Below, one piece after another: positions 1-64,000 of a stretch of 64,000 nucleotides of DNA. The stretch spans positions 1,056,001-1,120,000 of the forward strand of contig OY970192.1 in the NCBI GenBank assembly GCA_963708135.1. The letters run 5' to 3'. Numbering within the stretch: the first letter of the stretch is position 1; every line of letters begins with the position of its first letter. The position numbers and the translations under genes are program-made. A model generated the notes under the pieces. It made no database searches and was not told the origin of the DNA. It worked only from the letters and a program-made list of their open reading frames with translations. The DNA comes from an uncultured Gemmatimonadales bacterium (lineage in GTDB: Bacteria; Gemmatimonadota; Gemmatimonadetes; Longimicrobiales; RSA9).

Positions 1-2
1 AG

Positions 3-686
3 GCGGCGAGCTCGCTCGCCACGTTCCGGACCGAGTACCCGGACGCACCGGAGACGGACGAGCTGTGCGGGAGCGTGGCGGAGGCGTTTCTCGCGAAGGC
101 CGACCTGACGCGCGCGGAGCAGTCGATCTCCGGGGTGAACGGGCCGCGGAGCAGCCTGGTCGCGGGGCGCGTCGCGCTGCGCCGAGGGGACCTGGCCAAG
201 GCGCGCAAGGCGCTCACGGCGGCGGCGGCGGGGATCAGCGGGACGGAGGGGACGGAGACCGTCGCCCTGTTGAACGTCGTGAGCCAGCTCTCCCCGGCGG
301 GCGGAGATCTCCTCGGCCGGGCGCTGGGCGAGGCGGCCGCCGGGCAGAAGGTCGATGCGGTGGCCCTGCTCGTGGACGGCTCGGCGAAGCTGGACGACGC
401 CGAGCGGGCGGCCGTGCTCGACTACGCCGCGGGGCTCGCGGACCGCGCCGAGCTGCCCGAGCTGGCGGAGCGGGCGCGGCGGCTGATCATCACCAGCTAT
501 CCGAAGGCGCTGGAGGCGCCCGCCGCGCTGCTCGCGCTCGGCCGCGCGCTGGCGGAGCGGCCGACGACCGTCGCGGAGGCGCGGCAGCTGCTCGAGCGCC
601 TGATCGTCGATTATCCCCGGAGCGCGCTGGCCCCGGAGGCCAGGCATGAGCTGGACCTCGTGCAGGGCCGGATCCCGCGCTCGTGA
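3..686 (+). CDS. TPR-like helical repeat protein, 5' partial
   Basis: Frame is open from the window start. Ala/Leu helical repeats with YP motifs (LIITSYPKALEAPAALL, LIVDYPRSALA) resemble BamD/CpoB-like TPRs. Confidence 0.6.
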   Translation, partial: AASSLATFRTEYPDAPETDELCGSVAEAFLAKADLTRAEQSISGVNGPRSSLVAGRVALRRGDLAKARKALTAAAAGISGTEGTETVALLNVVSQLSPAGGDLLGRALGEAAAGQKVDAVALLVDGSAKLDDAERAAVLDYAAGLADRAELPELAERARRLIITSYPKALEAPAALLALGRALAERPTTVAEARQLLERLIVDYPRSALAPEARHELDLVQGRIPRS

Positions 687-717
687 ACCCCCGCCGCAGC
701 AGAGAAGGAAGCCGACC

Positions 718-1974
718 GTGAAACGAATCGCCCTTGCCCTCCTGGCCCTCCTCATCCTTGCCGTGCCGGCACGCGCGCAGTACCTGCTCGTACCGATGGA
801 CGGATCGCAGACCAACCACCTCAAGGCGTACGGGCTCACGTACTGGGTGCTGGAGCAGGGCGTCAGCGCCGAGTGGCTGCTGAACTACCACGACGGCTCG
901 TTCCTGCTGCCGGACCGCTCGGACGTGCGCCGGGAGGCGGCGCTCCGGGGCGTTTCCTTCGAGGCCAAGACCGTGGCGCAGGTGGCGGAGATCCGGGGCG
1001 AAATCCAGCGCAACAACATGGACATCGTGATCCTCGAGAAGGCGCCCAAGATCGCCGTCTACACGCCGGACGACGCGCGGCCCTGGGACGACGCCGTGAC
1101 GCTCGCCCTGACGTACGCGGACATCCCCTACGACAAGGTATGGGATCCCGACGTGCTGGAGGGGCGGCTCAAGGACTACGACTGGCTGCACCTGCACCAC
1201 GAGGATTTCACCGGGCAGTACTCGAAGTTCTTCATCAACTATGCCGGCGCGCCCTGGCTGCAGGAGGACGTGCAGAAGAACGAGGGCGTGGCCAAGCGCT
1301 TCGGGTTCGCCAACGTGCCGGCGGAGAAGAAGGCGGTGGCGGAGGCGATCCGGCAGTACGTTGCCGACGGCGGGTTCCTGTTCGCGATGTGCAGCGCGAC
1401 GGAGACGCTGGACCTGGCGCTGGCGGCGAAGAACGTGGACATCGCGCAGCCGTTCGCCGACGGGACGCCAATGGATCCGGACGCCACGGCCAAGATGGAC
1501 TGGAGCCGTACGCTGGCCTTCGAGAACGCGAAAATGGTGACGAACCCCGCGGTGGACTCCTACAGCGACATCGACGGCCACCAGGTGAACACGCCCTGGC
1601 GGCAGCCACTCGGCACCTACACGCTCTTCGACTTCAGCGCCAAGTTCGATCCCGTACCGGCCATGCTCACGCAGGACCACGAGAAGGTGCTTCCTGACTT
1701 CTACGGCGTCACGACCTCGTTCCGGCGCGACCGGCTGAAGCCCGGCATCGTGGTGCTGGCGGAGGAGGAGGGCGCCCCGTGGGTCAAGTACATCCATGGC
1801 GACTACGGCAAGGGCACCTGGACCTTCTTCGGCGGCCACGACCCGGAGGACCCGCAGCACCAGATCGGCGATCCGACGACCGACCTCAGCCTGCACCCGC
1901 ATTCACCCGGGTACCGGCTGATCCTGAACAACGTGCTGTTCCCGGCAGCGAAGAAGAAGACGCTGAAGACGTAG
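718..1974 (+). CDS. Secreted conserved protein with a glutamine-amidotransferase-like fold (often mislabelled asparagine synthetase B)
   Basis: GTG start, signal peptide ending ARA-Q, motifs HLKAYG, WLHLHHEDFTGQ, FAMCSATET, GGHDPED. Confidence 0.7.
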   Translation: MKRIALALLALLILAVPARAQYLLVPMDGSQTNHLKAYGLTYWVLEQGVSAEWLLNYHDGSFLLPDRSDVRREAALRGVSFEAKTVAQVAEIRGEIQRNNMDIVILEKAPKIAVYTPDDARPWDDAVTLALTYADIPYDKVWDPDVLEGRLKDYDWLHLHHEDFTGQYSKFFINYAGAPWLQEDVQKNEGVAKRFGFANVPAEKKAVAEAIRQYVADGGFLFAMCSATETLDLALAAKNVDIAQPFADGTPMDPDATAKMDWSRTLAFENAKMVTNPAVDSYSDIDGHQVNTPWRQPLGTYTLFDFSAKFDPVPAMLTQDHEKVLPDFYGVTTSFRRDRLKPGIVVLAEEEGAPWVKYIHGDYGKGTWTFFGGHDPEDPQHQIGDPTTDLSLHPHSPGYRLILNNVLFPAAKKKTLKT

Positions 1975-2022
1975 GCTCGGGGTAAGAGACTCGGGGCTGG
2001 CGAGTCGAGGTTCGGGTCTTGG

Positions 2023-2055
2023 GGGCGGGCGCGCGAGGCGCGCCCGCCCTTTTTT
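2023..2055 (+). terminator. Rho-independent terminator
   Basis: 12-bp stem GGGCGGGCGCGC/GCGCGCCCGCCC, loop GAG, followed by T6. Confidence 0.9.
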
Positions 2056-2204
2056 GGCGCCCTCGCGGCGGGCGGCGGGAGCGCTTAGGTTTCGGGATCT
2101 GTTCGCCCACGACGAGCGGAAGCGTCCCGACCAGCCGCGGCGGCCACGATCGGCAGCGCAAGTCCGCACGTTCGTATTCGTTCTCACCCTCACCCCTGGT
2201 CGTG

Positions 2205-4718
2205 ATGCGGGAACGGGACCTCACACTCACGGAGCGCGCGGCGGCGCGGATCCGGGCGGCGATTGCGCGGGCGCGAGGCAACGAGGTCTGCTTCCTGGCG
2301 CAAGTGGGGGTCGGGGGCGAGGTCGAGGAGCCGCGGGTCGTCGCGCGGGGGCACGGGACGGCGGTGCTCGCGGCGGTGGGCGAGGCGGAGCCGGGGATGC
2401 TGGTGATCCACAACCACCCCTCGGGCGAGCTGGCGCCGTCGGACGCGGACATTGAGGTCGCGGCGCGGCTGCACGAGGAGGGCGTGGGGCTGGCCATCAC
2501 GGACAACGGCGCGCAGGAGCTGTATGTGGTGGTGGAGCCGGTCTCGAAGCGGGAGCACAAGCGGCTGGACGAGGCGGTGCTGGACGCGGTGCTGGCGCCG
2601 GGAGGGCCGGTGGCGGCGCTGCATCCGGGGTACGAGGATCGGCCGGCGCAGCGGGAGATGACGCAGGCGGTAGCGCGGGCGTACAACGAGGGCGGCGTCG
2701 CCCTCGTCGAGGCGGGGACCGGGACCGGCAAGTCGATAGCCTACCTGCTGCCGGCGCTGCGGTGGGCGCTCGCGAACCGGGAGCGGACGCTCGTCTCGAC
2801 GAACACGATCAACCTCCAGGAGCAGCTGGTCGGGAAGGACCTGCCGTTCCTGCGGCGGGCGCTCGCGGAGCCGTTCCGCTACGCGCTGGTGAAGGGGCGC
2901 CAGAACTACGTTTCGATTCGGCGGGCGCGGCTCGCGGCGGAGGCGGCGCCGGTGCTGCTGGACGGCGGCCAGCGTGCGGAGCTGGAGGCGATCGTGGAAT
3001 GGCTCCAGCACACGCGGGAGGGCTCGCTGCAGGATCTGCCGTTCGCGCCGACGCCGGAGGTGTGGGAGGAGGTGGCGAGCGAGTCGGACGTATGCCTGCG
3101 GGCGAAGTGCCCGACCTTCGAGGCGTGCTTCTACCAGAGGGCGCGACGGGCGGCGGCATCCGCGGACGTGCTGGTGGTGAACCACCATCTCCTCTTCAGC
3201 GACCTGGCGGTGCGGCGGGCGCAGGGCAACTACACGGCTCCGGCGGTGCTGCCACCGTACCGGCGGGTGGTGCTGGACGAGGCTCACAACATCGAGGATG
3301 CGGCCACCTCGCACCTGGGCGCCAACGTCTCGCGGCGGGGGCTGCTGCGGCTGCTCGGGCGGCTGGAGCGCCGAGGGCGCGGGCTGCTGCCGGCATTCGA
3401 GGAGCGGCTGAAGCGGGGCGAGGACGACCTGCTCCAGCAGGACGCGCTGCGCATGATCACGCGCACGCTGAGGCCGGCGCTGGAGCGGGCGCGGGAGGCG
3501 ACGAGCGCCCTCTTCGACCGGCTGGAGACGGTGATCGAGCGCGCGCCGGAGAGCGTGCTGCGGCTGGCGGACTCGGAGGGCGTGCGGCCGGACTGGGCGG
3601 CGTCGCTCGACGTGGCGGTGGAGAACCTGCTGGGGCTGCTCGGCGACGTGGCGCGGGGGCTCGCGCACCTGCGGGAGCGGATCCAGCTGGACCGGGACTG
3701 GGCGGAGAGCCTGGAAGAGCGGCTGCTCGAGTTGCGCGGCGCGGCGGGCCGGCTGGAGGCGGCGCTGCAGGGGCTAAGGCTCGCCCTGGTGCCGGGCGAG
3801 GACCCGTTCCCGACGGTCCGGTGGCTGGAGCGGCGGGGCGGCCCCGGGCGCGCCAACGTGGCCGTGCGGGCGGCGCCGGTGGATCTCTCGGAGGCGCTCC
3901 GGGAGGCGCTCTTCGACCAGGTGGATACGGCCGTGCTGACCTCCGCCACGCTGGCCACGCGGAGCGGCTTCGATTTCCTGCGCTCGCGCATCGGCCTGGC
4001 GCGCGGCGGGCTCCGCCTGAGCGAGGCGGTGCTGCCCTCGCCCTTCGAGTACGAGACGCAGACGGTTCTCGCGATCCCGACAGACCTGCCGGAGCCGCGG
4101 GCCGGCGCGGGAGAGGCGTTCGACCGGGCGACGACGGATGTCGTGGCCGAGCTCGCCGGCCTCAGCGACGGCGGCGTCTTCGCGCTCTTCACCTCGTACC
4201 GCTCGCTGCGCGCCGTGGCCGCCGGCCTGCGCGCGCGCCGCCTGGAGGCGCGCTGGCCGCTGTTCGTGCAGGGCGAGGGCTCGCGTGCGCGGCTGCTCGA
4301 GCGGTTCACGGAGTCGGGGCGGGGAATCCTGCTGGGGGTGGCCTCGTTCTGGGAGGGCGTGGACGTGCCCGGTGATCCGCTGCGGGGGCTCGTGATCGCC
4401 AAGCTGCCGTTCCTCGTGCCGAACGAGCCGCTCACCGCGGCCCGGCTCGAGGCCATCGACCGGGACGGCGGCAACAGCTTCCACGACTACCTGCTGCCGC
4501 ACGCCGCGCTGCGCCTGAAGCAGGGCTTCGGCCGGCTGATCCGGTCGCGCACGGACCGGGGCGCCATCGTGCTGCTCGACCGGCGCGTGGTCGAGCGAAA
4601 CTACGGCCGCTACTTCCTGGAGTCGCTGCCGGCGGCGCCCGTGCGGACGGGGCCGTGGAGCGTGCTGCGGGGAGAGCTGGAGAGGTTTTACGGCGAACGG
4701 CTTCGAAACGGGGGGTGA
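2205..4718 (+). CDS. dinG: DinG/YoaA-family helicase with an N-terminal JAB/MPN domain
   Basis: Walker A EAGTGTGKS, LDEAHN, TSATL, FWEGVDVPG, LKQGFGRLIR. N-terminal NEV...HNHPSGELAPSDAD is a JAMM-type motif. Confidence 0.85.
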   Translation: MRERDLTLTERAAARIRAAIARARGNEVCFLAQVGVGGEVEEPRVVARGHGTAVLAAVGEAEPGMLVIHNHPSGELAPSDADIEVAARLHEEGVGLAITDNGAQELYVVVEPVSKREHKRLDEAVLDAVLAPGGPVAALHPGYEDRPAQREMTQAVARAYNEGGVALVEAGTGTGKSIAYLLPALRWALANRERTLVSTNTINLQEQLVGKDLPFLRRALAEPFRYALVKGRQNYVSIRRARLAAEAAPVLLDGGQRAELEAIVEWLQHTREGSLQDLPFAPTPEVWEEVASESDVCLRAKCPTFEACFYQRARRAAASADVLVVNHHLLFSDLAVRRAQGNYTAPAVLPPYRRVVLDEAHNIEDAATSHLGANVSRRGLLRLLGRLERRGRGLLPAFEERLKRGEDDLLQQDALRMITRTLRPALERAREATSALFDRLETVIERAPESVLRLADSEGVRPDWAASLDVAVENLLGLLGDVARGLAHLRERIQLDRDWAESLEERLLELRGAAGRLEAALQGLRLALVPGEDPFPTVRWLERRGGPGRANVAVRAAPVDLSEALREALFDQVDTAVLTSATLATRSGFDFLRSRIGLARGGLRLSEAVLPSPFEYETQTVLAIPTDLPEPRAGAGEAFDRATTDVVAELAGLSDGGVFALFTSYRSLRAVAAGLRARRLEARWPLFVQGEGSRARLLERFTESGRGILLGVASFWEGVDVPGDPLRGLVIAKLPFLVPNEPLTAARLEAIDRDGGNSFHDYLLPHAALRLKQGFGRLIRSRTDRGAIVLLDRRVVERNYGRYFLESLPAAPVRTGPWSVLRGELERFYGERLRNGG

Positions 4719-4767
4719 GGGTGAGGGTGAGGGTGGGGGTAAGGGTGGGGGTAAGGGTGGGGGTGGG
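4713..4767 (+). repeat. GGGTRR hexamer microsatellite (G4-prone)
   Basis: Tandem GGGTGA/GGGTGG/GGGTAA units that include the dinG stop codon. Confidence 0.8.
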
Positions 4768-4903
4768 AAGCGGGTGGGGGCGGCGGGGGGCGGCGGGTGG
4801 GACATTTTGGCGGCCATGCGGGGGGTTTGGCGGCCGGCGGACGGGGGCGGGCGGTGGCACGCGTTGCGCAGATCGAGGGGGGTGGCCCCTTCCGGAGGCG
4901 ATC

Positions 4904-5374
4904 ATGGCGGAACTTGGTAGACCGACGCTCAGGATGCTGGACCGGGCGGCGATCGAGCGGATCCTCGCGCGCAACACGGTGGGCAGGATCGCGTACGCCT
5001 ACCACGGCCGCGTGGACGTGGAGCCGATTCATTATGTGTACGCGGACGGCTGGATCTACGGCCGCACGTCCACGGGCGCGAAGCTGGGGGCGATCGCGCA
5101 CAACCGCTTCGTGGCGTTCGAGGTGGACGAGACGCGGGACCTGTTCGAGTGGTCGAGCGTGGTGGTGAAGGGCGCGTTCTACGAGCTCTCGGCGGACGCG
5201 TCGGAGCGGGAGCGGGTGGCCTGGGAGCACGGCGTCGCGCTGCTGCGGCAACTGCTGCCGGAGACCTTCACGGCTGAGGACCCGGTCCCGTTCCGGCAGA
5301 CGCTGTTCCGCATCTCGGCGCGCACGGCGACGGGGCGGGAGGCGGTGCCGGCGGAGGTCGGCGCTGCGGGATGA
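4904..5374 (+). CDS. Pyridoxamine 5'-phosphate oxidase-like FMN-binding protein (NimA-like)
   Basis: VGRIA, VEPIHY, GAKL, VAFEVDE, WSSVVVKG; GGAGG SD upstream. Confidence 0.8.
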   Translation: MAELGRPTLRMLDRAAIERILARNTVGRIAYAYHGRVDVEPIHYVYADGWIYGRTSTGAKLGAIAHNRFVAFEVDETRDLFEWSSVVVKGAFYELSADASERERVAWEHGVALLRQLLPETFTAEDPVPFRQTLFRISARTATGREAVPAEVGAAG

Positions 5375-5491
5375 GGGGGACGCCGGATGGGGGTGGCGGT
5401 GAGGGTGCGGGTGGGCAACGGCGGGGGAGCTGCGGGTGGGGATCTGGCCTGGGGATCTGGCCTCGAGGGATGGGCGGCGGTAGTGTAGGGC

Positions 5492-6130
5492 ATCGTCATC
5501 CCTGACCGAGAGGCGCCGATTTCACCGACGAAGATCGTTTGCGTGGGCCGCAACTACCTGGCGCACGCGCGGGAGCTGGGCAACGAGGTGCCGGAGCGGC
5601 CGCTGTTCTTCCTGAAGCCGCCGTCGGCGCTGGTGGGCGACGGGGAGGCGATCGTGCTGCCGCCGGACTCGTCGCGGGTCGAGCACGAGGGCGAGATCGC
5701 GGTGGTGATCGGGCGGCGCTGCCGGCACGTGGCGGAGGTGGAGGCGGGGGCGGTGATCGCGGGCTACGCGCCGCTGAACGACGTGACGGCGCGCGACCTG
5801 CAACGCCTGGACGGGCAGTGGACGCGGGCGAAGGGGTTCGACACCTTCTGTCCGCTGGGCGCCACGGTTGCGGCGGAGGGGCTGGACTGGCGGGCGCTCG
5901 AGGTGGTGTGCCGGGTCAACGGGGAGGAGCGGCAGCGGGGGCGGGGCGAGGAGATGGCGTTCGGGATCCCGCACCTGGTGGCGGCGGCGAGCCGGATCAT
6001 GACGCTCCTGCCGGGGGACGTGATCGCCACCGGCACGCCGGAAGGCGTCGGTCCTCTCGTGGCGGGAGACGTCGTCGAGGTGGAGCTCGTGGGCCTCGGC
6101 ACGATCCGCAACCCCGTGACGTCCGCCTGA
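5492..6130 (+). CDS. Fumarylacetoacetate hydrolase family protein (start uncertain)
   Basis: KIVCVGRNY, FLKP, VEHEGE, NDVTARDLQ, WTRAKGFDTF, GDVIATGTP. The frame is open from 5489 with no ATG. Confidence 0.85.
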   Translation: MVIPDREAPISPTKIVCVGRNYLAHARELGNEVPERPLFFLKPPSALVGDGEAIVLPPDSSRVEHEGEIAVVIGRRCRHVAEVEAGAVIAGYAPLNDVTARDLQRLDGQWTRAKGFDTFCPLGATVAAEGLDWRALEVVCRVNGEERQRGRGEEMAFGIPHLVAAASRIMTLLPGDVIATGTPEGVGPLVAGDVVEVELVGLGTIRNPVTSA

Positions 6131-6167
6131 TTTCCGGCGACCCCCTGGCTGGAGAGTAGCCAACCCG

Positions 6168-7325
6168 ATGCCGAGACTCGCGGCACGCTTCGAGAATTTC
6201 CCCCCGTACCCATTGGCGGACGTACCGGAGCTGAAGCGCCGGCTGCGCGCCGAAGGCGTGGATGTCATCGACCTCGGCGCCGGGGATGCGGACCTGGCAC
6301 CGCCGGCCGCGGCGGTGGCGGCGCTGGCGGAGGCGGCGGCGGTGCCGGAGCTCGGGCGCTATCCGTTCCAGCTGGGGCTGCCGGCGTTTCGCGAGCAGGT
6401 CGCGACCTGGATGGGCGCCCGCTTCGGCGTGGCGCTGGACCCGTACCGCGAGATCCTGCCGCTGATCGGCTCGAAGGAGGGGATCGCGCACCTGGCGTTC
6501 GCCTACGTGGGCGGCGGGGACGCCACGGTGGTGCCGGACCCCGGGTATCAGCCGTACGTGGGCGGGACGCTGCTGGCCGGGGGCGAGGCGCACCTGGTGC
6601 CGCTGCGTCCCGGGAACGAGTTCCTGGTGCCGCTGGAGGAGATCCCGGCGGCGGTCGCGGAGCGGACGCGGATCCTGTACCTGAACTACCCGAACAACCC
6701 GACGGCGGCGATTGCGCCGCGCGACTACCTGGAGGCGGCCATCGACTGGTGCGCGCGGTGGGGCGCGGTCCTCGCCTACGACAACGCGTACAGCGAGCTG
6801 GCGTTCGACGGCTACCGGCCCCCGAGCATTCTGGAGCTCGACGGCGCGCGCGAGGTGGCGGTCGAGTTCCACTCGTTCTCGAAGACGTACAACATGACCG
6901 GGTGGCGGATTGGCTGGGCGGCGGGCGGTGCAGAGGTGATCTCCGCTCTTGCGCGCGTGAAGTCGTTCGTGGACACGGGCGTCTACCTGCCGGTGCAGGC
7001 GGCGGCGCGCGCGGCGCTGCAGTCGTACGAGTCCTGGGTGCCGGGCAACGTCGAGCAGTTCCGGCTGCGGCGTGACGCGCTCACGGCGGCGCTGTGCGCG
7101 GCCGGCTTCCAGGCGAGCGCGCCGCACGCGACCATGTACCTGTGGGTGCCCGTCCCGGGCGGCGACTCGGAGGCGTTCGCGCGGCGCGCGCTCGTGGAGC
7201 AGGGCGTGGTGCTCATGCCGGGCGCAGCGCTCGGCGCGGGCGGCGAGGGCTTCTTCCGGGCCGCGCTGACGCAGTCTCCCGACCGGTTGCGGGAAGCGGC
7301 CGCGCGCCTCGGCCGGCTGCTGTAG
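6168..7325 (+). CDS. PLP-dependent class I/II aminotransferase (LL-DAP aminotransferase-like)
   Basis: GSKEG, PDPGY, NYPNNPT, DNAY, HSFSKTYNMTGWRIG. Confidence 0.85.
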   Translation: MPRLAARFENFPPYPLADVPELKRRLRAEGVDVIDLGAGDADLAPPAAAVAALAEAAAVPELGRYPFQLGLPAFREQVATWMGARFGVALDPYREILPLIGSKEGIAHLAFAYVGGGDATVVPDPGYQPYVGGTLLAGGEAHLVPLRPGNEFLVPLEEIPAAVAERTRILYLNYPNNPTAAIAPRDYLEAAIDWCARWGAVLAYDNAYSELAFDGYRPPSILELDGAREVAVEFHSFSKTYNMTGWRIGWAAGGAEVISALARVKSFVDTGVYLPVQAAARAALQSYESWVPGNVEQFRLRRDALTAALCAAGFQASAPHATMYLWVPVPGGDSEAFARRALVEQGVVLMPGAALGAGGEGFFRAALTQSPDRLREAAARLGRLL

Positions 7326-7364
7326 GGCCGGAACGGTGGGCAGGCAACGGGTTACAAGGGTTCC

Positions 7365-8324
7365 ATGAGTGTCGCCGCCCAGAAGGTCCCGGCCCCTCCG
7401 GCGACCCCGCCGTCCGCGCGCCCGCCTCGCGCCGCGCCGCCGCCGTCTCCCCCGCCGCTCGCGACGCTGCTCGCGACCCGGCCGGAGCGCGAGCGCGTCC
7501 GGCCGTTTCTGCCTCTGGCCGGTGCCCTGCTGCTGCACGTCCTGCTGCTGTTGCTCCTTCTCGTGCTCACCCCGTTGCGCGTGGAACACCCCGCCGCCTT
7601 CGTCTTCCCGCTGCCCACTGCGCCGCGGGAGGCGCCGCTGATCACGCTGCTTTCGCCCGGCGAGACCGTCGGCCCGAAGCCGCCCGCCGGCGCGGCGGCT
7701 CCGCCGGCACCGGCTCCCGCGGCCGGGCCTGCGGCGCCGCTCTCGTTTCCGCGCGCGGTGCCGACGGAGCTGCCGCCGGTCCCGGCCGCCCAGCCGGGCG
7801 AGGCCCGTCCTGGCGCGCCGCGGGAGGGTACGGCGGGGGCGGGCGGCGCGGCGGAGGAGCTGCGGCCGCCGGAGGGAGACGCGAGGTTGTTCGGGGAGCG
7901 GAACCCGGCGGCGGTCGCGCCAATGACGGACCAGCAGCGGCTGGAGGCGCGGGTGCAGGGCCGCATCGATGCGGTGAACGACTCGATCCTGGCGGCACAG
8001 GGGCGGGCGGAGAAAGCCACCGACTGGACGATCAAGGGGAAGGACGGCTCGGAGTGGGGGATCTCCCCGGGCAAGCTGCACCTGGGCAAGCTGACCCTGC
8101 CGCTGCCGATCTACTTCGAGCCGCCGCCGGGGAAGCGGGACGAGGCGGAGAAGCGGCTCTCGGAGTGGACGGAGATCAACCGGGCGGCGGACGCGGCGCA
8201 CAACCGGGCGATCTTCAAGGACCGGGTGAAGGCGATTCGCGAGCGGAAGGAGAAGGAGCACGCGGAGCAGCAGAAGAAGAAGCAGGAGAAGTCGTCGTCT
8301 TCCTCGTCGGAATCGTCCTCGTAG
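7365..8324 (+). CDS. Membrane-anchored Pro/Ala-rich protein (TonB-like architecture)
   Basis: One TM segment (LAGALLLHVLLLLLLLVL), Pro-rich linker, C-terminal domain WGISPGKLHLG. Confidence 0.55.
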   Translation: MSVAAQKVPAPPATPPSARPPRAAPPPSPPPLATLLATRPERERVRPFLPLAGALLLHVLLLLLLLVLTPLRVEHPAAFVFPLPTAPREAPLITLLSPGETVGPKPPAGAAAPPAPAPAAGPAAPLSFPRAVPTELPPVPAAQPGEARPGAPREGTAGAGGAAEELRPPEGDARLFGERNPAAVAPMTDQQRLEARVQGRIDAVNDSILAAQGRAEKATDWTIKGKDGSEWGISPGKLHLGKLTLPLPIYFEPPPGKRDEAEKRLSEWTEINRAADAAHNRAIFKDRVKAIRERKEKEHAEQQKKKQEKSSSSSSESSS

Positions 8325-8460
8325 AGGCGCGGCCGGCCGGCCGCGCCTCACGCACCCCCCGTTCGTCGGCTCGCGCCAGCCCGCTTTGTGGGCTCCTCCA
8401 TGGTCCCGGAATTGCACCGTTCTCGCCGCGACGATCATCCCGGAAATGAAGGAGATCACG

Positions 8461-9249
8461 ATGTTCGGTACCCCGGATCGGAATCGCGAGAAGGGCATAG
8501 TGGCGGTCGCCGTGGGCGCGGGCGTGGGGCTGACGGCCGCGGCGCTCGTGCTCTGGCGCCGGCGGCGGGAGCGGCCGGCCGAGGAGAAGCGGCGGGCGGC
8601 GCGGCTGGCGAAGCTGGAGAAGGAGGCGGTGCTGCTTCTGCGGGAGGACGCACATGTGGCGGGTCAGCCGATCGACGTGGCGGTGGTGACGGAGGGGATC
8701 GTCGAGCTGAGCGGCTCCGTGGAGACGGAAGCGCTCGCGGACCGGGCGGTGGAAGCGGTGCAGCGGGTTCCGGGAGTGCACACGGTGCTGAACCGGCTGG
8801 ACGTGGCGCGGGAGCTGGCGCACCTGGCGGAGAACCAGCGGCGCGGGGTGCGGGGTGCGGGCGAGACACACTGGTACGGTGTCCGGGTCGGGATGGGACG
8901 CCGGCGGCAGTCCCCGGCCACGGATCCGGCGCGGCCCTCGGACCGCGTGCCGATGGTGGAGCGGGCGCTGGGCGCGAACCGGGCGGTGGAGGAGGCGAGC
9001 GAGCCGATGGCCAAGATCCCGACCGGCGTCGAGGGGCACAGCTCGAAGCCGGCGGGGGCCACGGATCGGGGCAGCGTGCAGGAGATGTCGCACCGGCGGA
9101 CGGGGAACGTCGGGGAGCGGTGGCCGGAGGAGGGCGGCGGGGCGGCGGGCGGCGTGCACGAGAACGTGCAGCCGGGGACCGAGCTCTCGCTGGAGGAATC
9201 GGGCCTGGAGCGCGAGCTGGCGGAGCGGCGCGGGGAGGATCGCGGCTGA
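8461..9249 (+). CDS. BON-domain membrane protein
   Basis: AAGGAG SD, N-terminal TM, IDVAVVTEGIVELSGSV...VPGVHTVLNRL. Confidence 0.75.
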   Translation: MFGTPDRNREKGIVAVAVGAGVGLTAAALVLWRRRRERPAEEKRRAARLAKLEKEAVLLLREDAHVAGQPIDVAVVTEGIVELSGSVETEALADRAVEAVQRVPGVHTVLNRLDVARELAHLAENQRRGVRGAGETHWYGVRVGMGRRRQSPATDPARPSDRVPMVERALGANRAVEEASEPMAKIPTGVEGHSSKPAGATDRGSVQEMSHRRTGNVGERWPEEGGGAAGGVHENVQPGTELSLEESGLERELAERRGEDRG

Positions 9250-9336
9250 CCCCACGGGGGTACCGACGGGGAGCCGCCCGGACCGCCTCCGCGCCGCGCG
9301 CGTCGGGGGCGGTGCTGCATCGTAGCGGCAAGGCCG

Positions 9337-9366
9337 TTGACGAAGTTGGCGCGCGCACGCTAAGCT
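9337..9366 (+). promoter_or_regulatory. sigma70-type promoter of valS
   Basis: TTGACG-N18-TAAGCT, 30 nt upstream of the ATG. Confidence 0.6.
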
Positions 9367-9396
9367 TCGCGTTTTTCCACAACTACGCCGGAAACC

Positions 9397-12123
9397 ATGC
9401 CCGAACCCCTGTCTCCGCAATACGACCCGAAGGACACCGAGGCCGCGCTCTACCGGTCGTGGGAGGAGCACGGTTTCTTCCGCGCGCACGCGGAGCGGGT
9501 GCTCTCGGGGGAGCGGGAGCCGTACACGATCGTGATCCCGCCGCCGAACGTGACGGCGCCGCTGCACATCGGCCACGGGCTGAACAACACGCTCCAGGAC
9601 GTGCTCGTGCGGTGGCGGCGGATGCAGGGGCGGGAGGCGCTCTGGCTGCCGGGGACGGACCACGCCGGGATCGCCACGCAGAACGTGGTGGAGCGGGTTC
9701 TGGCGCGGGAAGGCAGGACGCGAGAGGACCTGGGGCGGGAGGCGTTCGTCGCGCGGGTGTGGGAGTATGTTCGCGAGACCGAGCGCTCGATCCTGGCGCA
9801 GCTCCGGGCGATCGGAAGCTCGTGCGACTGGAGCCGCACACGCTTCACGCTGGACGAAGGGCTCTCACGCGCGGTTCGCGAGGTCTTCGTGCGGCTGCAC
9901 GAGAAGGGGCTCGTCTACCGGGGCAACTACATCATCAACTGGTGTCCGCGCTGCCTGACGGCGCTCTCGGAGGAGGAGGCGGAGCCGCGCGAGACGGAGG
10001 GCGCGCTCTACCACCTCCGCTACCCGCTGGCCGAGGGGGCGGCGCCGGAGGGTTTGCCCCGGCTGCCGGACGGCCGGGCGTACGTGGTGGTGGCGACGAC
10101 CCGCCCCGAGACGATGCTCGGGGACACGGCCGTCGCCGTGCACCCGGAGGACGAGCGCTACCGCGGCGTGGTGGGGGCGCGGGTGGAGCTGCCACTGACC
10201 GGGCGCACGATCCCGGTCATCGCGGACGCCTACGTGGACCCGGAGTTCGGGACGGGCGCCGTCAAGATCACGCCGGCGCACGACCCGAACGATTTCGCGA
10301 TGGCGGAGCGACACGGCCTCGAGAAGCTGGACATCATGACGCCGGAGGCGACGATGGGCGCGGCGGCGCCGGCGGCGTTCCGCGGGCTTGACCGGCTCGA
10401 GGCCAGGCGTCAGGTGGTCGAGGCGCTGCGGGCGGAGGGGCTGCTGGAGGGCACGACACCGCACGCGCACGCGGTGCCGCACTGCTACCGGTGCGACACG
10501 GTGGTGGAGCCGCGGCTGTCGGAGCAGTGGTTCGTGCGCATGAAGCCGCTGGCCGAGCGGGCGCTCGAGGCGTCGCGCTCGGGGCGGGTCCGCTTCACGC
10601 CGGAGCGCTGGACGAAGATCTACGAGCACTGGCTGGAGAACATCCACGACTGGTGCATCTCGCGGCAGCTGTGGTGGGGGCACCGGATCCCGGTGTGGTA
10701 TTGCCGGGCGGCGGGATGTGAGGAGACGATCGTCGCGCGCGAGGATCCGGGCTCCTGCCCGAAGTGCGGGGGCGGGGCGCTGGAGCAGGATCCGGACGTG
10801 CTGGACACGTGGTTCTCCTCGTGGCTGTGGCCATTCTCGACGCTCGGCTGGCCGGACGAGAGCGAGGATCTGGAGGCGTTCTATCCGACGACGACGCTGG
10901 TGTCCGCGTACGACATCATCTTCTTCTGGGTCTCGCGGATGATCATGGCGGGGCTCGAATTCATGGGCGAGGTGCCGTTTCAGGACGTCTACATCACGAC
11001 GCTGGTGCGGGATCACCTGAACCGGAAGATGTCGAAGTCGCTGGGCAACGGGATCGACCCGCTGGAGGTGGTCGAGCGTTACGGCGCGGATGTGCTGCGC
11101 TACACGGTGGTGGAGGGGGCGACCTGGAACGCGGACATCCTCATGAATTACGAGGACCTGGATGCCACGTTCGCGCCGGGGCGCAACTTCGCGAACAAGG
11201 TATGGAACGCGGGCCGCTTCGCGCTGATGAACCTGGGCGACGGCTCCGTGCCGGCGCTGGAGTCGGTCGGGGCGGAGCTCGAGCTCGCGGACCGCTGGAT
11301 GCTCTCGCGGCTGGGCGCGGCGGTGGAGGAGACGACGCGGAACCTGGAGGCGTTCCGCTTCCACGAGACGGCGGAGACGGTCTACCACTTCTTCTGGGAC
11401 GAGCTGGCGGACTGGTACATCGAGCTGGTCAAGCCGCGACTGCGGGGGGAGGCGGGGGAGGCGAGCCGGGGGGCGGCCCGGGCGACGCTCGTGACGGTGC
11501 TGGACGGGGTGCTCCGCCTGCTGCACCCGATCATGCCGTTCCTCTCGGAGGCGCTGTGGCTGCGGCTGCCGTGGCCCGAGGGGAGCGAGCGGGCGCCGTC
11601 GCTCGTGGTGGCGCGCTGGCCGGCCGCGGAGCGAAGGGATGCGGCGGCCGAATCCGCGATGGACGCGCTCATGGAGCTGATCCGAACGGTGCGCGCGCTG
11701 CGCTCCGAGTACGGGGTGCCGCCGTCGGCGCGGGTCTCGGTCCGGCTGACCAACGTGCCGGAGTCGTTGCGCGGGGCGCTGGCGGTGGAGACGCGCGCCG
11801 TGGGCGCGCTGGCGGGGGTGGCGGAGGTGCTGCAGGACGGGGTGGCGCGGCTGGCCGGGGCGGGCGCGCACGCAGTGCTGCGGGGCGGGGCGGAGGTGTT
11901 CGTCCCGCTGGCGGACGTGATCGACCTGGAGCGGGAGAAGGCGCGGCTCGCGAAGGAGCTGGAGCGGCTCGAGGGGCAGCTCGGGGGCACGGAGGGCAAG
12001 CTGGCGAACGAACAGTTCGTCTCGCGGGCGCCGGCGGAGGTGGTGGGGCGGGAGCGGGAGAAGGCGGCGAGCCTGCGCGACCGGCGCGACCGGCTGGCGG
12101 CGAAGCTCAGGGACCTGTCGTGA
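9397..12123 (+). CDS. valS: Valine--tRNA ligase
   Basis: PPPNVT, HIGH, DWCISRQLWWGH, KMSKS, C-terminal coiled-coil arm. Confidence 0.97.
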   Translation: MPEPLSPQYDPKDTEAALYRSWEEHGFFRAHAERVLSGEREPYTIVIPPPNVTAPLHIGHGLNNTLQDVLVRWRRMQGREALWLPGTDHAGIATQNVVERVLAREGRTREDLGREAFVARVWEYVRETERSILAQLRAIGSSCDWSRTRFTLDEGLSRAVREVFVRLHEKGLVYRGNYIINWCPRCLTALSEEEAEPRETEGALYHLRYPLAEGAAPEGLPRLPDGRAYVVVATTRPETMLGDTAVAVHPEDERYRGVVGARVELPLTGRTIPVIADAYVDPEFGTGAVKITPAHDPNDFAMAERHGLEKLDIMTPEATMGAAAPAAFRGLDRLEARRQVVEALRAEGLLEGTTPHAHAVPHCYRCDTVVEPRLSEQWFVRMKPLAERALEASRSGRVRFTPERWTKIYEHWLENIHDWCISRQLWWGHRIPVWYCRAAGCEETIVAREDPGSCPKCGGGALEQDPDVLDTWFSSWLWPFSTLGWPDESEDLEAFYPTTTLVSAYDIIFFWVSRMIMAGLEFMGEVPFQDVYITTLVRDHLNRKMSKSLGNGIDPLEVVERYGADVLRYTVVEGATWNADILMNYEDLDATFAPGRNFANKVWNAGRFALMNLGDGSVPALESVGAELELADRWMLSRLGAAVEETTRNLEAFRFHETAETVYHFFWDELADWYIELVKPRLRGEAGEASRGAARATLVTVLDGVLRLLHPIMPFLSEALWLRLPWPEGSERAPSLVVARWPAAERRDAAAESAMDALMELIRTVRALRSEYGVPPSARVSVRLTNVPESLRGALAVETRAVGALAGVAEVLQDGVARLAGAGAHAVLRGGAEVFVPLADVIDLEREKARLAKELERLEGQLGGTEGKLANEQFVSRAPAEVVGREREKAASLRDRRDRLAAKLRDLS

Positions 12124-13552
12124 TCCTGGCGCACGGACAATCGGGCCCGGCGCGGGGCTCTCGCCTGGCACGCGCCGTGGCCGCACTGGCGATGATGGCG
12201 GCCGGGGCGGGATGCGCCCGGCCGCTGCCGCCTCCGGGGGGAAGCAGGACCGGTTACCGCCGGAGGTGGTGTTTACGCGGCCGGAGCAGCTCTCCGTGGA
12301 CACCGGCTATACGAAGCCGGTGGTGTTCACGTTCGACGAGCGGATCAGCGAGCGGGGGCTGGGGCGGAGCTCCGTGGTGGTCTCGCCGCTGTCGGGAGAG
12401 GTGGAGCTGGACCACTCGGGCGACGAGGTCAAGGTGTCGCTCAAGAGCGGCTGGAAGCCGGGGCAGATCTACCACGTGGTGCTGCTGCCGGGGCTGCACG
12501 ACCTGTTCGGCAACCAGCGGAAGGTGCCGGCGGAGCTGGTGTTCTCGACCGGCCCGTCGATCCCGCAGACGGCGCTCGCGGGACTGTTGACGGACCGGAT
12601 CACGGGCAAGCCGCAAGCGGACGCCTGGGTGCTGGCGCGCGCAGGCGCCGACTCGACCACGTACGCGGCCGTTACCGACACGGCGGGCTTTTACGCGCTG
12701 CGCTTCCTGCCGCCCGGCAGCTACGTGGTGACGGCCTTCGCGGACCGCAACAACAACCGCAAGCCGGATGTGAGCGAGGCGCTCGCCGTGGACACGGTGC
12801 GACTGGCGAGCGAGCGTGACACCGTGCTGCTGCCCACGCTGGCGCTGCTCGTGGCGGACACCGCTCCCGCCCGCCTGGTGCGCGCGGAGGCGAAGGACAC
12901 GACCGCGGTCCACCTCTTCTTCGACGATTACCTGGACCCGACGCAGTCGCTTGCCGGGGTGCACACGACCCTGTTGCGGATGCCGGACAGCACCCGCGTC
13001 CCGGGCGCGCCGCTGCTCTACTTCCCGAAGCAGTACGAACGGATGAAGGCGGCGCAGGCGCGCGCCGCCGCGGACACGGCGAAGGGCCGTCCGCCGGGGG
13101 CCGACACCGCCGCGGCGGCCGTGGCGGCGAAGCCGCCGGCCCCGGCACGGGCCGCCGGCGACACGGCGGCGGCGGACACCGTGCAGCTTCCCACGCGCGA
13201 GCTGGTGCTGGTGCCGTCGTCGCCATTCACCCCGCATACCAGGTACGTCGTGCAAGTGCAGGGGGTGGTGAACGTGAACGAGCTGGGGCGCGGCGCCGGC
13301 AGCGTCGCGTTCGAGACGCCGGCGCGGCCGAAGCCGCCCCCGCCGGACACGACCCGGGCGCGGGCACCGGGCGATACGACGGGGCGGGCTCCGGCGCCGG
13401 ACACGGGGGGGGCACGACGGCCGCCGGCGGACACGGCGCGGGCGAAGCCGGTGCCGGCGGACACGTCGAGGCCGCCTCCGGCGGACACCATGCGCCGCCC
13501 GGTGCCGCCGGATACGAGCGGTGCGCCGCCGGCGGCCGCAGCGTGGCCATGA
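12120..13552 (+). CDS. Ig-like (Big_5-type) domain lipoprotein, frameshifted at G6 12236-12241
   Basis: Lipobox AGAG-C then ARPLPPPGG in one frame, continuing as KQDRLPPEVV..FTFDERI in another. One extra G joins them. Couples to valS by a GTGA overlap. Confidence 0.7.
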
Positions 13553-14931
13553 CGGATCCTCGCCGGGCGATTCCTTCGGTGGACCGGCTGCTCGGCAGCG
13601 CGGCCTTCGCGGAGCTGGTCGGGGCCTGGCCGCGGCGCCGGGTGGTAGATGCGCTGAAGACAGTGCAGGCGGAGGTGCGGCAGCGGGTCGCGGCGGGGGA
13701 GGCGGCGCAGGGGCTGGAGGACGAGGCGACGTACGCGAGCGCGGTGGCCGCGCGGCTGGAGGCGGCGGAGCGTGTCTTGCTGCGGCCGGTGATCAACGCG
13801 ACGGGGGTGGTGCTGCACACCAACCTCGGGCGGGCGCCGCTGGCTGCGGCGGCCGTGGCGGCGGTGGTGCGCGCAGCGTCTTCCTACAGCAATTTGGAGT
13901 ACGACCTCGAGGCGGGCGAGCGCGGCTCGCGCTACGCCCACTGCGTTCCCCTGCTCCTCGAGCTGAGCGGCGCGGAGGACGCGTTGGTGGTGAACAACAA
14001 CGCGGGCGCGCTCGTGCTGGCGCTGAACACGCTGGCATTGGGGCGGGAGGCGGTGGTCAGCCGAGGCGAGCTGATCGAGATCGGGGGCTCGTTCCGCATC
14101 CCGGAGATCATGGAGCGGAGCGGGGCGCGGATGCGGGCCGTGGGCGCGACCAACCGGACGCACCCGGCGGACTACGCGGGCGCGATCGGCGTGGCGACCG
14201 GTGCGCTGCTGAAGGTTCACCCGTCGAACTACCGGGTCACCGGCTTCACGGCGGAAGTTTCGCTGGCGGAGCTCGCAGCGCTCGGCGCCGAGCGGGAGGT
14301 GCCCGTGATCAACGACCTGGGATCGGGGCTGCTCCTCGACCTTTCGGTGCTCGGGCTGCCGCGCGAGCCGACGGCGGCGGAGGCGATCGCGGCGGGCGCG
14401 GATATTGTCACCATGAGCGGGGACAAGCTGCTGGGCGGCCCGCAGGCGGGGATCCTGCTCGGGCGAGCGGCCGCGATCTCGGCGATGCGCCGCAACCCGC
14501 TGTGCCGCGCGCTGCGTCCGGACAAGCTGACGCTGGCCGCGCTCGAGGCGACGCTTGCGCTCTACCGGGAGCCGGAGCGGGCGTTGCGCGAGATCCCGAC
14601 GCTGCGCATGCTGGCGCTGGGAGCGGAGGCGCTGGCCCGACGGGCGCGGGGCCTCGCGGATGCGCTGGCCGCGAACGGCGTGGCGTCGGCGCTCGTGGCG
14701 GGGAGCTCGGCGGTGGGTGGGGGGGCCTACCCGGAGGCGGCGCTGCCCACGACGCTCGTGCTGCTGGAGGCGGCCGGCAGTTCCGCCTCGGAGGTGGAGC
14801 GGCGGCTGCGGCACGGCGCGCCGCCGGTAGTGGCGCGGATCGTGGACGACCGCGTTGCGCTGGATGCGCGGACGATCGCGCCCGCGGAGGAAGCGGCGCT
14901 GGTCGAGGCGGTGCGGGATGCCTGTACCTGA
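13549..14931 (+). CDS. selA: L-seryl-tRNA(Sec) selenium transferase
   Basis: VINATGVVLHTNLGRAPL, NLEYDL, VVNNNA, SRGELIEIGGSFRIP, SGDKLLGGPQAG. Confidence 0.95.
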   Translation: MTDPRRAIPSVDRLLGSAAFAELVGAWPRRRVVDALKTVQAEVRQRVAAGEAAQGLEDEATYASAVAARLEAAERVLLRPVINATGVVLHTNLGRAPLAAAAVAAVVRAASSYSNLEYDLEAGERGSRYAHCVPLLLELSGAEDALVVNNNAGALVLALNTLALGREAVVSRGELIEIGGSFRIPEIMERSGARMRAVGATNRTHPADYAGAIGVATGALLKVHPSNYRVTGFTAEVSLAELAALGAEREVPVINDLGSGLLLDLSVLGLPREPTAAEAIAAGADIVTMSGDKLLGGPQAGILLGRAAAISAMRRNPLCRALRPDKLTLAALEATLALYREPERALREIPTLRMLALGAEALARRARGLADALAANGVASALVAGSSAVGGGAYPEAALPTTLVLLEAAGSSASEVERRLRHGAPPVVARIVDDRVALDARTIAPAEEAALVEAVRDACT

Positions 14932-15451
14932 GCCCGGCCGCCCGGCTGCCTTCCTCGACCGGGACGGTACGATCATCGCGGAGCGGGGCTACCTGCGCGA
15001 CCCCGAGGGCGTGGAGCTCCTCGAGGGGGCGGCCGAGGGGCTCCGGCGGCTCCAGCAGGCAGGGTACGCGCTCGTGCTGGTGACGAACCAGTCGGGCATC
15101 GCCCGGGGTCTCGTCCGGGAGGAGGAGTACCGCGCGGTGCAGGCGAGGCTGGAGGCGCTGCTGCGGCAGCGCGGGATCACGCTGGCCGGCGTCTACCACT
15201 GCCCGCACCACCCCGATCACACGGGACCGTGCGAGTGCCGGAAGCCGGGAACGGGGCTCCACCGCCGGGCGGCTGCCGAGCTGGGCCTCGATCTGTCCCG
15301 CTCGCTCTACATCGGGGACAAGGCGTCGGACGTGCTGCCGGCGGCGGCGCTGGGCGGGCGAGGAATCCTGGTACGGACGGGGTATGGGGGAGAGGCGGAG
15401 GTCGGGAGCTGGGTGGAGGTGGTCGAAGGGTTGGGGGGGGTGGAGGTATGA
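14918..15451 (+). CDS. gmhB: D-glycero-D-manno-heptose 1,7-bisphosphate phosphatase (HAD IIIA)
   Basis: FLDRDGT, TNQSGIARG, CPHHP..CECRKP, IGDK. Confidence 0.85.
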   Translation: MPVPEPGRPAAFLDRDGTIIAERGYLRDPEGVELLEGAAEGLRRLQQAGYALVLVTNQSGIARGLVREEEYRAVQARLEALLRQRGITLAGVYHCPHHPDHTGPCECRKPGTGLHRRAAAELGLDLSRSLYIGDKASDVLPAAALGGRGILVRTGYGGEAEVGSWVEVVEGLGGVEV

Positions 15452-15458
15452 GCCCAGA

Positions 15459-15491
15459 GGGTAAGGGTAAGGGTAAGGGTAAGGGTAAGGG
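15459..15491 (+). repeat. (GGGTAA)5GGG microsatellite
   Basis: Five perfect tandem copies plus GGG. Confidence 0.9.
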
Positions 15492-15517
15492 TTGACAGGG
15501 GGCAGGGAGGGGGCTAG
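15492..15517 (+). promoter_or_regulatory. sigma70 promoter split by the IS1182 insertion
   Basis: TTGACA at 15492, 17-nt spacer, then TAG. With the IS removed, the -10 reads TAGGGT. Confidence 0.6.
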
Positions 15518-17151
15518 GAGCCCGTCTCCGTAATGGCCGCGAACCATCGCTGGGCCGGTCGCGGCCGGGGTAGGCGGGGACCGGGACGGCCCCAATCGAT
15601 GTGCGCCCGGGTCCCACGCCCCGTGTTCGGCGCCTCTCCGGCTCTGTACCGGGCGCATTACGCCCGATCGGGGCGCTCAGGCGGGGGCCACTACCACATG
15701 GAGCCCCGCTTTCGCCGCGGCGAGCACCTCGTCGATGGAGGTCACCCCCGCACGGCACGCCCGGAAGAGCTTGAGCAGGTTGTGTGCGGTGCAGCCGAGG
15801 CGCCATTCACCGCGCACGTTCTCGTGACCGCGCAGGAGGAAGTGCCTCAGTCCGATCACATCCTTCATCTGCCCGCACACCGGCTCGACGGTGACCTTGC
15901 GGCGGTCGTACTGCGCGCGGCCTTCGGCGGTCCGCAGCTTGTGCCGCATGCGCTCCTTCGTGCTCGCGTCCGCCGGCGGCGGCCCCTCGCTCCGCGGCCC
16001 CTCACGCCACTCGCGGTGACGCACCTTCTCCGGCGCCACGTAGACGTCGATCTCGTACCACTCGAGCCGCTCGATGTCCGCCTCCGTCCAGTAGCCCGCG
16101 TCCGCGCTCACCGCCTCCGGCGTCTCGCCTACAGTATCACAAACGGCTTCCACCATCGGCACCAGCAAGTTCTTATCGTTGCTCTGCTGCACCACGTCCT
16201 CGGCCACGACGATCTGGTGCTCGGCGTCCACGGCGAGTTGGGCGTTATAGCCCTGCACGAAGGTCTTCTCGCTGTTCAGCATAATCCGGCTCTCCGGATC
16301 GGTGAAGTTGCGCTGCGCCTTGCCCTCCGGCTTCGCCTCCTCGGGCTTCTCCATGCCCGCCGCCTTGGCCTGGCCCCGGACCTGGGCTTCCAGCGCCGCC
16401 TTCGCTTCCTGGATCTTCTTCAGCCGGCTCTCACGGCGCCGCAGCTCTTCCGGAAGCTCCTCGCCGGCCGAGTCCTTGCCGTAGCGCCGGTCCTCTTCCG
16501 CGTCCTCCGCCGCGGCTTGCGCCAACAGACGGTTCACCTCAGCCCTCAGCCGCTTCTCCTCCTCCACCATGCGCGAGTAGCTCATCGCCTTGTGCTTGCT
16601 CGCGTTCCCCTTGACCTTCGTGCCGTCGATCGCCACGTGCCCCAGCTTGACCAGCCCCGCCGCTTTGCACAGCTGGAGCACCTGCGTGAACAGGTCCGCC
16701 AGCGCCTTGAGGTGCCGCTTGCGGAAATCCGCGACCGTACGGAAGTCCGGGCTCGCCCCGGCGCACACGACCCGGAACGCCACGTCTTCCAGGCACGCCC
16801 GCTGCATCTTCCGCGAGCTGCGCACGCCCACCACCTGCCCATAGAGGATGAGCTTCGTCATCAGCAGCGGGTGGTAGGGCGGATAGCCCCGCTCCTCGTC
16901 GTAGCTGTCGTAGATCCGCGAGAGATCCAGGGTGTCCACCAGGTCGCTCACGAAGTAGACCAGGTGCTCGGGCGGCAGCCACTCCCGAAGCGAGGGTGGC
17001 AGCACCAGAAGCTGATCCGGATCGTACGGACGAAACGTTTTCGCCACGCGGCAGACTCCTCGAAAAGGGCTGCCGCCAAACTACATCACCGAAGGCGGCG
17101 TGTACATCCCCGCGTGCGCACACGCGCGCGCGTGCTTACTCGGACACGCTC
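15518..17151 (-). mobile_element. IS1182-family insertion sequence with a CTAG target duplication
   Basis: CTAG at 15514-15517 and 17152-17155; imperfect IRs GAGCCCGTCTCCGTA / TACTCGGACACGCTC. Confidence 0.85.
15677..17047 (-). CDS. IS1182-family DDE transposase
   Basis: LPPSLREWLPPEHL, GYPPYHP, PDFRTVADFRKRH, AIDGTK, TDPESRIM, ADAGY, VEPVCG. Confidence 0.92.
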   Translation of the reverse strand: MAKTFRPYDPDQLLVLPPSLREWLPPEHLVYFVSDLVDTLDLSRIYDSYDEERGYPPYHPLLMTKLILYGQVVGVRSSRKMQRACLEDVAFRVVCAGASPDFRTVADFRKRHLKALADLFTQVLQLCKAAGLVKLGHVAIDGTKVKGNASKHKAMSYSRMVEEEKRLRAEVNRLLAQAAAEDAEEDRRYGKDSAGEELPEELRRRESRLKKIQEAKAALEAQVRGQAKAAGMEKPEEAKPEGKAQRNFTDPESRIMLNSEKTFVQGYNAQLAVDAEHQIVVAEDVVQQSNDKNLLVPMVEAVCDTVGETPEAVSADAGYWTEADIERLEWYEIDVYVAPEKVRHREWREGPRSEGPPPADASTKERMRHKLRTAEGRAQYDRRKVTVEPVCGQMKDVIGLRHFLLRGHENVRGEWRLGCTAHNLLKLFRACRAGVTSIDEVLAAAKAGLHVVVAPA

Positions 17152-17236
17152 CTAGGGTGGCGCGAAACCTGCGCGCCATACCAGTGTATTCAATCTGCTG
17201 CAGCGTGGGTTGCGGAGACCTATCAGGGAGGCATCA

Positions 17237-17566
17237 ATGCAGATCACGGTCACACCGAACGCGGTGGCTGAGGTCCAGAAGTTCATGGAGGAGCAGGGCG
17301 CGGCGGAGACCGCCGGGCTGCGTGTGGCCGTGCTCCCGGGTGGCTGCTCGGGGTTCCAGTACGGGCTGAACATCGAGGACGAGGCGCAGGACGACGACGA
17401 CATCCTGGAGTCCAATGGAATCCGACTCTTCGTGGATCCGTTCAGCGGGCAGTATCTGAACGGGGTCGAGATCGACTACGTGACGACGATGATGGGCGCC
17501 GGGTTCACGTTCAAGAATCCGAACGCGACGGGCGGCTGCGGCTGCGGAAGCTCGTTCACGGCCTGA
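17237..17566 (+). CDS. A-type Fe-S cluster carrier (IscA/ErpA/HesB)
   Basis: GGCSGFQY, NPNATGGCGCGSSF; GGAGG SD. Confidence 0.93.
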   Translation: MQITVTPNAVAEVQKFMEEQGAAETAGLRVAVLPGGCSGFQYGLNIEDEAQDDDDILESNGIRLFVDPFSGQYLNGVEIDYVTTMMGAGFTFKNPNATGGCGCGSSFTA

Positions 17567-17591
17567 GCGCCGGCGACACGCCGGCAGGAAC

Positions 17592-17629
17592 GGACCCGCC
17601 GGGGAAGAATCCCCCTCGGCGGGTCCTTT
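17592..17629 (+). terminator. Probable intrinsic terminator
   Basis: GGACCCGCCG/CGGCGGGTCC stem followed by TTT. Confidence 0.7.
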
Positions 17630-17737
17630 GTCGTGCGGGGGGCGGTGCCGGGGCGGGTGGACCGGGTCGGGGGGCGATGGTAGGTTTGCCGCTTGGTGGT
17701 CGGGAGGGGTGGGAAACGACGAAGGCGGGGCGGAGCG

Positions 17738-18406
17738 ATGACGCGGCACGAGCGGACGGAAGTCGAGACGTTCACCTCCCGGGACTGGGGCGAGAACGCG
17801 TACCTGGTCTGGCGGGCGGAGGCGGACGAGGCGGTGGCGGTGGACCCCGGAGGCGAGGCGGGGGCGCTGGCGGCGAGGGCCGAGGAGGCGGGGCTCCGAG
17901 TGGCGGCGATTCTGCTGACGCACGCGCACCTGGACCACATCGAGGGCGTGGCGCGGCTCGCGGGGGCCACGGGAGCGCCGGTCCACCTGAATCCCGGGGA
18001 CCGGGGGCTGTACGACCGCGCCGCGGAGCAGGCGGCGATGTTCGGCGTCCGGCTGGAGGCGCCTCCGCCGCCGGACCGCGATCTGGTCGCCGGACCGCTG
18101 GAGGTGGCGGGGCTCGGCTTCGAGGTGCGGGCCGTGCCCGGGCACTCGCCCGGGCACGTGCTGCTCTATATGGGGGACGCGCGCGTGGCGTTCGTGGGCG
18201 ACGTCGTCTTCGCGGGCTCGATCGGCCGCACCGACCTGCCGGGCGGCGACCACCGCCGGCTCATGCGCTCGATCCGCGAGGAGGTGCTGACGCTGCCGGA
18301 CGAGACCGTGCTGTACTGCGGCCACGGTCCCGCGACGACGGTCGGCCGCGAGCGCGTGGGGAACCCCTTCCTGGTGCCGATGTACGGCGGCGGCGGGCTG
18401 GCGTGA
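17738..18406 (+). CDS. Metallo-beta-lactamase fold hydrolase (glyoxalase II-like)
   Basis: THAHLDH, PGHSPGH, GSIGRTDLPGGD, GHG. Confidence 0.9.
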   Translation: MTRHERTEVETFTSRDWGENAYLVWRAEADEAVAVDPGGEAGALAARAEEAGLRVAAILLTHAHLDHIEGVARLAGATGAPVHLNPGDRGLYDRAAEQAAMFGVRLEAPPPPDRDLVAGPLEVAGLGFEVRAVPGHSPGHVLLYMGDARVAFVGDVVFAGSIGRTDLPGGDHRRLMRSIREEVLTLPDETVLYCGHGPATTVGRERVGNPFLVPMYGGGGLA

Positions 18407-19164
18407 GGCTGCCGGTGGCGGTTTTCGCCTCGGGGGGCGGCACGAACCTGCAGGCGCTCCTGGACCGCCTGGAGCCGTCGCTCGCGGGGGTAGCGCTGGT
18501 GGTGGCGGACCGCGCGGAGGCGGGGGCCCTGGCGCGGGCGCGCGCCGCGGGTGTCGCCGGCCGGGTGATCACCGTGGCCGGCCGGCAGGAGGACGCCGTC
18601 GCGCGCGAGATGCTGGCGGCGCTGGAGGAAGCCGGCGCGGAGCTCGTCGTCCTGGCGGGCTACAAGCGGCGGGTGAGCGCCGCGGTCGTGCGGGCGTACC
18701 GGGGGCGCATGCTGAACATCCACCCCGCGCTGCTTCCCGCCTTCGGCGGCTGGGGGATGTACGGCCGGCGGGTGCACGAGGCGGTGATCGCGGCGGGCTG
18801 TCGCGTGAGCGGCGCGACCGTGCACCTGGTGGACGAGGAATACGACCGCGGGCCGATCCTCGCGCAATGGCCGGTGCCGGTGTGGCCGAAGGACACCCCG
18901 GAAACGCTGGCGGCGCGCGTGCTGCGGGTCGAGCACGCGCTGCTGCCGGCGGCGGTGGCGGCGCTCGCGGCCCGCCTCGGCGGCGTCGAGGCGGACGCGG
19001 CCGAGGCGACCCGCGCGCTGGAGGCGCTCGGCGCGGCCGCGCCGGAGCAGGCGATCGCGGCCGCGGGCGCGGTTCTGCGGGGCGGGTCGCCAGCGAGCTT
19101 CGTGGCCGGGGATAGGGAGGAGCCGGATCGCCGCGGCATCCGGCGCATGCTGGGACTCGAGTGA
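18403..19164 (+). CDS. purN: Phosphoribosylglycinamide formyltransferase
   Basis: VFASGGGTNLQA, LAGY, NIHPALLP, GATVHLVDEEYDRGPI, EH; has a C-terminal extension. Confidence 0.93.
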   Translation: MRLPVAVFASGGGTNLQALLDRLEPSLAGVALVVADRAEAGALARARAAGVAGRVITVAGRQEDAVAREMLAALEEAGAELVVLAGYKRRVSAAVVRAYRGRMLNIHPALLPAFGGWGMYGRRVHEAVIAAGCRVSGATVHLVDEEYDRGPILAQWPVPVWPKDTPETLAARVLRVEHALLPAAVAALAARLGGVEADAAEATRALEALGAAAPEQAIAAAGAVLRGGSPASFVAGDREEPDRRGIRRMLGLE

Positions 19165-19172
19165 GGGAGATC

Positions 19173-20747
19173 ATGGCCAGGGCGATCCTGAGCGTATCGG
19201 ACAAGACCGGCATCGTGGAGCTCGCCCGCGGGCTCGTGGCGCTCGGCTACGACATCATCTCGACGGGCGGGACGGCGCGCGCGCTCGGCGCGGAAGGCGT
19301 GGCCGTGATGTCGGTCAGTGACGTGACCGGGCACCCGGAGATCCTGGGCGGCCGCGTGAAGACGCTGCACCCGGCGGTGCACGGGGGGATCCTGGCGCGT
19401 CGCGATGCGGAGGGCGACCTGCGCGCGCTCGGCGAGTTCGGGTACGACCTGATCGACCTGGTGTGCGTCAACCTCTATCCGTTCGAGGAGACCGTGGCGC
19501 GCGGCGTCTCGCTGCGCGATGCAATGGAGCAGGTCGACATCGGCGGGCCGACGCTGCTGCGGGCGGCCGCCAAGAACCACGCATACGTGCTTCCGGTCGT
19601 GGACCCCGCCGACTACGGGCGGGTGCTCGACGCGCTGCGGACGGCGGTGCCGGATGCGCTGCGGCGCGAGCTCGCGGCGAAGGTGTTCGCGCACACGGCC
19701 CGGTACGACGGCGTGATCCGGGATTACCTGGGTGAGGGGGAGGGTGAGGGTGGGGGTAAGGGTGGGGGTAAGGGGCTGCGGGGGTTTCCGGAGGAGGGGG
19801 CGATCCGGCTGCGGAAGGTGCAGGGGCTGCGCTACGGGGAGAACCCGGACCAGACGGCGGCGTTCTACGCGGAGTCGGGTGCGCCGGCGGGGTCGCTACC
19901 CTCGCTCCGGCAGTTGCACGGGAAGGAGCTCTCCTTCAACAACCTCATCGACATCGATGCGGCCGTGCTGTGCGCGAGTGAGTGGGCCGGGGAGCCGCGC
20001 GCGGCGTGCGTGGTGGTCAAGCACACGACGCCGTGTGGCGTGGCGCTGGGGGAGAACGCGCTGGAGGCGTACCGGCGGGCGCTCGCGACGGACCCGGTGT
20101 CGGCGTTCGGGGGCATCGTCGCCTGCACGGTGCCGCTGGCGGCGCCCGCGGCGGAGGCCATGGCGGACCACTTCCTGGAGATCATCGTGGCGCCGGCGTT
20201 CGAGCCGGAGGCGCTCGAGGTGCTGACGCGGAAGAAGAACCTGCGGCTGATCGAGCTGCCTGTGGAGGCGGCCGGGCCGGGGGAGCTGGACTACAAGCGG
20301 GTGCGCGGTGGGCTGCTCGTGCAGACGCGGCTGGAGATGCGCTTTCCGGAGGACGAGTGGCGGGTGGTCACGGCGCGCGAGCCGACCGAGGAGGAGTGGC
20401 GCGATCTGCGTTTCGCCTGGCGCGTGTCGGCGGCGGTCAAGTCGAACGCGATCGTGCTGGTGCGCGAGGAGCGGACGCTGGGGCTCGGCGCCGGGCAGAT
20501 GAGCCGGGTGGACTCCTCGCGGCTGGCAGTGATGAAGGCGGCGGACCAGGGCCTGGATCTCGCGGGCGCGGCGCTGTCGTCGGACGCGTTCTTCCCGTTC
20601 CGCGACGGGGTGGACGCGGCGGCGCAAGCGGGCGCGCGCTCGATCATCCAGCCGGGCGGCTCGGTGCGCGACGCGGAGGTGATCGCGGCCGCGGACGAGC
20701 ACGGGATGGCGATGGTCTTCACCGGCCGGCGCCTCTTCCGGCACTGA
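19173..20747 (+). CDS. purH: Bifunctional AICAR transformylase/IMP cyclohydrolase
   Basis: SVSDKTG, GRVKTLHP, DIGGPT, LRYGENP, SDAFFPF, QPGGS, FTGRRLFRH. Confidence 0.97.
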   Translation: MARAILSVSDKTGIVELARGLVALGYDIISTGGTARALGAEGVAVMSVSDVTGHPEILGGRVKTLHPAVHGGILARRDAEGDLRALGEFGYDLIDLVCVNLYPFEETVARGVSLRDAMEQVDIGGPTLLRAAAKNHAYVLPVVDPADYGRVLDALRTAVPDALRRELAAKVFAHTARYDGVIRDYLGEGEGEGGGKGGGKGLRGFPEEGAIRLRKVQGLRYGENPDQTAAFYAESGAPAGSLPSLRQLHGKELSFNNLIDIDAAVLCASEWAGEPRAACVVVKHTTPCGVALGENALEAYRRALATDPVSAFGGIVACTVPLAAPAAEAMADHFLEIIVAPAFEPEALEVLTRKKNLRLIELPVEAAGPGELDYKRVRGGLLVQTRLEMRFPEDEWRVVTAREPTEEEWRDLRFAWRVSAAVKSNAIVLVREERTLGLGAGQMSRVDSSRLAVMKAADQGLDLAGAALSSDAFFPFRDGVDAAAQAGARSIIQPGGSVRDAEVIAAADEHGMAMVFTGRRLFRH

Positions 20748-21608
20748 GGCGGCGGGCGCCTCTTCCGGCCCCCTGCCAGGCCGCCCGAAGCCCGGCGGAG
20801 CCGTCCCGGCTCAGTGGCGCAGGATGTTCGCGACCACGACGCCCGACGGGATGGTGACGCCATACTCGCGGTTCACCTGCTTGATGCTCGCCGTGAGCAG
20901 CGCCTCCATGAGGAAAGGGTTGTGCACGGGCGAGCCGGGCAGGTCGGCGAGTCCGGTGTTGAACTTCGCGCCCTCGGCGGTGGTGTAGACGCTGTCGGCG
21001 GGATTGAACTGGGACGCGGGCACCTGCGCCAGCATCGCCTTCAGCTGGGCGTTCAGGTCGGCGATGCGCTGCGTGGCCACGAGGAAGGCGCTGCGGGCCG
21101 CGCCCGGGGTTCCGTGGCAGCCGCTGGTGGCGCAGGCGGCGAACTGGCGCTGGTCGATCGTGCAGGTGGTGTCGGCGGTCGGGACGCCCTTGTCGTTCAG
21201 GCAGGGGACCGCGAGGAAGAGGTGCCCCGTCGCGTGGAACACGAAGTTCCCAGTGGCGGGGTCCGTCACATCGTAGCTCTGCACGTGGCAGGTGGCGCAC
21301 ATGCGCGGGTTGGCCGCGGTCCGGTGCGTCCCCACGATCTGGGCGGAGTCGAAGGGCAGGCCGGGCGGCCACCAGCCGGCGTTGCCGAGCAGGAGCGGTG
21401 TCTCGGGGGCGTGGGTCTCACCACCGGTTGTAAACTGGACAGGAGCGACGGTTTGAAAATGGACACTCCCGTCGAGGAGGTGAAGTCGAGGGCCGAAGCG
21501 CCGCAGGCGCGGGAGGCCACGTTGACAGGGAGATGAACGAAGCCCTCGCAGTGCGTAGAATCGGGGCGTCAGCTTAAAGACGTTCCCGAGCACCGGAGGG
21601 CTCCGCCA

Positions 21609-22925
21609 GTGATCCTACGGGAGAGGTCCATGCAGATCAAGTTCCTGGCCCGCGAGGGCATGCAGAAGAGTCGGATTGCCGAGCGGCTGGGCGTCAGCCG
21701 CCAGACCGTCTACAACCACCTGAAGCGAAAGGAGGGAGAGCCGTTTCCGAAACCGCGATCGAAACGGGTCTCGAAGCTGGAGCCGTTCAAGGAGCACATC
21801 CGGGCGCGGCTGGAGTGCTTCGATCTGCCGGCCACGGTGCTCGTCCAGGAGATCCGGGCGCAGGGCTATCGTGGCGGACTGACGCTGCTGCGGGAGTTCG
21901 TGCGCCCGCTGAAGCAGGAGTTCGTGCGGCGGGTGACGGAGCGCTTCGAGACGCTGCCGGGGCAGCAGGCCCAGATCGACTGGGGGGAGTGCGGCAGCAT
22001 CGAGGTGGGCGGCGAGCGCCGGACGCTCTACGTCTTCGTCATGGTGCTGGGCTACAGCCGGATGATGTACGCGCGCTTCACGACCAGCTCGAAGCTGCCG
22101 GTGCTGCTGGCCTGTCTCGTTCGTGCCTTCGATGCGCTCGGCATCCCGAAGGAGATCCTGGTCGACAACATGAAGCAGGCGGTCGAGCAGCACGACGTCA
22201 CCACCGGCACGGTGCGCTGGAACAAGGGCTTCCTGGATTTCGCCGAGCACCACGGCTTCCTTCCGGTGGCGAGCCCACCGTACTGGCCACGGGTGAAGGG
22301 GAAGGTCGAGCGGGGCGTGGGCTACCTCAAGACCTCGTTCCTGGAGGGCCGCACCTTCACCGACCTCGAGGACCTGAACCGGCAGCTTGCGGTCTGGCTG
22401 GACACGGTGGCCAACGTGCGGATCCACGGCACCACCGGGCAGCGGCCGATCGACCGCCATGCGCTCGAGCTCGCGCACCTGCGGCCACTCGCAGCCGTGC
22501 CGGCCTACGACGTGCGCCCGGTGGAGCTCCGTACGGTCCCCTCCGACAGCCACATCAGCTACGGCGGGGTGCGCTACAGCGTGGATCCCATCGCGGTGGG
22601 TGGCACGGTGGTGGTCCGCTCGGAAGGGGGCGCGGTGGGAGACGCCTTCTCGGTCTACTTCGGTGCGCACCTGGTCGCGTGCCATCGGAGAAGGCCCAGC
22701 GGCTCGCCCCGCGTGACCCTGCCCGAACACGCGGCGCAGATCCGACGCCTCACGCGCGGCAGCGCCGAAGCGGCCGCTCGCCGCCGAGGCCATCAGCCAA
22801 GCTACGTACAGGTGGGCCAAGGCGGAGGCATTCTCTTGCTGGAGCGGATCCAGCGCTCGGCTCCGCAGGTCCAGGTGCAGCCGCTCTCGGCGTATGAGCG
22901 CCTCCTCGGGGACGGTGCGGCGTGA
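21609..22925 (+). CDS. istA: IS21 transposase IstA
   Basis: N-terminal HTH, RFETLPGQQAQIDWG, LVDNMK, KGKVER. Confidence 0.95.
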   Translation: MILRERSMQIKFLAREGMQKSRIAERLGVSRQTVYNHLKRKEGEPFPKPRSKRVSKLEPFKEHIRARLECFDLPATVLVQEIRAQGYRGGLTLLREFVRPLKQEFVRRVTERFETLPGQQAQIDWGECGSIEVGGERRTLYVFVMVLGYSRMMYARFTTSSKLPVLLACLVRAFDALGIPKEILVDNMKQAVEQHDVTTGTVRWNKGFLDFAEHHGFLPVASPPYWPRVKGKVERGVGYLKTSFLEGRTFTDLEDLNRQLAVWLDTVANVRIHGTTGQRPIDRHALELAHLRPLAAVPAYDVRPVELRTVPSDSHISYGGVRYSVDPIAVGGTVVVRSEGGAVGDAFSVYFGAHLVACHRRRPSGSPRVTLPEHAAQIRRLTRGSAEAAARRRGHQPSYVQVGQGGGILLLERIQRSAPQVQVQPLSAYERLLGDGAA

Positions 22926-23692
22926 GTGCGGCCGTGAGCTATGAGCGGGTGCGGGACCAGCTCGGGCGCCTGAAGCTCGAGTCCGCGCTTGCCTCCCTGG
23001 ACAGCGTCCTCGAGCAGGGGCAGAAGCAGGAGCAGCTCCCGGTTGAAGTGCTCGATGAGCTGCTCGGCCGCGAGCTCGCCACCCGCTTCGAGCGCCGCGT
23101 CAGCACCAACCTGAAGCTCAGCGGCATTCCGGCACCCAAGACCCTGGAGAGCTTCGACTTCGACGCCCAGCCCTCCGTGCCGAAGGAGGTCATCCGGGAG
23201 CTCGCCACGCTGCGCTTTCTCCATCAGGGCGAGAACGTCGTGTTCCTCGGGCCCTGCGGGGTCGGCAAGAGCCACCTGGCCGTGGCCCTCGCGATCCGGG
23301 CGATCGAGCGCGGGCACCGCGCCTACTTCCTCAGCCTCCACGAGCTGGTGACCCGCTCCCGCGTGGCGCGCGAGAAGAACCGCCTCGACATCCTCCTGCG
23401 CGTCATCATCCGCGCCGATCTCTTCCTGCTCGACGAGGTGGGATACCTCCCGCTCGAGAGCGAGGACGCCACCTTCCTCTTCGAGGCCGTAAGCCGCCGC
23501 TACGAGGCCAACAAGTCGATCCTCCTCACCAGCAACAAGAGCTACGGGCAGTGGGACGAGATCTTTCCGGATCCGGTCCTCGCCACCGCGCTCCTGGACC
23601 GGCTGCTGCACCACGCCACCACCATCAACATCCGCGGCGAGAGCTATCGTCTCCGCAACCGCCGCGGCGCCGGCCTCACCACCACCCACTGA
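22922..23692 (+). CDS. istB: IS21 helper ATPase IstB
   Basis: GPCGVGKS, LDEVGY, TSN, LDRLLHH, GESYR. Confidence 0.95.
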   Translation: MSAAVSYERVRDQLGRLKLESALASLDSVLEQGQKQEQLPVEVLDELLGRELATRFERRVSTNLKLSGIPAPKTLESFDFDAQPSVPKEVIRELATLRFLHQGENVVFLGPCGVGKSHLAVALAIRAIERGHRAYFLSLHELVTRSRVAREKNRLDILLRVIIRADLFLLDEVGYLPLESEDATFLFEAVSRRYEANKSILLTSNKSYGQWDEIFPDPVLATALLDRLLHHATTINIRGESYRLRNRRGAGLTTTH

Positions 23693-24811
23693 GAGAGGAG
23701 ATCCCCCATGCCGCGTTAGCGCCAAGACCGACGGAAGTGTCCAATTCTAAACCGTTGGACCTGTCAACTTCTCAACCGGCCTTGACAGGCGTGGGGGCCG
23801 CGCCCGGCATCCGCCGGGTCGGGGCCGCCGCGGCGGTTGTGGCAGCGCATGCAGAGGTTCTTCGAGGGGTCGGGCACGTTGTCGGCGAGGCGGAGCTGCC
23901 CGGGGTGGTTGTTCCGGTGCGGGTCGTGGCACACGGCGCACGTGATGGGCAGCGCGGCGGAGTCCTTGTCGATGTAGTTGGTCTCCACGTTGAACTGGTC
24001 GAGCGCGCCCTGCGCGATATGGCACCCCTGGCACTCGGGGCGGCCGGCAGGCGCCGAGAGCACCTGCGAGTGGGGCGACTTCGACCATTCCTCCACGAAC
24101 GGGTGGTGCGTCCCGTTGTGGCACTCGCCGCACCCGCGCTCGAGGTCCACTCCCACCGCCACGGAGGCGAGCGGCACGTTGTCGGGCTTCGGGTCGCTGA
24201 CGTGCGTGAGCCCCGGTCCGTGGCAGGACTCGCACTGCACGTTCACGTAGCGCGGATCCGCGACGGCGAGGTAGCCGACGTGTGCAGAGTCGGGCAGGGG
24301 GTTGCCACGCCCGTTCACACTGTGGCACGCCTCGCACACCGGCTGCGCGCCGCCGCTCTGTTGGAGGGTGGCCCAGGCGTGGGCGTGTGCCGTCTGCTTC
24401 CACTCCGTCTGCTTGTCGATGTGGCAGTTGCCGCAGACGGTCATCTCCCTGGTCGTGTCGGAGAAGCCGAGGAACCCCGCCGCCTCGGCCGGAACCCCCG
24501 CCGTCAGCTCGCGCTCCTTGAAGACCGTGCGGGTATCGACGCATCCCGCCGCGAGCGGCAGCAGCATCAGCAGGGCGAGCAGACGCGGCGACGTCAAGCG
24601 GGTGTGAGCGGCGTGCATCGGCCCCTCCGGGGGGCAAGGAGTGCGTGGGATCGGCCGCCGGACGCGGGAAGAGGTGAATACCGACGCCGGGCGGCCGGAC
24701 GGCGGGCGCGGGGTGCAAGGCGCGTACCGCGGCGGGAGTGCGCGTGCCCCGGACGGCCCAGCCACGCGGCCGGCTCCGGACTAGCGCGTCCGCGTCAGGC
24801 GACGCCGCGCT

Positions 24812-25710
24812 TCAGGGCGGCCGCGCGTACCAGTCCGCGCGGGTGGGAGGCAGGCCGCTCTCGTCGCGGGTCTCCTTCTGGAGCAGCGTCTGGTAGAGGT
24901 TCATGCCGCTGGTGCGGAACTGGTGGGCAGCGGCGCCGAACACCAGGCGCCATGCGCGGTAAACGGCGCGGCCGACGAGCCGCTCGGCATCGGCCTGGCG
25001 GGCGTCGAGGCGACGCAGCCAGTGGCGCAGGGTCCACATGTAGTGCTCCCTGAGCGACTCGACATCGCGGACTTCGAAGCCCGCGAGCTCCGCCGCTCGC
25101 AGGGCGGTGCAGAGCGGCACGAGATCATGGTCGGGGAAGACGTAGGTGGCGGCGAAGGTGGAACCGGGGGAGCCATCGTCCGCCCGTCCCGCGATGGCGT
25201 GGTTGAGGAAGAGCCCGCCGGGCCGCAGCAGGCGGGCGGCGTGGGCGAAGTACTCGCTCGCCCTGGCGGCGCCGACGTGCTCGAACATCCCGACGCTGGC
25301 CACCTTGTCGAAGGGCTCCGGCGCCTCGAGCTCGCGGTAGTCGCGCAGCGCCGGGCCTCGCCCATCTCGAGGCGCAGCAGCGCCGCCAGAATGCGCATCC
25401 GGTCGGCCAGCCGCCGCGGCCGCGAGAGGAGCGCGTCGCCGACGGCCGCGGCGGCTTCCACGTCGCCCTCGAAGTCCAGCTCGTCCGCCATGTACGCCTC
25501 GCCGAGCCCGCGGTCATCGCGCGCGCGGATGAGCTCGCGCAGCACCCGGGGCGAGCGCAGCACGAGCGTGAAGCGCACCGGCAGGCGGGGATCGCCGCGC
25601 CACTCGCGGCCGTCCCAGAGGCGGACGAGGAACGGCCGCTCGGCGAGCCCGTCGAACAGCGCGCCGAGCAGGGTGAAGGTCGTGTCCGGTTCGATGGCCT
25701 GGGTGCTCAT
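24812..25710 (-). pseudogene. cfa: Cyclopropane-fatty-acyl-phospholipid synthase with an internal deletion and frameshift
   Basis: N-terminal GLGEAY..DFEGD is joined out of frame near 25350 to RDYREL..FDKVASVGMFEHVG..YVFP..ESLREHY. The HY/SCA motifs and the SAM-binding GCGWG motif are missing. Confidence 0.8.
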
Positions 25711-25908
25711 GGGCGTGTGCCGGTCAGGGGATCGATCGTGCGGGCTCGCGGTCGGCTGCGCGGACGCGGGCCAGGCGCCTCGCTGGGCCGTCCCGCGCGC
25801 TGACGTGCGCTCGGGGCGGAACGCCCCCGCGCGCGGGAAGCGGGGCCGGGGCGTCCCGGGCGGGGGCAGAAGGTCCCGTCGGAGTCGCGATGCGGGGCGG
25901 CGGCAACT

Positions 25909-25930
25909 CGACAATGCGTTGTCGTATAAT
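25909..25930 (+). promoter_or_regulatory. Palindromic operator abutting a TATAAT -10 box
   Basis: CGACAA-TGCG-TTGTCG followed immediately by TATAAT (25925-25930). Confidence 0.55.
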
Positions 25931-26076
25931 GATATGTGGAATGGCCGACCAGGTGGCGGGTCGGGCACGGAACGCGCAGCGGAGCGGGCCCGGGCCGCGA
26001 GTGCGCGGCCCGGGAGTGCCGCCGCCCCGTCGCGACGGCGCGCGCGCGGTCGGACGGGCGCAAGGGGAGAGCATCG

Positions 26077-27894
26077 ATGGGACTGTTCACGCGCGATCTG
26101 ATCCTGTTGCACCCGCCGAGCGTCTACGACTTCAGGTCGGATGAAGCCTTGCTGGGCCCGGTGAGCGACGTCGTGCCGTCGTCGCCGGTGTTCGAGATGT
26201 ACCCGATGGGGCTGACGAGCATCGCGCACCGGCTGGAGACCGAGGGGTTCAACGTCACGATCGTGAACGTGGCGTACCGGATGCTGCGGGACCCCGGCTA
26301 CGATGCGGCGGCGGAAATCGCGCGGCTCGAGCCGAAGCTGTTCGGCATCGACCTGCACTGGCTGCCGCATGCGCACGGTGCGCTGGAGCTGGCGCGGATC
26401 GTCAAGGAGGCGCATCCGGAGATTCCGCTGATCATGGGCGGCCTGAGCGCATCGTACTACTGGGAGGAGCTGATCCGCTACCCCTTCGTGGACCTGGTGA
26501 TGCGGGGGGACTCCACGGAGGAGCCGATGCTGGCGCTGATGCGGGCGCTTCGGCGGGGCAGCACGCTCACGGACGTGCCGAACCTGGTGTGGAAGGACGA
26601 GGCGGGGCGGGTGGTGGACAACGGGCTGACGCACGTCCCCTCGGACATCGATGGCGTCTCGCTGCCGAACATCATGTACGTGATCCGGTCGGTGTTCAAG
26701 TACGGCAGCCTGGCGAACGTGATGCCGTACGTGGACTGGCTGGACTACCCGATGACGGCGCTGCTGACGTCGCGGGGGTGCAGCTTCGACTGCGCGATCT
26801 GCGGCGGCTCGCGCTCGGCGTACCGTCAGATCTGCAACCGTACGCGGCCGGCGTTCCGCTCGCCCGAGGCGCTGGTGCGCGACATCCGCGAGATCCGCGG
26901 CTTCAGCCGCGCGCCGATCATGCTGCTGAACGACGTACGGCAGGGGGGAGCGGAGCACGCGGCGAGGTTCCTGGAGCTGCTGGCGCGGGAGCGGGTGAAG
27001 AACGAGCTGATCGTGGAGCTGTTCTTCCCGGTTCGGGACGACTTTTTCGAGCGGCTGGCGGGCGCGGTGCCGCACTTCAGCGTGGAGATCACGCTCGAGT
27101 CGCACAAGGAGGAGATCCGGCGGCTGAACGGCAAGCTGGCGTGCAGCAACGAGGAGATCGAGGCGACGATCGCGAAAGCGCTGGCCGCCGGCGTGAACCG
27201 CGTGGACCTGTTCTTCATGGTGGGGCTGCCGAAGCAGAGCTACGCCGACGCGGTGGGCTGTGTGGACTACTGCCGCTCGCTGCTGGAGCGCTTCAGGGGC
27301 GATCGGCGGCTGTGGTTCTTCGTCGCGCCGCTGGCGCCGTTCCTGGATCCGGGCAGCCGGGTGTTCGAGGCGCCCGAGCAGTTCGGCGTGACGCGGCGGT
27401 GGCGCACGCTCGAGGAGCACCGGCAGGCGCTCGCGGGCCCGACGTGGAAGCACATCCTGAATTACGAGACGGACGCGATGACGCGCGACCAGATCGTGGA
27501 TGCGACGTACGAGGCCGCGCTCCGGCTGGCGCTGCTGAAGTGGGAGTACGGCTCGATCGACGTCGCGGCGATGGCGGAGATCGCGGGGAAGGTGGCGAAG
27601 TCGCGCAGCGCGATCCGGGAGGTGGATGCGATCCTGGCGCTGCCGGAGGGGGAGGAGCGGACGCGGCGGCTGGAGGCCGTGAAGCGGCGGGCGCGCGAGC
27701 TGCGCGCGCAACCGGCGGGGTCGAAGGAAGTCATGAAGTGGCCGATCCGGCGGCGCTTCCGCTCGCTGCCGCGGCTGGGGCTGATCGGCGCGCGGCTGCT
27801 GGGCCGCGAAGTGTACCTGCTGCTGTTCAAGCGGCTGGGGCTCATGCTGGCCGAGCGGAGCCGTTCGCAGGGGACGCCGACTGCGGCGCGGTAG
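26077..27894 (+). CDS. B12-binding radical SAM protein (resembles the TIGR04190/Ta0216 family)
   Basis: DLILLHPPSVYDFR, GPVSDVVPSSPVFEMYPMG, GIDLHWLPHAHG, CSFDCAIC, PFLDPGS. Confidence 0.85.
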   Translation: MGLFTRDLILLHPPSVYDFRSDEALLGPVSDVVPSSPVFEMYPMGLTSIAHRLETEGFNVTIVNVAYRMLRDPGYDAAAEIARLEPKLFGIDLHWLPHAHGALELARIVKEAHPEIPLIMGGLSASYYWEELIRYPFVDLVMRGDSTEEPMLALMRALRRGSTLTDVPNLVWKDEAGRVVDNGLTHVPSDIDGVSLPNIMYVIRSVFKYGSLANVMPYVDWLDYPMTALLTSRGCSFDCAICGGSRSAYRQICNRTRPAFRSPEALVRDIREIRGFSRAPIMLLNDVRQGGAEHAARFLELLARERVKNELIVELFFPVRDDFFERLAGAVPHFSVEITLESHKEEIRRLNGKLACSNEEIEATIAKALAAGVNRVDLFFMVGLPKQSYADAVGCVDYCRSLLERFRGDRRLWFFVAPLAPFLDPGSRVFEAPEQFGVTRRWRTLEEHRQALAGPTWKHILNYETDAMTRDQIVDATYEAALRLALLKWEYGSIDVAAMAEIAGKVAKSRSAIREVDAILALPEGEERTRRLEAVKRRARELRAQPAGSKEVMKWPIRRRFRSLPRLGLIGARLLGREVYLLLFKRLGLMLAERSRSQGTPTAAR

Positions 27895-27974
27895 CGGCGG
27901 CTGACTCTCCCACTTCGACTTTTCGCGTATATTGGCGCGGGGGAACGGAGAGGGCCGCCAGACCGGGGGGCGCG

Positions 27975-29906
27975 ATGAGGCTGGTGAGGGTCGGGATTGC
28001 GAGCGTGAACGCGACGGTCGGCGCGGTGCGGTCGAACGGAGCGGCGGTCGTGCGGGAGGCGCGGGCGCTGGCGGAGGCGGGGGTGGGGGTGGGGTGCTTT
28101 CCCGAGCAGGTGATCGGTGGCTACCCGCAGGAGGACCTGGTGCAGTGGGGCGCGTTCGTGGACGCGCAGCGTCGGGAGCTGGACGCCATCGCGCGGGAGA
28201 CGGCGGAGCTGCCGATGGTGCTGGTGCTGGGGGTGGTGGTGGGGGTGGACGGGCACCTGTTCAACACGGCGGCGGTGGTGCACCGGGGCGAGGTGCTGGG
28301 GTTCGTGCCGAAGGAGAAGCTGCCGACGTACAACGTGTTCTACGAGGCGCGGACGCTGTCGCGGGGTGGCCGGGGAGTGCTGCTGGACGCGGGCGGGGTG
28401 CTGCTGGACGCGGGCGGGGTGCCGCTCGGGGACCAGGTGTTCGCGTTCGACTTCGGGGTGATCGCGCCGGAGGTGTGCGAGGATGCGTGGACGCCGGACG
28501 GGCCGATGCGGCGGCGCTGCTACTCGGGCGCGGAGCTGGTGCTCAACATCTCCGCCTCTCCCTACCGGGTGGGCGTGGTCTCGACGCGGCGGGAGATGCT
28601 GGCCACGCGGTCGGCGGACAACCAGGCGACGGTGGTCTACGTGAACATGGTCGGCTCGCAGGACGGGCTCGTCTTCGATGGCGGCGGCTACGTGTTCCAG
28701 AACGGGCGGCTGATGCTGGACGCGCCGCGGTGGCAGGCGGGCGCGTGGACGGCGGTGGTGGACCTGGACCGGACGCGCCGGCTGCGGCGGGAGAACACGA
28801 CGTGGCGCTCGGACTCGGAGGCGTTTCACCGGGCGGGCAGGCCGGTGGCCGTGGTGGGGTCGAAGGCGCCGACGACGTCCCGCGAGGGGCTGCGCTACCC
28901 GTTGCCGCCGGCGAACAGCTTCTTCCTGCCGGCGCCGGGCCGGCCGGGTGCGACGCCGCGGGAGTCGGTGCTGGACGACCTGTTCGAGGCGGTGACGCTG
29001 GGGGTGGCGGACTACTTCCGGAAAGCGGGCGCGTTCCACGGCATCGGCGTGGCGCTCTCGGGCGGGCGGGACTCGCTGCTGACGCTGCTCGTCGCCTGGA
29101 ACGCGGTCGAGAGGCTGCGCCGCGAGGGTACACGGGGGATGGGTGGGGAGCCGCCGTGGCTGGCGGCGTTCTACATGCCGTCGCGGTTCTCGACGGCGGG
29201 GACGCGGGATGCGGCACGGACGATCGCGCGTGAGCTGGCGGTCCCGCTGGTGGAGGTGCCGATCGACGAGGCGTTCGAGCGGGAGACGGAAGCGACCAGG
29301 TCGCTGCTGGGGGGCGCGGCGCCGAGCCCGGTGACGCTGCAGAACATTCAGGCGCGGATCCGCGGGGCGCGCATGTGGAACTGGGCGAACACGGCGGGCG
29401 CGCTGTTCCTTCAGACGAGCGACATGAGCGAGAAGGCGGCGGGCTACACCACGATCGGCGGGGACCTGGAGGGTGCGCTGTCGCCGATCGCCAACATCCC
29501 GAAGACGGTGGTCATGGCGCTCCTGGCGCGGCTCCACGCTCGCTTCGGCTTCGAGGGGATCGCGGAGACACTCGCGACGCCGGCGGGGCCGGAGCTCGCG
29601 GCCGACCAGACGGCGGAGGCGGAGCTGATGCCGTTCGAGGTGCTGGACGCCTGCCTCTATCTCCACGCCGCGGAGAAGCTCGCGCCGGAGGAGGTGGCGG
29701 CGGTCCTGCCGGGACTCTTCCCGGAGGCCGATGCCGGTGTGCTCACGGGGTACGCCGCGCGCTTCGCGAAGCTGTTCAGCCGCTCGATCTACAAGTGGGT
29801 GCAGTCGCCGCTCACGCTGCACGTGGGCACGCTGGATCTGGAGCGCGAGCGCGCGCTCCAGATCCCCGTGGTGCAGCGGAACGAGTGGGGGCTGAAGGAG
29901 GACTGA
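27975..29906 (+). CDS. nadE: Glutamine-dependent NAD+ synthetase
   Basis: Nitrilase triad (FPE, PKEKLPTY, VCED) plus ALSGGRDS, QNIQARIRG, GYTTIGGD. Confidence 0.92.
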   Translation: MRLVRVGIASVNATVGAVRSNGAAVVREARALAEAGVGVGCFPEQVIGGYPQEDLVQWGAFVDAQRRELDAIARETAELPMVLVLGVVVGVDGHLFNTAAVVHRGEVLGFVPKEKLPTYNVFYEARTLSRGGRGVLLDAGGVLLDAGGVPLGDQVFAFDFGVIAPEVCEDAWTPDGPMRRRCYSGAELVLNISASPYRVGVVSTRREMLATRSADNQATVVYVNMVGSQDGLVFDGGGYVFQNGRLMLDAPRWQAGAWTAVVDLDRTRRLRRENTTWRSDSEAFHRAGRPVAVVGSKAPTTSREGLRYPLPPANSFFLPAPGRPGATPRESVLDDLFEAVTLGVADYFRKAGAFHGIGVALSGGRDSLLTLLVAWNAVERLRREGTRGMGGEPPWLAAFYMPSRFSTAGTRDAARTIARELAVPLVEVPIDEAFERETEATRSLLGGAAPSPVTLQNIQARIRGARMWNWANTAGALFLQTSDMSEKAAGYTTIGGDLEGALSPIANIPKTVVMALLARLHARFGFEGIAETLATPAGPELAADQTAEAELMPFEVLDACLYLHAAEKLAPEEVAAVLPGLFPEADAGVLTGYAARFAKLFSRSIYKWVQSPLTLHVGTLDLERERALQIPVVQRNEWGLKED

Positions 29907-29913
29907 GCCGGGT

Positions 29914-30246
29914 CTAGACGCCGCTCGGCCACTCCTCGTCCTCGAAGCTGCGGGCGATCGCGCCCACCGTGTCCCTCAGCCCCTGCAGCTCGGCGGCGAG
30001 GTGCTGGTCCCCCTGCTGGAGCTCCTGGAAGCGGAGCTGGATCCGGTACCACGCGCCGCGCGCCTCATCCAGCTCCGTGCGGGCGGCGTCGGCGCGGGCG
30101 CGGACGCGCTCGTGCAGCGAGACATCCTCCGCCATGCCGGCGCACAGCTCCGACAGCGCGGCGAGCGCGCGCTCGACCGGCTCGTCGAAGACGGCCAGCT
30201 CATCGGCCTCGTGCGCCCCATCCTGCTTCTTCCGTTCAGTCGTCAT
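29914..30246 (-). CDS. Hypothetical coiled-coil protein
   Basis: GGAGG SD, ATGA-coupled to the upstream USP remnant, helical charged sequence. Confidence 0.55.
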
Positions 30247-30576
30247 GCCCACCTCCCGGGGTCGAGGTTCAGGTTCCAGTGCGGCAGCCGGGGCCGGACG
30301 AGCAGGACCGGCCGGGGGGCGGCACGCAGCACCTTGGCGGCCACGCTACCGAGGAACAGGCGGGCGGCACCGTGGCGCGCGTGCGTGGCCATGGCGATCA
30401 GATCGGCGCGGTCCCGCTCCGCGCAGGCGAGGATGCGCGGCGGGGAGGCGAGCGTGCGCGCGGGCGGCGATCACCTCGGCGTACGGCAGGCACTGCTCGA
30501 CGAAAGGCGAGCCGTCCAGCGGGACGACGATGGAGCGGAGCAAGGCAGCCTCCCCACGACAGCCGCTAGGGTTCAT
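30243..30576 (-). pseudogene. Universal stress protein remnant with an internal deletion
   Basis: RSIVVPLDGS N-terminus is joined out of frame near 30445 to [39 protein letters not shown]. Confidence 0.75.
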
Positions 30577-30798
30577 CTTCGATCAAGGGAACAGGCGCGT
30601 TCCGTGCCGCTGAACCGGAAGGGCGAGGTCCCGGCGCCGGCGCGCGGAACCCGGTGTGACGCGGTCGTTTGTGGCGCCCGGCCCGATCGCGGCCGGAGTC
30701 GCGACGGCGCGCGTGGCGAGCCGATGAGAGACAGCGGATGGGGCGAATCGACCGGGTGAAGGGCCAGGGACACTGGTCGGGGGAGAGCGAGGGCGACC

Positions 30799-31782
30799 AT
30801 GAGAGCGATGATCCTCGAGGAGCAGCCGGGGCGGCTCCGGGCAAGGGAGGTGGCGCCACCGAAGGCGGGGGCGGGGCAGCTCGCGCTGGCGGTACGGGCG
30901 TGCGGTGTGTGCCGGACGGACCTGCACATCGTGGACGGCGAGCTCGCGCACCCGAAGCTGCCGCTCGTGCCGGGGCACCAGATCGTGGCCATCGTGGAGG
31001 CGGTCGGCGAGGGGGTGACGGGCTTCGCGCCGGGCGACGGGGTGGGCGTGCCATGGCTGGGGTGGACGTGCGGCGAATGCGTCTACTGCCGCTCGGGGCG
31101 CGAGAATCTGTGCGTGCGGGCCCGCTTCACGGGCTACGACCTGGACGGCGGCTTCGCGGAACGGACGGTGGCGGACGCGCGCTACTGCTTCCGGATCCCG
31201 GCCGGTTACCCGGACGCGCAGGCGGCGCCGCTGCTGTGCGCGGGGCTCATCGGCTACCGCGCGCTGGCCATGACGGGCGAGGCGAAGCGGCTGGGCTTCT
31301 ACGGCTTCGGCGCCGCCGCGCACATCCTGACGCAGGTGGCGGCGGCGCAGGGCCGCGAGGTGTACGCGTTCACGCGTCCGGGCGACGCGGAGGGGCAGGC
31401 CTTCGCGCGGGAGCTGGGCGCGTCGTGGGCGGGTGGAAGCGACGTGCTGCCGCCGGAGCCGCTGGAGGCGGCGATCCTGTTCGCACCGGTGGGCGCGCTC
31501 GTACCGGCCGCGCTGCGGGCCACGGCGGCGGGCGGGGTGGTGGTGTGCGCGGGCATCCACATGAGCGACATCCCCTCCTTCCCCTACGAGCTGCTGTGGG
31601 GCGAGCGGGTGGTGCGATCCGTGGCCAACCTGACGCGGGCGGACGGCATCGAGTTCCTGGCTTTGGCGCCCGGCGTTCCGGTGCACACGGAGGTGACGAG
31701 CTTCCCGCTGGACGCGGCGAACGAGGCCCTCGACGCGCTGCGCGCCGGAGACATCCGGGGCGCGGCGGTCGTGGTCCCGTGA
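30799..31782 (+). CDS. Zinc-dependent alcohol dehydrogenase family protein
   Basis: CGVCRTDLH, PGHQ, CGECVYC..ENLC, APLLCAG, GFGAAAH. Confidence 0.9.
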   Translation: MRAMILEEQPGRLRAREVAPPKAGAGQLALAVRACGVCRTDLHIVDGELAHPKLPLVPGHQIVAIVEAVGEGVTGFAPGDGVGVPWLGWTCGECVYCRSGRENLCVRARFTGYDLDGGFAERTVADARYCFRIPAGYPDAQAAPLLCAGLIGYRALAMTGEAKRLGFYGFGAAAHILTQVAAAQGREVYAFTRPGDAEGQAFARELGASWAGGSDVLPPEPLEAAILFAPVGALVPAALRATAAGGVVVCAGIHMSDIPSFPYELLWGERVVRSVANLTRADGIEFLALAPGVPVHTEVTSFPLDAANEALDALRAGDIRGAAVVVP

Positions 31783-31952
31783 GCGCGGCGCCGGCGGCGG
31801 AAGGGCGCTCGGAGCGGCGTCCGCAGCCCCCGCCGGGGTTCCGACGGGGGCGGTCGTCGTGTGTGTCGGCCGAACGCCCTATCTTGCGCTTGGGAACAGG
31901 AGGGGCGGGCCACCTCCCCGCACCCACACCCCGTCCGATCGGAGGCCCATTG

Positions 31953-32951
31953 ATGCGCATCGACCGCCATGCACGCCGGCTCGCTTTCGCGGCTCTCGCC
32001 ATCCTCCCGGCCGTCACGTGCGGAGGCGGCAAGGGAGGCGGCGGAGCCGCGGACGGCTCGGCGACGGGGGCGTCGCCGGACGGTGCGGCGCCGACGGTCA
32101 TCCGGATCACCGCGGTGGCGCACCAGCTGGCCTCGACCACGGACACGGCCGCGCCCGGGTGGACGACGATCCGCTTCGAGAACCGCGGCAATGCGCCGCA
32201 TTTCGTGGTCCTCGAGCGGCTGCCGTGCGTGGCGCGCGACGCGGGCGGCTGCGCGCAGAAGACGGTCGAGGACAGCAAGGCGCAGGTCGTGCCCGTGTTC
32301 CAGAACATCATGGACGGGATCGCGAAGAGGCCGCTCCGCTACCCGAAGGCGGGCTCGACGCTGCCGGCCTGGGCCGGGCAGGTGGAGTATCTGGGTGGTC
32401 CCGGCCTCACCTCGCCGGGCCGGACCGCGGAGGTCACGCTGGACCTCCGGCCCGGGACCTATACCCTGGAGTGCTACGTGAAGACGCGGGACGGGCTCTT
32501 CCACTCGGCGGACGGGATGATCCGGGGCCTGGTCGTGACGGATGGCCCCGCCCGCGGGCAGCCTCCCGCGGATGCCGCCATGGTCGTGAACGTCGCGAAG
32601 GCCGGGATCACGCTGGACGGCGGCGCGCCGGGGAGCGGCCGGCGCACCTTCCGGGTGCGGTTCGCCGACCAGGGGCAGTACGCGAACTACGTCGGCCACG
32701 ACGCGCACCTGGTCCGGCTGGAGGATGGGGCGAACCGGAGGGCGCTCGACGCGTGGATGAACTGGGCGGTGCGCGGCGGGCTGGCGGAGCCGGCGCCCGC
32801 CGGCGTCGTCTTCCTGGGCGGCACGCAGGACATGCCGGCGGGCTCGACCGCGTACGTCACGGCCGAGCTGACTCCGGGCACCTACGCGTGGATCGCGGAG
32901 GTGCCCGGGCCGATGGAGAAAGGGTTGTACAGGGAATTCACGGTGGAGTAG
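31953..32951 (+). CDS. Lipoprotein with two cupredoxin-like domains
   Basis: Signal peptide ending AVT-C. Two related halves; the first has H...C-x9-H-x4-M (ECYVKTRDGLFHSADGM). Confidence 0.6.
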   Translation: MRIDRHARRLAFAALAILPAVTCGGGKGGGGAADGSATGASPDGAAPTVIRITAVAHQLASTTDTAAPGWTTIRFENRGNAPHFVVLERLPCVARDAGGCAQKTVEDSKAQVVPVFQNIMDGIAKRPLRYPKAGSTLPAWAGQVEYLGGPGLTSPGRTAEVTLDLRPGTYTLECYVKTRDGLFHSADGMIRGLVVTDGPARGQPPADAAMVVNVAKAGITLDGGAPGSGRRTFRVRFADQGQYANYVGHDAHLVRLEDGANRRALDAWMNWAVRGGLAEPAPAGVVFLGGTQDMPAGSTAYVTAELTPGTYAWIAEVPGPMEKGLYREFTVE

Positions 32952-32984
32952 GGGCGCCGCCGGCGGGCGAGCAGAAGGCGAGTA

Positions 32985-35669
32985 CTACCCGGCGTCCGCG
33001 GCCGTGGCTTCCTCCAGCGCGCCCAGGCACTCGTCGCGGTAGGCGGCCGCCTGGGGCGAGGAGCGGATCACCCTGGCGGCCGTCGTGAGCGCCGCCATGC
33101 CCTCGCGGGCCCGGCCCTGGCCGAGGAGCGCGCGGCCGAGCCGGCAGCGGGCCACGGCGGTGGCGAAGTGGCCGGCGGGAAGCGCGCGCTCGAGGATGCG
33201 AAGCGCCCGCCGCGCGCTCGCCTCGCCGGCCGGGAAATCGCCCTGCGCCAACTCGACGCCGGCCAGGGAGAGGTGGGGGAAGGCGATGAGGTAACTTCCG
33301 GGCTGGAGCGCCGCCTCGTAGATGGAGGCGGCGCGCCGGTGCATCTCGGCCGCCTCGTCCAGCCGGCCGAGGCCGGACAGCACGGTGCCGAGGTTCTGGT
33401 ACACGGTGCCGACCTCACGATGGTTCGGGCCCATCAGGCGCACGCGCGCCTCCAGCAGCCGGCGCAGGTCGCGCTCCGCGCCCTCGAGGTCGCCCATCCG
33501 GCGACGCAGGACGGCGAGGTTGTTGAGCGCGTTCAGCGTGTTGCCGTTCTCCGGGCCGAGGGTGCGCTCGAGGATGGCGACGCCGCGCTCGTACTCGCCG
33601 GCGGCCTCGTCATTCCTGCCGAGATCCGAGAGCACCTCCGCCAGGCTCTCATGCGCCATGCCCGCGTTGGCCGATTGCACACCGAATGCGACGCTGTCGA
33701 GCGTGAGCGCCTGGCGCGCGTGGGGCACCGCGTCGGCCGCGTGCCCGAGTCTCTGGAGCACGTCGGAGAGGCCGCGGTGGACGGCCGCGAGCTGGGCCGG
33801 TGGCACGGTGGAGTCGGCGAGCGTGAGGGCGCGGCGGAGCTCGCGCTCCGCGTCGGCGATGCGGTCGACGTAGCCGAACTGGCTGGCCAGGTCATTGTGC
33901 GCCTCGACCTGCTCGGCGACGCTCGGGTCGGGTGCGGCGAGCACGAGGGTGAGGCGGCGCTGGAGGAGGGCGAGCGCGGAGTCCGCGGAAGCGCGCTCGT
34001 GGGCCGCCCCCAGCGCGAGGGCCAGACGGGCCAACCCGTCGCGGTAGGCGCGCGAGACGACGCCGTCGTCACGCTCGTGGAGCGAGAGCGCCCGCGCGGC
34101 GAGCGGCACCGCCTTTTCCGACGTGCCCAGGTTCGTGTAGACCTCGACCAGCGCGTCCAGCAGGTTGGCCTGGATGCGCGGCCGGCCGCCGAGCTCCGCG
34201 AGCACGCGGCTGGCGCCGGTGTCGAGCGCTTCCACCACCGTGATGGCGCGGCCCCGCTCCGGGTTGGCCGGGGCGAAGGGATCGGGGCTGCGCAGGATCT
34301 CGATCAGCAGCCGCTGGACCTGCTCGGCGCGGTCCGCCTGCTCACGCGCGGCATTCCGCTCCCGCTCGAGTCGCGTGGCGTGGCGGATCGCGCTGCCGAC
34401 GTAGAGGAGCAGGAAGAGGAGCGCGGCCACGCCCGCGAGAGCGACCAGGCGGTTCCGCCGCAGGAAGCGGGTGGCCCGGTAGGCGAGCGTATCGGGACGC
34501 GCCCCGACCGGCCGCCCATCGAGGTGGCGCCGGATGTCGTCGGCGAGCTGCTCCACCGACGTGTAGCGGCGCTCCGGCTGCTCGCGCAGCGCCTTCTGCA
34601 GGACGGTGTCGAGGTCCCCGCGGAGGGCGCGGCGGAGCCGCTCCGGCGTCGTGCTGCGCCGGTGGGCGATGCGGACATCCTCCTCCCCGGAGCCGACCCG
34701 CGCACTCGCGCGCACGGCGGTGACCTCCTGGCCGCCGAGGCCTTCGGCAACGGCGGCACGGCCGCGGTCGAAGGGGCGGTGGCCGGCGAGCAGGAGGTAG
34801 AGCAGGATGCCGAGCTGGTAGACGTCGGACGCGGTGGTAATGGGCCTGCCGCTCAACTGCTCGGGGCTCGCGTACTCGGGCGTGAGCACGCGCGAGCCGG
34901 TGCGCGTCAGCGGCGCCTCGTCGTCTTCCGCGGCGTCGAGGATCCTGGCGATGCCGAAGTCGAGCAGCTTCACCCTGCCGTCCCGGGTGACCAGGATGTT
35001 GGAGGGCTTCAGGTCCCGGTGCACGACGAGCTGAGCGTGCGCGTAGCGGACGGCATCGGCGACGCCGAGGAACAGCTCGAGGCGCCGCGCGAGCGGCAGG
35101 CGCGCCGCGTCGCAGTACTCCGTGATCGGCGTGCCATCGACGTACTCCATGACCAGGTACGGCCGGCCGTCCTCGGTGGAGCCGCCGTCGTAGAGGCGAG
35201 CAATGTTGGGGTGCGCGAGCCCGGCGAGGATGCGCCGCTCGAGAAGGAATCGGCGGACGATGTCCTCGGTGTCGATGCCGCGGCGCAGCAGCTTAAGGGC
35301 GACGCGCTGCTGGAAGTCCGCGGCCGCGCGCTCGGCGAGGTAGACGGAGCCCATGCCGCCCCGCCCGATGCGCCGGAGGAGGCGGTAGGCGCCGACGCGC
35401 TCGAGGGGCGGCTCGGCGCCCGGGATCTCCGAGCCGGTGGCGAGCTCCTGGAGCGCCTCGCGGGCCGTGGTCAGGTCGGGCGCCCGGAACAGGCCCTCCG
35501 AGTCGCGCTCCGCCCGAAGCAGCGAGATGACCGCGGCGCAGAGCTGGGCGTCCGTGCCGCACCGCCCGGCGACGAACCTCTCCCGCTCCTCCTGCGGCCG
35601 CTCCAGCGCGGCCGCGAAGAGGCGGTCGATCTCCTTCCAACGTTGCCTGCCGGGATCGTTCATAGCCAT
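32985..35669 (-). CDS. Hanks-type Ser/Thr protein kinase with a TM segment and TPR repeats
   Basis: GRGGMGSVY, VALK, HRDLKPSN, DFG, TPEYASPEQ, TM, then TPRs (LNNLAVL, YQNLGTV). Confidence 0.93.
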   Translation of the reverse strand: MAMNDPGRQRWKEIDRLFAAALERPQEERERFVAGRCGTDAQLCAAVISLLRAERDSEGLFRAPDLTTAREALQELATGSEIPGAEPPLERVGAYRLLRRIGRGGMGSVYLAERAAADFQQRVALKLLRRGIDTEDIVRRFLLERRILAGLAHPNIARLYDGGSTEDGRPYLVMEYVDGTPITEYCDAARLPLARRLELFLGVADAVRYAHAQLVVHRDLKPSNILVTRDGRVKLLDFGIARILDAAEDDEAPLTRTGSRVLTPEYASPEQLSGRPITTASDVYQLGILLYLLLAGHRPFDRGRAAVAEGLGGQEVTAVRASARVGSGEEDVRIAHRRSTTPERLRRALRGDLDTVLQKALREQPERRYTSVEQLADDIRRHLDGRPVGARPDTLAYRATRFLRRNRLVALAGVAALLFLLLYVGSAIRHATRLERERNAAREQADRAEQVQRLLIEILRSPDPFAPANPERGRAITVVEALDTGASRVLAELGGRPRIQANLLDALVEVYTNLGTSEKAVPLAARALSLHERDDGVVSRAYRDGLARLALALGAAHERASADSALALLQRRLTLVLAAPDPSVAEQVEAHNDLASQFGYVDRIADAERELRRALTLADSTVPPAQLAAVHRGLSDVLQRLGHAADAVPHARQALTLDSVAFGVQSANAGMAHESLAEVLSDLGRNDEAAGEYERGVAILERTLGPENGNTLNALNNLAVLRRRMGDLEGAERDLRRLLEARVRLMGPNHREVGTVYQNLGTVLSGLGRLDEAAEMHRRAASIYEAALQPGSYLIAFPHLSLAGVELAQGDFPAGEASARRALRILERALPAGHFATAVARCRLGRALLGQGRAREGMAALTTAARVIRSSPQAAAYRDECLGALEEATAADAG

Positions 35670-35844
35670 GGGCGCCGCCGCTCGCGCGGGGTCGAGACGG
35701 GAAACGGCTCGCGCGAAACCACCGCGGCCTTTGGCAGAGGGTCTCGCGAGAATGCGAAGAAGATCCTGCCATGGCAAGGATATCGATGGGACGAGGAGGG
35801 CCGCGGCAGCCGCCGTTCGCGGCTGCCGCGGCCGTGCGGAACCC

Positions 35845-37011
35845 TCAGCCGGGGCGCTCCGCCGCCGGGGCGGCCACGCCGCTGCCGGTCGCCGTGGCGT
35901 AGCGCAGGCGGGCGGCCATGCCGCCGATGCCCAGGAGGCGGGCCGCCGCGCCGTCCTGGACCTCCTCGACGGTGCCGCCCTGCCGCAGCACGGCGAGGGC
36001 CATGCGGCTCGGCAGGTCGGGGCGCGCCTCCAGCGGGCCGCGGCAGCCGGGGCATGCGCCGGGCAGCGGTGCGCGGTAGAGGAGTCCACAGGTCGGGCAC
36101 TCGCCGCCCTCGACCTCGAGGCCGTGCAGCAGGAGCAGCAGGGCGACACGGAGGTCGTTCACCCCCGCGAGCACCTCGTCCGCGCCGAAGACGGCCCGGC
36201 CGCGCCCGGCCTCCTCGGCCAGTCGATCGAGGAGCCGCTCCTGCTCCGCGTACGCGATGGTGCGGGCGGCCTCGCGAACCGCGTCGCCCACCTGGGCGGC
36301 GGGCGCGATGACGGGCAGACGCAGCACCGGATGGAAGCGTTCACGCAGCGGGGACGCGAGCTCCTCGCCCAGATGGGCGAGCGCCTCGGCGGGGCCGCCG
36401 GCCAGGATGAACCGGGGGGACTCGCGGGCGTCGAGGCGCTCCAGCGCCGCGGCGACGCGCCGCACGTGCGCGAGGACGTGTCCCTCGTGGTCGCGCTGGA
36501 TGTTGGCCTGCGCGTAGCCGCCCTGCCTGTGCTTGTTGGGGACGTAGTCCCACAGGTCCTCGAGCTCGCGGATGGAGCCGGGGCCGGCGCGGAAGAAGCG
36601 GGCGCGCTCCTTGTCGAGGAGCACGGCCAGCACCGACGCCTGCCCGTCCACGACGGCGAGGAGCGGCCGCAGGTCCAGGTGCGGGCCCCAGTGGATGGAG
36701 GGAGCGATCCGCGCCTCGAGGGGCACGGCACGGAAGAACTGCCGGGCCGCGCAGGAGAACACGGCCAAGCCGCGCGGCCTTGGCTCGAGCGGCAACGCTG
36801 CCTCGGTCACGGTGCGCAGCTCCGCCTCGAGCCGCGTCCGCTCCGACGCGGGCGCCTCGGCCAGCGCGGCATGGCCGAGCCCGGCGATCTCGGCGGGCAG
36901 GTTGCTGCCCGCGCCACCCGACGGGTCGGTGGAGAGGTAGAGGGAAAGCGCCGGTTCTCCGCCGGCGTCGAACTCGCTCAGGTCCGCGACGGTCTTCTGG
37001 AACCGCAGCAT
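35845..37011 (-). CDS. Bacterial archaeo-eukaryotic release factor 1-like protein (baeRF/VLRF1) with a Zn ribbon
   Basis: LSLYL, RGLAVF, KHRQGGYAQANIQR, ILAGG, CPTC..CPGC, GGMAARLRY. Confidence 0.8.
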   Translation of the reverse strand: MLRFQKTVADLSEFDAGGEPALSLYLSTDPSGGAGSNLPAEIAGLGHAALAEAPASERTRLEAELRTVTEAALPLEPRPRGLAVFSCAARQFFRAVPLEARIAPSIHWGPHLDLRPLLAVVDGQASVLAVLLDKERARFFRAGPGSIRELEDLWDYVPNKHRQGGYAQANIQRDHEGHVLAHVRRVAAALERLDARESPRFILAGGPAEALAHLGEELASPLRERFHPVLRLPVIAPAAQVGDAVREAARTIAYAEQERLLDRLAEEAGRGRAVFGADEVLAGVNDLRVALLLLLHGLEVEGGECPTCGLLYRAPLPGACPGCRGPLEARPDLPSRMALAVLRQGGTVEEVQDGAAARLLGIGGMAARLRYATATGSGVAAPAAERPG

Positions 37012-37027
37012 GCATCCTCCCCGGGAT

Positions 37028-37705
37028 TCAGACACCCGCGCCCACCATCTCCTCGGCGTTCACGGCCAGCAGGTTGAGGACATCGGTGACGCCGGGCAGC
37101 GCCCAGGCGGCGCGCTCCGCGTCGTCGCTCTCCGCCGGACTGCGGACCGATCCCATGAGCGTGACCCTGGAGCCGCGCACGGCCACGGAGACGCGCGCCG
37201 CGTCCACCTCGGCGCTACGCCTGAGCGCCTCCTCGATGCGCCGCTTCACATCGCCCGCGGCGATGCGCGGGCGCACGGTGATCCGGCTGGTCAGGCCGCT
37301 GACGCCGGTGAGGCTGCGGACCGCGTTCTCCGCGGCCTCCTTCTCGAAGTTCCAATCCACCGCGCCGTCGAGCTGGACCCAGCCGCCCTTGATCGACGCC
37401 GTGATGCGCTCCGCCGGAACGCGCACGTTCCAGCGGAGCGCTCGGACGACCTCCTCGGCGAGCTCGGTGTCGCCCCTCCGACTCGCGTCGGGCAGGCGCA
37501 CGCTCAGCTCGTTGGCCACGGCGCGCACGCCGTGCACCCGCCGCGCGGTCCGCTCCGCCACGAGGATGTCCGCGTAGCTGAGCACGTGACCGGTGAGCGT
37601 GACGACCGCGTCGTGGATCGTGACGCCGATGCCCGCCGCGTCGATGCTCGGCTCGAGATCGAGCTCGGCCAGCACATCCCGCTGCAGGCTGGTATCGGAT
37701 GTCAT
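37028..37705 (-). CDS. Triple BON-domain protein (OsmY-like)
   Basis: Three repeats of V-T-L-x-G-x-V...GV..V-x-N/S-x-L/I. Confidence 0.88.
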   Translation of the reverse strand: MTSDTSLQRDVLAELDLEPSIDAAGIGVTIHDAVVTLTGHVLSYADILVAERTARRVHGVRAVANELSVRLPDASRRGDTELAEEVVRALRWNVRVPAERITASIKGGWVQLDGAVDWNFEKEAAENAVRSLTGVSGLTSRITVRPRIAAGDVKRRIEEALRRSAEVDAARVSVAVRGSRVTLMGSVRSPAESDDAERAAWALPGVTDVLNLLAVNAEEMVGAGV

Positions 37706-38174
37706 CTCTCCCTCCTCGTGCGAGAGGCAGCCCCGCCGCGCCGGCAGCGTGGAGGCGGGAAGCGCGGGTGGTGACCCGGGCGCGGACTCGCGGTTGGCGA
37801 ATCCTTCCCGGCCGCCCGGCGCGGCGGGGGCGGCAGCGAGAGGGGCAAGGCGGAGGCCGTCGGACTCATGCCGGCAGAACGCGGGAGGACGTTGCTCGGC
37901 AACGACTTCGCGGAGCGTGCGATGAATGCGCTCGCGCGGCGGGTCACAACGTCCCGGCGCTGGGGCGTAGCGTGGCGACAGGGATGCGCGCGTGGGGCCG
38001 CGCACCGCGGGGTGCGGCGCGGCACGGGCGGTGCCTGTACGTATATAAAGGCCAGGCGCCACTGCGGGGACGACCGTACGGCCCGGCCGAGGACGAGCCG
38101 GACGCGGGGGCCACGCCAATGTGGGCATGAGTGGATGAGGTGAAGAGGCGGACTCGAACACGGGGGAGGACACG

Positions 38175-39076
38175 ATGTTCAAGTCGATCCTGGTTCCGGT
38201 GGACGGCTCGGCGGCGAGCGAGCAGGCGCTCCCCGCGGCGCGGGCCGTGGCCCGACGGACCGGCGGGAAGGTGGAGCTGCTGCTGGTGCACCAGGCCTCG
38301 CTTCCGGTGCTGCAATATCAGAACGTGCCGGTTCCCGACGCGGACCTGGACCGCGACGTCCGGGTCTCACGCGTGGAGTACCTCCGCAGCCTCGCCGGCG
38401 CTCTGGAGGGGCAGATCGACGTGAGGGCCACCGTGCTCGATGGCGACGACGTGGCCGAGGCGATCGCCGAGCGCGCCAACGCCGGCGCGGACCTCATCGT
38501 CATGACGACACACGGCAGGCGGGGGCTCCGGCGCGCGCTGCTCGGCAGCGTCGCGGAGCACGTGGTGCGGCACGCGCGCGTGCCGGTCCTGCTCCTGCGG
38601 CCGCGCCGGGGCGGGGCGCCGCCGATGCACATCCCGCCCTACGAGCACGTGCTGCTCCCGCTCGACGGCTCGCCCCTGGACGGACCGACCCTGGATGCGG
38701 CGCTCGCGCTGGCCGAGCCCGGCTGCAAGGTGACGTGCTCCACGTATTGGTGCCGGTCACGCTCTTCACGGGACCGCCTGACGCGGGGATCCTGCTCGAG
38801 GCGCACCAGGTGCAGCGCACCGACGCAGGCCGCTACCTGAAAGAAATCGCCGAGACGCTCGAGGGGCGCGGGCTGGACGTGGAAGCGCGCGTGCACGAGG
38901 CGGCGAGCCCGGCCGCGGCGATCACCACGACGGCGCGGGCGCTCGGCGTGGACCTGATCACGATGGGAACGCGGGGCCGCGGCGGGGCCGAGCGGCTGCT
39001 GCTCGGGAGCGTGGCGGAGCGGGTGGCGCGCACGTCGCTGGTGCCGGTGCTGCTCAGGCCGCCCGCGGCGGGGTGA
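38175..39076 (+). pseudogene. Tandem universal stress protein with a 1-nt frameshift at about 38735
   Basis: MFKSILVPVDGS, MTTHGRRG..LGSVAE, second domain LLPLDGS..MGTRGRGG..LGSVAE. Adding one C gives VTLLHV. Confidence 0.8.
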
Positions 39077-39132
39077 GCGGGGGCTCGGGGGTCGGGGCTC
39101 GGGGTGCTGCCGAGCCTGCCTTCTGCGCGGAG

Positions 39133-39636
39133 TCAGACGTCGAAGATCACCCGCGCGCGCCAGCCGTCCTCGCCCGGCTCGACCGATAGGGCGTGGTAGG
39201 TGACGCCCTTGATCTCGCGCACGGGCGGCCGCGGGTCGGGGTCGCCGCGCACGTCGGCCACGAGGCGGCGCCCCTCCAGCACGCGGAACCGCGCGCCGCC
39301 GTAGAGGAAGCCGTCCGACTGGTGCAGGTAGAGGACCTCGCGCAGCCATGCCGCCAGCAGGAGGGCGGGCTCCGAGGCCTCCAGCGCGATGTGGTGCTCG
39401 GCGGGCGGGAGCGGGAAGAAGGCGAAGACGTCGTCCACGGGAGCGTCCGCATCGGAGGCGCGCGCCCGGCGGGACACGAGCTCCGGCGGCGGCACGGGCT
39501 CATCCTCGCCGCGCACGAGGGCCATCATGCCCCGGGCGGCGCAGTTGAAGAGGTCGGCCAGGGTACCCGCCTTCACGATGAAGCCGACATCGGCCGTGTG
39601 GTCGAGCAGCGTGACACAGGGGGGAAGTTCCGCCAT
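39133..39636 (-). CDS. Archease
   Basis: DHTADVG, IKGVTYH, C-terminal VIFDV. Confidence 0.9.
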   Translation of the reverse strand: MAELPPCVTLLDHTADVGFIVKAGTLADLFNCAARGMMALVRGEDEPVPPPELVSRRARASDADAPVDDVFAFFPLPPAEHHIALEASEPALLLAAWLREVLYLHQSDGFLYGGARFRVLEGRRLVADVRGDPDPRPPVREIKGVTYHALSVEPGEDGWRARVIFDV

Positions 39637-39761
39637 CGGACCTCCGCGGGGAGTGCGGGCGGTGGCCGGGCGGGGCCGATCGGCGGCGCCCGCGCCGGGA
39701 GCTTCGCCGGAAAGTTAGCTCCGTCTCTCGCAGCGCGAAACCGACCGCCCCGTGGCGTGGA

Positions 39762-41162
39762 TCAGAGCGGGACGATCTTGCCGGGGTTCAGGATGTCCCG
39801 CGGGTCGAGCGCGCGCTTGATCGTGGCCATGACGGCCAGCGCCGCGCCGTGCTCGAGCGGCAGGTAGCGCATCTTGCCGAGGCCCACGCCGTGCTCGCCG
39901 GTGCAGGTGCCGTCCATGGCCAGCGCGCGCTCGACCAGGCGGCCGTTCAGCGCCTCGGCCTCGGCGAGCTCCTCCGGCCGGTCGGGGTCGATGAGGAAGA
40001 CCAGGTGGAAGTTGCCGTCGCCGGCGTGGCCGACCAGGCCGACCTGGAGCGAGCCGCGCTCGAGGTCCGCGCGCGTCTCGCGGATGCACTCGGCCAGCCG
40101 GGAGAGGGGCACGCACACGTCCGTGGTCCAGCCGCGCGAGCCGGGACGCAGGGCGAGCGTGGCCGGGTAGACGTCGTGGCGCGCCTTCCAGAGCCGCTGC
40201 CGGTCCTCGGCCGCCGTGGCGAAGGCGAAGGCGCCGCCGCCGTTCTCAGCGGCCAGGGCTTCCACCGCGCGCGCCTGCTCCCGCACCTCGGCGGGCGCGC
40301 CGTGGAACTCGAAGAAGAGCGTGGGTGCGGCCGCGTAGTCGAGGCCGGAATAGCGGCGGACGGCGTCCATGGTGACGGCGTCGAGCACCTCGACGCGCGC
40401 CACCGGGACGCTCGCCTGCATCGTCGCGATGACGGTGTCCACGGCCGCATCGAGCGAGGGGAAGGCGCACACGGCCGCGGCGACCGCCTCCGGGACCGGA
40501 TGCAGGCGGAGCGTGAGGCGGGTGATCACGCCGAGGGTGCCCTCGGAGCCGATGAAGAGGTGGGTCAGATCGTAGCCGGCGGACGACTTGCGGGCGCGGC
40601 CCGCGGTCTCGATCACGCGGCCGTCCGCGAGCACGACCTCGAGCGAGAGCACGTTCTGGCGCATGGCGCCGTAGCGGACGGTGGTGGTGCCGGACGCGCC
40701 CGTGGCGGCCATGCCGCCAAGCGTCGCATCGGCACCCGGATCGACGGGGAAGAAGAGCCCGCTGCCGCGCAGCTCGCGCTCGAGCTGGAGGCGGGTGACC
40801 CCCGGCTCCACCGTGACGTCCATGTCCTCGGCGGAGACGCGCAGCACCCGGTTCATCTTCCGGGTGTCGAGGCTCACGCCGCCGCGGACCGGGATCACGT
40901 GGCCCTCGAGCGACGTGCCGGCGCCGAAGGGGATCAGCGGCACCCCGCGGCGGGCGCAGATGCGGACGATCTCCGCCACCTCGTCCGTCGAGCGGGGGAA
41001 GGCGACGGCGTCCGCCGGGCGCGCCCGGTGGTAGGACTCGTCCTTCCCGTGCAGCGCGCGCTCATCGGCGGAGAGCGAGAGGCGCTCGGCGAGGAGAGCC
41101 TGCAGGTCGCGGATGGCCGCAGCGAGGGCGGCGGGATCGGGGGCGGGGGCGGGGGGAGGCAT
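39762..41162 (-). CDS. FAD-linked oxidase (D-lactate dehydrogenase/GlcD-like)
   Basis: PFGAGTSLEGH, FPVDPG, GSEGTLG, GHAGDGNFH, GEHGVG, NPGK. Confidence 0.92.
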   Translation of the reverse strand: MPPPAPAPDPAALAAAIRDLQALLAERLSLSADERALHGKDESYHRARPADAVAFPRSTDEVAEIVRICARRGVPLIPFGAGTSLEGHVIPVRGGVSLDTRKMNRVLRVSAEDMDVTVEPGVTRLQLERELRGSGLFFPVDPGADATLGGMAATGASGTTTVRYGAMRQNVLSLEVVLADGRVIETAGRARKSSAGYDLTHLFIGSEGTLGVITRLTLRLHPVPEAVAAAVCAFPSLDAAVDTVIATMQASVPVARVEVLDAVTMDAVRRYSGLDYAAAPTLFFEFHGAPAEVREQARAVEALAAENGGGAFAFATAAEDRQRLWKARHDVYPATLALRPGSRGWTTDVCVPLSRLAECIRETRADLERGSLQVGLVGHAGDGNFHLVFLIDPDRPEELAEAEALNGRLVERALAMDGTCTGEHGVGLGKMRYLPLEHGAALAVMATIKRALDPRDILNPGKIVPL

Positions 41163-41192
41163 TTGGTTTGGTCTTGGTTTTGGTTTTGGTTT
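41162..41192 (-). repeat. (CCAAAA)n-type microsatellite
   Basis: TTTGGT-like tandem units fill the lutC-glcD spacer. Confidence 0.7.
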
Positions 41193-41785
41193 CAAACTGG
41201 ACGCTGGAGCAGTGTGTCCGGGACGAATGCGGCGATGAGGCGGCCGGGGCCGTGGACGCCGTGGACGAGGGTGCCCGCGATGTCGGCGGACTTGCTGGGG
41301 CCGCTGTGCAGGGCAAGGGCGGCGCCGCGGTCGGAGCTGGTGAGGGCCAGGGCCTCGGCCAGCGTGGGGACCAGGAGCGAGTCCGGAACCAGGACGAGGT
41401 GGGTCGGCGCGAGCAGCTGGAGGCGGCGGCCTTCGCGGCTGTCGAGGAGGAGCGACCCGGTCTCGGCCACGGCGCAGCGGGCGAGGGAGATGGCGAGGTC
41501 GGCGCGCTCCGGCGGCGCCGGCTCGAGCGGGGGCCGCAGCGCCGGGGGCACGGCGGCGGCGATGGCGGCGGTGCGGCACCCGGGCGCGAGGCGGGCGGCG
41601 AGGGCCGCGGCCTCCTCGGCGGTCGCCGCGCGGACCACCTCGCCCCCGGCGGCGGTGAAGCGCGCGGCGAAGGCGGCGCGGGCATCGTCGCCCGACAGGG
41701 CATCGGCGCCGAGCGGGCCCGGGTGGGGCACGGGCGAGTGCGCGCGGGCGGCCTCGCGGACGCGAGCGAGGATGTGGTCCCTCAC
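41192..41785 (-). CDS. lutC: Lactate utilization protein C (LUD domain)
   Basis: AVAETGSL, GRRLQLLAPTH, SGPSKSADI, GVHGP. Confidence 0.85.
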   Translation of the reverse strand: MRDHILARVREAARAHSPVPHPGPLGADALSGDDARAAFAARFTAAGGEVVRAATAEEAAALAARLAPGCRTAAIAAAVPPALRPPLEPAPPERADLAISLARCAVAETGSLLLDSREGRRLQLLAPTHLVLVPDSLLVPTLAEALALTSSDRGAALALHSGPSKSADIAGTLVHGVHGPGRLIAAFVPDTLLQRPV

Positions 41786-42155
41786 CGGATGCCGTCCTGC
41801 CAGAGGCGATGGAACGGCTTCGGGCTGGGCTCGAGCCCGGCGCGCGGGCCGGACCAGCCGCGGACGACGGGGAGCAGGTCGCCGTCGAGGACGGCCGCGG
41901 GCAGCGTGCGCAGCGCGGCGGAGGCCAGCCGGTAGAGCGGGGGATTGGTCATGGCGCGCGTGTAGGCGGCCATGGCCACGCGCTCGGCGAGCGGGGGCAG
42001 GCGGGCGTCGCGGGCGCGCTCGCGCCAGAGGTGGAGCAGGCGCGGGATCGGGATGCGGACGGGGCAGGCCTCGGCGCAGGCGCCGCAGAGGGAGGAGGCG
42101 AAGGGCAGCTCGCCCGCGGCCTCGACGCCCGTGAGGCCGGGGGCGAGGATGCTCC
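41782..42155 (-). pseudogene. lutB: lutB C-terminal fragment
   Basis: ELPFASSLCGACAEACPVRIPIPRLL; the 5' part is missing. Confidence 0.85.
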
Positions 42156-42252
42156 ATGGCGGCACGACCCTGGAGTGGGTCGCGCCCGACGTGTTGGCGG
42201 CGCCGTGGTGGGCGGTGGTCTGACCGATACTCTAGCCGCGTCTGGCCAATCC

Positions 42253-42768
42253 CTAATGGTGGCTCTTCTCTTTAGCCGCTTGTGCCATCGCTCCGCGCGC
42301 GCCACGCGAAGGCAGGTACACCTCGACGGTTCTTGCCATGCCAACCCCTCGTACCCATCGAGGCTTCGACTTGAGCAGGCGAATGAGGGTAAACTCAGCT
42401 ACACGTTGCTCAGCAGTCGGAAAGGCCGATTGCCGTGGAGCCGCCGGCGTGGCCCTGAACAAACCGTCAACCTTGGCCGTATCACCAGCAAACTCGCGCA
42501 CCGCGGCTACCCCGAACAGAGCCTGCAAGAGCAGGGTTGGACTAGCGCCGGCGGCGGGAAGCACCAGCACATCAAAGGGCTCGCTACCCGCGCGCCTGAG
42601 GAGCACTGGGCCGCCATCCTGAAATGCAAACGAATCAGGAATGGCCACGGTTACGGGGACTCTTTTCGCAAGTTCGGCCTGCAGGCTGCCGTTGCCTTGC
42701 GCAAGAGCACCCACCGGACAAACTAGCACGAGACAGCTAAGGACGCAAACGTCCAGCGCCAACCGCAT
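42253..42768 (-). CDS. Hypothetical secreted protein (AT-richer island)
   Basis: GAGGAGG SD, signal peptide ending ALA-Q, atypical codon usage. Confidence 0.6.
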   Translation of the reverse strand: MRLALDVCVLSCLVLVCPVGALAQGNGSLQAELAKRVPVTVAIPDSFAFQDGGPVLLRRAGSEPFDVLVLPAAGASPTLLLQALFGVAAVREFAGDTAKVDGLFRATPAAPRQSAFPTAEQRVAEFTLIRLLKSKPRWVRGVGMARTVEVYLPSRGARGAMAQAAKEKSHH

Positions 42769-42778
42769 AAATACCTCC

Positions 42779-43316
42779 TCATTCGCATACGGTGACCGGA
42801 ACCGTTGCCAAGGTAGACCACGTTACGCCACCATCATAACTTACCAGTACAGTATAGTACTCGATGTAACAATAGCTTGGATCACCACCGCCCCCTCCTC
42901 CTGCCAAAAGGCCACCGACAGTGCAACCCATCTCGGGGTCGACAATGAATCCGATGGCGCAGCCAAAGTAAGCCGCGGCACGATTTGCCAAGCAGTTTGC
43001 GTAATCATCCATACACTGCGCGTAGCATATCGCCCGCGACGTGGCACTCGACATCTGGCTGCATTCGGCAATGCACGACTGATATTCGTTATAATTCGTT
43101 ATAGCAGTCCGTAGCATCAAAGTCAGCCAAGTCGAAAACACTCACCGGTCGGCCTGAACGAACGCATGTCGGCGACGGCTGCTGTGCCGCGTCAACCGGA
43201 GGGACCTGGTTGCGCTGAACAGCGACCGGATCCCGACAACCGGTCAGCGAACTTCCGATCGCAGCCGCAAAGAGCGAAGCTCCAAAGAGGCGAACGACCA
43301 AGTCCTTGGTTCTCAT
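42779..43316 (-). pseudogene. Cys-rich lipoprotein (about 175 aa) frameshifted by a 10-bp duplication
   Basis: GGAGG SD, lipobox LTG-C, ATTCGTTATA twice at 43084-43103. Removing one copy fuses the two ORFs. Confidence 0.75.
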
Positions 43317-43380
43317 TCGAACCTCCTGGAAGGGATCCAAAGGTGTCGGCCCCTCGTGGGGCGGTCGGGCAATGCCGCGG

Positions 43381-43677
43381 TCAGGGGCCGAGGCCGATAT
43401 CTTCCATCCCCAACCATGTTAATCGCATACCTGCCCGCTGCGATCGGTCGTGGAGGTGAATTCCGGCCAGTTGTAGCGCGAGCAGCAGAGCCTGTAGCGA
43501 GTCTTCGCCGACCGCAGAGTACACAGCTTCGTCCTGTAGTCCATCAATACGTAGCGCGCACGTCCATCGTCCGGAGGAATCCACCTCTGGCCTAAACAAT
43601 CGCAACGTTATTTCCCTTGTCTCTCCAGTTGCGCTCCTGCCTTCCAGAACGCGCTCAGCTATTACTGACCGGTCCAC
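43381..43677 (-). CDS. Small conserved protein (DUF6968-like)
   Basis: VIAERVL, W.C...I.G, GEDSLQALLLAL; AGGAGGA SD. Confidence 0.65.
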   Translation of the reverse strand: MDRSVIAERVLEGRSATGETREITLRLFRPEVDSSGRWTCALRIDGLQDEAVYSAVGEDSLQALLLALQLAGIHLHDRSQRAGMRLTWLGMEDIGLGP

Positions 43678-44208
43678 AAGTCCTCCTGTGGTTCTCGTAC
43701 GGGGAGTCCTTCGCGTGGTGCTATCAAATCAAGCATCCGGCCAATGATGCGGCGATGCGCTGCAATGGGAGGGTAAGGCAGGGATCTGTTCGCGATGGAC
43801 AGCCTAGATCGGGCACTCCCTCGGCGCGCATCGCCTTGTCCTGGCTGGGGCAGTGTGACCGCGCGAACACGTGAGCCGCAAGAGGTGCGGAATTGGAAAG
43901 CGCGACAATAATTGGTCCGTCTTTGTCCAGGCGCAAGAGTTCTCTCTTAATAACACCCGCGGAATCTGTCTGCACTCTTGCACACATTCGTCCCAGACGA
44001 AGACCTGTGTATGCTGGACGTGATGGAGCTCGTGCGCGCCGAGCTCGAGAAGGCCCCGGACGCGAAGAACGAGGAAGTTATTCGAGAAGGCGTCAAGCTC
44101 GACAAGGCCGTGGCGAAGCCCACGCCCCGCCAGTTCCACGCGCGCTATCCCGTCCAGCCACACCCTCGGTTTCCTGACGCTCTCGGGCGCCGCCCGCGAA
44201 CGGACCGC

Positions 44209-44700
44209 CTACCCCCACCCTTCATCGGCCGTGGGCCCGTACACCGACGGCACCGGGATGTCCAGCAGCCGCAGGTACACGGTCATCTGGCCGCCGTGGT
44301 GCGAGAGGTGGCTGATGTGCTGGCGCACGACCACGCGGCGTGGCACCGTGAAGATGACCTGCCCGTGGTTCTTCAGCGACCAGGCGACGTCGTAATCCTC
44401 GTCCGTCGCCGCCTCGATCGCCGTCCTCGCCGGCGCAACGTTCCCCTCGAAGCCCGCCAGCAGCGTCTCCGTCGTCTCGAACGAGTAGCCGGGCGCGTCC
44501 TCGAAGTCGAGCGCCGGCTCGGTCAGCGTGTTGGCGATCCAGCCCGGCATCCACGGGAGGAGCTGGGCGAGGTGGCCGAGGGCGAAGGATTTCGGGTGGG
44601 GCTTCCACTCCGCCTTCTCGCTCGGCACGCGCTCCAGCACGCGGCGGGTGGCGGCCATCTCCTGGTCGAATCCGGGGAGCAGCTGCTCGGTCATGGTCAT
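44209..44700 (-). CDS. DinB family protein
   Basis: EMAATRRVLERVP, WKPHPKS, HLSHHGGQMTVYLRLLDIPVPSVYGPTAD. Confidence 0.9.
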   Translation of the reverse strand: MTMTEQLLPGFDQEMAATRRVLERVPSEKAEWKPHPKSFALGHLAQLLPWMPGWIANTLTEPALDFEDAPGYSFETTETLLAGFEGNVAPARTAIEAATDEDYDVAWSLKNHGQVIFTVPRRVVVRQHISHLSHHGGQMTVYLRLLDIPVPSVYGPTADEGWG

Positions 44701-45213
44701 GGGCGCCTCGGGGGTTCGGCGTTCGGGGTTTCCAGCGCCTTCCGGTCCCACGCGCCCCGCTCCGCCGCTGCCTCGTAGGTCTGCTGGAGGAAGGCCCCGA
44801 GCAGCGCGTCGGGATCCCCGGCGCCGCGCACCGCGTCGTACGGCAGCAGCCACTCGTGCAGCTCGGGGTGGTAGTACGCGCCGGGGACGGTGAGGGGCCA
44901 CGTCGCATACCCCACGGGCTCGGGGTAGGCGTACGAGTAGAACGCGGCATCGGTCACGAGCCCGCCGCCCGGCCAGAAGCCGGCGCTGCTCACCTCGTGG
45001 GAGTACGCCTCGCGGGCCACCCGGTCGGCCAGGTTGGGCACGCCGCCGGGGTGCTCCGGTGCGGGGCGGCCGGAGAAGCGGGTCACGGCCAGGTCGAAGC
45101 TGCCCCAGAAGAAGTGCACGGGGCTGCACTTGCCGATAAAGCCCGCTCGGAACTCCTGGAAGACCCGGTCGGCCTGCTGCACCGCGCCGAGGAACGCGCG
45201 CGCCCGCTCCGGC
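44697..45213 (-). pseudogene. DUF5996-like protein, 5' truncated
   Basis: GKCSPVHFFWGSFDLAVTRFSGR, EAYSHEVSSAGFWPG, AFYSYAYPEP; the N-terminal half is absent. Confidence 0.75.
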
Positions 45214-45214
45214 T

Positions 45215-45880
45215 GAGAGCCACGCGCGCTGGAGTCCCGACGGGCGCTGGCTGGCGTTCCTCTCTGCCAGGGAACTGGACGGCGCGACGGGCGGCGCGGG
45301 CGGCCCCGCCGCGAAGAAGGACCGCGGCGCGCAGGTGTGGCTGCTCGACCGGCGCGGCGGCGAGGCGGAGCGGCTGACAGACGTGAAGGGCGGCGTCGAG
45401 GATTTCGGCTGGGCGCCGGACGCGCGGCGGCTGGCGATCGTGGCCACCGACGACCCGGATAGCGCGAAGACCGGCGAGCCCGACAGCGTCGCCTCCCGGC
45501 CGAAGCCCATCGTGATCGACCGCTACCTCTTCAAGGATGACGGCCGGGGCTACCTCACCCACGCGCGCAGCCACCTCTTCCTGTCCGACGTCGCGTCGAA
45601 GAAGCTCGAGCGGCTGACCGACGGCGACTTCGACGACGAGGCGCCCGCGTGGAGCCCCGACGGCACGCGCATCGCCTTCGTGAGCAAGCGGGACGCCCTG
45701 CCCGACCCCGACCGGAACGACAACACCGACGTCTTCGTGATCCAGGCGACGCCGGGTGCGACGCCCCGTCGCCTCACGACCTTCGACGGCCCCGATGGCG
45801 GCCCGCTGGCATGGAGCCCGGACGGGACGCGGCTGGCGTTCGTGGAGGGGAGCCCGCCGAGGTTCTACACAACCAGGACT
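45215..45880 (+). pseudogene. Beta-propeller fragment of an S9 peptidase/TolB-like protein
   Basis: Repeated WSPDG (PD40) motifs; no start codon and no catalytic domain. Confidence 0.75.
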
Positions 45881-45999
45881 ACGGCCCGGCGGGCCCCGTC
45901 GAGCCTGAGGGCGGCGGCGGTGACGGACCGGCGGACGGCCGGCGTCTCCTCGAGGATCCGGCGCGCGCGGGCGGCGTAGCCGGGCCGCGGCCCGCTCAC
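45880..45999 (-). pseudogene. lutB: Probable lutB N-terminal fragment
   Basis: GTGA overlap with the lutA stop. YAARARRILEETPAVRRSVTAAALRL resembles the LutB N-terminal helix. Confidence 0.6.
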
Positions 46000-46714
46000 G
46001 CGGCGCTCCCGGCCCGCGCGCGCCAGAGGGCGCTCGCCAGGTGCAGCACGGGCGGCCCGCCGCCACGTCGCGCGATGCGGCCGCCGAGCTGGAGCAGGCA
46101 GCCGCCGTCGGCGGAGACGAGCACGTCCACGGGCGGCAGCGTGTCCAGCTTGCGGTCGGCCATGGCCGCCGAGACCTCCGGCAGCTTGACGGCGAAGAGG
46201 CCGCCGAAGCCGCAGCACTCACGGTCCGCCTCCCAGTCGACCACCGTCGCGCCGGCGGCGCGCAGCAGCACGGGCGCCTCGTCCGCGAGGCCGAGCTCGC
46301 GCAGGGCGTGGCAGCCATGGTGGTAGGCCAGCGTGGTGCCGGCGAGGCCGCTGCCGAGGCGCTCCACGCCGAGCACCTTCACGAGGAACTCCGCCAGCTC
46401 CCAGGTGCGGCCGGCGAGCTCCGTCCAGGGCGACGTCGCCCCCCGAGCTCCGGATAGAAGCAACGCACCATCGCCGCGCAGCTGCCCGACGGCAGCACCA
46501 CGTGATCCGCGCCGTCGAAGACGCGGCGTGTGTGCTCGGCCATGCGCAGCGCCTCTTCGCGGTAGCCCGCGTTGTAGGCCGGCTGCCCGCAGCAGGTCTG
46601 GTCGGGCGGGAAGGCCACATCGACGTCCAGCGAGCGGAGCAGCCGGACGGCGTCCGCCACCGCGTCCGCGAAGAACTGGTCGCCCAGACAGGTGGCGAAG
46701 AGCGCGACCCTCAT
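45996..46714 (-). CDS. lutA: Lactate utilization protein A (CCG-domain Fe-S protein), frameshifted at a 6-nt homopolymer (46439-46444)
   Basis: VALFATC, QTCCGQPAYNAG, PSGSC, YHHGCH, CCGFGGLF, DGGCL. Confidence 0.85.
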
Positions 46715-46814
46715 CGGGACGCCGTCGCTCGCATCATCGGCCGCCGGGGGAGGGGGGAACGATCGGAGGAGAGTACCGGGTGCCGGAGCGGGGCCGCAAG
46801 AGGCGGAAAGGACA

Positions 46815-46846
46815 CCGGCCGGCAGGTCACGACACCTGCCGGCCGG
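46815..46846 (-). terminator. Hairpin, probable terminator
   Basis: 13-bp perfect stem CCGGCCGGCAGGT/ACCTGCCGGCCGG, followed by TGTCCTTT on the minus strand. Confidence 0.6.
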
Positions 46847-46889
46847 CTGTGGGATTGTAGGCGGGATTGGGTGGTGGGGTCCTCCGGCG

Positions 46890-47273
46890 TCAGGCCGTGC
46901 TGGCCAGCGCCGCGTAGTCTCCATCATCGAGCTGGAGGTGCACCCAGCGGCCCGTGCTGCCGCACTCCGGGCAATACACGTAGCTCGAGTCCAGCACCTG
47001 CAGGTCGGTCAGCCGGCCGCACGCATCACAGCCGCCGCGGAACGTCGGCCAACCTTCCTCCCTCATGCCGCTGCGCGCGAGGCGCACCGCCATGAGGATC
47101 TTCTTCTGCCCCAGCATCGGACAGAGCTCACCCGTGCAGCGCTCGCCGTAGTCCAGGCACACCAGCACCGGGCCGTCCGGCAGGTTCGCGTGCCCCTCGT
47201 GAGCGTGGTCCTCCGTCCAGGCGACACGAACCTTCTGGTCGCGCGCGGAACAGTACGCGAGTGTCGTCTCCAT
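46890..47273 (-). CDS. Small Cys-rich putative double metal-binding protein
   Basis: GGAGG SD; eight Cys including CDAC and CPEC. Confidence 0.65.
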   Translation of the reverse strand: METTLAYCSARDQKVRVAWTEDHAHEGHANLPDGPVLVCLDYGERCTGELCPMLGQKKILMAVRLARSGMREEGWPTFRGGCDACGRLTDLQVLDSSYVYCPECGSTGRWVHLQLDDGDYAALASTA

Positions 47274-47733
47274 CGATGCCCTCCAGGGATGTGTCCGGCG
47301 TCGCAGCCCGTACGGGCCCCGTCGTGCCCTTCGGCAACGTCCGGGCCGGATCCCGCGGCCGTCCCGCCAGGCGACGGATTCGCCGCGCCGGCGCGGTCGA
47401 TTCCCCCGATTCCGGCGCCGCGCGGCGGTGTCCCGGCGGGCGGGGGAGAGGGACAGGGCGCGACTTCGACGCGGCGGCGGTCGGACTGTTTGTCCCGTCT
47501 TCTCGACAGGGCCGCGCGGGGGCCGCGGGGCTCGGGGTTCGCGGCCTGGTGCGCGGAAGCAACGGGTCGTGTGGGGAGTTCGACGACAGCGTGCGCGGGC
47601 AATCCCCCGATGGTTTCCACCAACGCCTTACGCCATCGGGCGGTAGCTCGGCCTAGGTTCGGATTCAAGCGTACTGCCGGCCTCACCGGCCCGGGACCGC
47701 GGCCGGCGCCATCCGTCCACGTGGGGGCCACAC

Positions 47734-49671
47734 ATGGCGACAAGGCTTCAGGAAGAACCCGTCGCGCGAGAGCGTCGGGATGAGAAAGGGCGCGGCGCGC
47801 CAGGGCTGGAGCGGCGCGGCGAGCACACGGTCGAGATCGTCTCCGACTCGGGCGAAGGGGCGCAGAAGGCGGCGCAGATCTTCGGCGCGGTGTCGGCGAA
47901 GATGGGCAACGGCGTGTGGACCGTGGAGATCATCCCGGCGGAGATCCAGCCGCCGCCGCGGGAGCCTGCCGGGGCGAGCGGGAATCGGATCCGTCTCGGG
48001 TCGCGGGAGGTGACGAACTGGGGGGACGAGACGAACCTGGTCATCGCCTTCAACGAGCAGGTGCTGCTGAACCGGCACGAGCTCGGGGCGCTGGCGGAGG
48101 ACGCGGTGCTGCTGGTCGAGAACATGTGGGCGGCGCATCCGGACGAGGACATCCGGCGGCAGTGGCAGCGGGCGATGCGGCAGCTCGCGGGGCGCCGCTA
48201 CCGGGTGGTCGAGGTGCCGATGGAGGAGCAGTGCCTGACGGTCGTGGACAACGCGCGGAAGGGCAAGAACATGTTCGCGCTGGGGATCCTGTCCTGGATC
48301 TATGACCGCGACCTGGAGCTCGTGCGCGAGCAGATCGCCTACACGTTCCGGAAGAAGTCGCAGGAGGTCTACGACAAGAACGTCGCGCTCCTGGAGCTGG
48401 GGGTGCGCTGGGCGAGCGAGCACCTGGACTTCCGCATCGAGGTGCCGCCGACGCCGTCCACCACGCCGAAGGTGGTGATGAACGGCAACCAGGCGCTGGC
48501 GCTGGGCGGGATCGCGGCCGGGATGGAGCTGGCGGCGATGTACCCGATCACGCCGGCCACGTCGGTCTCGCACCACCTGGGCGAGGTGTTCGACTCGTAC
48601 GGCGGCGTGCTGCACCAGGCGGAGGACGAGATCGCGGCGATCGGCGTCGCGATCGGCGCCTCGTACGCGGGCAAGTGTGCCTTCACGATCACGTCGGGAC
48701 CGGGGCTCGCGCTGAAGACGGAGTTCCTCGGGCTCGCCACGATGATCGAGGTGCCGCTGGTGCTGGTGGACGTGCAGCGCGGCGGGCCGAGCACGGGGCT
48801 GCCCACGAAGGTCGAGCAGTCGGACCTGCTGGCGGTGCTGTACGGCCAGCCGGGCGACGCGCCGAAGGTGGTGCTCGCGCCGGCCACGATCGAGGAGTGC
48901 TTCCACGCGATGATCACGGCGCGGCGGATCGCCGATGCGTTCCGCACGCCGGTGATCGTGCTCTCCGATGCCAACCTCGCCACGGGCGTGCAGCCGTTCC
49001 CGCGGCCGAAGCCGGAGCCGCACTGGTTCGCGCCGCCCATGGACCAGAGTCCGGTGGCGGAGGGGAAGCGGCCGTACGACTGGGACGAGCGGACGGGGCT
49101 GGCGGAGCGCTTCATCCCGGGGCGGCCGGGCGGCATGCACACGCTGACCGGGCTCGTGCACGACGAGCGAGGCCGCGTCACCTACGACCAGCGGATGTAC
49201 CAGCACAGCTCGGACATGCGGGCGCGCAAGATCGCCGTGCTCCAGTCGATGCTGGAGCCGCCGGTCGTGAACGGCGATGAGGAAGGCGGCGACCTGCTGC
49301 TGGTGGGCTGGGGCAGCACGAAGGGCGCGATCGAGGAGGCGGTCGAGCGCGCGCGTGGCGAGGGGCTCTCGGTCTCCTCGACGCACCTGACCTTCCTCTC
49401 GCCGCTCCAGCCGGGGCTGAAGCAGATCTTCAGCCGGTTCCGCAAGGTGATGACGGTCGAGATCAACTACAGCGACGACCCGGCCGCGCCCTACGTGACC
49501 GAGGAGAACCGCCGGCGCGGGCAGCTGTCGATGCTGCTGCGCTCGGCCACCCTTGTGGACGTGGACTGCTGGACGCGCGTGCTCGGCGAGCCGCTGCGGC
49601 CCGGCGTGCTGGTCGAGGTGATCAAGAGCAACGTCAGTCGGGCGGGCGCCGCCCGGGGAGGTGCCGCGTGA
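47734..49671 (+). CDS. 2-oxoacid:ferredoxin oxidoreductase alpha subunit (gamma-alpha fusion)
   Basis: DSGEG, NGNQA, YPITPAT, QAEDEIAA, TSGPG, QRGGPSTGLPT, GWGST. Confidence 0.93.
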   Translation: MATRLQEEPVARERRDEKGRGAPGLERRGEHTVEIVSDSGEGAQKAAQIFGAVSAKMGNGVWTVEIIPAEIQPPPREPAGASGNRIRLGSREVTNWGDETNLVIAFNEQVLLNRHELGALAEDAVLLVENMWAAHPDEDIRRQWQRAMRQLAGRRYRVVEVPMEEQCLTVVDNARKGKNMFALGILSWIYDRDLELVREQIAYTFRKKSQEVYDKNVALLELGVRWASEHLDFRIEVPPTPSTTPKVVMNGNQALALGGIAAGMELAAMYPITPATSVSHHLGEVFDSYGGVLHQAEDEIAAIGVAIGASYAGKCAFTITSGPGLALKTEFLGLATMIEVPLVLVDVQRGGPSTGLPTKVEQSDLLAVLYGQPGDAPKVVLAPATIEECFHAMITARRIADAFRTPVIVLSDANLATGVQPFPRPKPEPHWFAPPMDQSPVAEGKRPYDWDERTGLAERFIPGRPGGMHTLTGLVHDERGRVTYDQRMYQHSSDMRARKIAVLQSMLEPPVVNGDEEGGDLLLVGWGSTKGAIEEAVERARGEGLSVSSTHLTFLSPLQPGLKQIFSRFRKVMTVEINYSDDPAAPYVTEENRRRGQLSMLLRSATLVDVDCWTRVLGEPLRPGVLVEVIKSNVSRAGAARGGAA

Positions 49672-50621
49672 GCTCCGCCTGCTCGCTCCTGGCCTTCGCG
49701 GCCGAGGACGACGACCGCGTCCTCGACCTTCACGACTACGAGGGCCCCGTGGCCCGCTGGTGCCCGGGGTGCGGGGACCACTCGGTGCTGACGGCCATGC
49801 AGAAGCTGCTCACGGCCGAGCAGCTGCTGCCCGAGACGACGGTCTTCGTGTCCGGGATCGGCTGCTCGAGCCGATTCCCGCACTACATGCACACCTACGG
49901 CTTCCACGGCATCCACGGGCGCGCGCTGCCGGTGGCCACGGGCGTCAAGCTCTCGCGCCCCGAACTGGACGTGTTCGTCGTCATGGGCGATGGCGATTGC
50001 ACCAGCATCGGCGCCGCGCACTGGCTGCACGCCATCCGCTACAACGTGGACATGACGGCGCTGCTGCTGGACAACAACATCTACGGGCTGACCAAGAAGC
50101 AGACCTCGCCCACCACGCCGCAGGGCTTCCCGAGCAACACGCAGCCGAAGGGCAGCTACCTGCCGCCGCTCAACCCGCTCGAGGCGACGCTGGGCGTGAC
50201 CAATGCCTCGTTCGTGGCGCAGACCGCCGAGTGGATCCCGTCGCACCTGTACGCGACGATCCGCGCGGCCTACCACCACAAGGGGTTCTCGTTCGTCCGC
50301 ATTCTCCAGCGCTGCCCGCAGTTCACCGACTCGCTGTTCAGGGAGGCGGTGCGGAAGCCGGCGCTCGTGGAGCTGCTCGTCCACGACGACGGCGTCATCG
50401 TGCCCGACCTGGACAGGGTCTACGAGAACCAGCTGCCGCACGACCCGAGCGACCTGGACGCGGCGAGGCGGCTGGCGGAGGCCTCCGATCGCATCCGGCT
50501 CGGCGTCTTCTACAGGAACGAGAGCCGGCCCCGCTACGACGAGATCCGCACCCTGCCGAGGCACACGGTGGAGGACAAGATCCGGATCATGAACGAGGAG
50601 CTCGACCGCTATGCCGTCTGA
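49668..50621 (+). CDS. 2-oxoacid:ferredoxin oxidoreductase beta subunit
   Basis: WCPGCG, SGIGCSSR, HGRALP, GDGD, NNIYGLTK. Confidence 0.93.
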   Translation: MSSACSLLAFAAEDDDRVLDLHDYEGPVARWCPGCGDHSVLTAMQKLLTAEQLLPETTVFVSGIGCSSRFPHYMHTYGFHGIHGRALPVATGVKLSRPELDVFVVMGDGDCTSIGAAHWLHAIRYNVDMTALLLDNNIYGLTKKQTSPTTPQGFPSNTQPKGSYLPPLNPLEATLGVTNASFVAQTAEWIPSHLYATIRAAYHHKGFSFVRILQRCPQFTDSLFREAVRKPALVELLVHDDGVIVPDLDRVYENQLPHDPSDLDAARRLAEASDRIRLGVFYRNESRPRYDEIRTLPRHTVEDKIRIMNEELDRYAV

Positions 50622-51615
50622 CGATCGGAGCCAGCAGGCACTGCGCGCGGTGGACGGAGCGCGCCGGACGTTCCACTCCGCCGTCGCCGCGGCCGTCGAC
50701 GAGGTGGATGCCTTCCTCGACGCGCACGCGCTCCCGGCCGGCGACGGTGCCGGCCGGGCCGGCGCGGAGCTCGGTCCCTTCGCGGCGGGCCGCATCGACG
50801 CGGCGCGCTTCGGCGCGCTGTTCGGCGGCGGCGTGGCCCTCGAGCCGGTTGCGCTCGAGACGGTGCGCCGGGCGCGCGCGGTGCTGGACGAGATCGCGGC
50901 CGGCAAGGACTCGCTCTTCCTGGCCAGCGTGCCGTCCGGCGGCGACCTGGGCGCCACGGCCGTGGCCGCGCTCGGCCGCGCCGGCCGCGCGTTCGGCGCG
51001 GGCCACGTGGTCGAGCTGATCCGCTCCGGCCGCTACCGCGCGGAGGCGCACGACCACTTCCTCGAGGTCTACCCACCCGAGCTCTGGAACCGGGCCGAGC
51101 GCGAGGTGGCGCCGCCGCTGGTGGTCGAGGTGGACGGCTCGGACCTGCACGTATGCGCCCTGGCCGACCTGCTGCAGGGGCAGCAGAAGCTGGTGCTGGT
51201 GGTGCGCGGCTCCTGTCCGCCCGCGCCTCTGGTGCGGGCCATCACTCCGCGCGTGCTGGTGCTGCAGGTGACGGAGCCGGGTGGCCTGGCGTCGCTGGCC
51301 GCGAGCGACGGGCCGGGCGTGGCGGCGCTGGTGCCGGAGGGCGCCGCGCGGTTCGCCCACGCCCCGCAGGCCGGCGCCTGTCTGGCGGACCGGCTCCAGG
51401 TGGCCAGCCTGCCGGAGCCGCCGCGCACGCCGCTCGCGCGCTACACGGTCTTCCAGCAGGCGGAGGAGCTCGCGCAGCTCGCCGCGCTCGCGACGGAGGC
51501 GGTGCGGCCGGCGGACGCTGCGGCTCCGGCCGCTGCCGAGGGTGGCGAGTTCACGACGGCGGACAAGCTGGCCGCGTGGCTGCTCCGGCACGCCAACCTT
51601 CCGGACCCGGCCTGA
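50611..51615 (+). CDS. Hypothetical protein in the OFOR-Rnf operon
   Basis: Overlaps the beta-subunit stop, has native codon usage, and shows no motif I recognise. Confidence 0.7.
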   Translation: MPSDDRSQQALRAVDGARRTFHSAVAAAVDEVDAFLDAHALPAGDGAGRAGAELGPFAAGRIDAARFGALFGGGVALEPVALETVRRARAVLDEIAAGKDSLFLASVPSGGDLGATAVAALGRAGRAFGAGHVVELIRSGRYRAEAHDHFLEVYPPELWNRAEREVAPPLVVEVDGSDLHVCALADLLQGQQKLVLVVRGSCPPAPLVRAITPRVLVLQVTEPGGLASLAASDGPGVAALVPEGAARFAHAPQAGACLADRLQVASLPEPPRTPLARYTVFQQAEELAQLAALATEAVRPADAAAPAAAEGGEFTTADKLAAWLLRHANLPDPA

Positions 51616-51628
51616 GAGGGGCGGCGGC

Positions 51629-52471
51629 ATGGGCGTGATCCTCGGCTCGGTCGCGATCCTGGGCGGCGTGGGGGTGATCTTCGGGATCCTCATCGCGCTC
51701 GCCAACAAGAAGCTGCGCGTGTGGGAGGACCCGCGCGTGGACGGCGTGGCCGATCTGCTGCCCAACAACAACTGCGGTGCCTGCGGCTTCGCGGGCTGCC
51801 GCGCGTTCGCGGAGGCGGTGGTCCGCGGCGAGACGGCGCCGGCGCAGTGCACGGTCATGAACGACGACCAGCGCGGCGACGTGGCCGCCTACCTGGGCGT
51901 CGATGCGGGCCAGGCGACGAAGCGGGTCGCGCGGCTGCTGTGCGCGGGCGGCGACGACGTCGCCATCCGGAAGGCGGAGTACCGCGGCATCGAGAGCTGC
52001 GCCGCCGCGGTGGCGGTGACGGGCGGCGGCAAGGGGTGCGCCTGGGGGTGCGTCGGCTATGCCGACTGCGCCGTGGCGTGCGACTTCGACGCCATCCTCA
52101 TGAGCGACACCGGGCTGCCGGTGGTGGACGTCGAGAAGTGCACCGCCTGCGGCGACTGCGTCGATGCATGCCCGCTGGACCTCTTCACCATCCTGCCGCT
52201 GGACGCCCACCTGCTGGTGCAGTGCAGGAGCCTGCTGGAGGGCGAGGCGGCCACGGACGTGTGCAGCGTCGCGTGCAACGCGTGCGGCCGCTGCGCCGCG
52301 GACGCGCCCGGGCTGATCACGATGCGGCGCGGCCTGGCCGTGATCGACTACGACCGCATCGAGCTGCAGAGCAGAAAGGCCATAGGGCGCTGCCCGACCG
52401 GCGCCATCGCGTGGGTCGAGGGCGCGCAATTCACCATGCAGCTTCCCGCGTCAGGGAGCGGAGTGTCATGA
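51629..52471 (+). CDS. rnfB: Rnf complex subunit B
   Basis: N-terminal TM, LPNNNCGACGFAGC, several CxxCxxCxxxC motifs. Confidence 0.92.
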   Translation: MGVILGSVAILGGVGVIFGILIALANKKLRVWEDPRVDGVADLLPNNNCGACGFAGCRAFAEAVVRGETAPAQCTVMNDDQRGDVAAYLGVDAGQATKRVARLLCAGGDDVAIRKAEYRGIESCAAAVAVTGGGKGCAWGCVGYADCAVACDFDAILMSDTGLPVVDVEKCTACGDCVDACPLDLFTILPLDAHLLVQCRSLLEGEAATDVCSVACNACGRCAADAPGLITMRRGLAVIDYDRIELQSRKAIGRCPTGAIAWVEGAQFTMQLPASGSGVS

Positions 52472-55400
52472 GCAGCCGCAAGCAGGCGGAGCCGGAGCGC
52501 CCCGGACCGAAGTACCCGGGGCAGCCGGAGGCGATGGACGGCAGCGCGGCCGTCGTCGAGATGGAGACCGCGGCCAGCGAGGCGGCGGGCGCCTACCCGA
52601 TCACACCCTCGACACAGATGGGCGAGGGCTGGGCGCTGGCCGTGGCGGGCGGCAAGACCAACGTGAACGGCCGCCGGCTGCTCTTCTTCGAGCCGGAGGG
52701 CGAGCACGCGGCGGCGGCGGTCACGGCCGGGATGAGCATGGTCGGGCTGCGGGCCACCAACTTCTCGAGCGGGCAGGGCATCGCCTACATGCACGAGTCG
52801 CTCTACGCGGCCGTCGGCAAGCGCCTGACCTACGTGCTGAACGTGGCCGCGCGCGCCATGACCAAGCACGCGCTCAACGTGCACGCCGGCCACGACGACT
52901 ACCACGCCGTGGACGACACCGGCTTCTTCCAGCTGTTCGCCAAGGACGTGCAGGAGGCGGCCGACCTGAACCTGATCGCGCACCGCGTGGCCGAGCTGGC
53001 GCTGAACCCGGGGCTCGTGGCGCAGGACGGCTTCCTCACCAGCCACGTGATCGAGTCGATCCGGCTGCCCGAGCGCGCGCTGATCAAGGAGTACCTGGGC
53101 GACCCCGCGGACATGGTGGAGTCCCCGACGCCCGCGCAGCGCCTGGTGTTCGGCGAGACGCGCCGGCGCATCCCGGAGATGTTCGATCTGGACTACCCGT
53201 CCATGATCGGCGTCGTGCAGAACCAGGACGCCTACGCGCAGGGCGTGGCCGCCCAGCGGCCCTTCTACTTCGACCACGTGGCCGAGCTCACCGACCGCGC
53301 CATGCGCGAGTACGCCGAGCTCACCGGCCGCACCTACGCCCGCGCCACCGGCTACCGCATGCAGGACGCCGAGTGGGTCATCTGCGGCCAGGGCTCCGTG
53401 GTGCCCAACGCCGAGGCCGTGGCCGACTGGCTGCGCGAGAACCGCGGCCTCAGGGTCGGCGTGCTCAACCTCACCATGTTCCGCCCGTTCCCGGCCGACC
53501 TGGTCACGCACCTGCTGCGTGGCAAGAAGGGCGTCACCGTCCTCGAGCGCGTGGACCAGCCGCTGGCCGTCGATCCGCCGCTGCTGCGCGAGATCCGCGC
53601 GGCCATGACGCAAGCGCTCGAGAACGGCCGCGCCGTCGCCGCGAACGGTAACCGCGCGGCGGGGCGAGCCACCACGAGCGGGCATTCCGGCATGGCGTTC
53701 GGATGGGGACGGGGCCGCGCCGAAGCGGCCACGAACGGCGACGCCGCCGCCCCACCGATGCCGTACCCGAAGCTCGCCGCCGCCCTTCCCGACGAGTTGC
53801 CGGACTTCTTCTCCGGCGGCTTCGGCTTCGGCAGCCGCGACCTGCAGCCAGGCGACATCGTTGCGGCCGTGGAGAACATGGTGCCGCAGGCGCAAGCGCA
53901 AGGGCAAGCGCAAGCGCAAGCGCACGCGCAAGCGCACGCGCGAGCGCACGCCCAAAACCAAAACCAAAACCAAAACCAAAACCCGGAGCGGCGCGGGGCC
54001 GGGCGGAGGCAGCGCCAGTTCTACCTCGGGATCGACTTCATCCGCAAGGGCACGAAGCTGCCCAAGCTGCAGCTGTGGCAGGAGCAGCTGCTGGAGGGCT
54101 ACCCGCACCTGGCGGAGCTGGCGCTCGAGTCGGCAGGCGACCTCAACCTGCACCCGGAGGGCTCCGTCTCGCTGCGCATCCACTCGGTGGGCGGCTGGGG
54201 CGCGATCACGACCGGGAAGAACCTGGCGCTCACGGCGTACGAGCTGGCCGGGCTCAACATCAAGGCCAACCCGAAGTACGGCTCGGAAAAGAAGGGACAG
54301 CCGACCACCTTCTACGCCACGCTCTCGCACCAGTCCCTCAGGATCAACGCGGAGCTGAAGCACGTCGATGTGGTACTGAGCCCGGACCCGAACGTGTTCC
54401 GCCACTCCAACCCGCTGGCGGGGCTGGCCGAGGGCGGCGTGTTCGTGATCCAGAGCGACCAGACGCCGGAGCAGGTGTGGGCGTCACTGCCGGCCACGGC
54501 GCAGGTGGACATCATCGAGAAGAAGCTGGCCGTCTACGCGCTGGACGGCTTCAGCATCGCGGGGGAGGAGGCCTCGGATCCCGAGCTCCGCTACCGCATG
54601 CAGGGCGCCGCCTTCATGGGCGCCTTCTTCGCCGCCTCGCCGCTGGCGGCGCGCGAGGGGCTGGACGAGGCCCGGCTGTTCGAGGGGATCGAGGCGCAGC
54701 TCGAGAAAAAGTTCGGCAAGCTGGGCAAGCGCGTGGTGGACGACAACCTGCGCGTGATCCGGCGCGGCTACGAGGAGATGCGGAAGGTGCCGGTCGGGGC
54801 GGTGAGCGACGAGGTGTCCTCCGCGCTGGCCACGGCGAACGTGCCGGCGCTCATGGACGTGATCGGCGCGGCCGAGGGGCCGGGCAACCCGGGCCGCTTC
54901 TGGGAGCAGGTCTGCTCGATCTACGCCAGCGGCGGCGACGGCATCGCGGACCCGTTCGCGGCGATCAGCGCGGTTCCGGCGGCCAGCAGCACGTTCCGCG
55001 ACATGACCAACATCCGCTTCGAGGTGCCCGAGTTCATCGCCTCGAAGTGCACGGGCTGCGCGCAGTGCTGGACGCAGTGCCCCGACGCGGCGATCCCGGG
55101 GCTGGTCAACACGCCGGAGGAGATCCTGGACGCGGCGATCCGGACGGCGCAGAACGGCCGCTCCTTCGACCGGTTGCGCCAGGTCTCGAAGCACATCGCG
55201 AAGGAAGCGAACAAGGTGATGCAGGGCGTGCCCTTCACCACCTTCGGCGACGTGCTCTCCGCCGCCTACCAGAACGTGGCCGGGAAGCTCGGCTGGGAGG
55301 CCGACCGGCGCGCCGAGCTGGACGAGGAGTTCGCCGCCGTGTTCCCGCGCATCGCCGAGCTGCCGCTGGCGAAGACGGCGCCGTTCTTCGACGTGCCGGA

Positions 55401-57816
55401 GTCGAAGCAGAAGGGCAGCGGCGGCGTCCTCTCCATCACGATCAACCCCGAGGCGTGCAAGGGCTGCAACATCTGCGTGGACGTCTGCCCCGAGAACGCG
55501 CTCATCACGGTCAGGCAGGACGAGGACATCGTCGCGAAGCTGCGCCGCAACTGGGAGCTGTGGCAGAACCTGCCCGACACGGACGAGCGCTACGTGAACG
55601 TCTCGAACCTCGAGGAGGGGATCGGCGTCCTGTCCTCGGTGCTCCTGCACAAGGACGCCTACCGCAGCATGGTGGGCGGCGACGGCGCCTGCATGGGCTG
55701 TGGCGAGAAGACCACGGTGCACCTGGTGGTCTCCGCCATCGAGGCGCTCATGCAGCCGCGCGTGAAGAGGCACGTGGAGAAGCTCGATGCGCTGATTGCC
55801 ACGCTGGACGCGAAGGGCCGCGCGCTGCTCTCGGCGGACGCGGACCTGGATCTCGCGGCGGCGGCGGCCGGCACGGTGGACGTGCCCGTGCCCGCGGAGA
55901 AGCGAGCCGAGCTACGCCGCCTGACGGACGCGATCCACGCGCTGCGGGACCTGCGCTGGCGCTACGTCGAGGGGCCGGGTGGGAAGGGGAGGGCCGCGCT
56001 CGGGATCAGCAACAGCACGGGCTGCTCCTCGGTGTGGGCGAGCACGTATCCGTTCAACCCGTACCCGTTTCCGTGGGTGAACCACCTGTTCCAGGACTCG
56101 CCCTCGATCGCCATCGGCATCTTCGAGGGGCACATGCGCAAGATGGCGGACGGCCTCGCCGCGGTGCGCCGCGCCGAGCTGCTCGCCGGGGACGCCTACG
56201 ACGCGGAGGTCCACGAGGCAGAGCTGCAGGCCTTCGACTGGCGCGCCTTCACCGACGAGGAGTTCAACCTCTGTCCGCCGATCCTGGCCGTGGGCGGCGA
56301 TGGCGCGATGCTCGACATCGGCTTCCAGAACCTGTCCCGCCTGCTCGCCTCCGGGAAGCCGGTGCGCGTGCTCGTGCTCGACACGCAGGTCTACTCCAAC
56401 ACGGGGGGACAGGCGTGCACCAGCGGCTTCACCGGCCAGGTGGCCGACATGGCCGCCTGGGGCAAGGTCCAGCACGGCAAGGAGGAGATCCGCAAGGAGC
56501 TCGCCCTCATCGCCATCGCGCACCGCGGCGCCTTCGTGCACCAGACCTCGCAGGCCAACCCGACGCACCTGCTGGCCGGCGTGATCAAGGGGCTGCACTC
56601 GCGCCGCCCCGCGGTCTTCAACATCTATACGCCCTGCCCGGTCGAGCACGGGCTGCCCGATGAGTGGGCGCCGCACGCGGCGCGCCTCGCGCTCGAGAGC
56701 CGCGCGTTCCCGCTGCTGACCTACGACCCCGATGCGGGCCGGGCCGTGGCCGACTGCCTCTCGCTCGAGGGCAACCCCTCGATCGACGAGACCTGGCCGA
56801 CCTACGAGCTGAGCTACGTCGATGCGGACGGCGCCGACAAGACGCTCGAGCTGCCCGTCACCATCGCGGACTGGGCCGCCACCGAGGGGCGCTTCAAGAA
56901 GCACTTCCGCAAGGTGGCCGAGGCCGACTGGAACGAGGACATGGTGCCGTTCCACGAGTTCGTCGCCCTCTCGCCGGAGGAGCGGGAAGGGAAGAGCAGC
57001 TACGTCCTCACCCTGGCTCCGGACCGGCGCCTCGAGCGGCTGTCCGTCTCCCGCGAGATGGTCACGCTGGCCGAGGACCGGCTGCTCTTCTGGGCCCAGC
57101 TCAAGGAGCTCGCCGGGCTCGAGGTGCCCGAGGTCGTGCGCGACCGGCTCACCTCCGAGATGGAGGACGAGTACGAGGGCAGGCTGGCCGCGCTCCGCGG
57201 CGAGTACGAGGCGCGCCTCGCGGAGCTCAAGGCGACGTATCCGCGCGTCATCGCGCGCCGCCTGGCCGAGGGCCTCGTGCGCGGCACGGCCGGCGGGCGC
57301 CAGACCGTGGCCGACCTGCTCAGGACCGCCGAGGAGACGCCCGGGCTCGAGCCGATCCGGTTCGACCCCGCGGCCGAGGCCGCGCTCGGCGGCGGCGCGG
57401 GCGCGGGCTCGACGTCGCCGGTGCCGGCGGCGGCCGCCACTGCCGCGGCGGCGGACGGCTCCGCTTCGGGCCCCGTCCCGGCCGCGTCGGGCGGCGCTGC
57501 GACTGCGGCTGCGGCGGTCTCCGCCTCGGGGGGTGGGGTGGCGGTGGCGGAGGAGGATGAGGGGCTCGCGATCGAGCCCTACATCGAGTCCGCCCGCTGC
57601 ACGACGTGCAACGAGTGCACGAACCTGAACAAGAAGATGTTCGCGTACAACGAGGAAAAGCAGGCGTACATCAGGGACCCGCGCGCCGGCAGCTTCGCGC
57701 AGCTGGTGCAGGCGGCGGAGCGGTGCCCGGCGGGGATCATCCACCCCGGCACGCCGCTCAACCCGAAGGAGAAGGGCCTCGAGAAGTGGATCGAGCGCGC
57801 CATCCCGTTCAACTGA
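52468..57816 (+). CDS. Large single-chain pyruvate:ferredoxin oxidoreductase-like protein (1782 aa) with a C-terminal ferredoxin domain
   Basis: YPITPS, CTGCAQC, CKGCNIC, GACMGCGE, GGDG, YSNTGGQ, terminal CTTCNEC..ERCP. Confidence 0.9.
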   Translation: MSSRKQAEPERPGPKYPGQPEAMDGSAAVVEMETAASEAAGAYPITPSTQMGEGWALAVAGGKTNVNGRRLLFFEPEGEHAAAAVTAGMSMVGLRATNFSSGQGIAYMHESLYAAVGKRLTYVLNVAARAMTKHALNVHAGHDDYHAVDDTGFFQLFAKDVQEAADLNLIAHRVAELALNPGLVAQDGFLTSHVIESIRLPERALIKEYLGDPADMVESPTPAQRLVFGETRRRIPEMFDLDYPSMIGVVQNQDAYAQGVAAQRPFYFDHVAELTDRAMREYAELTGRTYARATGYRMQDAEWVICGQGSVVPNAEAVADWLRENRGLRVGVLNLTMFRPFPADLVTHLLRGKKGVTVLERVDQPLAVDPPLLREIRAAMTQALENGRAVAANGNRAAGRATTSGHSGMAFGWGRGRAEAATNGDAAAPPMPYPKLAAALPDELPDFFSGGFGFGSRDLQPGDIVAAVENMVPQAQAQGQAQAQAHAQAHARAHAQNQNQNQNQNPERRGAGRRQRQFYLGIDFIRKGTKLPKLQLWQEQLLEGYPHLAELALESAGDLNLHPEGSVSLRIHSVGGWGAITTGKNLALTAYELAGLNIKANPKYGSEKKGQPTTFYATLSHQSLRINAELKHVDVVLSPDPNVFRHSNPLAGLAEGGVFVIQSDQTPEQVWASLPATAQVDIIEKKLAVYALDGFSIAGEEASDPELRYRMQGAAFMGAFFAASPLAAREGLDEARLFEGIEAQLEKKFGKLGKRVVDDNLRVIRRGYEEMRKVPVGAVSDEVSSALATANVPALMDVIGAAEGPGNPGRFWEQVCSIYASGGDGIADPFAAISAVPAASSTFRDMTNIRFEVPEFIASKCTGCAQCWTQCPDAAIPGLVNTPEEILDAAIRTAQNGRSFDRLRQVSKHIAKEANKVMQGVPFTTFGDVLSAAYQNVAGKLGWEADRRAELDEEFAAVFPRIAELPLAKTAPFFDVPESKQKGSGGVLSITINPEACKGCNICVDVCPENALITVRQDEDIVAKLRRNWELWQNLPDTDERYVNVSNLEEGIGVLSSVLLHKDAYRSMVGGDGACMGCGEKTTVHLVVSAIEALMQPRVKRHVEKLDALIATLDAKGRALLSADADLDLAAAAAGTVDVPVPAEKRAELRRLTDAIHALRDLRWRYVEGPGGKGRAALGISNSTGCSSVWASTYPFNPYPFPWVNHLFQDSPSIAIGIFEGHMRKMADGLAAVRRAELLAGDAYDAEVHEAELQAFDWRAFTDEEFNLCPPILAVGGDGAMLDIGFQNLSRLLASGKPVRVLVLDTQVYSNTGGQACTSGFTGQVADMAAWGKVQHGKEEIRKELALIAIAHRGAFVHQTSQANPTHLLAGVIKGLHSRRPAVFNIYTPCPVEHGLPDEWAPHAARLALESRAFPLLTYDPDAGRAVADCLSLEGNPSIDETWPTYELSYVDADGADKTLELPVTIADWAATEGRFKKHFRKVAEADWNEDMVPFHEFVALSPEEREGKSSYVLTLAPDRRLERLSVSREMVTLAEDRLLFWAQLKELAGLEVPEVVRDRLTSEMEDEYEGRLAALRGEYEARLAELKATYPRVIARRLAEGLVRGTAGGRQTVADLLRTAEETPGLEPIRFDPAAEAALGGGAGAGSTSPVPAAAATAAAADGSASGPVPAASGGAATAAAAVSASGGGVAVAEEDEGLAIEPYIESARCTTCNECTNLNKKMFAYNEEKQAYIRDPRAGSFAQLVQAAERCPAGIIHPGTPLNPKEKGLEKWIERAIPFN
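53887..53982 (+). repeat. In-frame hexamer microsatellites (GCGCAA)n and (CAAAAC)n
   Basis: Encode QAQAQGQAQAQAHAQAHARAHAQNQNQNQNQN. Confidence 0.85.
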
Positions 57817-57826
57817 GCGGAGAGAG

Positions 57827-59284
57827 ATGAAGCTGACGTTCCGCCACGGGGTTCACCCCCCGGAATCGAAGGAGCTGACGGAGCACGTGCCGTTGCGGCG
57901 CCTGCCGTTCGCGGCGGAGCTCGTGCTCCCGCTCCGGCAGCACGCGGGAAAGCCGGCCGTCCCGCTCGTGAAGGTCGGGGACCACGTGCAGCGGGGCGAC
58001 CGGATCGCCGAGGCCGACGGCTTCGTCTCCTCGCCCGTGCACGCCTCGGCGGCCGGCGTGGTGAAGTCGATCGGCTGGTGGCCGCACCCGGACGGGACCA
58101 TGGCGGAGGCGATCCGGATCGCGGTGGACCGCTACTCGCCCCACATCCCGCGGCCGCGCATGGTGCCGCACTGGGAGGGGCTCTCGGCCGCGCAGGTGGT
58201 GAAGGCCGTGCAGGACGCGGGCGTGGTCGGCCTCGGCGGCGCCGCCTTCCCGACGCACGTCAAGCTCTCGCCGCCGAAGGACGCGAAGATCCACACCCTG
58301 ATCGTGAACGGCGCCGAGTGCGAGCCGTACCTGACCACGGACCACCGGACCATGGTCGAGTACCCGGAGCGCGTGCACTTCGGCGTGCGCATCATGATGA
58401 AGGCGCTCGGCGTCGCGCGAGCCGTAATCGGCGTCGAGATGAACAAGCCGGACGCCATCGAGCGGCTGCGCGCCACCCGGCCCGGGGACCTCGACGTCAC
58501 GATCCTGCCGCTCACGGTGAAATATCCGCAGGGCGCCGAGAAGATGCTGATCGAGGTGGTCACCGGGAAGCGGGTGCCGTCCGGCAGGCTGCCGCTGCAC
58601 GTGGGCGTGGTGGTGCAGAACGTCGGCTCGATCGCCACCATCGCGGAGGTCTTCGAGACCGGGCTGCCGCTGGTCGAGCGGATCGTCACCATATCGGGCC
58701 ATGGCGTGCGCCGCCCCTCCAATCTGATCGTGCCCGTCGGCACGAAGATCCGCGATGCGCTCGAGTTCTGCGGCGGGCTCAGGGAGGACGCGAGCGAGAT
58801 CGTGTTCGGCGGCCCGATGATGGGCACCTCGCAGCCGGACCTCGATACGCCGATCATCAAGGGCACCACCGGCGTGATCGTGCTCAGGCACGCCGACACG
58901 CCGCGCCGCGAGACGCTGCCCTGCATCCGCTGCGGCCGCTGCCTCGACGCCTGCCCCGTCTTCCTGAACCCCTCGCAGCTCGGGCTGCTCGCGCAGGCCG
59001 GCCGCTACGAGGACATGGAGGCGCTGCACCTGGCCGACTGCATGCTGTGCGGCTCCTGCTCCTACGTCTGCCCGTCGAGCATCCCGCTCAGCCAGATGTT
59101 CTCGCTGGGCAGGACGGCGCTGCGGAAGCTGAAGGCGGCGGAAGCCGCGAAGGCGAAGGCGGAGGCCGCGGCCCGCGGGGCGGCGGAGGGCGGCGTCGCC
59201 GCCAGCGGGCCCGGCGGCGCGGCGGCCGGTGCATCGGCCCCGGCCGGCGGCGCGGCCGCGCGGAAGGAGGCGGTGCCCGCATGA
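57827..59284 (+). CDS. rnfC: Rnf complex subunit C
   Basis: GVHP, QHAG, GLGGAAFPT, NGAECEPYLT, KYPQGAEK, GGPMMG, CIRCGRC, CMLCGSC. Confidence 0.95.
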   Translation: MKLTFRHGVHPPESKELTEHVPLRRLPFAAELVLPLRQHAGKPAVPLVKVGDHVQRGDRIAEADGFVSSPVHASAAGVVKSIGWWPHPDGTMAEAIRIAVDRYSPHIPRPRMVPHWEGLSAAQVVKAVQDAGVVGLGGAAFPTHVKLSPPKDAKIHTLIVNGAECEPYLTTDHRTMVEYPERVHFGVRIMMKALGVARAVIGVEMNKPDAIERLRATRPGDLDVTILPLTVKYPQGAEKMLIEVVTGKRVPSGRLPLHVGVVVQNVGSIATIAEVFETGLPLVERIVTISGHGVRRPSNLIVPVGTKIRDALEFCGGLREDASEIVFGGPMMGTSQPDLDTPIIKGTTGVIVLRHADTPRRETLPCIRCGRCLDACPVFLNPSQLGLLAQAGRYEDMEALHLADCMLCGSCSYVCPSSIPLSQMFSLGRTALRKLKAAEAAKAKAEAAARGAAEGGVAASGPGGAAAGASAPAGGAAARKEAVPA

Positions 59285-59310
59285 GACACCCTGTGTCAAC
59301 CCCCCTGTGT

Positions 59311-60558
59311 TCAAGCAGCCGCCGCGGTGGGTTCCGCGGGGGTGAAGAAGGGGATAGCCCGTCCGTGTCGGGAGGGGTCGTAGGTGGACCGATTGTGCCA
59401 GCAGCGCCACAGCACGCGGACCCAGGCTCGGGCGAGGATTCGGATTGCGTGCGGGTGATCGCAGCCGCGGGCACGGGCGCACTTGTAGACGGCGGCGGCC
59501 CAGGGGTGGGCATGGCGGGAGTTGTCCGCCCAGGTGGTGAGGGCTTGTCGCAGGCGCTTGTTGCAGGCGAAGCGGCAGGCGACGCCGCGATGCTTGCCGG
59601 AGCTGTGCGTAACGGGGGCGACGCCGGCTTCGGCGGCGAGCTGGGCGTCGGTGGCGAAGCGGAGCCGGTCGTCGCCGAGCTCGGCGAGAATCTGGGCGGC
59701 ATTGATGGTGCCGGTGCGGGGGAAGGACTTCAGGATCTCACCGTCGGGATGCTGCGCGAGGTGAGCGGCGATGAGCCCGTCGAGCTCGCGGATCTGAGCC
59801 ACGAGAGGGCGGAGGACGGCGACCAGGGAACGGACGAGCTGACCTTTGGTCTCGCTCTCGAGCTCGGCGGCCTGCCCTGCGGGGGCGGAGCGGAGCCGCT
59901 CGAGGAGCTGATCGACCGGCCGGCGGCCGCAGTAGGCAGTGCGCTTGAGGAATCGTTCGAGGCGCTTGGGCCCGAGGCGGGCGGCGCTCTCCGGGGTGGG
60001 GTAGGCGTCCAGGAAATCGAGGGCGATCGGGCTATCGACATCGGCGAAAATGGCGGCAGCGCCGGCCCAGAAGCTGTCGAGCAGGCTGCGGAGCTGATTG
60101 GCGAGCTGGACGCGGGTCGCGACCAGGTCATCGCGGGTGCGAACGGCGGCGCGAAGCGCCTTGGTGCGATCGGAGGGGACCCGGAGCGGCCGGAATCGAT
60201 GCCCATCGGTACGCAGGACGTCGGCGAGGATGTAGGCATCACCGGGATCGCTCTTCCCCGGAGCCGCGGCGTAGCGGGGCCGGGTGGCCTTGAGGGCGTT
60301 CGGGTGGATCGGAACGACCGGGAAGCCGGCCTCGACCAACGTATCCACCAGAAGTCCGGACGGCCGCTCGATGGCGATGGGCAGCTGCGCCGGAGAGCTG
60401 ACGCGACGCAGGCGCCGGATCAGCTCACTCAGCCCACCGGCCGTGTGAGGGATGGTGAACGCGTCAACGAGGGCGCCGCTCAGATCGAGCACACAGACGT
60501 CATGCTTGTCGCTGGCCCAGTCAATTCCGACGAGGTAGCTTGGATCCAGTCCTTCCAC
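59311..60558 (-). CDS. IS110 DEDD recombinase
   Basis: GIDW, AIE, KSDPGDA (DEDD); C-terminal AGVAPVTHSSG with the catalytic Ser. Confidence 0.95.
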   Translation of the reverse strand: MEGLDPSYLVGIDWASDKHDVCVLDLSGALVDAFTIPHTAGGLSELIRRLRRVSSPAQLPIAIERPSGLLVDTLVEAGFPVVPIHPNALKATRPRYAAAPGKSDPGDAYILADVLRTDGHRFRPLRVPSDRTKALRAAVRTRDDLVATRVQLANQLRSLLDSFWAGAAAIFADVDSPIALDFLDAYPTPESAARLGPKRLERFLKRTAYCGRRPVDQLLERLRSAPAGQAAELESETKGQLVRSLVAVLRPLVAQIRELDGLIAAHLAQHPDGEILKSFPRTGTINAAQILAELGDDRLRFATDAQLAAEAGVAPVTHSSGKHRGVACRFACNKRLRQALTTWADNSRHAHPWAAAVYKCARARGCDHPHAIRILARAWVRVLWRCWHNRSTYDPSRHGRAIPFFTPAEPTAAAA

Positions 60559-60589
60559 GCCTCACCTCCGAGCAGAGATTCACTCCCTC

Positions 60590-60765
60590 GCTCCGGCGTT
60601 GGAAGGTCTCACCGATCGCTCACTGAAAGGCGCTCTCGGCTTCAGGTGCCGTGGCGCTACACCCTGTGGTCGGTTGGGGCCTTCCACGCCGGGCAGGGGA
60701 GCGGGTCTCATGCGGGCCGTCGAGCGGCAAGCGACGCTGGCTCTCCCTACCCGGACGCCGAAGCA
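60590..60765 (-). ncRNA. Putative bridge RNA of the IS110 element (ends approximate)
   Basis: Two stem-enclosed internal loops whose guides match the target flanks and the donor junction (see findings). Confidence 0.8.
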
Positions 60766-60815
60766 CTTCTCTTGAGCGGCGCGAATCTACGCCCCGCTGA
60801 GGGTAAGGTGCACCA

Positions 60816-61829
60816 GTGAGCGAGCTCGACGCGGGCCGCCTCCAGATCGCGGCCTCGCCCCACATCCAGGCGGCCGACAGCACCGAGCGGATCATGTGGA
60901 CGGTGGTGGCCACGCTCGTGCCGATCGTGGGCGCCTCCTTCTGGTTCTTCGGCCTGGGCGCGCTGCTCGTCATCGCCAGCGCGACGCTCGGCGCCATGGC
61001 CACCGAGCGCGCGTTCGGCCGGCCGCGCGCGCTCCGCGACGGCTCCGCCGCCATCACCGGGCTGCTCCTCGGGCTCACGCTGCCGCCGGGATTCCCGCTG
61101 TGGATGGCGGCGATCGGCGGCGCCTTCGCGATCGGGCTGGGCAAGCTGATCTTCGGCGGGCTGGGGCAGAACGTCTTCAATCCCGCGCTGCTCGGGCGCG
61201 CGTTCCTGCAGGCGGCGTTCCCCACGGCCATCACCACCTGGCCCACGGTCGGGCAGGGATGGACCACGCTCTACCCGTCCAACTTCGCGTTCCCCTTCGT
61301 GCAGGCGGCGCCCGACGCGGTCACCGCCGCCACGCCGCTCGGGCTCATGAAGTTCGAGCACCACATGACGGACGTGCTGCCCATGATCACCGGCCATACC
61401 GGCGGCTCGCTCGGCGAGACGGCGGGTGCCCTGATTCTCATATGCGGCGCCTACCTGGCCTGGAAGCGCTACCTCGACTGGCGCATCCCGACGAGCATCA
61501 TCCTCACCGTGGCCGGGCTGAGCGCGCTGCTGCACCTGTTCGGCGGCGAGCGCTTCCCGACCGCCGGCTTCATGCTCTTCTCCGGCGGGCTCATGCTCGG
61601 CGCCGTCTACATGGCCACCGACATGGTCACCTCGCCCACCACGCCGAAGGGGGCCTGGATCTTCGGCTTCGGCATCGGCGCGCTCGTCGTGCTGATCCGG
61701 ATCTGGGGCGGGCTGCCGGAGGGCGTCATGTACGCGATCCTGCTCATGAACGCGCTGGTGCCGTTCCTGAACCGCTGGACGCAGCCGCGCGTGTTCGGTA
61801 CGCCGGGTCGGAAGGAGGCCGCAGCGTGA
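60816..61829 (+). CDS. rnfD: Rnf complex subunit D
   Basis: SPH, FGGLGQNVFNPA, AATPL, GGSLGET, MATD, EGVMYAIL; polytopic membrane protein. Confidence 0.95.
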   Translation: MSELDAGRLQIAASPHIQAADSTERIMWTVVATLVPIVGASFWFFGLGALLVIASATLGAMATERAFGRPRALRDGSAAITGLLLGLTLPPGFPLWMAAIGGAFAIGLGKLIFGGLGQNVFNPALLGRAFLQAAFPTAITTWPTVGQGWTTLYPSNFAFPFVQAAPDAVTAATPLGLMKFEHHMTDVLPMITGHTGGSLGETAGALILICGAYLAWKRYLDWRIPTSIILTVAGLSALLHLFGGERFPTAGFMLFSGGLMLGAVYMATDMVTSPTTPKGAWIFGFGIGALVVLIRIWGGLPEGVMYAILLMNALVPFLNRWTQPRVFGTPGRKEAAA

Positions 61830-62524
61830 GCGCCGACTGTCACACCCCGCCGACCCCGCCGTCCGAGGGGGCGCCGCCGCCCGACGCGCCGCGGCCGCCC
61901 GAGGTCTCCTCGCTGCGGCTGGTGGGGACGCTCGCCTTCTTCGGCGCCATCGCCGGGTTCCTCATCGTGCTGGTCTTCCAGTGGACCAGGCCGCGCATCG
62001 ACGCGCACAAGGCGCTGGTGCTCCGGCAGGCCGCGCTCGAGGTGCTGGGCGAGCCGCAGCAGATGAAGAGCATCTTCGTCTACCAGGGCAGGCTGGTCGA
62101 TGCGCTGCCCGCCGGCGTGGACTCCCCCGGGCTCGACCGCCTCTACCTCGGCCTCGACGCCGGCGGGCGGCCGGTCGGCTACGCCATCGAGGCGCGCGGC
62201 ACCGGCTTCCAGGACGTGATCGATCTGATCTTCGGCTACGACGCGCACACGAAGAAGCTGCTCGGGATGAAGGTGCTGGAGAGCAAGGAGACGCCGGGGC
62301 TCGGGGAGAAGATCGAGTCGGACTCCTCCTTCGTCGCCGGCTTCAGGGGCCCGACGGGCCCGATCGTCGGGGTCAAGAAGGGACAGGAGAAGGGCGATCC
62401 GCACGAGGTCGACATGATCACCGGGGCGACGATCTCGTCGCGGGCCGTGATCGGCATCATTGACGCGCGGCTGGCCGAGGTCACGCCGCTGCTGGACGCC
62501 TACACCCCGGGAGGCCGCCGATGA
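61826..62524 (+). CDS. rnfG: Rnf complex subunit G
   Basis: TM segment, ETPGLG, FMN-attachment motif ITGATISS. Confidence 0.92.
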   Translation: MSADCHTPPTPPSEGAPPPDAPRPPEVSSLRLVGTLAFFGAIAGFLIVLVFQWTRPRIDAHKALVLRQAALEVLGEPQQMKSIFVYQGRLVDALPAGVDSPGLDRLYLGLDAGGRPVGYAIEARGTGFQDVIDLIFGYDAHTKKLLGMKVLESKETPGLGEKIESDSSFVAGFRGPTGPIVGVKKGQEKGDPHEVDMITGATISSRAVIGIIDARLAEVTPLLDAYTPGGRR

Positions 62525-63204
62525 GGGCCACCACCCCGCACGAGGACCTGGTGCGCGGGATCTGGAAGGAGAACCCGGTCTTCGTGCAGCTGCTCGGGCT
62601 GTGCCCGACGCTTGCCGTGACCAACACCGTGGCCAACGGGATCGCGATGGGGCTGGCGACCTTCTTCGTGCTGGTCGGCTCCAGCTTCCTCGTCTCGCTG
62701 CTCCGCAAGCTGATCCCGAACGAGGTGCGCATCAGCGCCTACATCCTCATCATCGCGACGTTCGTGACCGTCGTGGACATGACCCTCGAGGCGCTCGTCC
62801 CCGACATCCACAAGGCGCTCGGCGCCTTCATCGCGCTGATCGTGGTCAACTGCATCATCCTCGGACGGCAGGAGGCCTTCGCCGCCAGGAACCGCGTCGG
62901 CCGCTCCGTGCTCGACGCGGTGGGCACCGGCTTCGGCTTCATCATCACGATGCTCATGATGTCGTCGTTCCGCGAGCTGCTCGGCAGCGGCACCCTGCTC
63001 GGCTACCACGTCCTCGGCCACCACTACGAGCCCTGGGTCGTCATGATCCTGCCGCCCGGCGGCTTCTTCACCCTCGGCTTCTGGCTGCTCGCCTTCGGCT
63101 GGTGGAAGGCCCGCAAGCAGGAGAGCGTCAAGCCCCGCCGCTGGCCGCACGGCGTGCTGCCGCCGCGGCCCGCGCGCCGGGAGCGGAAGGAGGTCGTCGC
63201 ATGA
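62521..63204 (+). CDS. rnfE: Rnf complex subunit E
   Basis: ENPVFVQLLGLCPTLAVT, LIVVNC, RELLG, LPPGGF. Confidence 0.95.
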   Translation: MRATTPHEDLVRGIWKENPVFVQLLGLCPTLAVTNTVANGIAMGLATFFVLVGSSFLVSLLRKLIPNEVRISAYILIIATFVTVVDMTLEALVPDIHKALGAFIALIVVNCIILGRQEAFAARNRVGRSVLDAVGTGFGFIITMLMMSSFRELLGSGTLLGYHVLGHHYEPWVVMILPPGGFFTLGFWLLAFGWWKARKQESVKPRRWPHGVLPPRPARRERKEVVA

Positions 63205-63779
63205 TGAAGGACCTGTTCTGGATCTTCATCTCTTCCATGGTGGTGAACAACTTCACCCTGGCGCTGTTCCTCGGGCTGTGCCCGTTCTTCGGGGTGTCGT
63301 CGAAGGTCTCCACCGCCGTCCGCATGGGCGCCGCCGACACGTTCGTGCTGGTGATCACGTCCGTGGCGACGTGGTTCCTCAACCGCTTCATCCTGGCCGA
63401 CGCGCCGTACCTGCGGCTGATCTCCTTCATCGTCGTGATCGCCGCGCTGGTGCAGATCGTCGAGATGATCATCCGCAAGGCGAGCCCCACGCTCTTCCGC
63501 GAGCTCGGCATCTATCTGCCGCTCATCACGACCAACTGCGCGATCCTCGGCCTGGCCATCTTCCAGACCAACCGCGGCTACGGCTTCGCCGAGGGCGTCA
63601 CCTTCGCCGTCGGCTCCGGGCTCGGGCTGACGCTCGCGCTCGTGCTCATGGCCTCGATCCGCGAGCAGGTCGAGCTGGCCGACATCCCCGCCCTCGCCAG
63701 GGGCATGGGCATCGTGCTCATCATCGCCGGCAGCCTCTCGCTCGCCTTCATGGGCTTTGCGGGGCTGTTCAGCTCATGA
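63201..63779 (+). CDS. rnfA: Rnf complex subunit A
   Basis: NNF, FLGLCPF, LGIYLPLITTNC, LAFMGF. Confidence 0.95.
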   Translation: MMKDLFWIFISSMVVNNFTLALFLGLCPFFGVSSKVSTAVRMGAADTFVLVITSVATWFLNRFILADAPYLRLISFIVVIAALVQIVEMIIRKASPTLFRELGIYLPLITTNCAILGLAIFQTNRGYGFAEGVTFAVGSGLGLTLALVLMASIREQVELADIPALARGMGIVLIIAGSLSLAFMGFAGLFSS

Positions 63780-63928
63780 TCGCCTCGATCGTGGGCATCG
63801 CCCTGCTCGCCGCCCTCTTCGCCGTCTTCGGGCTCATCCGCCACAAGCCGGACTGCGCGTCCGGCGCCTGCGGCGCCTGCCCCGCAACCTCGTGCGCACT
63901 GAAGGAGTCCGACCATGACCATGCCTGA
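63776..63928 (+). CDS. 50-aa membrane peptide with a Cys cluster
   Basis: ATGA overlap with rnfA; TM followed by CASGACGACPATSC. Confidence 0.65.
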   Translation: MIASIVGIALLAALFAVFGLIRHKPDCASGACGACPATSCALKESDHDHA

Positions 63929-64000
63929 GGACCGCGACCGCGCTCCCGCCGGCGAGCCTGCTTCCCCGCAGCCCGACCGCGGCGCACCCGTGGACCGCCG
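63915..64000 (+). CDS. Next operon gene, 3' partial, product unknown
   Basis: AAGGAG SD, ATG, frame open to the window end. Confidence 0.45.
   Translation, partial: MTMPEDRDRAPAGEPASPQPDRGAPVDR

Follow-up and report, generated by a model that had tools for sequence, protein, structure and literature searches.

The closest described relatives of the locus reported here are the rnfBCDGEA operons. Structures of Rnf complexes from C. tetanomorphum, A. woodii and A. vinelandii have been reviewed, and the available text of that review gives RnfB's C-terminal domain as the ferredoxin acceptor in the forward mode (PMC12174285). The only report of a PFOR between rnfB and rnfC that we found in the literature is a passing remark in the available text of the genome paper on the Solemya velum gill symbiont, whose rnf2 operon, also of the rnfBCDGEA type, carries PFOR genes between rnfB2 and rnfC2 (PMC4287430). 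The likeness to our locus rests on that one sentence and not on a comparison of sequences, and the sentence says nothing on protein length, a ferredoxin tail, OFOR alpha and beta, protein X (see below) or conservation. In the window (the whole stretch of 64,000 nucleotides that was analysed), positions 47734–64000 hold a single co-directional string of genes, which shares with the rnfBCDGEA operons the six subunits with their cofactor motifs, rnfB as the first of them and a probable apbE downstream. It differs from them in a 5.3-kb PFOR-like gene (PFORL) between rnfB and rnfC, an OFOR alpha/beta–X module upstream, a peptide with a TM helix and four Cys after rnfA, and the lack of RnfH.

The gene order is OFOR alpha, OFOR beta, X, rnfB, PFORL, rnfC, IS110, rnfD, rnfG, rnfE, rnfA and Cys peptide, and all coordinates below refer to the plus strand unless stated otherwise. 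Pfam and NCBIfam matches together with the coordinates bear out the gene string proposed by the first-pass annotation, every named gene being present on the plus strand; its estimate of the packing (overlaps or about 15 nt once the IS is removed) agrees with the measured distances, as the genes overlap or lie at most 13 nt apart with IS110 left out (junctions in order: -4, -11, +13, -4, +10, the IS, -4, -4, -1 and -4 nt). The same annotation over-read the position of rnfB as detached from rnfA, since the known order rnfBCDGEA itself has rnfB at its 5' end. The unusual feature is the PFOR gene between rnfB and rnfC, not the position of rnfB. The operon passes the end of the window, where another, incomplete ORF begins at 63915.

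This tight packing is conserved in many Gemmatimonadota genomes. Of at least 528 related loci, the best 80 were taken for mapping of the neighbouring genes by tblastn, and each gene was counted only over loci with enough contig to show it. OFOR alpha was present in 46/47 loci, OFOR beta in 55/58, X in 62/65, RnfB in 67/69, RnfC in 51/51, RnfD in 46/46, RnfG and RnfE each in 43/44, and RnfA in 41/42. The overlaps are retained as well: alpha/beta in 48 of 50 loci, the 11-nt beta/X overlap in all 58, and the 4-nt rnfB/PFORL and rnfC/rnfD overlaps in 41 of 44 and 39 of 41, respectively. Upstream of OFOR alpha there is no conserved gene, at most 8 of 43 loci sharing any. Thus the synteny survey suggested by the first-pass annotation found order and overlaps conserved in the 80 loci, clearly not the variable order that would have spoken against its proposal, and the gene arrangement is more than chance. 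In two loci (L045, L049) the operon is shorter, as OFOR alpha/beta and X are missing, and because this version exists the OFOR-X and PFORL-Rnf modules are separable; in addition, L066 has PFORL with no rnfB upstream, and rnfB is missing from L077.

PFORL (52468–57816) encodes a single-chain PFOR-like 2-oxoacid:ferredoxin oxidoreductase of 1782 aa, and its gene shares an ATGA overlap with rnfB. Pfam domains I, II, III, V and VI occur in PFOR order, and the closest solved structure is the Moorella PFOR (6cin, E 1e-85), with alignment gaps at about 396–552, 887–982 and 1088–1180 and beyond 1424. Compared with the homodimeric PFORs (D. africanus 1b0p, M. thermoacetica 6cin), PFORL exhibits the same I-II-III-V-VI order, TPP motif and three [4Fe-4S] sites, but is some 550–600 residues longer and has three insertions, at the three bounded gaps just given, and a C-terminal extension. 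More than 120 homologues have 1670–1740 aa. The GDG...N motif is invariant, as are 16 Cys, which fall into four groups; PFORL looks catalytically intact, because GDG 1277–1279, N1311 and the 12 Cys of the core are all among the invariant residues. The score against TIGR02176 is 386 bits, below the equivalog cut-off of 911, and PFORL is therefore no ordinary NifJ-type PFOR.

The alignment with 6cin and the AF2 model reveal that the C-terminal extension comprises a beta/alpha domain and a long helix, together with a disordered linker and a ferredoxin domain. The linker (57400–57561; residues ~1645–1698, ~55 aa) is rich in Ala, Gly, Pro and Ser, has pLDDT <50 over relative residues 222–275, and is variable across 41 relatives, both in its length and in its sequence; the spacer measures 59–130 aa (median 87). 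The ferredoxin domain (57574–57813; residues ~1703–1782) is of the single-cluster type, with the pattern C-x2-C-x2-C-x35-C; Pfam Fer4_13 matches residues 1707–1759, and relative residues 280–359 are modelled confidently (pLDDT 95–98). The best Foldseek match of this tail is the free-standing ferredoxin I of D. africanus (1fxr; target TM 0.84, rmsd 0.9 Å), followed by other monocluster ferredoxins, and the Cys pattern is identical in 43/43 relatives. Like the identities of the genes, their conserved order and overlapping junctions and the integrity of the cofactor motifs, the tether-plus-ferredoxin architecture of PFORL can be regarded as established.

The upstream oxidoreductase is of the two-subunit KorA/OGOR type. 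OFOR alpha (47734–49671, 645 aa) has the gamma-type domain III joined on ahead of domains I and II (Pfam POR 40–224, POR_N 260–485), scores 524 bits against TIGR03710 (cut-off 482.75) and has Magnetococcus OGOR (6n2n_A, E 1e-81) as its closest solved chain. OFOR beta (49668–50621, 317 aa), which overlaps alpha by 4 nt, combines a TPP/PP domain with one [4Fe-4S] site (Pfam TPP_enzyme_C, PFO_beta_C; closest solved chains 5b48_B and 6n2n_B), and C32, C35, C66, C216, GDGD 107–110 and N136 are invariant in 52 sequences. The enzymes from Magnetococcus marinus (6n2n) and Sulfolobus tokodaii (5b46/5b48) likewise have an alpha subunit made of domains III+I+II, a beta subunit with a TPP domain and a single cluster, and no delta subunit; here, in distinction from them, X follows with an 11-nt overlap and the enzyme sits inside an rnf operon. 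Mycobacterial KorAB is a two-subunit OFOR/OGOR too, and no X is known from enzymes of this kind.

Protein X (50611–51615, 334 aa) yielded no match in Pfam and NCBIfam searches, and a profile search of PDB sequences found nothing. X is a real, conserved family of ~335-aa proteins and of no described kind, with 664 representatives at E<=1e-3 and 929 clusters, those with a name all being 'hypothetical'. The AF2 model has a pLDDT of 91.4; X ends in a tail that is flexible and a short, conserved helix in which W323 is invariant. Comparison by hhalign relates X to PFORL residues 1222–1440 (probability 54.6%, E 1.2e-4), and the top Foldseek matches are PFOR and oxalate-OR beta (E 7e-3, TM 0.24–0.28). 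The likeness is only moderate; X is probably related to the TPP domain of PFOR (domain VI) but cofactor-less. X and OFOR beta are both present in 55 loci and both absent from the same 3 (L045, L049, L066); in the loci examined, X is inherited strictly together with OFOR alpha/beta. In one protein (P0392) an X-like domain (hhalign probability 96.1% to X) is joined to a ferredoxin tail 53% identical to that of PFORL. Two other apparent X fusions were dismissed, P0391 as an artefact of frameshifted read-through and P0167 as a singleton on a 3.7-kb contig.

RnfB (51629–52471, 280 aa; true start at the ATG at 51629) has an N-terminal TM helix, and its cytoplasmic part is long and of the poly-[4Fe-4S] kind (Pfam FeS, Fer4; TIGR01944 72.7, cut-off 68.7). 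Its best models, the long-type NF005504 (PRK07118) and rnfB_Methano, place it in the long poly-cluster type, and 20 Cys are invariant in 52 sequences. The remaining subunits are RnfC (57827–59284, 485 aa; TIGR01945 522.6 against 245.95; Pfam RnfC_N, Complex1_51K, SLBB, Fer4), RnfD (60816–61829, 337 aa; TIGR01946 317 against 207), RnfG (61826–62524, 232 aa; Pfam FMN_bind; TIGR01947 99.7, slightly below the cut-off of 102), RnfE (62521–63204, 227 aa; TIGR01948 240.2 against 213.4) and RnfA (63204–63779, 191 aa; TIGR01943 233.2 against 229.3). RnfD and RnfG exhibit flavinylation-type motifs, DAVTAAT and TGAT (199–202), respectively.

The Cys peptide (63776–63928, 50 aa), a membrane peptide that has a single TM helix and four Cys that are conserved, shares an ATGA overlap with rnfA, and a similar ORF follows rnfA in 30 of 42 loci. 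F15, C32, C35 and C40 are invariant, with C27 at least 90% conserved. PF12669 (FeoB_associated) matches 14 of 31 members at E<=0.05 (best 8.9e-6), and the peptide of the window itself at E 0.35. The ORF cut by the window end (63915–64000) is probably apbE, as judged by synteny only: a TAT-signal ApbE gene lies downstream in 31 of 41 relatives' loci, and that of the representative L005 matches Pfam ApbE with E 6e-76. In nqr operons the structural genes are followed directly by those for NqrM, which is a small membrane protein that has a single helix and four Cys, and for a flavin transferase, according to the available text of PMC12174285. The arrangement found here, a 4-Cys single-helix peptide and a flavin transferase after the structural genes, resembles it, the Cys peptide coming before apbE, but the search returned no sequence match of the peptide to an NqrM family, the weak match being PF12669. 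The peptide is a candidate Fe-S maturation factor for Rnf.

In this genome the operon is interrupted by an IS110 element (~59285–60815, minus strand), with a transposase at 59311–60558 (Pfam DEDD_Tnp_IS110, Transposase_20; NF033542 204.7, cut-off 140) and a 257-nt 5' non-coding part at 60559–60815. It is inserted exactly at the rnfC/rnfD ATGA overlap, leaving TGA at both flanks, and occurs once in the window and in none of the 80 loci. Its separation of rnfC from rnfDGEA may have lowered or abolished rnfDGEA expression here. If the element were polar, rnfDGEA, the Cys peptide and apbE would be poorly expressed and the locus crippled and decaying. This we consider rather improbable: about 1.5 kb on the opposite strand does break the overlap that couples the two genes in 39/41 relatives, and a scan limited to the sigma-70 consensus found no promoter-like site, but every ORF flanking IS110 is intact and full length, and rnfD keeps a start (now GTG), a few bases upstream of which the end of IS110 contributes a purine-rich stretch.

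Such composition of the operon suggests a self-contained electron circuit, in which two 2-oxoacid:ferredoxin oxidoreductases are wired to the Rnf ion pump, a reading that we hold to be somewhat better than even. PFORL would probably oxidize pyruvate or another small 2-oxoacid, and the electrons would run through the three [4Fe-4S] clusters inside it into the ferredoxin domain that it carries. On its ~55-aa disordered tether this domain would act as a swinging arm that hands them on to RnfB at the poly-cluster domain in the cytoplasm. The KorAB/OGOR-like enzyme, which has no ferredoxin domain of its own, would feed the same acceptor, aided by X. Rnf would then reduce NAD+ and export H+ or Na+, so that the net chemistry would equal the reactions of pyruvate dehydrogenase and 2-oxoglutarate dehydrogenase with an ion-motive force in addition, while the Cys peptide and the downstream ApbE would mature the membrane [2Fe-2S] cluster and the covalent flavins of Rnf. 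The donor–acceptor pairs and the substrates are what we infer, and so are the part played by X, any docking of a stable kind and the oxidative direction, which is favoured over the reverse. The authors of PMC4287430, in its available text, similarly inferred pyruvate as an electron donor of Rnf from the PFOR between rnfB2 and rnfC2.

The same parts could run backwards, the gradient and NADH driving Rnf to reduce the tethered ferredoxin for pyruvate synthase and 2-oxoglutarate synthase reactions that would serve a reductive or reversed-oxidative TCA cycle or, as anaplerosis, the assimilation of acetyl-CoA and succinyl-CoA. Most Gemmatimonadota are regarded as aerobes, in which gradient-driven reverse reduction of ferredoxin is as plausible. 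The operon pairs exactly the two types of ferredoxin-dependent carboxylation enzyme (OGOR-like alpha/beta and PFOR-like), and a tethered ferredoxin would shield low-potential electrons from oxygen and other sinks. Rnf is reversible and works in reverse in aerobes such as Azotobacter (available text of PMC12174285), and OGOR has been discussed as a carboxylase beside Rnf in an autotroph (available text of bioRxiv 10.64898/2026.01.22.701106). Against this, the best models of the long poly-cluster RnfB come from forward-mode Rnf organisms, which is weak evidence, and the flanks of the examined loci contain no conserved citrate-cleaving or other CO2-fixation gene. We regard the reductive direction as the less probable one.

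It may also be asked whether the genes share more than regulation. Electron-transfer partners are commonly co-encoded without forming stable complexes, and the soluble enzymes could meet Rnf by diffusion and transient collision without a supercomplex, the ferredoxin domain of PFORL being a mere extra internal cluster or serving other acceptors. The separate occurrence of the modules (L045, L049) agrees with co-regulation alone, as does the outcome that, once P0391 and P0167 are set aside, we found X, OFOR beta and PFORL nowhere truly fused to an Rnf subunit. A linker whose presence is conserved while its sequence varies freely, and which precedes a ferredoxin domain of high conservation, is however how a shuttle within reach of a fixed partner is designed, and retention of the rnfB/PFORL overlap in 41/44 loci also argues against it; we give co-regulation alone a low probability. 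The tether and this overlap lend new support to a dedicated functional coupling of the oxidoreductases and Rnf, which is well supported, whereas the OFOR-Rnf supercomplex put forward by the first-pass annotation, either conserving energy from oxoacid oxidation or driving reductive carboxylation, is putative as a physical unit. In this bacterium a direct link probably exists between the chemistry of pyruvate and 2-oxoglutarate and the membrane energy system.

Two described solutions come close to the proposed circuit. In pyruvate:NADP+ oxidoreductase (Euglena, Cryptosporidium) a PFOR core is rigidly joined to a flavoprotein of the NADPH-cytochrome P450 reductase type; PFORL similarly has its core covalently bound to an electron-accepting module, but in place of the flavoprotein it carries a small ferredoxin, flexibly tethered, and the site for NAD+ would lie in a membrane pump. 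In the 2-oxoacid dehydrogenase complexes a lipoyl carrier domain on an Ala/Pro-rich flexible linker swings between active sites. PFORL shares with these arms the flexible linker, the small carrier domain and, as predicted, the overall reaction (2-oxoacid + CoA + NAD+), whereas its carrier is an Fe-S domain, its chemistry would be of the TPP/Fe-S radical type, and the last step would be membrane-bound.

Family scans recovered a single co-directional gene string on the + strand, from 47734 to the end of the window, in DNA whose G+C content of ~70–75% fills raw ORF lists with spurious frames. The string comprises OFOR alpha (47734–49671) and OFOR beta (49668–50621) of a 2-oxoacid:ferredoxin oxidoreductase (OFOR), protein X of 334 aa (50611–51615), an ORF without family match, then rnfB (51629–52471), PFORL, a single-chain PFOR-like protein of 1782 aa (52468–57816), rnfC (57827–59284), rnfD (60816–61829), rnfG (61826–62524), rnfE (62521–63204) and rnfA (63204–63779). 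The ORF list adds a 50-aa Cys peptide (63776–63928) and a further ORF cut by the window end, of which the first 86 nt are visible (63915–64000), both on the + strand; rnfC and rnfD are separated by a 1.5-kb IS110-family element (59285–60815) with its transposase on the − strand. Apart from the IS110 site, all junctions are overlaps of 1–11 nt or gaps of 10–13 nt, so that the first-pass annotation was accurate as to the genes and their tight packing; the start of rnfB has to be shifted slightly, and the operon extends beyond the window end. The Rfam scan of 46000–64000 gave no match at E≤0.1, and an uninformative scan for promoters and terminators returned 0 promoters and 3 terminator-like sites against 4.3 expected. 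Upstream, on the − strand (39762–41579 / 46379–46927), the neighbors resemble a glycolate/lactate-oxidase-type set, among them a CCG Cys-rich-domain protein and an FAD-linked oxidase with FAD_binding_4 and FAD-oxidase_C domains, and they are not kept beside the operon in related loci; the region 42000–44000 has a lower G+C content (0.58–0.63) and contains ORFs without family match.

A synteny survey, proposed in the first-pass annotation, covered one genome per species, in which at least 528 stretches encode a PFORL relative; all locus counts rest on the best 80 of these, each taken with at most 10 kb of flanking sequence. The 80 loci come mostly from Gemmatimonadota MAGs, while a few are labeled Acidobacteriota, Planctomycetota, Rokubacteria, Geobacter or Proteobacteria, taxonomic labels of MAGs being possibly wrong. 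According to tblastn searches with the window proteins, gene order and strand are identical to those of the window in nearly all of them. Counted over loci whose contig is long enough for the gene in question, OFOR alpha is present in 46/47, OFOR beta in 55/58, X in 62/65, RnfB in 67/69, RnfC in 51/51, RnfD in 46/46, RnfG in 43/44, RnfE in 43/44 and RnfA in 41/42. The junctions recur as well: the alpha/beta overlap in 48/50 loci, a beta/X overlap of exactly 11 nt in 58/58, and the 4-nt overlaps of rnfB/PFORL and rnfC/rnfD in 41/44 and 39/41, respectively. Among the exceptions, two loci (L045 and L049) comprise only rnfB-PFORL-rnfCDGEA without OFOR alpha/beta and X, flanked by unrelated genes, one (L077) is devoid of rnfB, one (L066) has no neighbor whatever upstream of PFORL, and one (L004) has a scaffold gap of 100 N after rnfD. 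A further locus (L031) is probably also of the short version, and two others (L042 and L078) carry a second OFOR alpha/beta pair directly upstream. No conserved gene was found upstream of OFOR alpha (8/43 loci in the best case). In a FastTree phylogeny of PFORL, calculated for the window and the 50 loci with an uninterrupted full-length protein (the 30 partial or interrupted rows were excluded), the window falls inside a starred Gemmatimonadota clade.

The Pfam domains of PFORL (POR_N 36–238, PFOR_II 301–387, POR 575–769, Fer4 856–1080 and TPP_enzyme_C 1271–1385) follow the single-chain PFOR order I-II-III-(IV)-V-VI, with no match listed for the domain-IV (EKR) model in the Pfam scan. In an alignment of 20 sequences (the window protein and 19 of more than 120 near-full-length homologs), the TPP motif (G1277, D1278, G1279, N1311) is invariant, and so are twelve cysteines (C861/864/867/871, C997/1000/1003/1007 and C1075/1078/1186/1390), which, following 6cin and 1b0p, we take to coordinate three [4Fe-4S] clusters. 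The segments YPITPST and VAARA, which in PFOR presumably form the lining of the substrate pocket, align with PFOR and are conserved. Compared with the Moorella PFOR (6cin), PFORL aligns in five blocks separated by insertions (~396–552, 887–982 and 1088–1180) and its C-terminus is longer by ~360 residues; its score against the TIGR02176 equivalog is 386.1 bits, below the cut-off of 911.35. Judged by sequence, PFORL is a divergent subfamily, distant from ordinary PFOR, and its relatives bear only the NCBI label '2-oxoacid:acceptor oxidoreductase family protein'. The first insertion contains Gln-Ala, His-Ala and Gln-Asn dipeptide repeats (residues ~470–505, window ~53870–53990), which look like a lineage-specific low-complexity expansion; together with other length differences they account for the ~80 aa by which the window protein exceeds its relatives (1670–1740 aa).

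In an alignment of 41 C-terminal regions of PFORL, a conserved structured part is followed by a stretch that varies freely in length and sequence, with a high content of Ala, Pro, Gly and Ser and an acidic patch at its end, and then by a highly conserved domain of 80 residues. The AlphaFold model of this region (mean pLDDT 82.6) starts with a confidently predicted beta/alpha domain plus a helix of 50 residues, continues as a disordered linker (relative residues 222–275, pLDDT <50) and closes with the terminal domain (pLDDT 95–98). In structure the latter comes closest to ferredoxin I of D. africanus, a free-standing protein (target TM 0.84, rmsd 0.9 Å); the next matches are the monocluster ferredoxins from Pyrococcus, Bacillus thermoproteolyticus and Thermotoga. 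Its pattern C-x2-C-x2-C-x35-C is identical in 43/43 sequences with both anchor motifs (8/51 were without one search motif). PFORL thus has a tethered ferredoxin of its own, an electron carrier on a flexible arm built into the enzyme.

OFOR alpha, with fused gamma and alpha domains, passes the TIGR03710 cut-off (524 vs 482.75) and has OGOR (6n2n) as its nearest solved relative; OFOR beta scores below the TIGR02177 cut-off (239.2 vs 261.9) and has an invariant GDGD motif, N136 and four Cys. The alpha score, together with the TPP motif and the one cluster of beta, places the pair in the two-subunit KorAB-OGOR type. All six Rnf subunits are encoded together, and five of them score above the curated NCBIfam cut-offs (rnfB 72.7/68.7, rnfC 522.6/245.95, rnfD 317/207, rnfE 240.2/213.4, rnfA 233.2/229.3), the sixth, rnfG, being ~2 bits short (99.7 vs 102) with a Pfam FMN_bind match (E 2.7e-14). 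RnfB, in which 20 Cys are invariant, belongs to the long type. RnfG exhibits TGAT at 199–202 and RnfD exhibits DAVTAAT, presumably covalent-flavin attachment motifs, and a gene for the flavin transferase ApbE is found downstream of rnfA in 31/41 related loci; in the window, the 86 nt of the ORF cut at 64000 are probably the start of this gene.

The IS110 element was identified by its transposase (PF01548, E 2.4e-37; PF02371, E 2e-17; NF033542, 204.7 vs 140), which has the DEDD and C-terminal Transposase_20 domains of the family and a non-coding region of 257 nt upstream (5'). The insertion point is exactly the 4-nt rnfC/rnfD overlap, with TGA flanking the element on both sides; rnfD now starts with GTG, and the purine-rich stretch ahead of it comes from the IS end; expression of rnfDGEA may be impaired in this genome. 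About 100 nt inside the non-coding region, an 11-mer equals the left flank plus core of the insertion site and an adjoining 8-mer equals the right flank (guide-like strings at ~60707–60725), which we take to be the expected look of a bridge/guide RNA that targets the present insertion site. The region folds with a z-score of −2.49 and has no Rfam match. With a non-coding RNA region that matches its own insertion site, this copy would illustrate RNA-guided targeting in nature.

That X is a genuine gene is clear from its profile, which collects 664 representatives at 50% identity (929 clusters at 90%), all ~335 aa long, none with a Pfam domain and each either unnamed or called 'hypothetical'. 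The family has no conserved Cys, therefore X is not an Fe-S protein. At the C-terminal end of the fold model (pLDDT 91.4), a low-confidence linker leads to a short helix that is conserved and contains an invariant Trp. Profile-profile comparison aligned X 120–271 with PFORL 1222–1440 (probability 54.6%, E 1.2e-4), an alignment in which X lacks both the GDG motif and the NTGGQ loop, and Foldseek found as best matches, weakly, PFOR and the beta subunit of oxalate oxidoreductase (E 7e-3 to 5e-2, TM 0.22–0.28). X is not a plain copy of the neighboring OFOR beta, to whose profile it shows no similarity (probability 0.6%); no PDB sequence was matched by its profile at an E value under 1, and an ESM Atlas search reached a top score of 0.78, under the useful range. 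On the profile alignment with PFORL, the Foldseek matches and the P0392 match described next, X likely originated from the PFORL TPP (PP) domain with loss of the cofactor motifs, a homology we grade as likely rather than proven because the OFOR beta and PDB profile comparisons were negative. The search for X within longer proteins gave 2 matches. P0391 was rejected as an OFOR-beta-X fusion owing to garbled out-of-frame sequence between and within both parts. In P0392 (858 aa, Planctomycetota, named 'ferredoxin'), residues 183–548 are matched by the X profile (probability 96.1%); behind them come a tail resembling that of PFORL and a ferredoxin domain that shares 53% identity with the PFORL one. 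In P0167 (457 aa), a single sequence from a 3.7-kb contig and thus anecdotal, X is joined to the PFORL tail. P0392 and P0167, both stand-alone proteins, suggest a wider family in which a pseudo-TPP domain would be combined with a swinging ferredoxin. As X and OFOR beta are both present in 55 loci and both missing in 3, X belongs to the alpha/beta module and not to Rnf or PFORL.

The peptide encoded after rnfA has four conserved Cys behind a single TM helix, and a heuristic search found a similar ORF at this position in 30/42 loci, mostly with the same ATGA overlap. The window's own copy does not match PF12669 (FeoB_associated; E 0.35, 11.6 bits against a cut-off of 27), although 14/31 related peptides match this family weakly (E≤0.05, best 8.9e-6); the design is the same as in FeoB-associated proteins, but membership is unproven. 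At E≤0.05, none of the 31 peptides had a Pfam match to an NqrM family, and the likeness to NqrM is confined to design and operon position. According to the review PMC12174285, the membrane [2Fe-2S] cluster of Rnf sits between RnfA and RnfE, and the equivalent NQR cluster requires NqrM, a small membrane protein encoded with apbE behind the nqr structural genes. The analogy in position and design makes the peptide a candidate for the NqrM equivalent of Rnf. After ApbE, 24/41 loci have a 117-aa ORF with several Cys pairs (e.g. L065:10426-10779), which is matched, and only weakly, by zinc-ribbon families alone (E 0.05) and may be a further operon member beyond the window end.

Taken together, the genes would encode a closed circuit of two 2-oxoacid oxidoreductases, a built-in carrier ferredoxin, RnfB, the pump and maturation factors, translation of the entry subunit of Rnf, RnfB, being coupled to that of the ferredoxin-carrying PFORL. 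In the oxidative direction, electrons would pass from the 2-oxoacid via the tethered ferredoxin to RnfB, with NAD+ reduction and ion export, i.e. pyruvate/2-oxoglutarate dehydrogenase chemistry with the potential difference conserved. We favor this direction, because RnfB is of the long type and because a comment in PMC4287430 reads likewise: one sentence there, the sole mention of such an arrangement in the literature searched (subscription journals lying outside its coverage), remarks in passing on a PFOR between rnfB and rnfC and reads it in the oxidative sense. Or perhaps the same enzymes work in reverse, as carboxylases driven by the gradient? This is a serious rival to the oxidative reading, because the enzymes of the operon are exactly the two ferredoxin-dependent carboxylases. 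Run forward, the circuit would supply extra ion-motive force from central carbon oxidation, relevant for survival under energy or oxygen limitation; run backward, it would be a CO2 entry point powered by respiration.

A bolder proposal, which we consider possible but rather doubtful, is that PFORL and OFOR alpha/beta-X dock on RnfB in a membrane-anchored megacomplex, an ion-pumping pyruvate/2-oxoglutarate:NAD+ oxidoreductase with a swinging-arm ferredoxin and no soluble one, X serving as a pseudo-enzyme adaptor of a novel type and the Cys peptide filling, for Rnf, the vacant place of NqrM. If true, it would replace the dehydrogenase complexes and gain the roughly 100–200 mV that those waste. 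If true and reversed, a phylum regarded as aerobic heterotrophs would fix CO2 at two ferredoxin-dependent steps with respiratory energy.

Every component family, as well as the rnfBCDGEA order, is already known. The literature searched, which did not extend to subscription journals, yielded no description of the conserved 12–13-gene unit, nor of the 1700-aa tethered-ferredoxin PFOR subfamily, the X family or the Cys peptide. The locus, kept as an operon in hundreds of species-level genomes from a phylum that is widespread in soils and sediments, gives three new parts, namely the 1700-aa PFOR subfamily, the unannotated 335-aa family and a candidate Rnf Fe-S maturation peptide. In the usual picture, Rnf exchanges electrons with a freely diffusing ferredoxin pool; the sequences analyzed here suggest that the route is hard-wired, with a donor enzyme that would bear its own ferredoxin on a tether.

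Follow-up and report, generated by a model that had tools for sequence, protein, structure and literature searches.

The closest described systems are found among insertion sequences of the IS110 family. First, IS621 and other bridge-RNA IS110 elements encode a DEDD recombinase and, in the left end (LE), an RNA with target-binding and donor-binding internal loops (Durrant et al. 2024, PMC11208160). According to the sections of that paper on the guides and the circle, the LTG is identical to the left target on the top strand, the RTG is the complement of the right target on that strand, both pairings include the core, and in the circle the junction of the right end (RE) with the LE reconstitutes a promoter (PMC11208160). 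Second, the IS1111-type seekRNA elements (Siddiquee et al. 2024, PMC11187229), in the passages that describe them, are likewise RNA-guided, with short both-strand target matches on either side of a small hairpin; however, their RNA lies 3' of the transposase and they carry subterminal inverted repeats, whereas the RNA of the element studied here lies upstream of the transposase, as in the IS110 type. Third, the mycobacterial elements IS900 and IS901 insert between Shine-Dalgarno and start codons, and IS900 carries a host-expression-dependent antisense ORF, hed, in the accounts given in parts of PMC2942039 and PMC8141618; the latter also prints the IS900 target motif, CATGNNNNNNTCTCCTT, and describes the antisense ORF as spanning the element without a ribosome-binding site or start codon of its own. 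The passages on these topics in the 2024 papers on bridge RNA and seekRNA mention neither a start codon or stop/start overlap as a target nor an element-spanning antisense ORF.

In the present study, an element of this family was analysed in a window of 64,000 nucleotides, the whole stretch of DNA considered, where it separates rnfC from rnfD. The rnfC gene (57827..59284, + strand, from the ORF list) carries the Pfam domains RnfC_N, Complex1_51K, SLBB and Fer4. The rnfD gene (60816..61829, + strand), which is single copy in the genome, is intact at 337 aa, with a NQR2_RnfD_RnfE match over residues 11-328 (profile 2-296 of 296), and an FMN_bind (RnfG-like) gene and then a Rnf-Nqr (RnfE-like) gene lie 3' of it. 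Alignment of four copies places a 4-nt TGAG (CTCA when read in transposase orientation: the core CT followed by CA) at 59282..59285 on the left and at 60817..60820 on the right, and from these two junctions we infer an empty site of ...GCCCGC-ATGAGC-GAGCTC; the rnfC/rnfD junctions of relatives, GCCGCATGAGCGAGCC in L014 and CGCATGAGCACG in L007, keep the ATGA and support it. The original rnfD start ATG (59281..59283, + strand), overlapping the rnfC stop as ATGA, has been left at the RE junction, and the TGA of rnfC (59282-59284) is intact inside the left core copy. At the other junction, the sequence and the comparison of copies reveal a rebuilt GTG start (60816..60818, + strand), whose G comes from the element and whose TG comes from the right core copy. 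An earlier sequence-only reading had proposed the ATGA empty site, the survival of the rnfC stop and the in-frame GTG completed by an element base, and all of these were confirmed. The original Shine-Dalgarno of rnfD, read from the sequence as AAGGAGG (59264..59270, + strand), now lies 10 nt 5' of this ATG, which opens an antisense pass-through ORF.

The element proper (59286..60816, - strand, from the alignment of copies) is 1531 bp long, or 1535 bp including one core copy. Its RE (59286..59310, - strand), ...GGTTGACACAGGGTGT in transposase orientation, is conserved throughout the family; the TTGACA within it (59299..59294, - strand) is likely the -35 of a junction promoter by analogy with Durrant et al. 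(2024). The transposase/recombinase (59311..60558, - strand; 415 aa) matches DEDD_Tnp_IS110 (PF01548, E=2.4e-37, residues 10-163) and Transposase_20 (PF02371, E=2e-17, residues 274-358), and the LE (60559..60816, - strand; 258 nt) is non-coding for the transposase and encodes the bridge RNA, as indicated by guide location, covariation and structure. The element ends, CTGGTGCACC... and ...ACAGGGTGT, were judged by reading of the sequence not to be inverted repeats, and scanning of both strands of the element found no terminator-like site. On the basis of its DEDD and Transposase_20 domains, the shared core (TGAG, or CTCA, at both ends in four of four copies of this genome), the long folding LE and the covarying guide loops, the element is a bridge-RNA-guided member of the IS110 family, of the IS110 type.

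The guides, all on the minus strand, explain the choice of target. The target-binding loop (60705..60737), located by guide search, covariation with the flanks and structure, contains the LTG GCGUCGCU (60737-60730), the hairpin GCCG-CUCGA-CGGC and the RTG CCGCAUGAG (60715-60707), after which AC (60706-60705) matches the RE end. The donor-binding loop (60616..60668), located by guide search and covariation in the alignment, contains the LDG CACAGGGUGU (60668-60659), equal to the RE end, and the RDG CAGUGAG (60625-60619), complementary to the core plus the LE start, after which CGA (60618-60616) matches the left flank of the target. As had been noted previously, the target guide stretch GCCCGCAUGAGAC (60717-60705) contains AUGAG. 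With (C)CGCAUGAG as the right target guide and GCU at the end of the left one, the element addresses (G)C-ATG-AG-C; more generally, what the guide encodes is (G)C-xTG-AG-C, a start codon with AG(C) behind it, and not the upstream gene. Across homologs, the RTG covaries with the right flank in at least seven guide variants (CAUGAG-CTCATG, CGUGAG-CTCACG, CUUGAG-CTCAAG, AAAUGAG-CTCATTT, GGGGGAG-CTCCCCC and GGAGGAG-CTCCTCC among them), and in the alignment changes in the RDG follow those of the LE start, and changes in the LDG those of the RE end. RNAalifold on 25 LEs gave two stems with internal loops and compensatory changes in 29/42 pairs; a search of 59000-61100 against Rfam 15 gave no match at E<=1, meaning only that no curated model matches. 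The recombinase class, the two-loop LE RNA and the guide pairing scheme including the core are shared with the described IS621 type, but the present element is set apart by a guide that encodes a start codon and by a pass-through frame, whose translation is putative.

Four near-identical copies are present in this genome, differing at only two internal alignment columns, and all of their targets read C-ATGAGC-(G/A). This near-identity suggests that the insertion may be recent, and the intact state of rnfD therefore says little. Three of the four copies each stand at the start of a long ORF with high GC3 (rnfD in one case, an amidase-domain gene in another and an ORF of 219 aa in the third), copy c4 is inserted within the 3' portion of an EamA-like gene, and only the rnfC/rnfD copy sits on an ATGA overlap. 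The survey was extended to 80 homologous loci from many phyla (Gemmatimonadota, Acidobacteriota, Rokubacteria, Alphaproteobacteria, Chloroflexota and others, from database records), and 58 distinct insertion sites were scored for gene starts, called by ORF and GC3 heuristics and not by curated annotation. The host ORF starts exactly at the LE junction codon in 40 of these sites and fails to do so in 18, compared with starts at 16.6% of the CATGAGC sites of this genome. Pfam domains were found in 30 of the 32 scanned passing host ORFs (at least 60 aa), most matches beginning between profile positions 1 and 4 and no later than residue ~28, and one site, L075, passes the start test yet is internal by Pfam (profile 362-456 of 472). 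The upstream ORF ends in the core TGA at 24/52 sites, with Pfam domains in 17 of the 21 such ORFs tested, and recognisable operon pairs flank several elements (aromatic lyase-FGase, ABC ATPase-permease, sigma-NepR). Both features were observed in 16 of the 42 loci with both flanks informative, compared with 44/1450 CATGAGC sites (3%) in a baseline that represents one genome only, the related elements being statistically non-independent; among the remaining family sites, plain starts account for 11/42 and neither feature for 11/42. The Actinomycetota relatives L098-L102 are the only ones that insert immediately 5' of an intact ATG.

These counts bear on several proposals of the sequence-only reading. 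Its suspicion that a single site might be coincidence is answered by the same geometry in the three other copies and in homologs of many phyla, which is more than chance, and its suggestion of a safe harbour that leaves both ORFs translatable is well supported at the family level. Its further proposal, that the element is programmed specifically for ATGA-type stop/start overlaps of coupled genes and not for starts in general, did not survive the scoring of copies and homologs in this orientation, and we regard it as unlikely. Such overlaps do form the largest single class of sites, the upstream stop lies in the core at 16 of 27 start sites compared with 44/240 (CATGAGC) and 24/69 (GCATGAGC) start-like motif sites of the genome, and in the Geminicoccaceae copies, with the guide CUUGAG, the upstream gene ends at the TGA in 4/5 right flanks and a gene starts at only 2/6 junctions. 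However, only one of the four copies in this genome lies on an overlap, plain starts are common in the family, and nothing in the guide senses the upstream reading frame; the excess of overlaps over plain starts, about 2-6 fold relative to a baseline from one genome, may arise because operon-internal insertions are selected against less strongly.

The strand opposite to the transposase provides a second line of evidence. The ORF list and frame analysis revealed an antisense pass-through ORF of 512 codons (59281..60819, + strand), extending from the captured rnfD ATG to a TGA at 60817-60819 that overlaps the rebuilt GTG as GTGA. The corresponding frame, entered at the captured host start, stays open until an xTGA or TGATG in 47/55 elements (40 xTGA, 7 TGATG) and closed in 8/55, and the other antisense frames contain 4-20 stops. 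The core-to-core length is 2 mod 3 in 50/55 elements and in 22 of 25 distinct lengths, from 1457 to 1616, and LE lengths are 1 mod 3 with few exceptions. In the LE alone, 41 sequence clusters contain 11 stops in the junction frame versus 74 and 40 in the other two, and the sense frame of the transposase through the LE is open in 0/41 clusters. In the transposase genes, TTA, CTA and TCA codons occur 6 times in 13,500 versus 28.8 expected at the adjacent-host-gene rate, a depletion of ~5-fold; three other IS110-family transposase genes in the genome have one antisense stop apiece. The sequence-only reading did not contain this adaptation to the site class, an antisense ORF locked in frame and closed by a newly formed stop/start overlap.

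The same features weigh against the view that there is no adaptation to starts, the pattern being produced by a short CATG-containing guide motif and purifying selection on sites, with the open frame as a by-product of high GC3. The specified target is indeed short, at about 7-9 nt, CATGAGC occurs 1453 times in the genome, and the guides of some members (L082, L085, L064/L069) no longer read a start codon. Moreover, owing to high GC3, the exact-antisense frame is open in 61% of the 415-codon gene segments of this genome, so that, for one element taken alone, an open frame opposite the transposase gene is nothing unusual. However, properties intrinsic to the element lie beyond what selection on sites can explain, and this view is at odds with the length register, the LE stop depletion in one antisense frame, the codon depletion in the transposase, the stop overlapping the rebuilt start and the retention of CAUGAG/CGUGAG across phyla in a programmable guide. 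We therefore consider it very unlikely.

A different explanation treats the antisense ORF as a genuine gene of the element, comparable to hed of IS900, and holds that initiation signals are targeted for its expression, the rescue of the host gene being incidental. Judging by its title, a 1997 paper by Doran reportedly holds that IS900 targeting serves hed expression, and the conservation of the frame in most elements, together with the description of the IS900 ORF, would suit such a gene. Against this, a Pfam scan of the pass-through product found no family, the antisense product diverges much faster than the transposase (38% versus 64% identity in one pair), ~250 nt of the frame overlap the structured bridge-RNA gene, and a stop overlapping the rebuilt host start would be needless for a stand-alone protein. 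The fast divergence fits a conduit and not a protein under selection, and we find the gene-like explanation quite improbable. The likeness to the IS900/IS901 group is nevertheless considerable: as far as the cited portions of PMC2942039 and PMC8141618 describe them, both groups target translation initiation signals in a fixed orientation that leaves the transposase on the strand opposite to the host gene, and both IS900 and this clade have a complementary-strand, element-spanning ORF without its own ribosome-binding site or start. The claim that such an arrangement was undescribed was thus only partly right. The differences, judged by described features and not by sequence, are that the crossover here lies within xTG-AG, compared with between Shine-Dalgarno and ATG in IS900 (CATG N4-6 * CNCCTT / CATGNNNNNNTCTCCTT), that a base of the element goes into the rebuilt start codon, and that the stop of the antisense frame overlaps the rebuilt start.

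Herein, we propose that this is a bridge-RNA-guided IS110-family insertion sequence of a many-phyla clade adapted to translation starts and always antisense to the host gene, and that the element probably acts as a coupled pass-through. First, with TGAG on both sides, the upstream gene keeps its TGA where this overlaps the start, and the last element base (G or A) plus TG provides the displaced gene with a rebuilt start codon; the commonest context is a 4-nt stop/start overlap in an operon, as between rnfC and rnfD. Second, the host Shine-Dalgarno and start codon at the other junction would launch ribosomes into the antisense frame, which would stay open and in register through the whole ~1.5 kb element and end in a UGA overlapping the rebuilt start (GUGA, AUGA or UGAUG) beside the SD-like AAGGUG. 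Third, the ribosome-covered transcript would avoid Rho-type polarity, and the downstream gene would be re-initiated through coupling, here at the GTG at 60816. Host read-through runs opposite to the transposase gene, and transposase expression would come solely from the promoter that forms in the excised circle. In ordinary operons, translationally coupled cistrons have 4-nt ATGA or GTGA overlaps, and the element would behave like one additional cistron of this kind: both begin at a start codon and end in an xTGA overlapping the next start, but here the cistron is the reverse strand of the transposase and guide-RNA genes and its product looks unconstrained. The broader claim, towards which we lean somewhat, is that a phylum-spanning clade has evolved to be "translationally transparent", with the guide aimed at a start codon or stop/start overlap, an in-register antisense frame and a new overlap beside an SD-like motif, so that downstream operon genes are not silenced and the bridge-RNA gene, the -10 box of the junction promoter and the transposase gene are doubly encoded with the conduit.

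If pass-through translation is true, a selfish element neutralises its own polar effect by imitating an operon cistron and not by avoiding genes, and the poorly understood early observation of hed in IS900 would be tied to the bridge-RNA mechanism. The intact-looking host genes directly behind elements include those with MurJ, LpxC and isocitrate/isopropylmalate dehydrogenase domains and Rnf subunits, a state that pass-through would explain. The clade shows that in nature a programmable guide can stay fixed, from phylum to phylum, on a functional landmark of the genome, here a start codon followed by AG, and the proposed mechanism, if correct, would suggest design rules for bridge-recombinase cargo that spares downstream expression. 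For annotation, genes behind such elements may start at a GTG or ATG consisting partly of element DNA.

The motif beside the rebuilt start can be read in two ways. AAGGTG (60805..60810, + strand), conserved in the family, lies 5 nt 5' of the GTG, separated by CACCA (60811-60815); its sequence and position are as the sequence-only reading had given them, but its role as a Shine-Dalgarno has a rival. On the minus strand it reads CACCTT, located 18 nt 3' of the RE TTGACA in the excised circle, where, by reading, the RE-LE junction combines a perfect TTGACA with CACCTT/TACCTT, both of these hexamers having only A2 and T6. CACCTT is a candidate -10 box of the junction promoter, AAGGTG may simply be that box, and because of this overlap the conservation of AAGGTG is not independent evidence for a Shine-Dalgarno. 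A promoter scan of the linear sequence gave no match; the junction sequence exists only in the circle. At the opposite junction, an SD-like 4-mer was found at -4..-16 of the original start in 21/52 sites, compared with 8/52 in a shifted window. Finally, the LE resembles the IS900 repeat motif printed in the relevant part of PMC8141618.

This IS110-family element is directed by its guide to insert at (G)C-xTG-AG-C, in antisense orientation relative to the host gene. TGAG is duplicated upon insertion, so that an overlapping upstream stop codon survives, and a G or A supplied by the element rebuilds the start codon. In addition, a frame-locked antisense ORF runs from the captured host Shine-Dalgarno (SD) sequence and start codon to a stop codon overlapping the rebuilt start. 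In the window, rnfC (57827-59284, plus strand; Pfam RnfC_N, Complex1_51K, SLBB and Fer4) ends at a TGA (59282-59284) overlapped by an ATG at 59281-59283, and directly after this left junction lies the insert of 1531 bp (59286-60816), at the far end of which AAGGTG (60805-60810) and then CACCA precede the GTG at 60816-60818 that starts rnfD. Read from this GTG on the plus strand, rnfD encodes 337 aa, of which residues 11-328 match Pfam NQR2_RnfD_RnfE (profile positions 2-296 of 296); the gene is intact and is the sole copy in the genome. Since TGAG is present at both junctions, the pre-insertion site is reconstructed as ...GCCCGC-ATGAGC-GAGCTC. The sequence-only reading had described an rnfC stop left intact and an rnfD start rebuilt from the element end, and all of its sequence statements on this junction hold upon inspection of the window sequence. 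The xTGA overlap at rnfC/rnfD is kept in same-family relatives from other genera, with near-identical wording in two of them (GCCGCATGAGCGAGCC at survey locus L014 and CGCATGAGCACG at L007).

The genome, a single contig of 5.45 Mb with 72% GC, contains four copies of the element, which vary at two internal alignment columns, and this near-identity suggests that the insertion may be recent. In the window orientation, all four show the pattern (C/G)C-ATGAG[element]CCAG-TGAGC-(G/A), which defines the target as C-ATGAGC with TGAG flanking each copy (CTCA on the transposase strand, core CT plus CA). Three of the four occupy start codons of long ORFs with high GC3, namely rnfD, a 598-aa amidase-domain protein and a 219-aa ORF, which is already unusual because only ~9-17% of the 1453 CATGAGC sites in the genome are start-like, depending on the test. 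The fourth copy, c4 (L004:3038-4073; genome contig G000:C1:630487-632017), lies within the 3' part of an EamA-like transporter ORF, in the opposite host orientation to the other copies; this ORF is co-directional with the transposase and now extends 67 codons into the left element end (LE). An upstream gene ending in the core TGA is found only at the rnf copy. Among contigs from four DNA runs, those of run X1 stop at 59279/59280 and at 60822, which is what a repeat would produce, and no contig bridges an empty rnfC-rnfD site of this organism. A joint between 59095 and 61170 in run X3 was set aside as evidence, its shorter side being 31 letters placed at 90% likeness. At the X1 loose end at 60822, the contig exits the LE junction into a flank matching none of the four in the genome, which points to one more insertion site, either in the sampled population or in a close relative.

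The IS110-family DEDD transposase (59311-60558, minus strand) is preceded by an LE of 258 nt (60559-60816, minus strand) that carries the guide sequences of the bridge RNA, all on the minus strand. The left target guide (LTG) GCGUCGCU (60737-60730) is identical to the target left flank plus core and is followed by a small hairpin, and the right target guide (RTG) CCGCAUGAG (60715-60707) is complementary to the core plus right flank and is followed by AC matching the right element end (RE). The left donor guide CACAGGGUGU (60668-60659) equals the RE end, and the right donor guide CAGUGAG (60625-60619) is complementary to the core plus LE start and is followed by CGA matching the target left flank. 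This arrangement is the layout reported for IS621 (PMC11208160), and the located RTG bears out the earlier claim that the target guide contains AUGAG. The consensus fold of 25 aligned LEs comprises two stems that contain large internal loops, with compensatory changes in 29 of 42 pairs; a search against Rfam 15 gave no match at E<=1 within 59000-61100.

A survey of one genome per species revealed 80 loci with transposases 54-89% identical to that of the window, assigned by record titles to Gemmatimonadota, Longimicrobiales, Rokubacteria, Acidobacteriota, Alphaproteobacteria, Chloroflexota, Actinomycetota and others. The RE end is nearly invariant across the family, TTGACACAGG(G/A)(T/A)GT-CTCA, and the CTCA is followed mostly by TG(C/G), at times by CG or AG, so that the opposite strand reads ATG, GTG or TTG. 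The LE starts with GCTCA(C/T)TGGTGCACCTT or a variant, read on the host strand as AAGGTGCACCA(G/A)TGAGC. The RTG covaries with the flank (CAUGAG with CTCATG, CGUGAG with CTCACG, AAAUGAG with CTCATTT, GGGGGAG with CTCCCCC, GGAGGAG with CTCCTCC, and CUUGAG with CTCAAG in five Geminicoccaceae copies), and because the two change together the guide is evolvable. Judged from these guide and flank sequences, the start codon plus AG is retained by the guide in most lineages despite this evolvability.

Several lineages depart from this pattern. At survey loci L082 and L085, the RTGs GGGGGAG and GGAGGAG are re-aimed at SD-like words rather than at a start codon, which recalls the target of IS900, and no recognisable gene start is present at either junction. 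In one Geminicoccaceae assembly (loci L090-L095), the CUUGAG guide goes with CGCTTGAG as its target; an upstream gene ends at the TGA in four of five right flanks and gene starts occur at only two of six junctions, so this lineage seems to have kept the stop codon, and not the start, as its landmark. On Actinomycetota contigs (L098-L102), the LE begins TACTGGTCCACCCTTCTTG right after an intact host CAT (ATG), which places the insertion immediately 5' of the start codon; this LE is similar to the repeat motif of IS900, ACCTTTCTTGAAGGGTG, given in PMC8141618.

The LE junction was placed in 66 of the 80 loci (57 plus 9 added later), the remaining 14 having no recognisable LE or being cut by a contig end, and the four copies of this genome were added. 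Gene starts and ends were called by ORF and GC3 heuristics, with Pfam backing for 53 ORFs. To count as a start, a junction codon had to open either an ORF of 100 codons or more or, where the ORF ran off the contig, one of 30 codons or more, and its frame had to have the top GC3. Of the 58 distinct sites whose flank measured 95 nt or more, 40 passed this test and 18 failed. Pfam domains were found in 30 of the 32 homolog passes scanned (those of at least 60 aa, from 37 homolog passes), including GFO_IDH_MocA, FAD_binding_3, DAO, CN_hydrolase, NifU_N, Iso_dh, MurJ and Response_reg-LpxC. Most matches begin within the first ~28 residues and at positions 1-4 of the profile, which indicates that the junction codon is the native N-terminus in most scanned passes. 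The pass at locus L075 was rejected as false, the site being internal (Pfam profile positions 362-456 of 472).

On the other side, 24 of 52 right flanks contain a long upstream ORF that lies in the frame with the best GC3 and has the core TGA as its stop. A stricter six-frame test of the upstream flanks returned 15 calls for the same strand and TGA frame and 10 for the mirror frame that shares its third positions; the latter are considered ties, because GC1 exceeds GC2 in the host orientation in 23 of the 24 upstream ORFs and Pfam domains extend to the C-terminus in 17 of the 21 scanned. In the control, ORFs reading away from the RE junction numbered 5, 13 and 2 of 52 by frame, one frame being inflated by the mirror effect. 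Several upstream and downstream pairs resemble operon neighbours: aromatic lyase and N-formylglutamate amidohydrolase, ABC ATPase and permease, PhyR-type sigma and NepR, DAHP_synth_1 and cytidylyltransferase, and ketosynthase and ketosynthase. Among the 42 loci with both flanks informative, a stop/start overlap was found at 16 (15 without L075) versus 44 of 1450 genomic CATGAGC sites, a plain start at 11 versus 196, an upstream stop only at 4 versus 16, and neither at 11 versus 1194; the baseline is one genome, and such simple counts overstate significance because related elements are not independent. None of the conclusions depends on the unpublished genome G015. The check proposed in the sequence-only reading, how often the core falls on ATGA junctions, thus turned out largely to favour that reading at the family level: the overlap is the commonest context (16/42), but it is not a requirement.

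The antisense ORF of the window copy (59281-60819, plus strand) runs from the old rnfD ATG through the entire element to the TGA at 60817-60819, which overlaps the GTG at 60816. An open frame in one GC-rich element is little proof, because in this genome an exact-antisense frame is open in 61% of gene segments that are 415 codons long. Across the family, the core-to-core length is 2 mod 3 in 50 of the 55 elements with both ends and in 22 of 25 distinct lengths (1457-1616 bp). In 40 of these 55 elements the frame is open from the captured start to xTGA, in 7 it is open to a TGA overlapping a rebuilt ATG (TGATG), and in 8 it is closed; the other two antisense frames contain 4-20 stops. At least 18 distinct LE lengths are all 1 mod 3, with three exceptions (246, 267 and 342), as are, by reading, the RE spacers from transposase stop to RE end (10, 16, 25 and 37). 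In 41 sequence clusters of LEs, the junction frame holds 11 stops (6 of the TGATG type) versus 74 and 40 in the other frames. An N-terminal extension of the transposase as the cause of the LE length constraint is ruled out, since none of the 41 LEs is open in the transposase frame. Within the transposase genes, codons reading as antisense stops number 6 in 13,500, versus 28.8 expected from the rate in adjacent host genes. The 512-aa antisense product matches no Pfam family, and in one pair the antisense products are 38% identical and the transposases 64%. It is concluded from these patterns that the openness and register of the antisense frame are under selection, and its amino-acid sequence probably not. 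Three more distant IS110-family transposase genes of this genome (L110-L112), located outside the window and within ~28 kb of one another (G000:C1:810864-838968), carry one antisense stop each and so have no spanning antisense ORF.

We propose that ribosomes loaded at the host signals would translate across the element, that this translation would shield the transcript from polarity, and that the ribosomes would then re-initiate on the displaced gene via termination-reinitiation coupling, aided by the SD-like AAGGUG. The integrated copy would be quiet, since transcription from the host runs antisense to the transposase gene, and the transposase and bridge RNA would be expressed from a promoter rebuilt in the circle, the principle of a promoter rebuilt across the circle junction having been reported in PMC11208160. 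A scan of 59100-61000 found no promoter or terminator-like site on either strand, a circle-junction promoter being invisible to such a scan. In the excised circle, a spacer of 18 nt separates the RE TTGACA from a CACCTT, which is AAGGTG read on the opposite strand; in other elements of the family the equivalent position reads TACCTT, CAACCT or CACCCT. CACCTT would thereby occupy the expected -10 box position of the junction promoter, and because of this coincidence the conservation of the motif could be explained without an SD role. A double use of the motif as SD and -10 box is possible, the two being inseparable by sequence.

The kind of behaviour described here is already known from IS900, for which a target CATGNNNNNNTCTCCTT and hed, an element-spanning ORF complementary to the transposase without its own RBS and start, are reported (PMC8141618). 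A full-text literature search returned no account of IS110 elements in connection with coupling or with stop/start overlaps; in PMC3469429, translational coupling is mentioned only for IS66. By this search, several findings appear to be new: first, the crossover inside the start codon; second, a rebuilt start codon that the antisense stop overlaps; third, the cross-phyla evidence of mod-3 lengths and stop avoidance; fourth, the guide-level view, in which the RTG spells the start codon; and fifth, the excess of operon-internal stop/start overlaps.

Irregular structures were also observed at the LE. At survey locus L093 (2117-2226), a partial LE of ~110 nt, reaching to the hairpin of the target-binding loop (...GCTTGCCGCTCGACGGCCCG), adjoins a complete copy at CG|CTCA, and the host ORF (510 codons, ABC_tran) begins at the outer partial LE; this looks like either an aberrant tandem or a recombination event in which the element entered the DNA that encodes the guide in a second copy. 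At locus L048 (2207-2246), the LE terminus GCTCATTGGTGCACCTTCGG is duplicated in tandem (20 bp), and the inner copy gives an element length of 1490 (2 mod 3).

Follow-up and report, generated by a model that had tools for sequence, protein, structure and literature searches.

What is encoded in the 262 nt that separate rnfD from a minus-strand ORF (59311-60558)? A stretch within this gap was flagged in a 64-kb window, by which we mean the whole stretch of 64,000 nucleotides analysed here, from an uncultured Gemmatimonadales bacterium. The sequence-only reading had taken it for the bridge RNA gene of a divergent IS110-type recombinase, with target and donor guides legible in its letters. Our analysis supports that reading, with some corrections: with a probability of about 0.88, positions 59286-60820 hold an intact, probably active bridge-RNA recombinase element of the IS110 subgroup, with a CT core and a bridge RNA encoded in its left end (LE). 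The analysis shows the anatomy, the catalytic residues, a covarying fold, four covarying guides and four near-identical copies; transcription of the bridge RNA, its binding by the protein and the chemistry of strand exchange are inferred.

An IS110-family element at the rnfC–rnfD junction

The 1535-bp element comprises the 262-nt LE, the gene of a 415-aa recombinase and a 25-nt right end (RE). Its bounds are fixed by the host genome, all four copies in which span exactly the same stretch. The element and its flanks are laid out as follows.

59286..60820, minus strand: whole IS110-family element, 1535 bp
60559..60820, minus strand: LE, 262 nt, non-coding on this strand, encoding the proposed bridge RNA; aligned with 64 related LEs
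59311..60558, minus strand: recombinase gene, 415 aa, GTG start, with the Pfam domains DEDD_Tnp_IS110 and Transposase_20
59286..59310, minus strand: RE, 25 nt, holding the left donor arm (59286-59295) and TTGACA (59294-59299)
60821..60827, minus strand: left target flank, GAGCTCG in element orientation, fitting (with the core) 5/9 positions of the left target guide
59279..59285, minus strand: right target, core CT (59284-59285) followed by CATGC

This arrangement—a long non-coding LE upstream of the gene, a short RE and no long terminal inverted repeats—is that of the IS110 subgroup. The neighbours are RnfC and RnfD, and the insertion lies inside the rnf operon, exactly where the rnfC stop overlaps the rnfD start; the reverse complement of the right target, GC-ATG-AG, contains the original rnfD start codon and the rnfC stop. 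Since CTCA is present at both borders, once as the 5’ end of the element (60817-60820) and once in the flank beyond its 3’ end (59282-59285), the crossover point is ambiguous within 4 nt.

The host genome (5.45 Mb, 72% G+C) carries four copies that are 0–1 nt apart over 1535 bp, and their flanks differ right from the element borders outward. The sites are given below in element orientation, with slashes at the borders. Given the near-identity of its copies, the element is probably intact and active.

Site 1 (window): GAGCTCG / CTCA...GGGTGT / CTCATGCGGGC
Site 2: GTGCGCG / ... / CTCATGGCTCT
Site 3: TGCCGCG / ... / CTCATGCCGCC
Site 4: CATCGTG / ... / CTCATGGGCCT

The recombinase had been called apparently intact, and this holds at the level of domains and residues. 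It matches both IS110 families in Pfam (DEDD_Tnp_IS110, PF01548, 2.4e-37; Transposase_20, PF02371, 2e-17), and an alignment of 21 family sequences showed D13, E64, D104, D107 and S320-G321 to be invariant, so that the RuvC-like DEDD domain with its four acidic residues and the Tnp domain with its catalytic Ser followed by Gly are both present. As a single sequence, the protein returned no match in a phmmer search of the PDB; the structural match needed a profile of the 21 family members, which found IS621 (8wt6, 2.7e-18) and ISCro4 (9t56, 1.4e-17). In the profile alignment, family residues D13/E64/D104/D107/S320 stand opposite D13/E62/D104/D107/S243 of the IS621 chain, whose numbering is offset by 2; the native catalytic residues are D11, E60, D102, D105 and S241, with S241-G242 opposite S320-G321.

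A scan of genome contigs found 141 relatives, the best 80 of which (54–89% amino-acid identity) were kept. Among these best 80 of 141, hosts span Gemmatimonadota, Actinomycetota, Alphaproteobacteria, Acidobacteriota, Chloroflexota, Planctomycetota, Cyanobacteria, Myxococcota, Verrucomicrobiota and others. We tabulated 79 of the 80 loci, excluding L016, which lacks its 5’ part; the 76 loci with at least 200 nt upstream were aligned together with the window, and LE starts were searched for within 600 nt.

Fold and guides of the predicted bridge RNA

A two-loop fold upstream of the recombinase, as proposed from the sequence, is borne out by comparison. The bridge RNA would extend roughly over LE 23-220, as a 5’ hairpin followed by two modules of stem, internal loop and hairpin.

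60775..60798, minus strand: predicted 5’ stem-loop, AGCGG-G-GCG ... CGC-G-CCGCT, from the single-sequence minimum-free-energy fold
60689..60754, minus strand: target-binding loop module, from RNAalifold and pair counts
60741..60754 with 60689..60701, minus strand: basal stem of the target module, enclosing an internal loop and the apical hairpin (60716..60728)
60601..60685, minus strand: donor-binding loop module, with helices 82–100% paired and carrying two-sided changes
60680..60685 with 60601..60606, and 60670..60674 with 60611..60615, minus strand: basal stems of the donor module
60654..60657 with 60630..60633, minus strand: apical stem of the donor module

The stems that had been read by eye (GGAAGG/CCTTCC, ACCGA/TCGGT and GCCG/CGGC) were all recovered. 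Folded singly, the window sequence is modestly better than its shuffles (z = -2.56; 2/200 as good). The alignment of the window with the 64 distinct LEs that have a placeable start (65 LEs) carries far more signal: standard pairs fill 91.0% of 2671 cells, as against 37.9–43.6% when partners are slid by 1–3 columns, and 33/42 pairs show changes on both sides, values reached by 0/500 shuffles. Here RNAalifold recovered the basal stem of the target loop and both apical stems, while the basal stems of the donor loop were entered by hand before pairs were counted; helix 1 of the count is by construction the pairing of the right donor arm with its guide and was excluded from the evidence. Two-sided changes affect 12/12 basal and 3/4 apical pairs of the target module. 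One helix is poorly kept (alignment columns 331-334 with 364-367; 60.5% paired), and the region of the 5’ stem-loop varies among relatives in length and sequence. Overall, the plan is that of an IS110 bridge RNA, namely a 5’ stem-loop and then two stem-loops, each with a large internal loop in the order stem, guide, stem-loop, guide. The first (target) loop is variable and the second (donor) loop conserved among relatives.

A covariance model of the two loops (154 positions, 31 pairs) picked exactly the four copies from the host genome, at 150.7 bits each, and gave no match at three distant IS110 paralogues elsewhere in that genome. Scanning Rfam 15 at E up to 10 returned five unrelated matches (E 2.5–5.7), far below the gathering score.

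Four guides can be placed in the two loops, along with the donor arm read by the last of them.

60730..60738, minus strand: left target guide (LTG), RNA AGCGUCGCU; covariation backs the core and the 6 nt before it
60707..60713, minus strand: right target guide (RTG), RNA GCAUGAG, complementary to top strand CT-CATGC
60659..60668, minus strand: left donor guide (LDG), RNA CACAGGGUGU, matching the final 10 nt of the element top strand letter for letter
60619..60625, minus strand: right donor guide (RDG), RNA CAGUGAG, complementary to the first 7 nt of the element including the core
60814..60820, minus strand: right donor arm (RD), CT core (60819-60820) followed by CACTG, paired by the RDG

The letter-level matches that had suggested these guides fared unequally. 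Plus-strand 60659-60668 is indeed identical to 59286-59295 (ACACCCTGTG), and this 10-mer occurs in the 64-kb window at those 2 places only (0.05 expected; 0/100 shuffles reach 2). Likewise, reverse-complementing plus-strand 60707-60717 gives exactly the letters of 59275-59285 (GCCCGCATGAG), an 11-mer that the window has at these two places only (0.18 expected; 3/100 shuffles reach 2). The reverse complementarity of plus-strand 60619-60625 (CTCACTG) to 60814-60820 is correct as well, with this 7-mer not above chance in the 64-kb window (2 found, 6.9 expected); as its count alone is at chance, it is covariation in relatives that supports its role as a guide. The partial match of plus-strand 60730-60738 (AGCGACGCT) to the flank at 60819-60826 (AGCGAGCT) exists and is weak, amounting to 5 contiguous bases (AGCGA), or 8 with one bulged base. 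If a bulge is allowed, the LTG can also be aligned with the left flank in the window (AGC-[G]-TCGCT, 8/8); this fit is absent at the other three sites and possibly due to chance.

On the donor side, the guide-independent MAFFT alignment showed 60 of the 73 rows that have letters in both segments to be complementary between RD and RDG at all 7 positions, by way of six pair types (RDG written as DNA):

RD CTCACTG with RDG CAGTGAG, 29 rows
RD CTCATTG with RDG CAATGAG, 16 rows
RD CTCATCA with RDG TGATGAG, 8 rows
RD ATTACTG with RDG CAGTAAT, 4 rows
RD CTCATTC with RDG GAATGAG, 2 rows
RD GTCACTA with RDG TAGTGAC, 1 row

The 13 remaining rows are longer LEs or short contigs that MAFFT misaligned, most of which a wider search placed. 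For the LDG and the left donor arm (LD), 201 matches were counted against 172 ± 4.8 under permutation (0/20000 permutations as high), in right ends located by a guide-independent anchor that misplaced about 6/69, which were retained and so lower the score. Covariation is seen at positions -8, -7, -4 and -3; position -1 is often mismatched, a trait also reported for LD position 7 of IS621.

On the target side, permutation meant dealing the flanks randomly among the guides: LTG and left target (LT) gave 248 matches against 168 ± 8.3 permuted (64 sites, 7 positions before the core), and RTG and right target (RT) gave 333 against 260 ± 5.5 (54 unique sites). When each distinct guide was represented by a single site, the counts became 182 against 117 ± 7.3 for the left target (n = 46) and 149 against 104 ± 4.7 for the right target (n = 25). 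None of these four comparisons had a permutation as high (0/20000 each). The shared ancestry of the relatives inflates the figures on the donor and target sides alike, and they are not to be read as probabilities. Insertion sites thus covary with both target guides. By position, LT -6 to -1 match at rates of 0.44–0.97 (0.27–0.80 expected) and RT +1 to +5 at 0.78–0.98 (0.42–0.95 expected); LT -7 showed no covariation with the guide across the 64 sites, and at RT +6 to +9 the match rate equals expectation. Because covariation is confined to LT -6 to -1, the core and RT +1 to +5, the programmable target measures about 6 + 2 + 5 = 13 bp.

This result shortens the right target guide, for which 11 nt (to 60717) had been proposed. 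Its last four bases, GCCC in the RNA, are invariant and do not track the flanks, leaving about 7 nt backed by covariation; the four extra matches at the window site are most simply put down to chance. Variant RTGs of relatives sit at fitting flanks (for example CTCTTAT, CTGCTAG, CTCCCCC, CTCCTCC, CTCAACG and CTCAAGC).

The guides obey the IS110 order and strand rules, with loop 1 facing the target and loop 2 the donor ends, the guide on each loop’s 5’ side reading the bottom strand and that on the 3’ side the top strand. In sense, the LTG agrees with the left target’s top strand, and it finishes with the core CU. Inclusion of the core dinucleotide shared by target and donor within the guide pairings applies to LTG, RTG and RDG; the LDG is the exception, as it stops short of the core, with RNA AG opposite core CT. 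Core CT changes to AT or GT jointly in the LTG, RTG and RDG of relatives, and its T is invariant. The earlier view of a bispecific bridge RNA with the IS621 guide order and a CT core thus fits the architecture, and the fold and all four guide–DNA pairings covary. By analogy with IS621, recombinase dimers on each RNA loop would bring the circular RE–LE junction and the target together, and Ser320 and the DEDD site would exchange strands adjacent to the core.

As to expression, contigs of 151–243 nt from RNA libraries (4 libraries of 4 studies) cover parts of 60527-60764 at 90–97% likeness; two contigs stop at 60601/60602, where the donor-loop stem has its foot. Such contigs derive from relatives, may be DNA carry-over and come from runs selected for holding this stretch; they are a weak hint of bridge RNA transcription, and element stretches lacking contig cover in RNA runs X1, X2 and X4 are uninformative. 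A scan of the integrated element for consensus promoters and terminators found none. At the RE–LE junction, the -35-like hexamer TTGACA (59294-59299), conserved in most relatives, lies 8 nt from the RE end, and a weak -10-like CACCTT, with only A2 and T6 fitting, follows at an 18-nt spacer.

Could the matches arise without any guide RNA, either as subterminal DNA repeats or as a leader or attenuator in the mRNA for the recombinase, read by the protein? Taken as DNA, the LDG forms a direct repeat and the RDG an inverted repeat of the termini, and the hint of an RNA comes from relatives, not from the host strain. Internal repeats, however, cannot explain how loop 1 tracks host flanks that differ between elements; moreover, paired changes preserve Watson–Crick complementarity in all six RD/RDG types, among which the protein remains homologous, and the stems covary as RNA helices. 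For IS621 and ISEc21, published work shows that the homologous LE RNA is required. We regard an explanation without guide RNA as highly improbable. A somewhat better case, though still an unlikely one, can be made for the copies being relics of an element now immobile, with guide matches that are frozen history: there are just 4 copies, many better-fitting targets are unoccupied, and the integrated copy yielded no promoter in the scan. Against this, the copies are 0–1 nt apart over 1535 bp, the ORF is intact with every catalytic residue in place, and so are fold and guides. An intact element guided by a bridge RNA remains our preferred reading.

Target choice and host start codons

The guides predict a 13-bp cognate target, GCGTCG-CT-CATGC, which the host genome contains once without a mismatch, 32 times with one and 418 times with two. 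The occupied sites have 3, 5, 2 and 6 mismatches, nearly all of them in the left arm, where 3, 2, 4 and 1 out of 6 non-core LTG positions are fitted; one two-mismatch site is thus taken, and the perfect and one-mismatch sites are empty. Common to all four is GCTCATG, a word with 1453 occurrences genome-wide. As G-CT-CATG is all that the four sites have in common, targeting is dominated by the core and right arm, and this word may be the effective one in this genome, resembling the half-match insertion described in a 2026 preprint, in which the core and one arm suffice for IS621. Half-matching to the donor guide was considered too and set aside: the four sites fit the RTG at 6–7/7 positions and the RDG target CTCACTG at only 4–5/7.

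How much, then, does the left target guide contribute? It is close to an even question whether the RNA is real and yet the practical specificity is a nearly fixed 7–8-bp word, G-CT-CATG (core and right arm), with little contribution from the LTG, one-armed insertion and subsequent sorting of survivors by selection. That GCTCATG is found at each own site while the LT arms fit 1–4/6 positions speaks for this, as does the family-wide pattern, in which RT +1 to +3 match at 0.96–0.98 of sites and LT -6 to -3 at only 0.44–0.55; the reported half-match insertion of IS621 points the same way. On the other hand, LT -6 to -1 match their cognate guides well above permutation, nine relatives (L030, L043, L069, L071, L072, L073, L074, L077 and L082) fit 8/9 LTG positions, and the LTG is the most variable RNA stretch among relatives, as a guide in use should be. 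The specificity of its own that had been attributed to the element is accordingly a mixed matter: guides covary with flanks across relatives, but identical target-loop guides recur in at least four of them (L020, L024, L037 and L042), most members of the clade carry CTCATG as their right-target arm, and the four genomic sites fit the LTG poorly.

Read on the host-gene strand, the target is GC-ATG-AG/C, which in the window is the rnfD ATG overlapping the rnfC TGA. We classed sites as gene starts when a coding GC pattern was present downstream in frame and none upstream, over 60 upstream codons in the host genome and 30 in relatives. Three of the four occupied sites in the host genome look like gene starts, compared with 160/1457 of all CATGAGC words; at that rate, the chance of at least 3 in 4 would be about 0.005. 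Among relatives, 21 of 29 classifiable sites do so. Pfam searches of the ORFs behind two other insertion sites left their true start ambiguous: one is an amidase with its domain from residue 178 and a twin-arginine-like stretch about 40 residues in, and the other gave a weak V4R match (0.0015), below the cut-off. We conclude that elements of this clade insert at the ATG with which host genes start.

Two further features lie on the strand opposite to that of the recombinase.

59281..60819, plus strand: antisense frame, 512 codons, part of ORF 58078..60819
60805..60818, plus strand: new rnfD start supplied by the LE terminus, with SD-like AAGGTG (60805-60810), a 5-nt spacer and GTG (60816-60818)

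Opening at the displaced host ATG (59281), the antisense frame spans the whole element and ends at a TGA (60817-60819) that overlaps the regenerated GTG. The LE terminus restores a start codon because it reads (A/G)TGAG on the host-gene (plus) strand, as it does in 58/62 relatives; nACC(T/C)(T/C) is conserved at LE 11-16. Of 62 distinct elements, 42 keep the frame open as far as the terminal TGA; it stops 3 nt earlier (TGATGAG) in 7 and 12 nt before the end in 3, and it has no stop in 1 and internal stops in 9. The other two frames of that strand carry 2–20 stops each, and at most one stop is seen in 0/62 elements.

Openness over the recombinase ORF was rejected as evidence. Judged by the absence of TTA, CTA and TCA codons over 415 codons, 1066/1788 long coding-like ORFs (60%) of the host genome are equally open. 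Since such openness is common in this genome, the antisense signal rests in the non-coding ends. Element length (range 1457 to 1655) is 2 mod 3 in 54/62; the RE is 1 mod 3 in 60/62, all five distinct short lengths (10, 16, 25, 28 and 37) fitting, and LE plus ORF is 1 mod 3 in 56/62 and in 29/33 distinct lengths. The non-coding LE alone is open in the correct phase in 56/62 and in the other two phases in 23 and 4. Pfam assigned the 512-codon antisense product to no family.

A tentative proposal, to which we give somewhat less than even odds, is that an RTG arm locked on the ATG-AG of host starts makes the element land in one orientation, directly behind a start codon, and that the element is kept as an antisense pass-through cistron. 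Translation from the displaced host ATG would then proceed for some 500 codons through the element and stop at the TGA overlapping the regenerated (A/G)TG behind AAGGTG; the interrupted gene, here rnfD, would remain coupled in translation, and the insertion would have almost no polar effect. As other possibilities, the antisense frame may give a Hed-like product driven by the host, or it may restrain the recombinase as an antisense brake. Were the pass-through proposal true, the LE would be dual-coded, one strand specifying a structured guide RNA and the opposite one a reading frame—a constraint superimposed on a bridge-RNA gene—and the frame would explain how insertion in the middle of the rnf operon is tolerated. 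It would also offer a possible function for the element-spanning antisense ORF of the IS900 type. In linking RNA-guided target choice to translation start sites, this side finding could matter more than the bridge RNA. A limited search of the literature on IS110 elements or bridge RNA in combination with an antisense frame, start codon or translational coupling returned nothing relevant, which does not imply that the subject is unpublished.

Comparison with known systems

As a bridge RNA, the LE product belongs to a known type of system and offers no new principle. It adds one more well-mapped, distant orthologue, with a longer RTG and naturally reprogrammed guides, which may help enzyme mining. 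Whereas IS621 targets repeat sequences, the target here is a start-codon word.

The closest model is IS621 of E. coli, for which the parts of Durrant 2024 (PMC11208160) and Hiraizumi 2024 (PMC11208158) drawn on here describe a long LE encoding the ncRNA and a short RE; a bridge RNA with a 5’ hairpin and two modules of stem, guide, hairpin and guide, the target loop first; 5’ guides that pair with the bottom strand and 3’ guides that pair with the top strand; a CT core with conserved T; a variable target and a conserved donor loop; and a mismatch at LD position 7. Set against these descriptions, the present element shares the LE-encoded ncRNA, the long LE and short RE, the two-module RNA with its target loop first, the strand rules of the guides, the CT core with its conserved T and the contrast between variable target and conserved donor loop; the DEDD and Ser-Gly catalytic residues are common to both. 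It departs from IS621 in a protein so distant that a family profile was needed (2.7e-18, the single sequence giving no match) and in an LE that doubles as an open frame on the opposite strand. By the same descriptions, the RTG comprises about 7 nt instead of 4, the LDG ends before the core where that of IS621 pairs the first core base, and the RDG pairs contiguously, unlike its IS621 counterpart. ISCro4 (PDB 9t56), the second solved IS110-family recombinase matched by the profile (1.4e-17), is alike by score alone.

For ISEc21, the portion of Siddiquee 2024 (PMC11187229) drawn on here describes a 74-nt seekRNA that carries target matches. By that description, the two systems share a guide RNA from the upstream non-coding region and a bottom-strand match lying 5’ of the top-strand match; unlike in the ISEc21 seekRNA with its target matches, target and donor loops are both mapped here.

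The antisense frame recalls IS900, another IS110-family element. An element-spanning antisense ORF, the hed ORF of IS900, is said to have been known since 1997 through the work of Doran. According to the part of PMC8141618 drawn on here, IS900 of Mycobacterium avium subsp. paratuberculosis has a target motif, CATGNNNNNNTCTCCTT, that contains CATG, and its hed is an opposite-strand ORF that spans the element and is devoid of a ribosome-binding site and start codon of its own. Going by that definition of hed, the arrangement is present here too: the start codon lies in the target, CATG included, and the opposite-strand ORF crosses the whole element without its own start or ribosome-binding site. 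Compared with that same description, the two elements differ in where the crossover falls—just after the host-gene ATGAG here, and not beside a CCTT box—and in how the antisense frame closes, which in the present element is at a TGA that shares bases with the start codon restored by the LE terminus.

Start-codon insertion and the antisense frame

Start codons serve as insertion sites of the element, in the arrangement GC-ATG-AG|C, in the window (59279-59285 and 60816-60827), elsewhere in its own genome and at loci L017-L084 of the relatives. Calling start codons by a GC-pattern heuristic placed three of four insertion sites in the own genome and 21 of 29 in relatives at such codons; as a comparison for these occupied sites, the own genome has 1457 occurrences of the bare motif, of which the same heuristic assigned 160 to start codons. 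The host's displaced ATG also opens a long frame on the opposite strand:

59281-60819, plus strand: antisense frame opposite the recombinase

This frame spans the whole element without a stop, and its terminal TGA overlaps the regenerated (A/G)TG, both in the window and at loci L014-L091. Among 62 distinct elements, it was free of stops up to the terminal TGA in 42, and element length equaled 2 mod 3 in 54. Within the left end (LE) alone, the phase of the antisense frame was open in 56/62, and the remaining two phases in 23 and 4.

Upstream of rnfC, the very long ORF at 51721-57816 (plus strand) carries a low-complexity run in its translation (AQAQGQAQAQAHAQAH...QNQNQNQNQN).

Unoccupied targets and partial left ends

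The own genome matches the predicted 13-bp target perfectly at one site (contig C1, minus-strand index 5398630) and with a single mismatch at 32 others, all of them unoccupied. It also encodes three further IS110-family ORFs (L010-L012; C1:810861-839445), mutually within 30 kb and 24-26% identical to the window recombinase, at which the bridge-RNA model of the window element's clade found no match.

At two relatives' loci, a partial second LE start lies immediately upstream of a full element:

L079:1117-1226: partial second LE start, 110 nt
L035:1207-1226: partial second LE start, 20 nt

The L079 junction falls within the copy's own DNA coding for the right target guide (RTG; ..GACGGCCCG|CT), and of the two flanks, the outer, GGCGGTCG|CT, is the better fit to the left target guide. 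The partial LE start at L079 may represent a self-targeted half-site event.

Junction cores and spread of the clade

In three elements of the Actinomycetota group (L085, L088, L089), the two junction cores differ within one element, with AT on the LE side and GT on the right-end side; pairing of the RTG with the core would therefore proceed through G-U wobble. Inspecting the best 80 of 141 relatives (L013-L092) revealed close relatives within this IS clade, with 54-89% amino-acid identity, in genomes labeled as belonging to about ten phyla, which implies wide horizontal spread of the clade.
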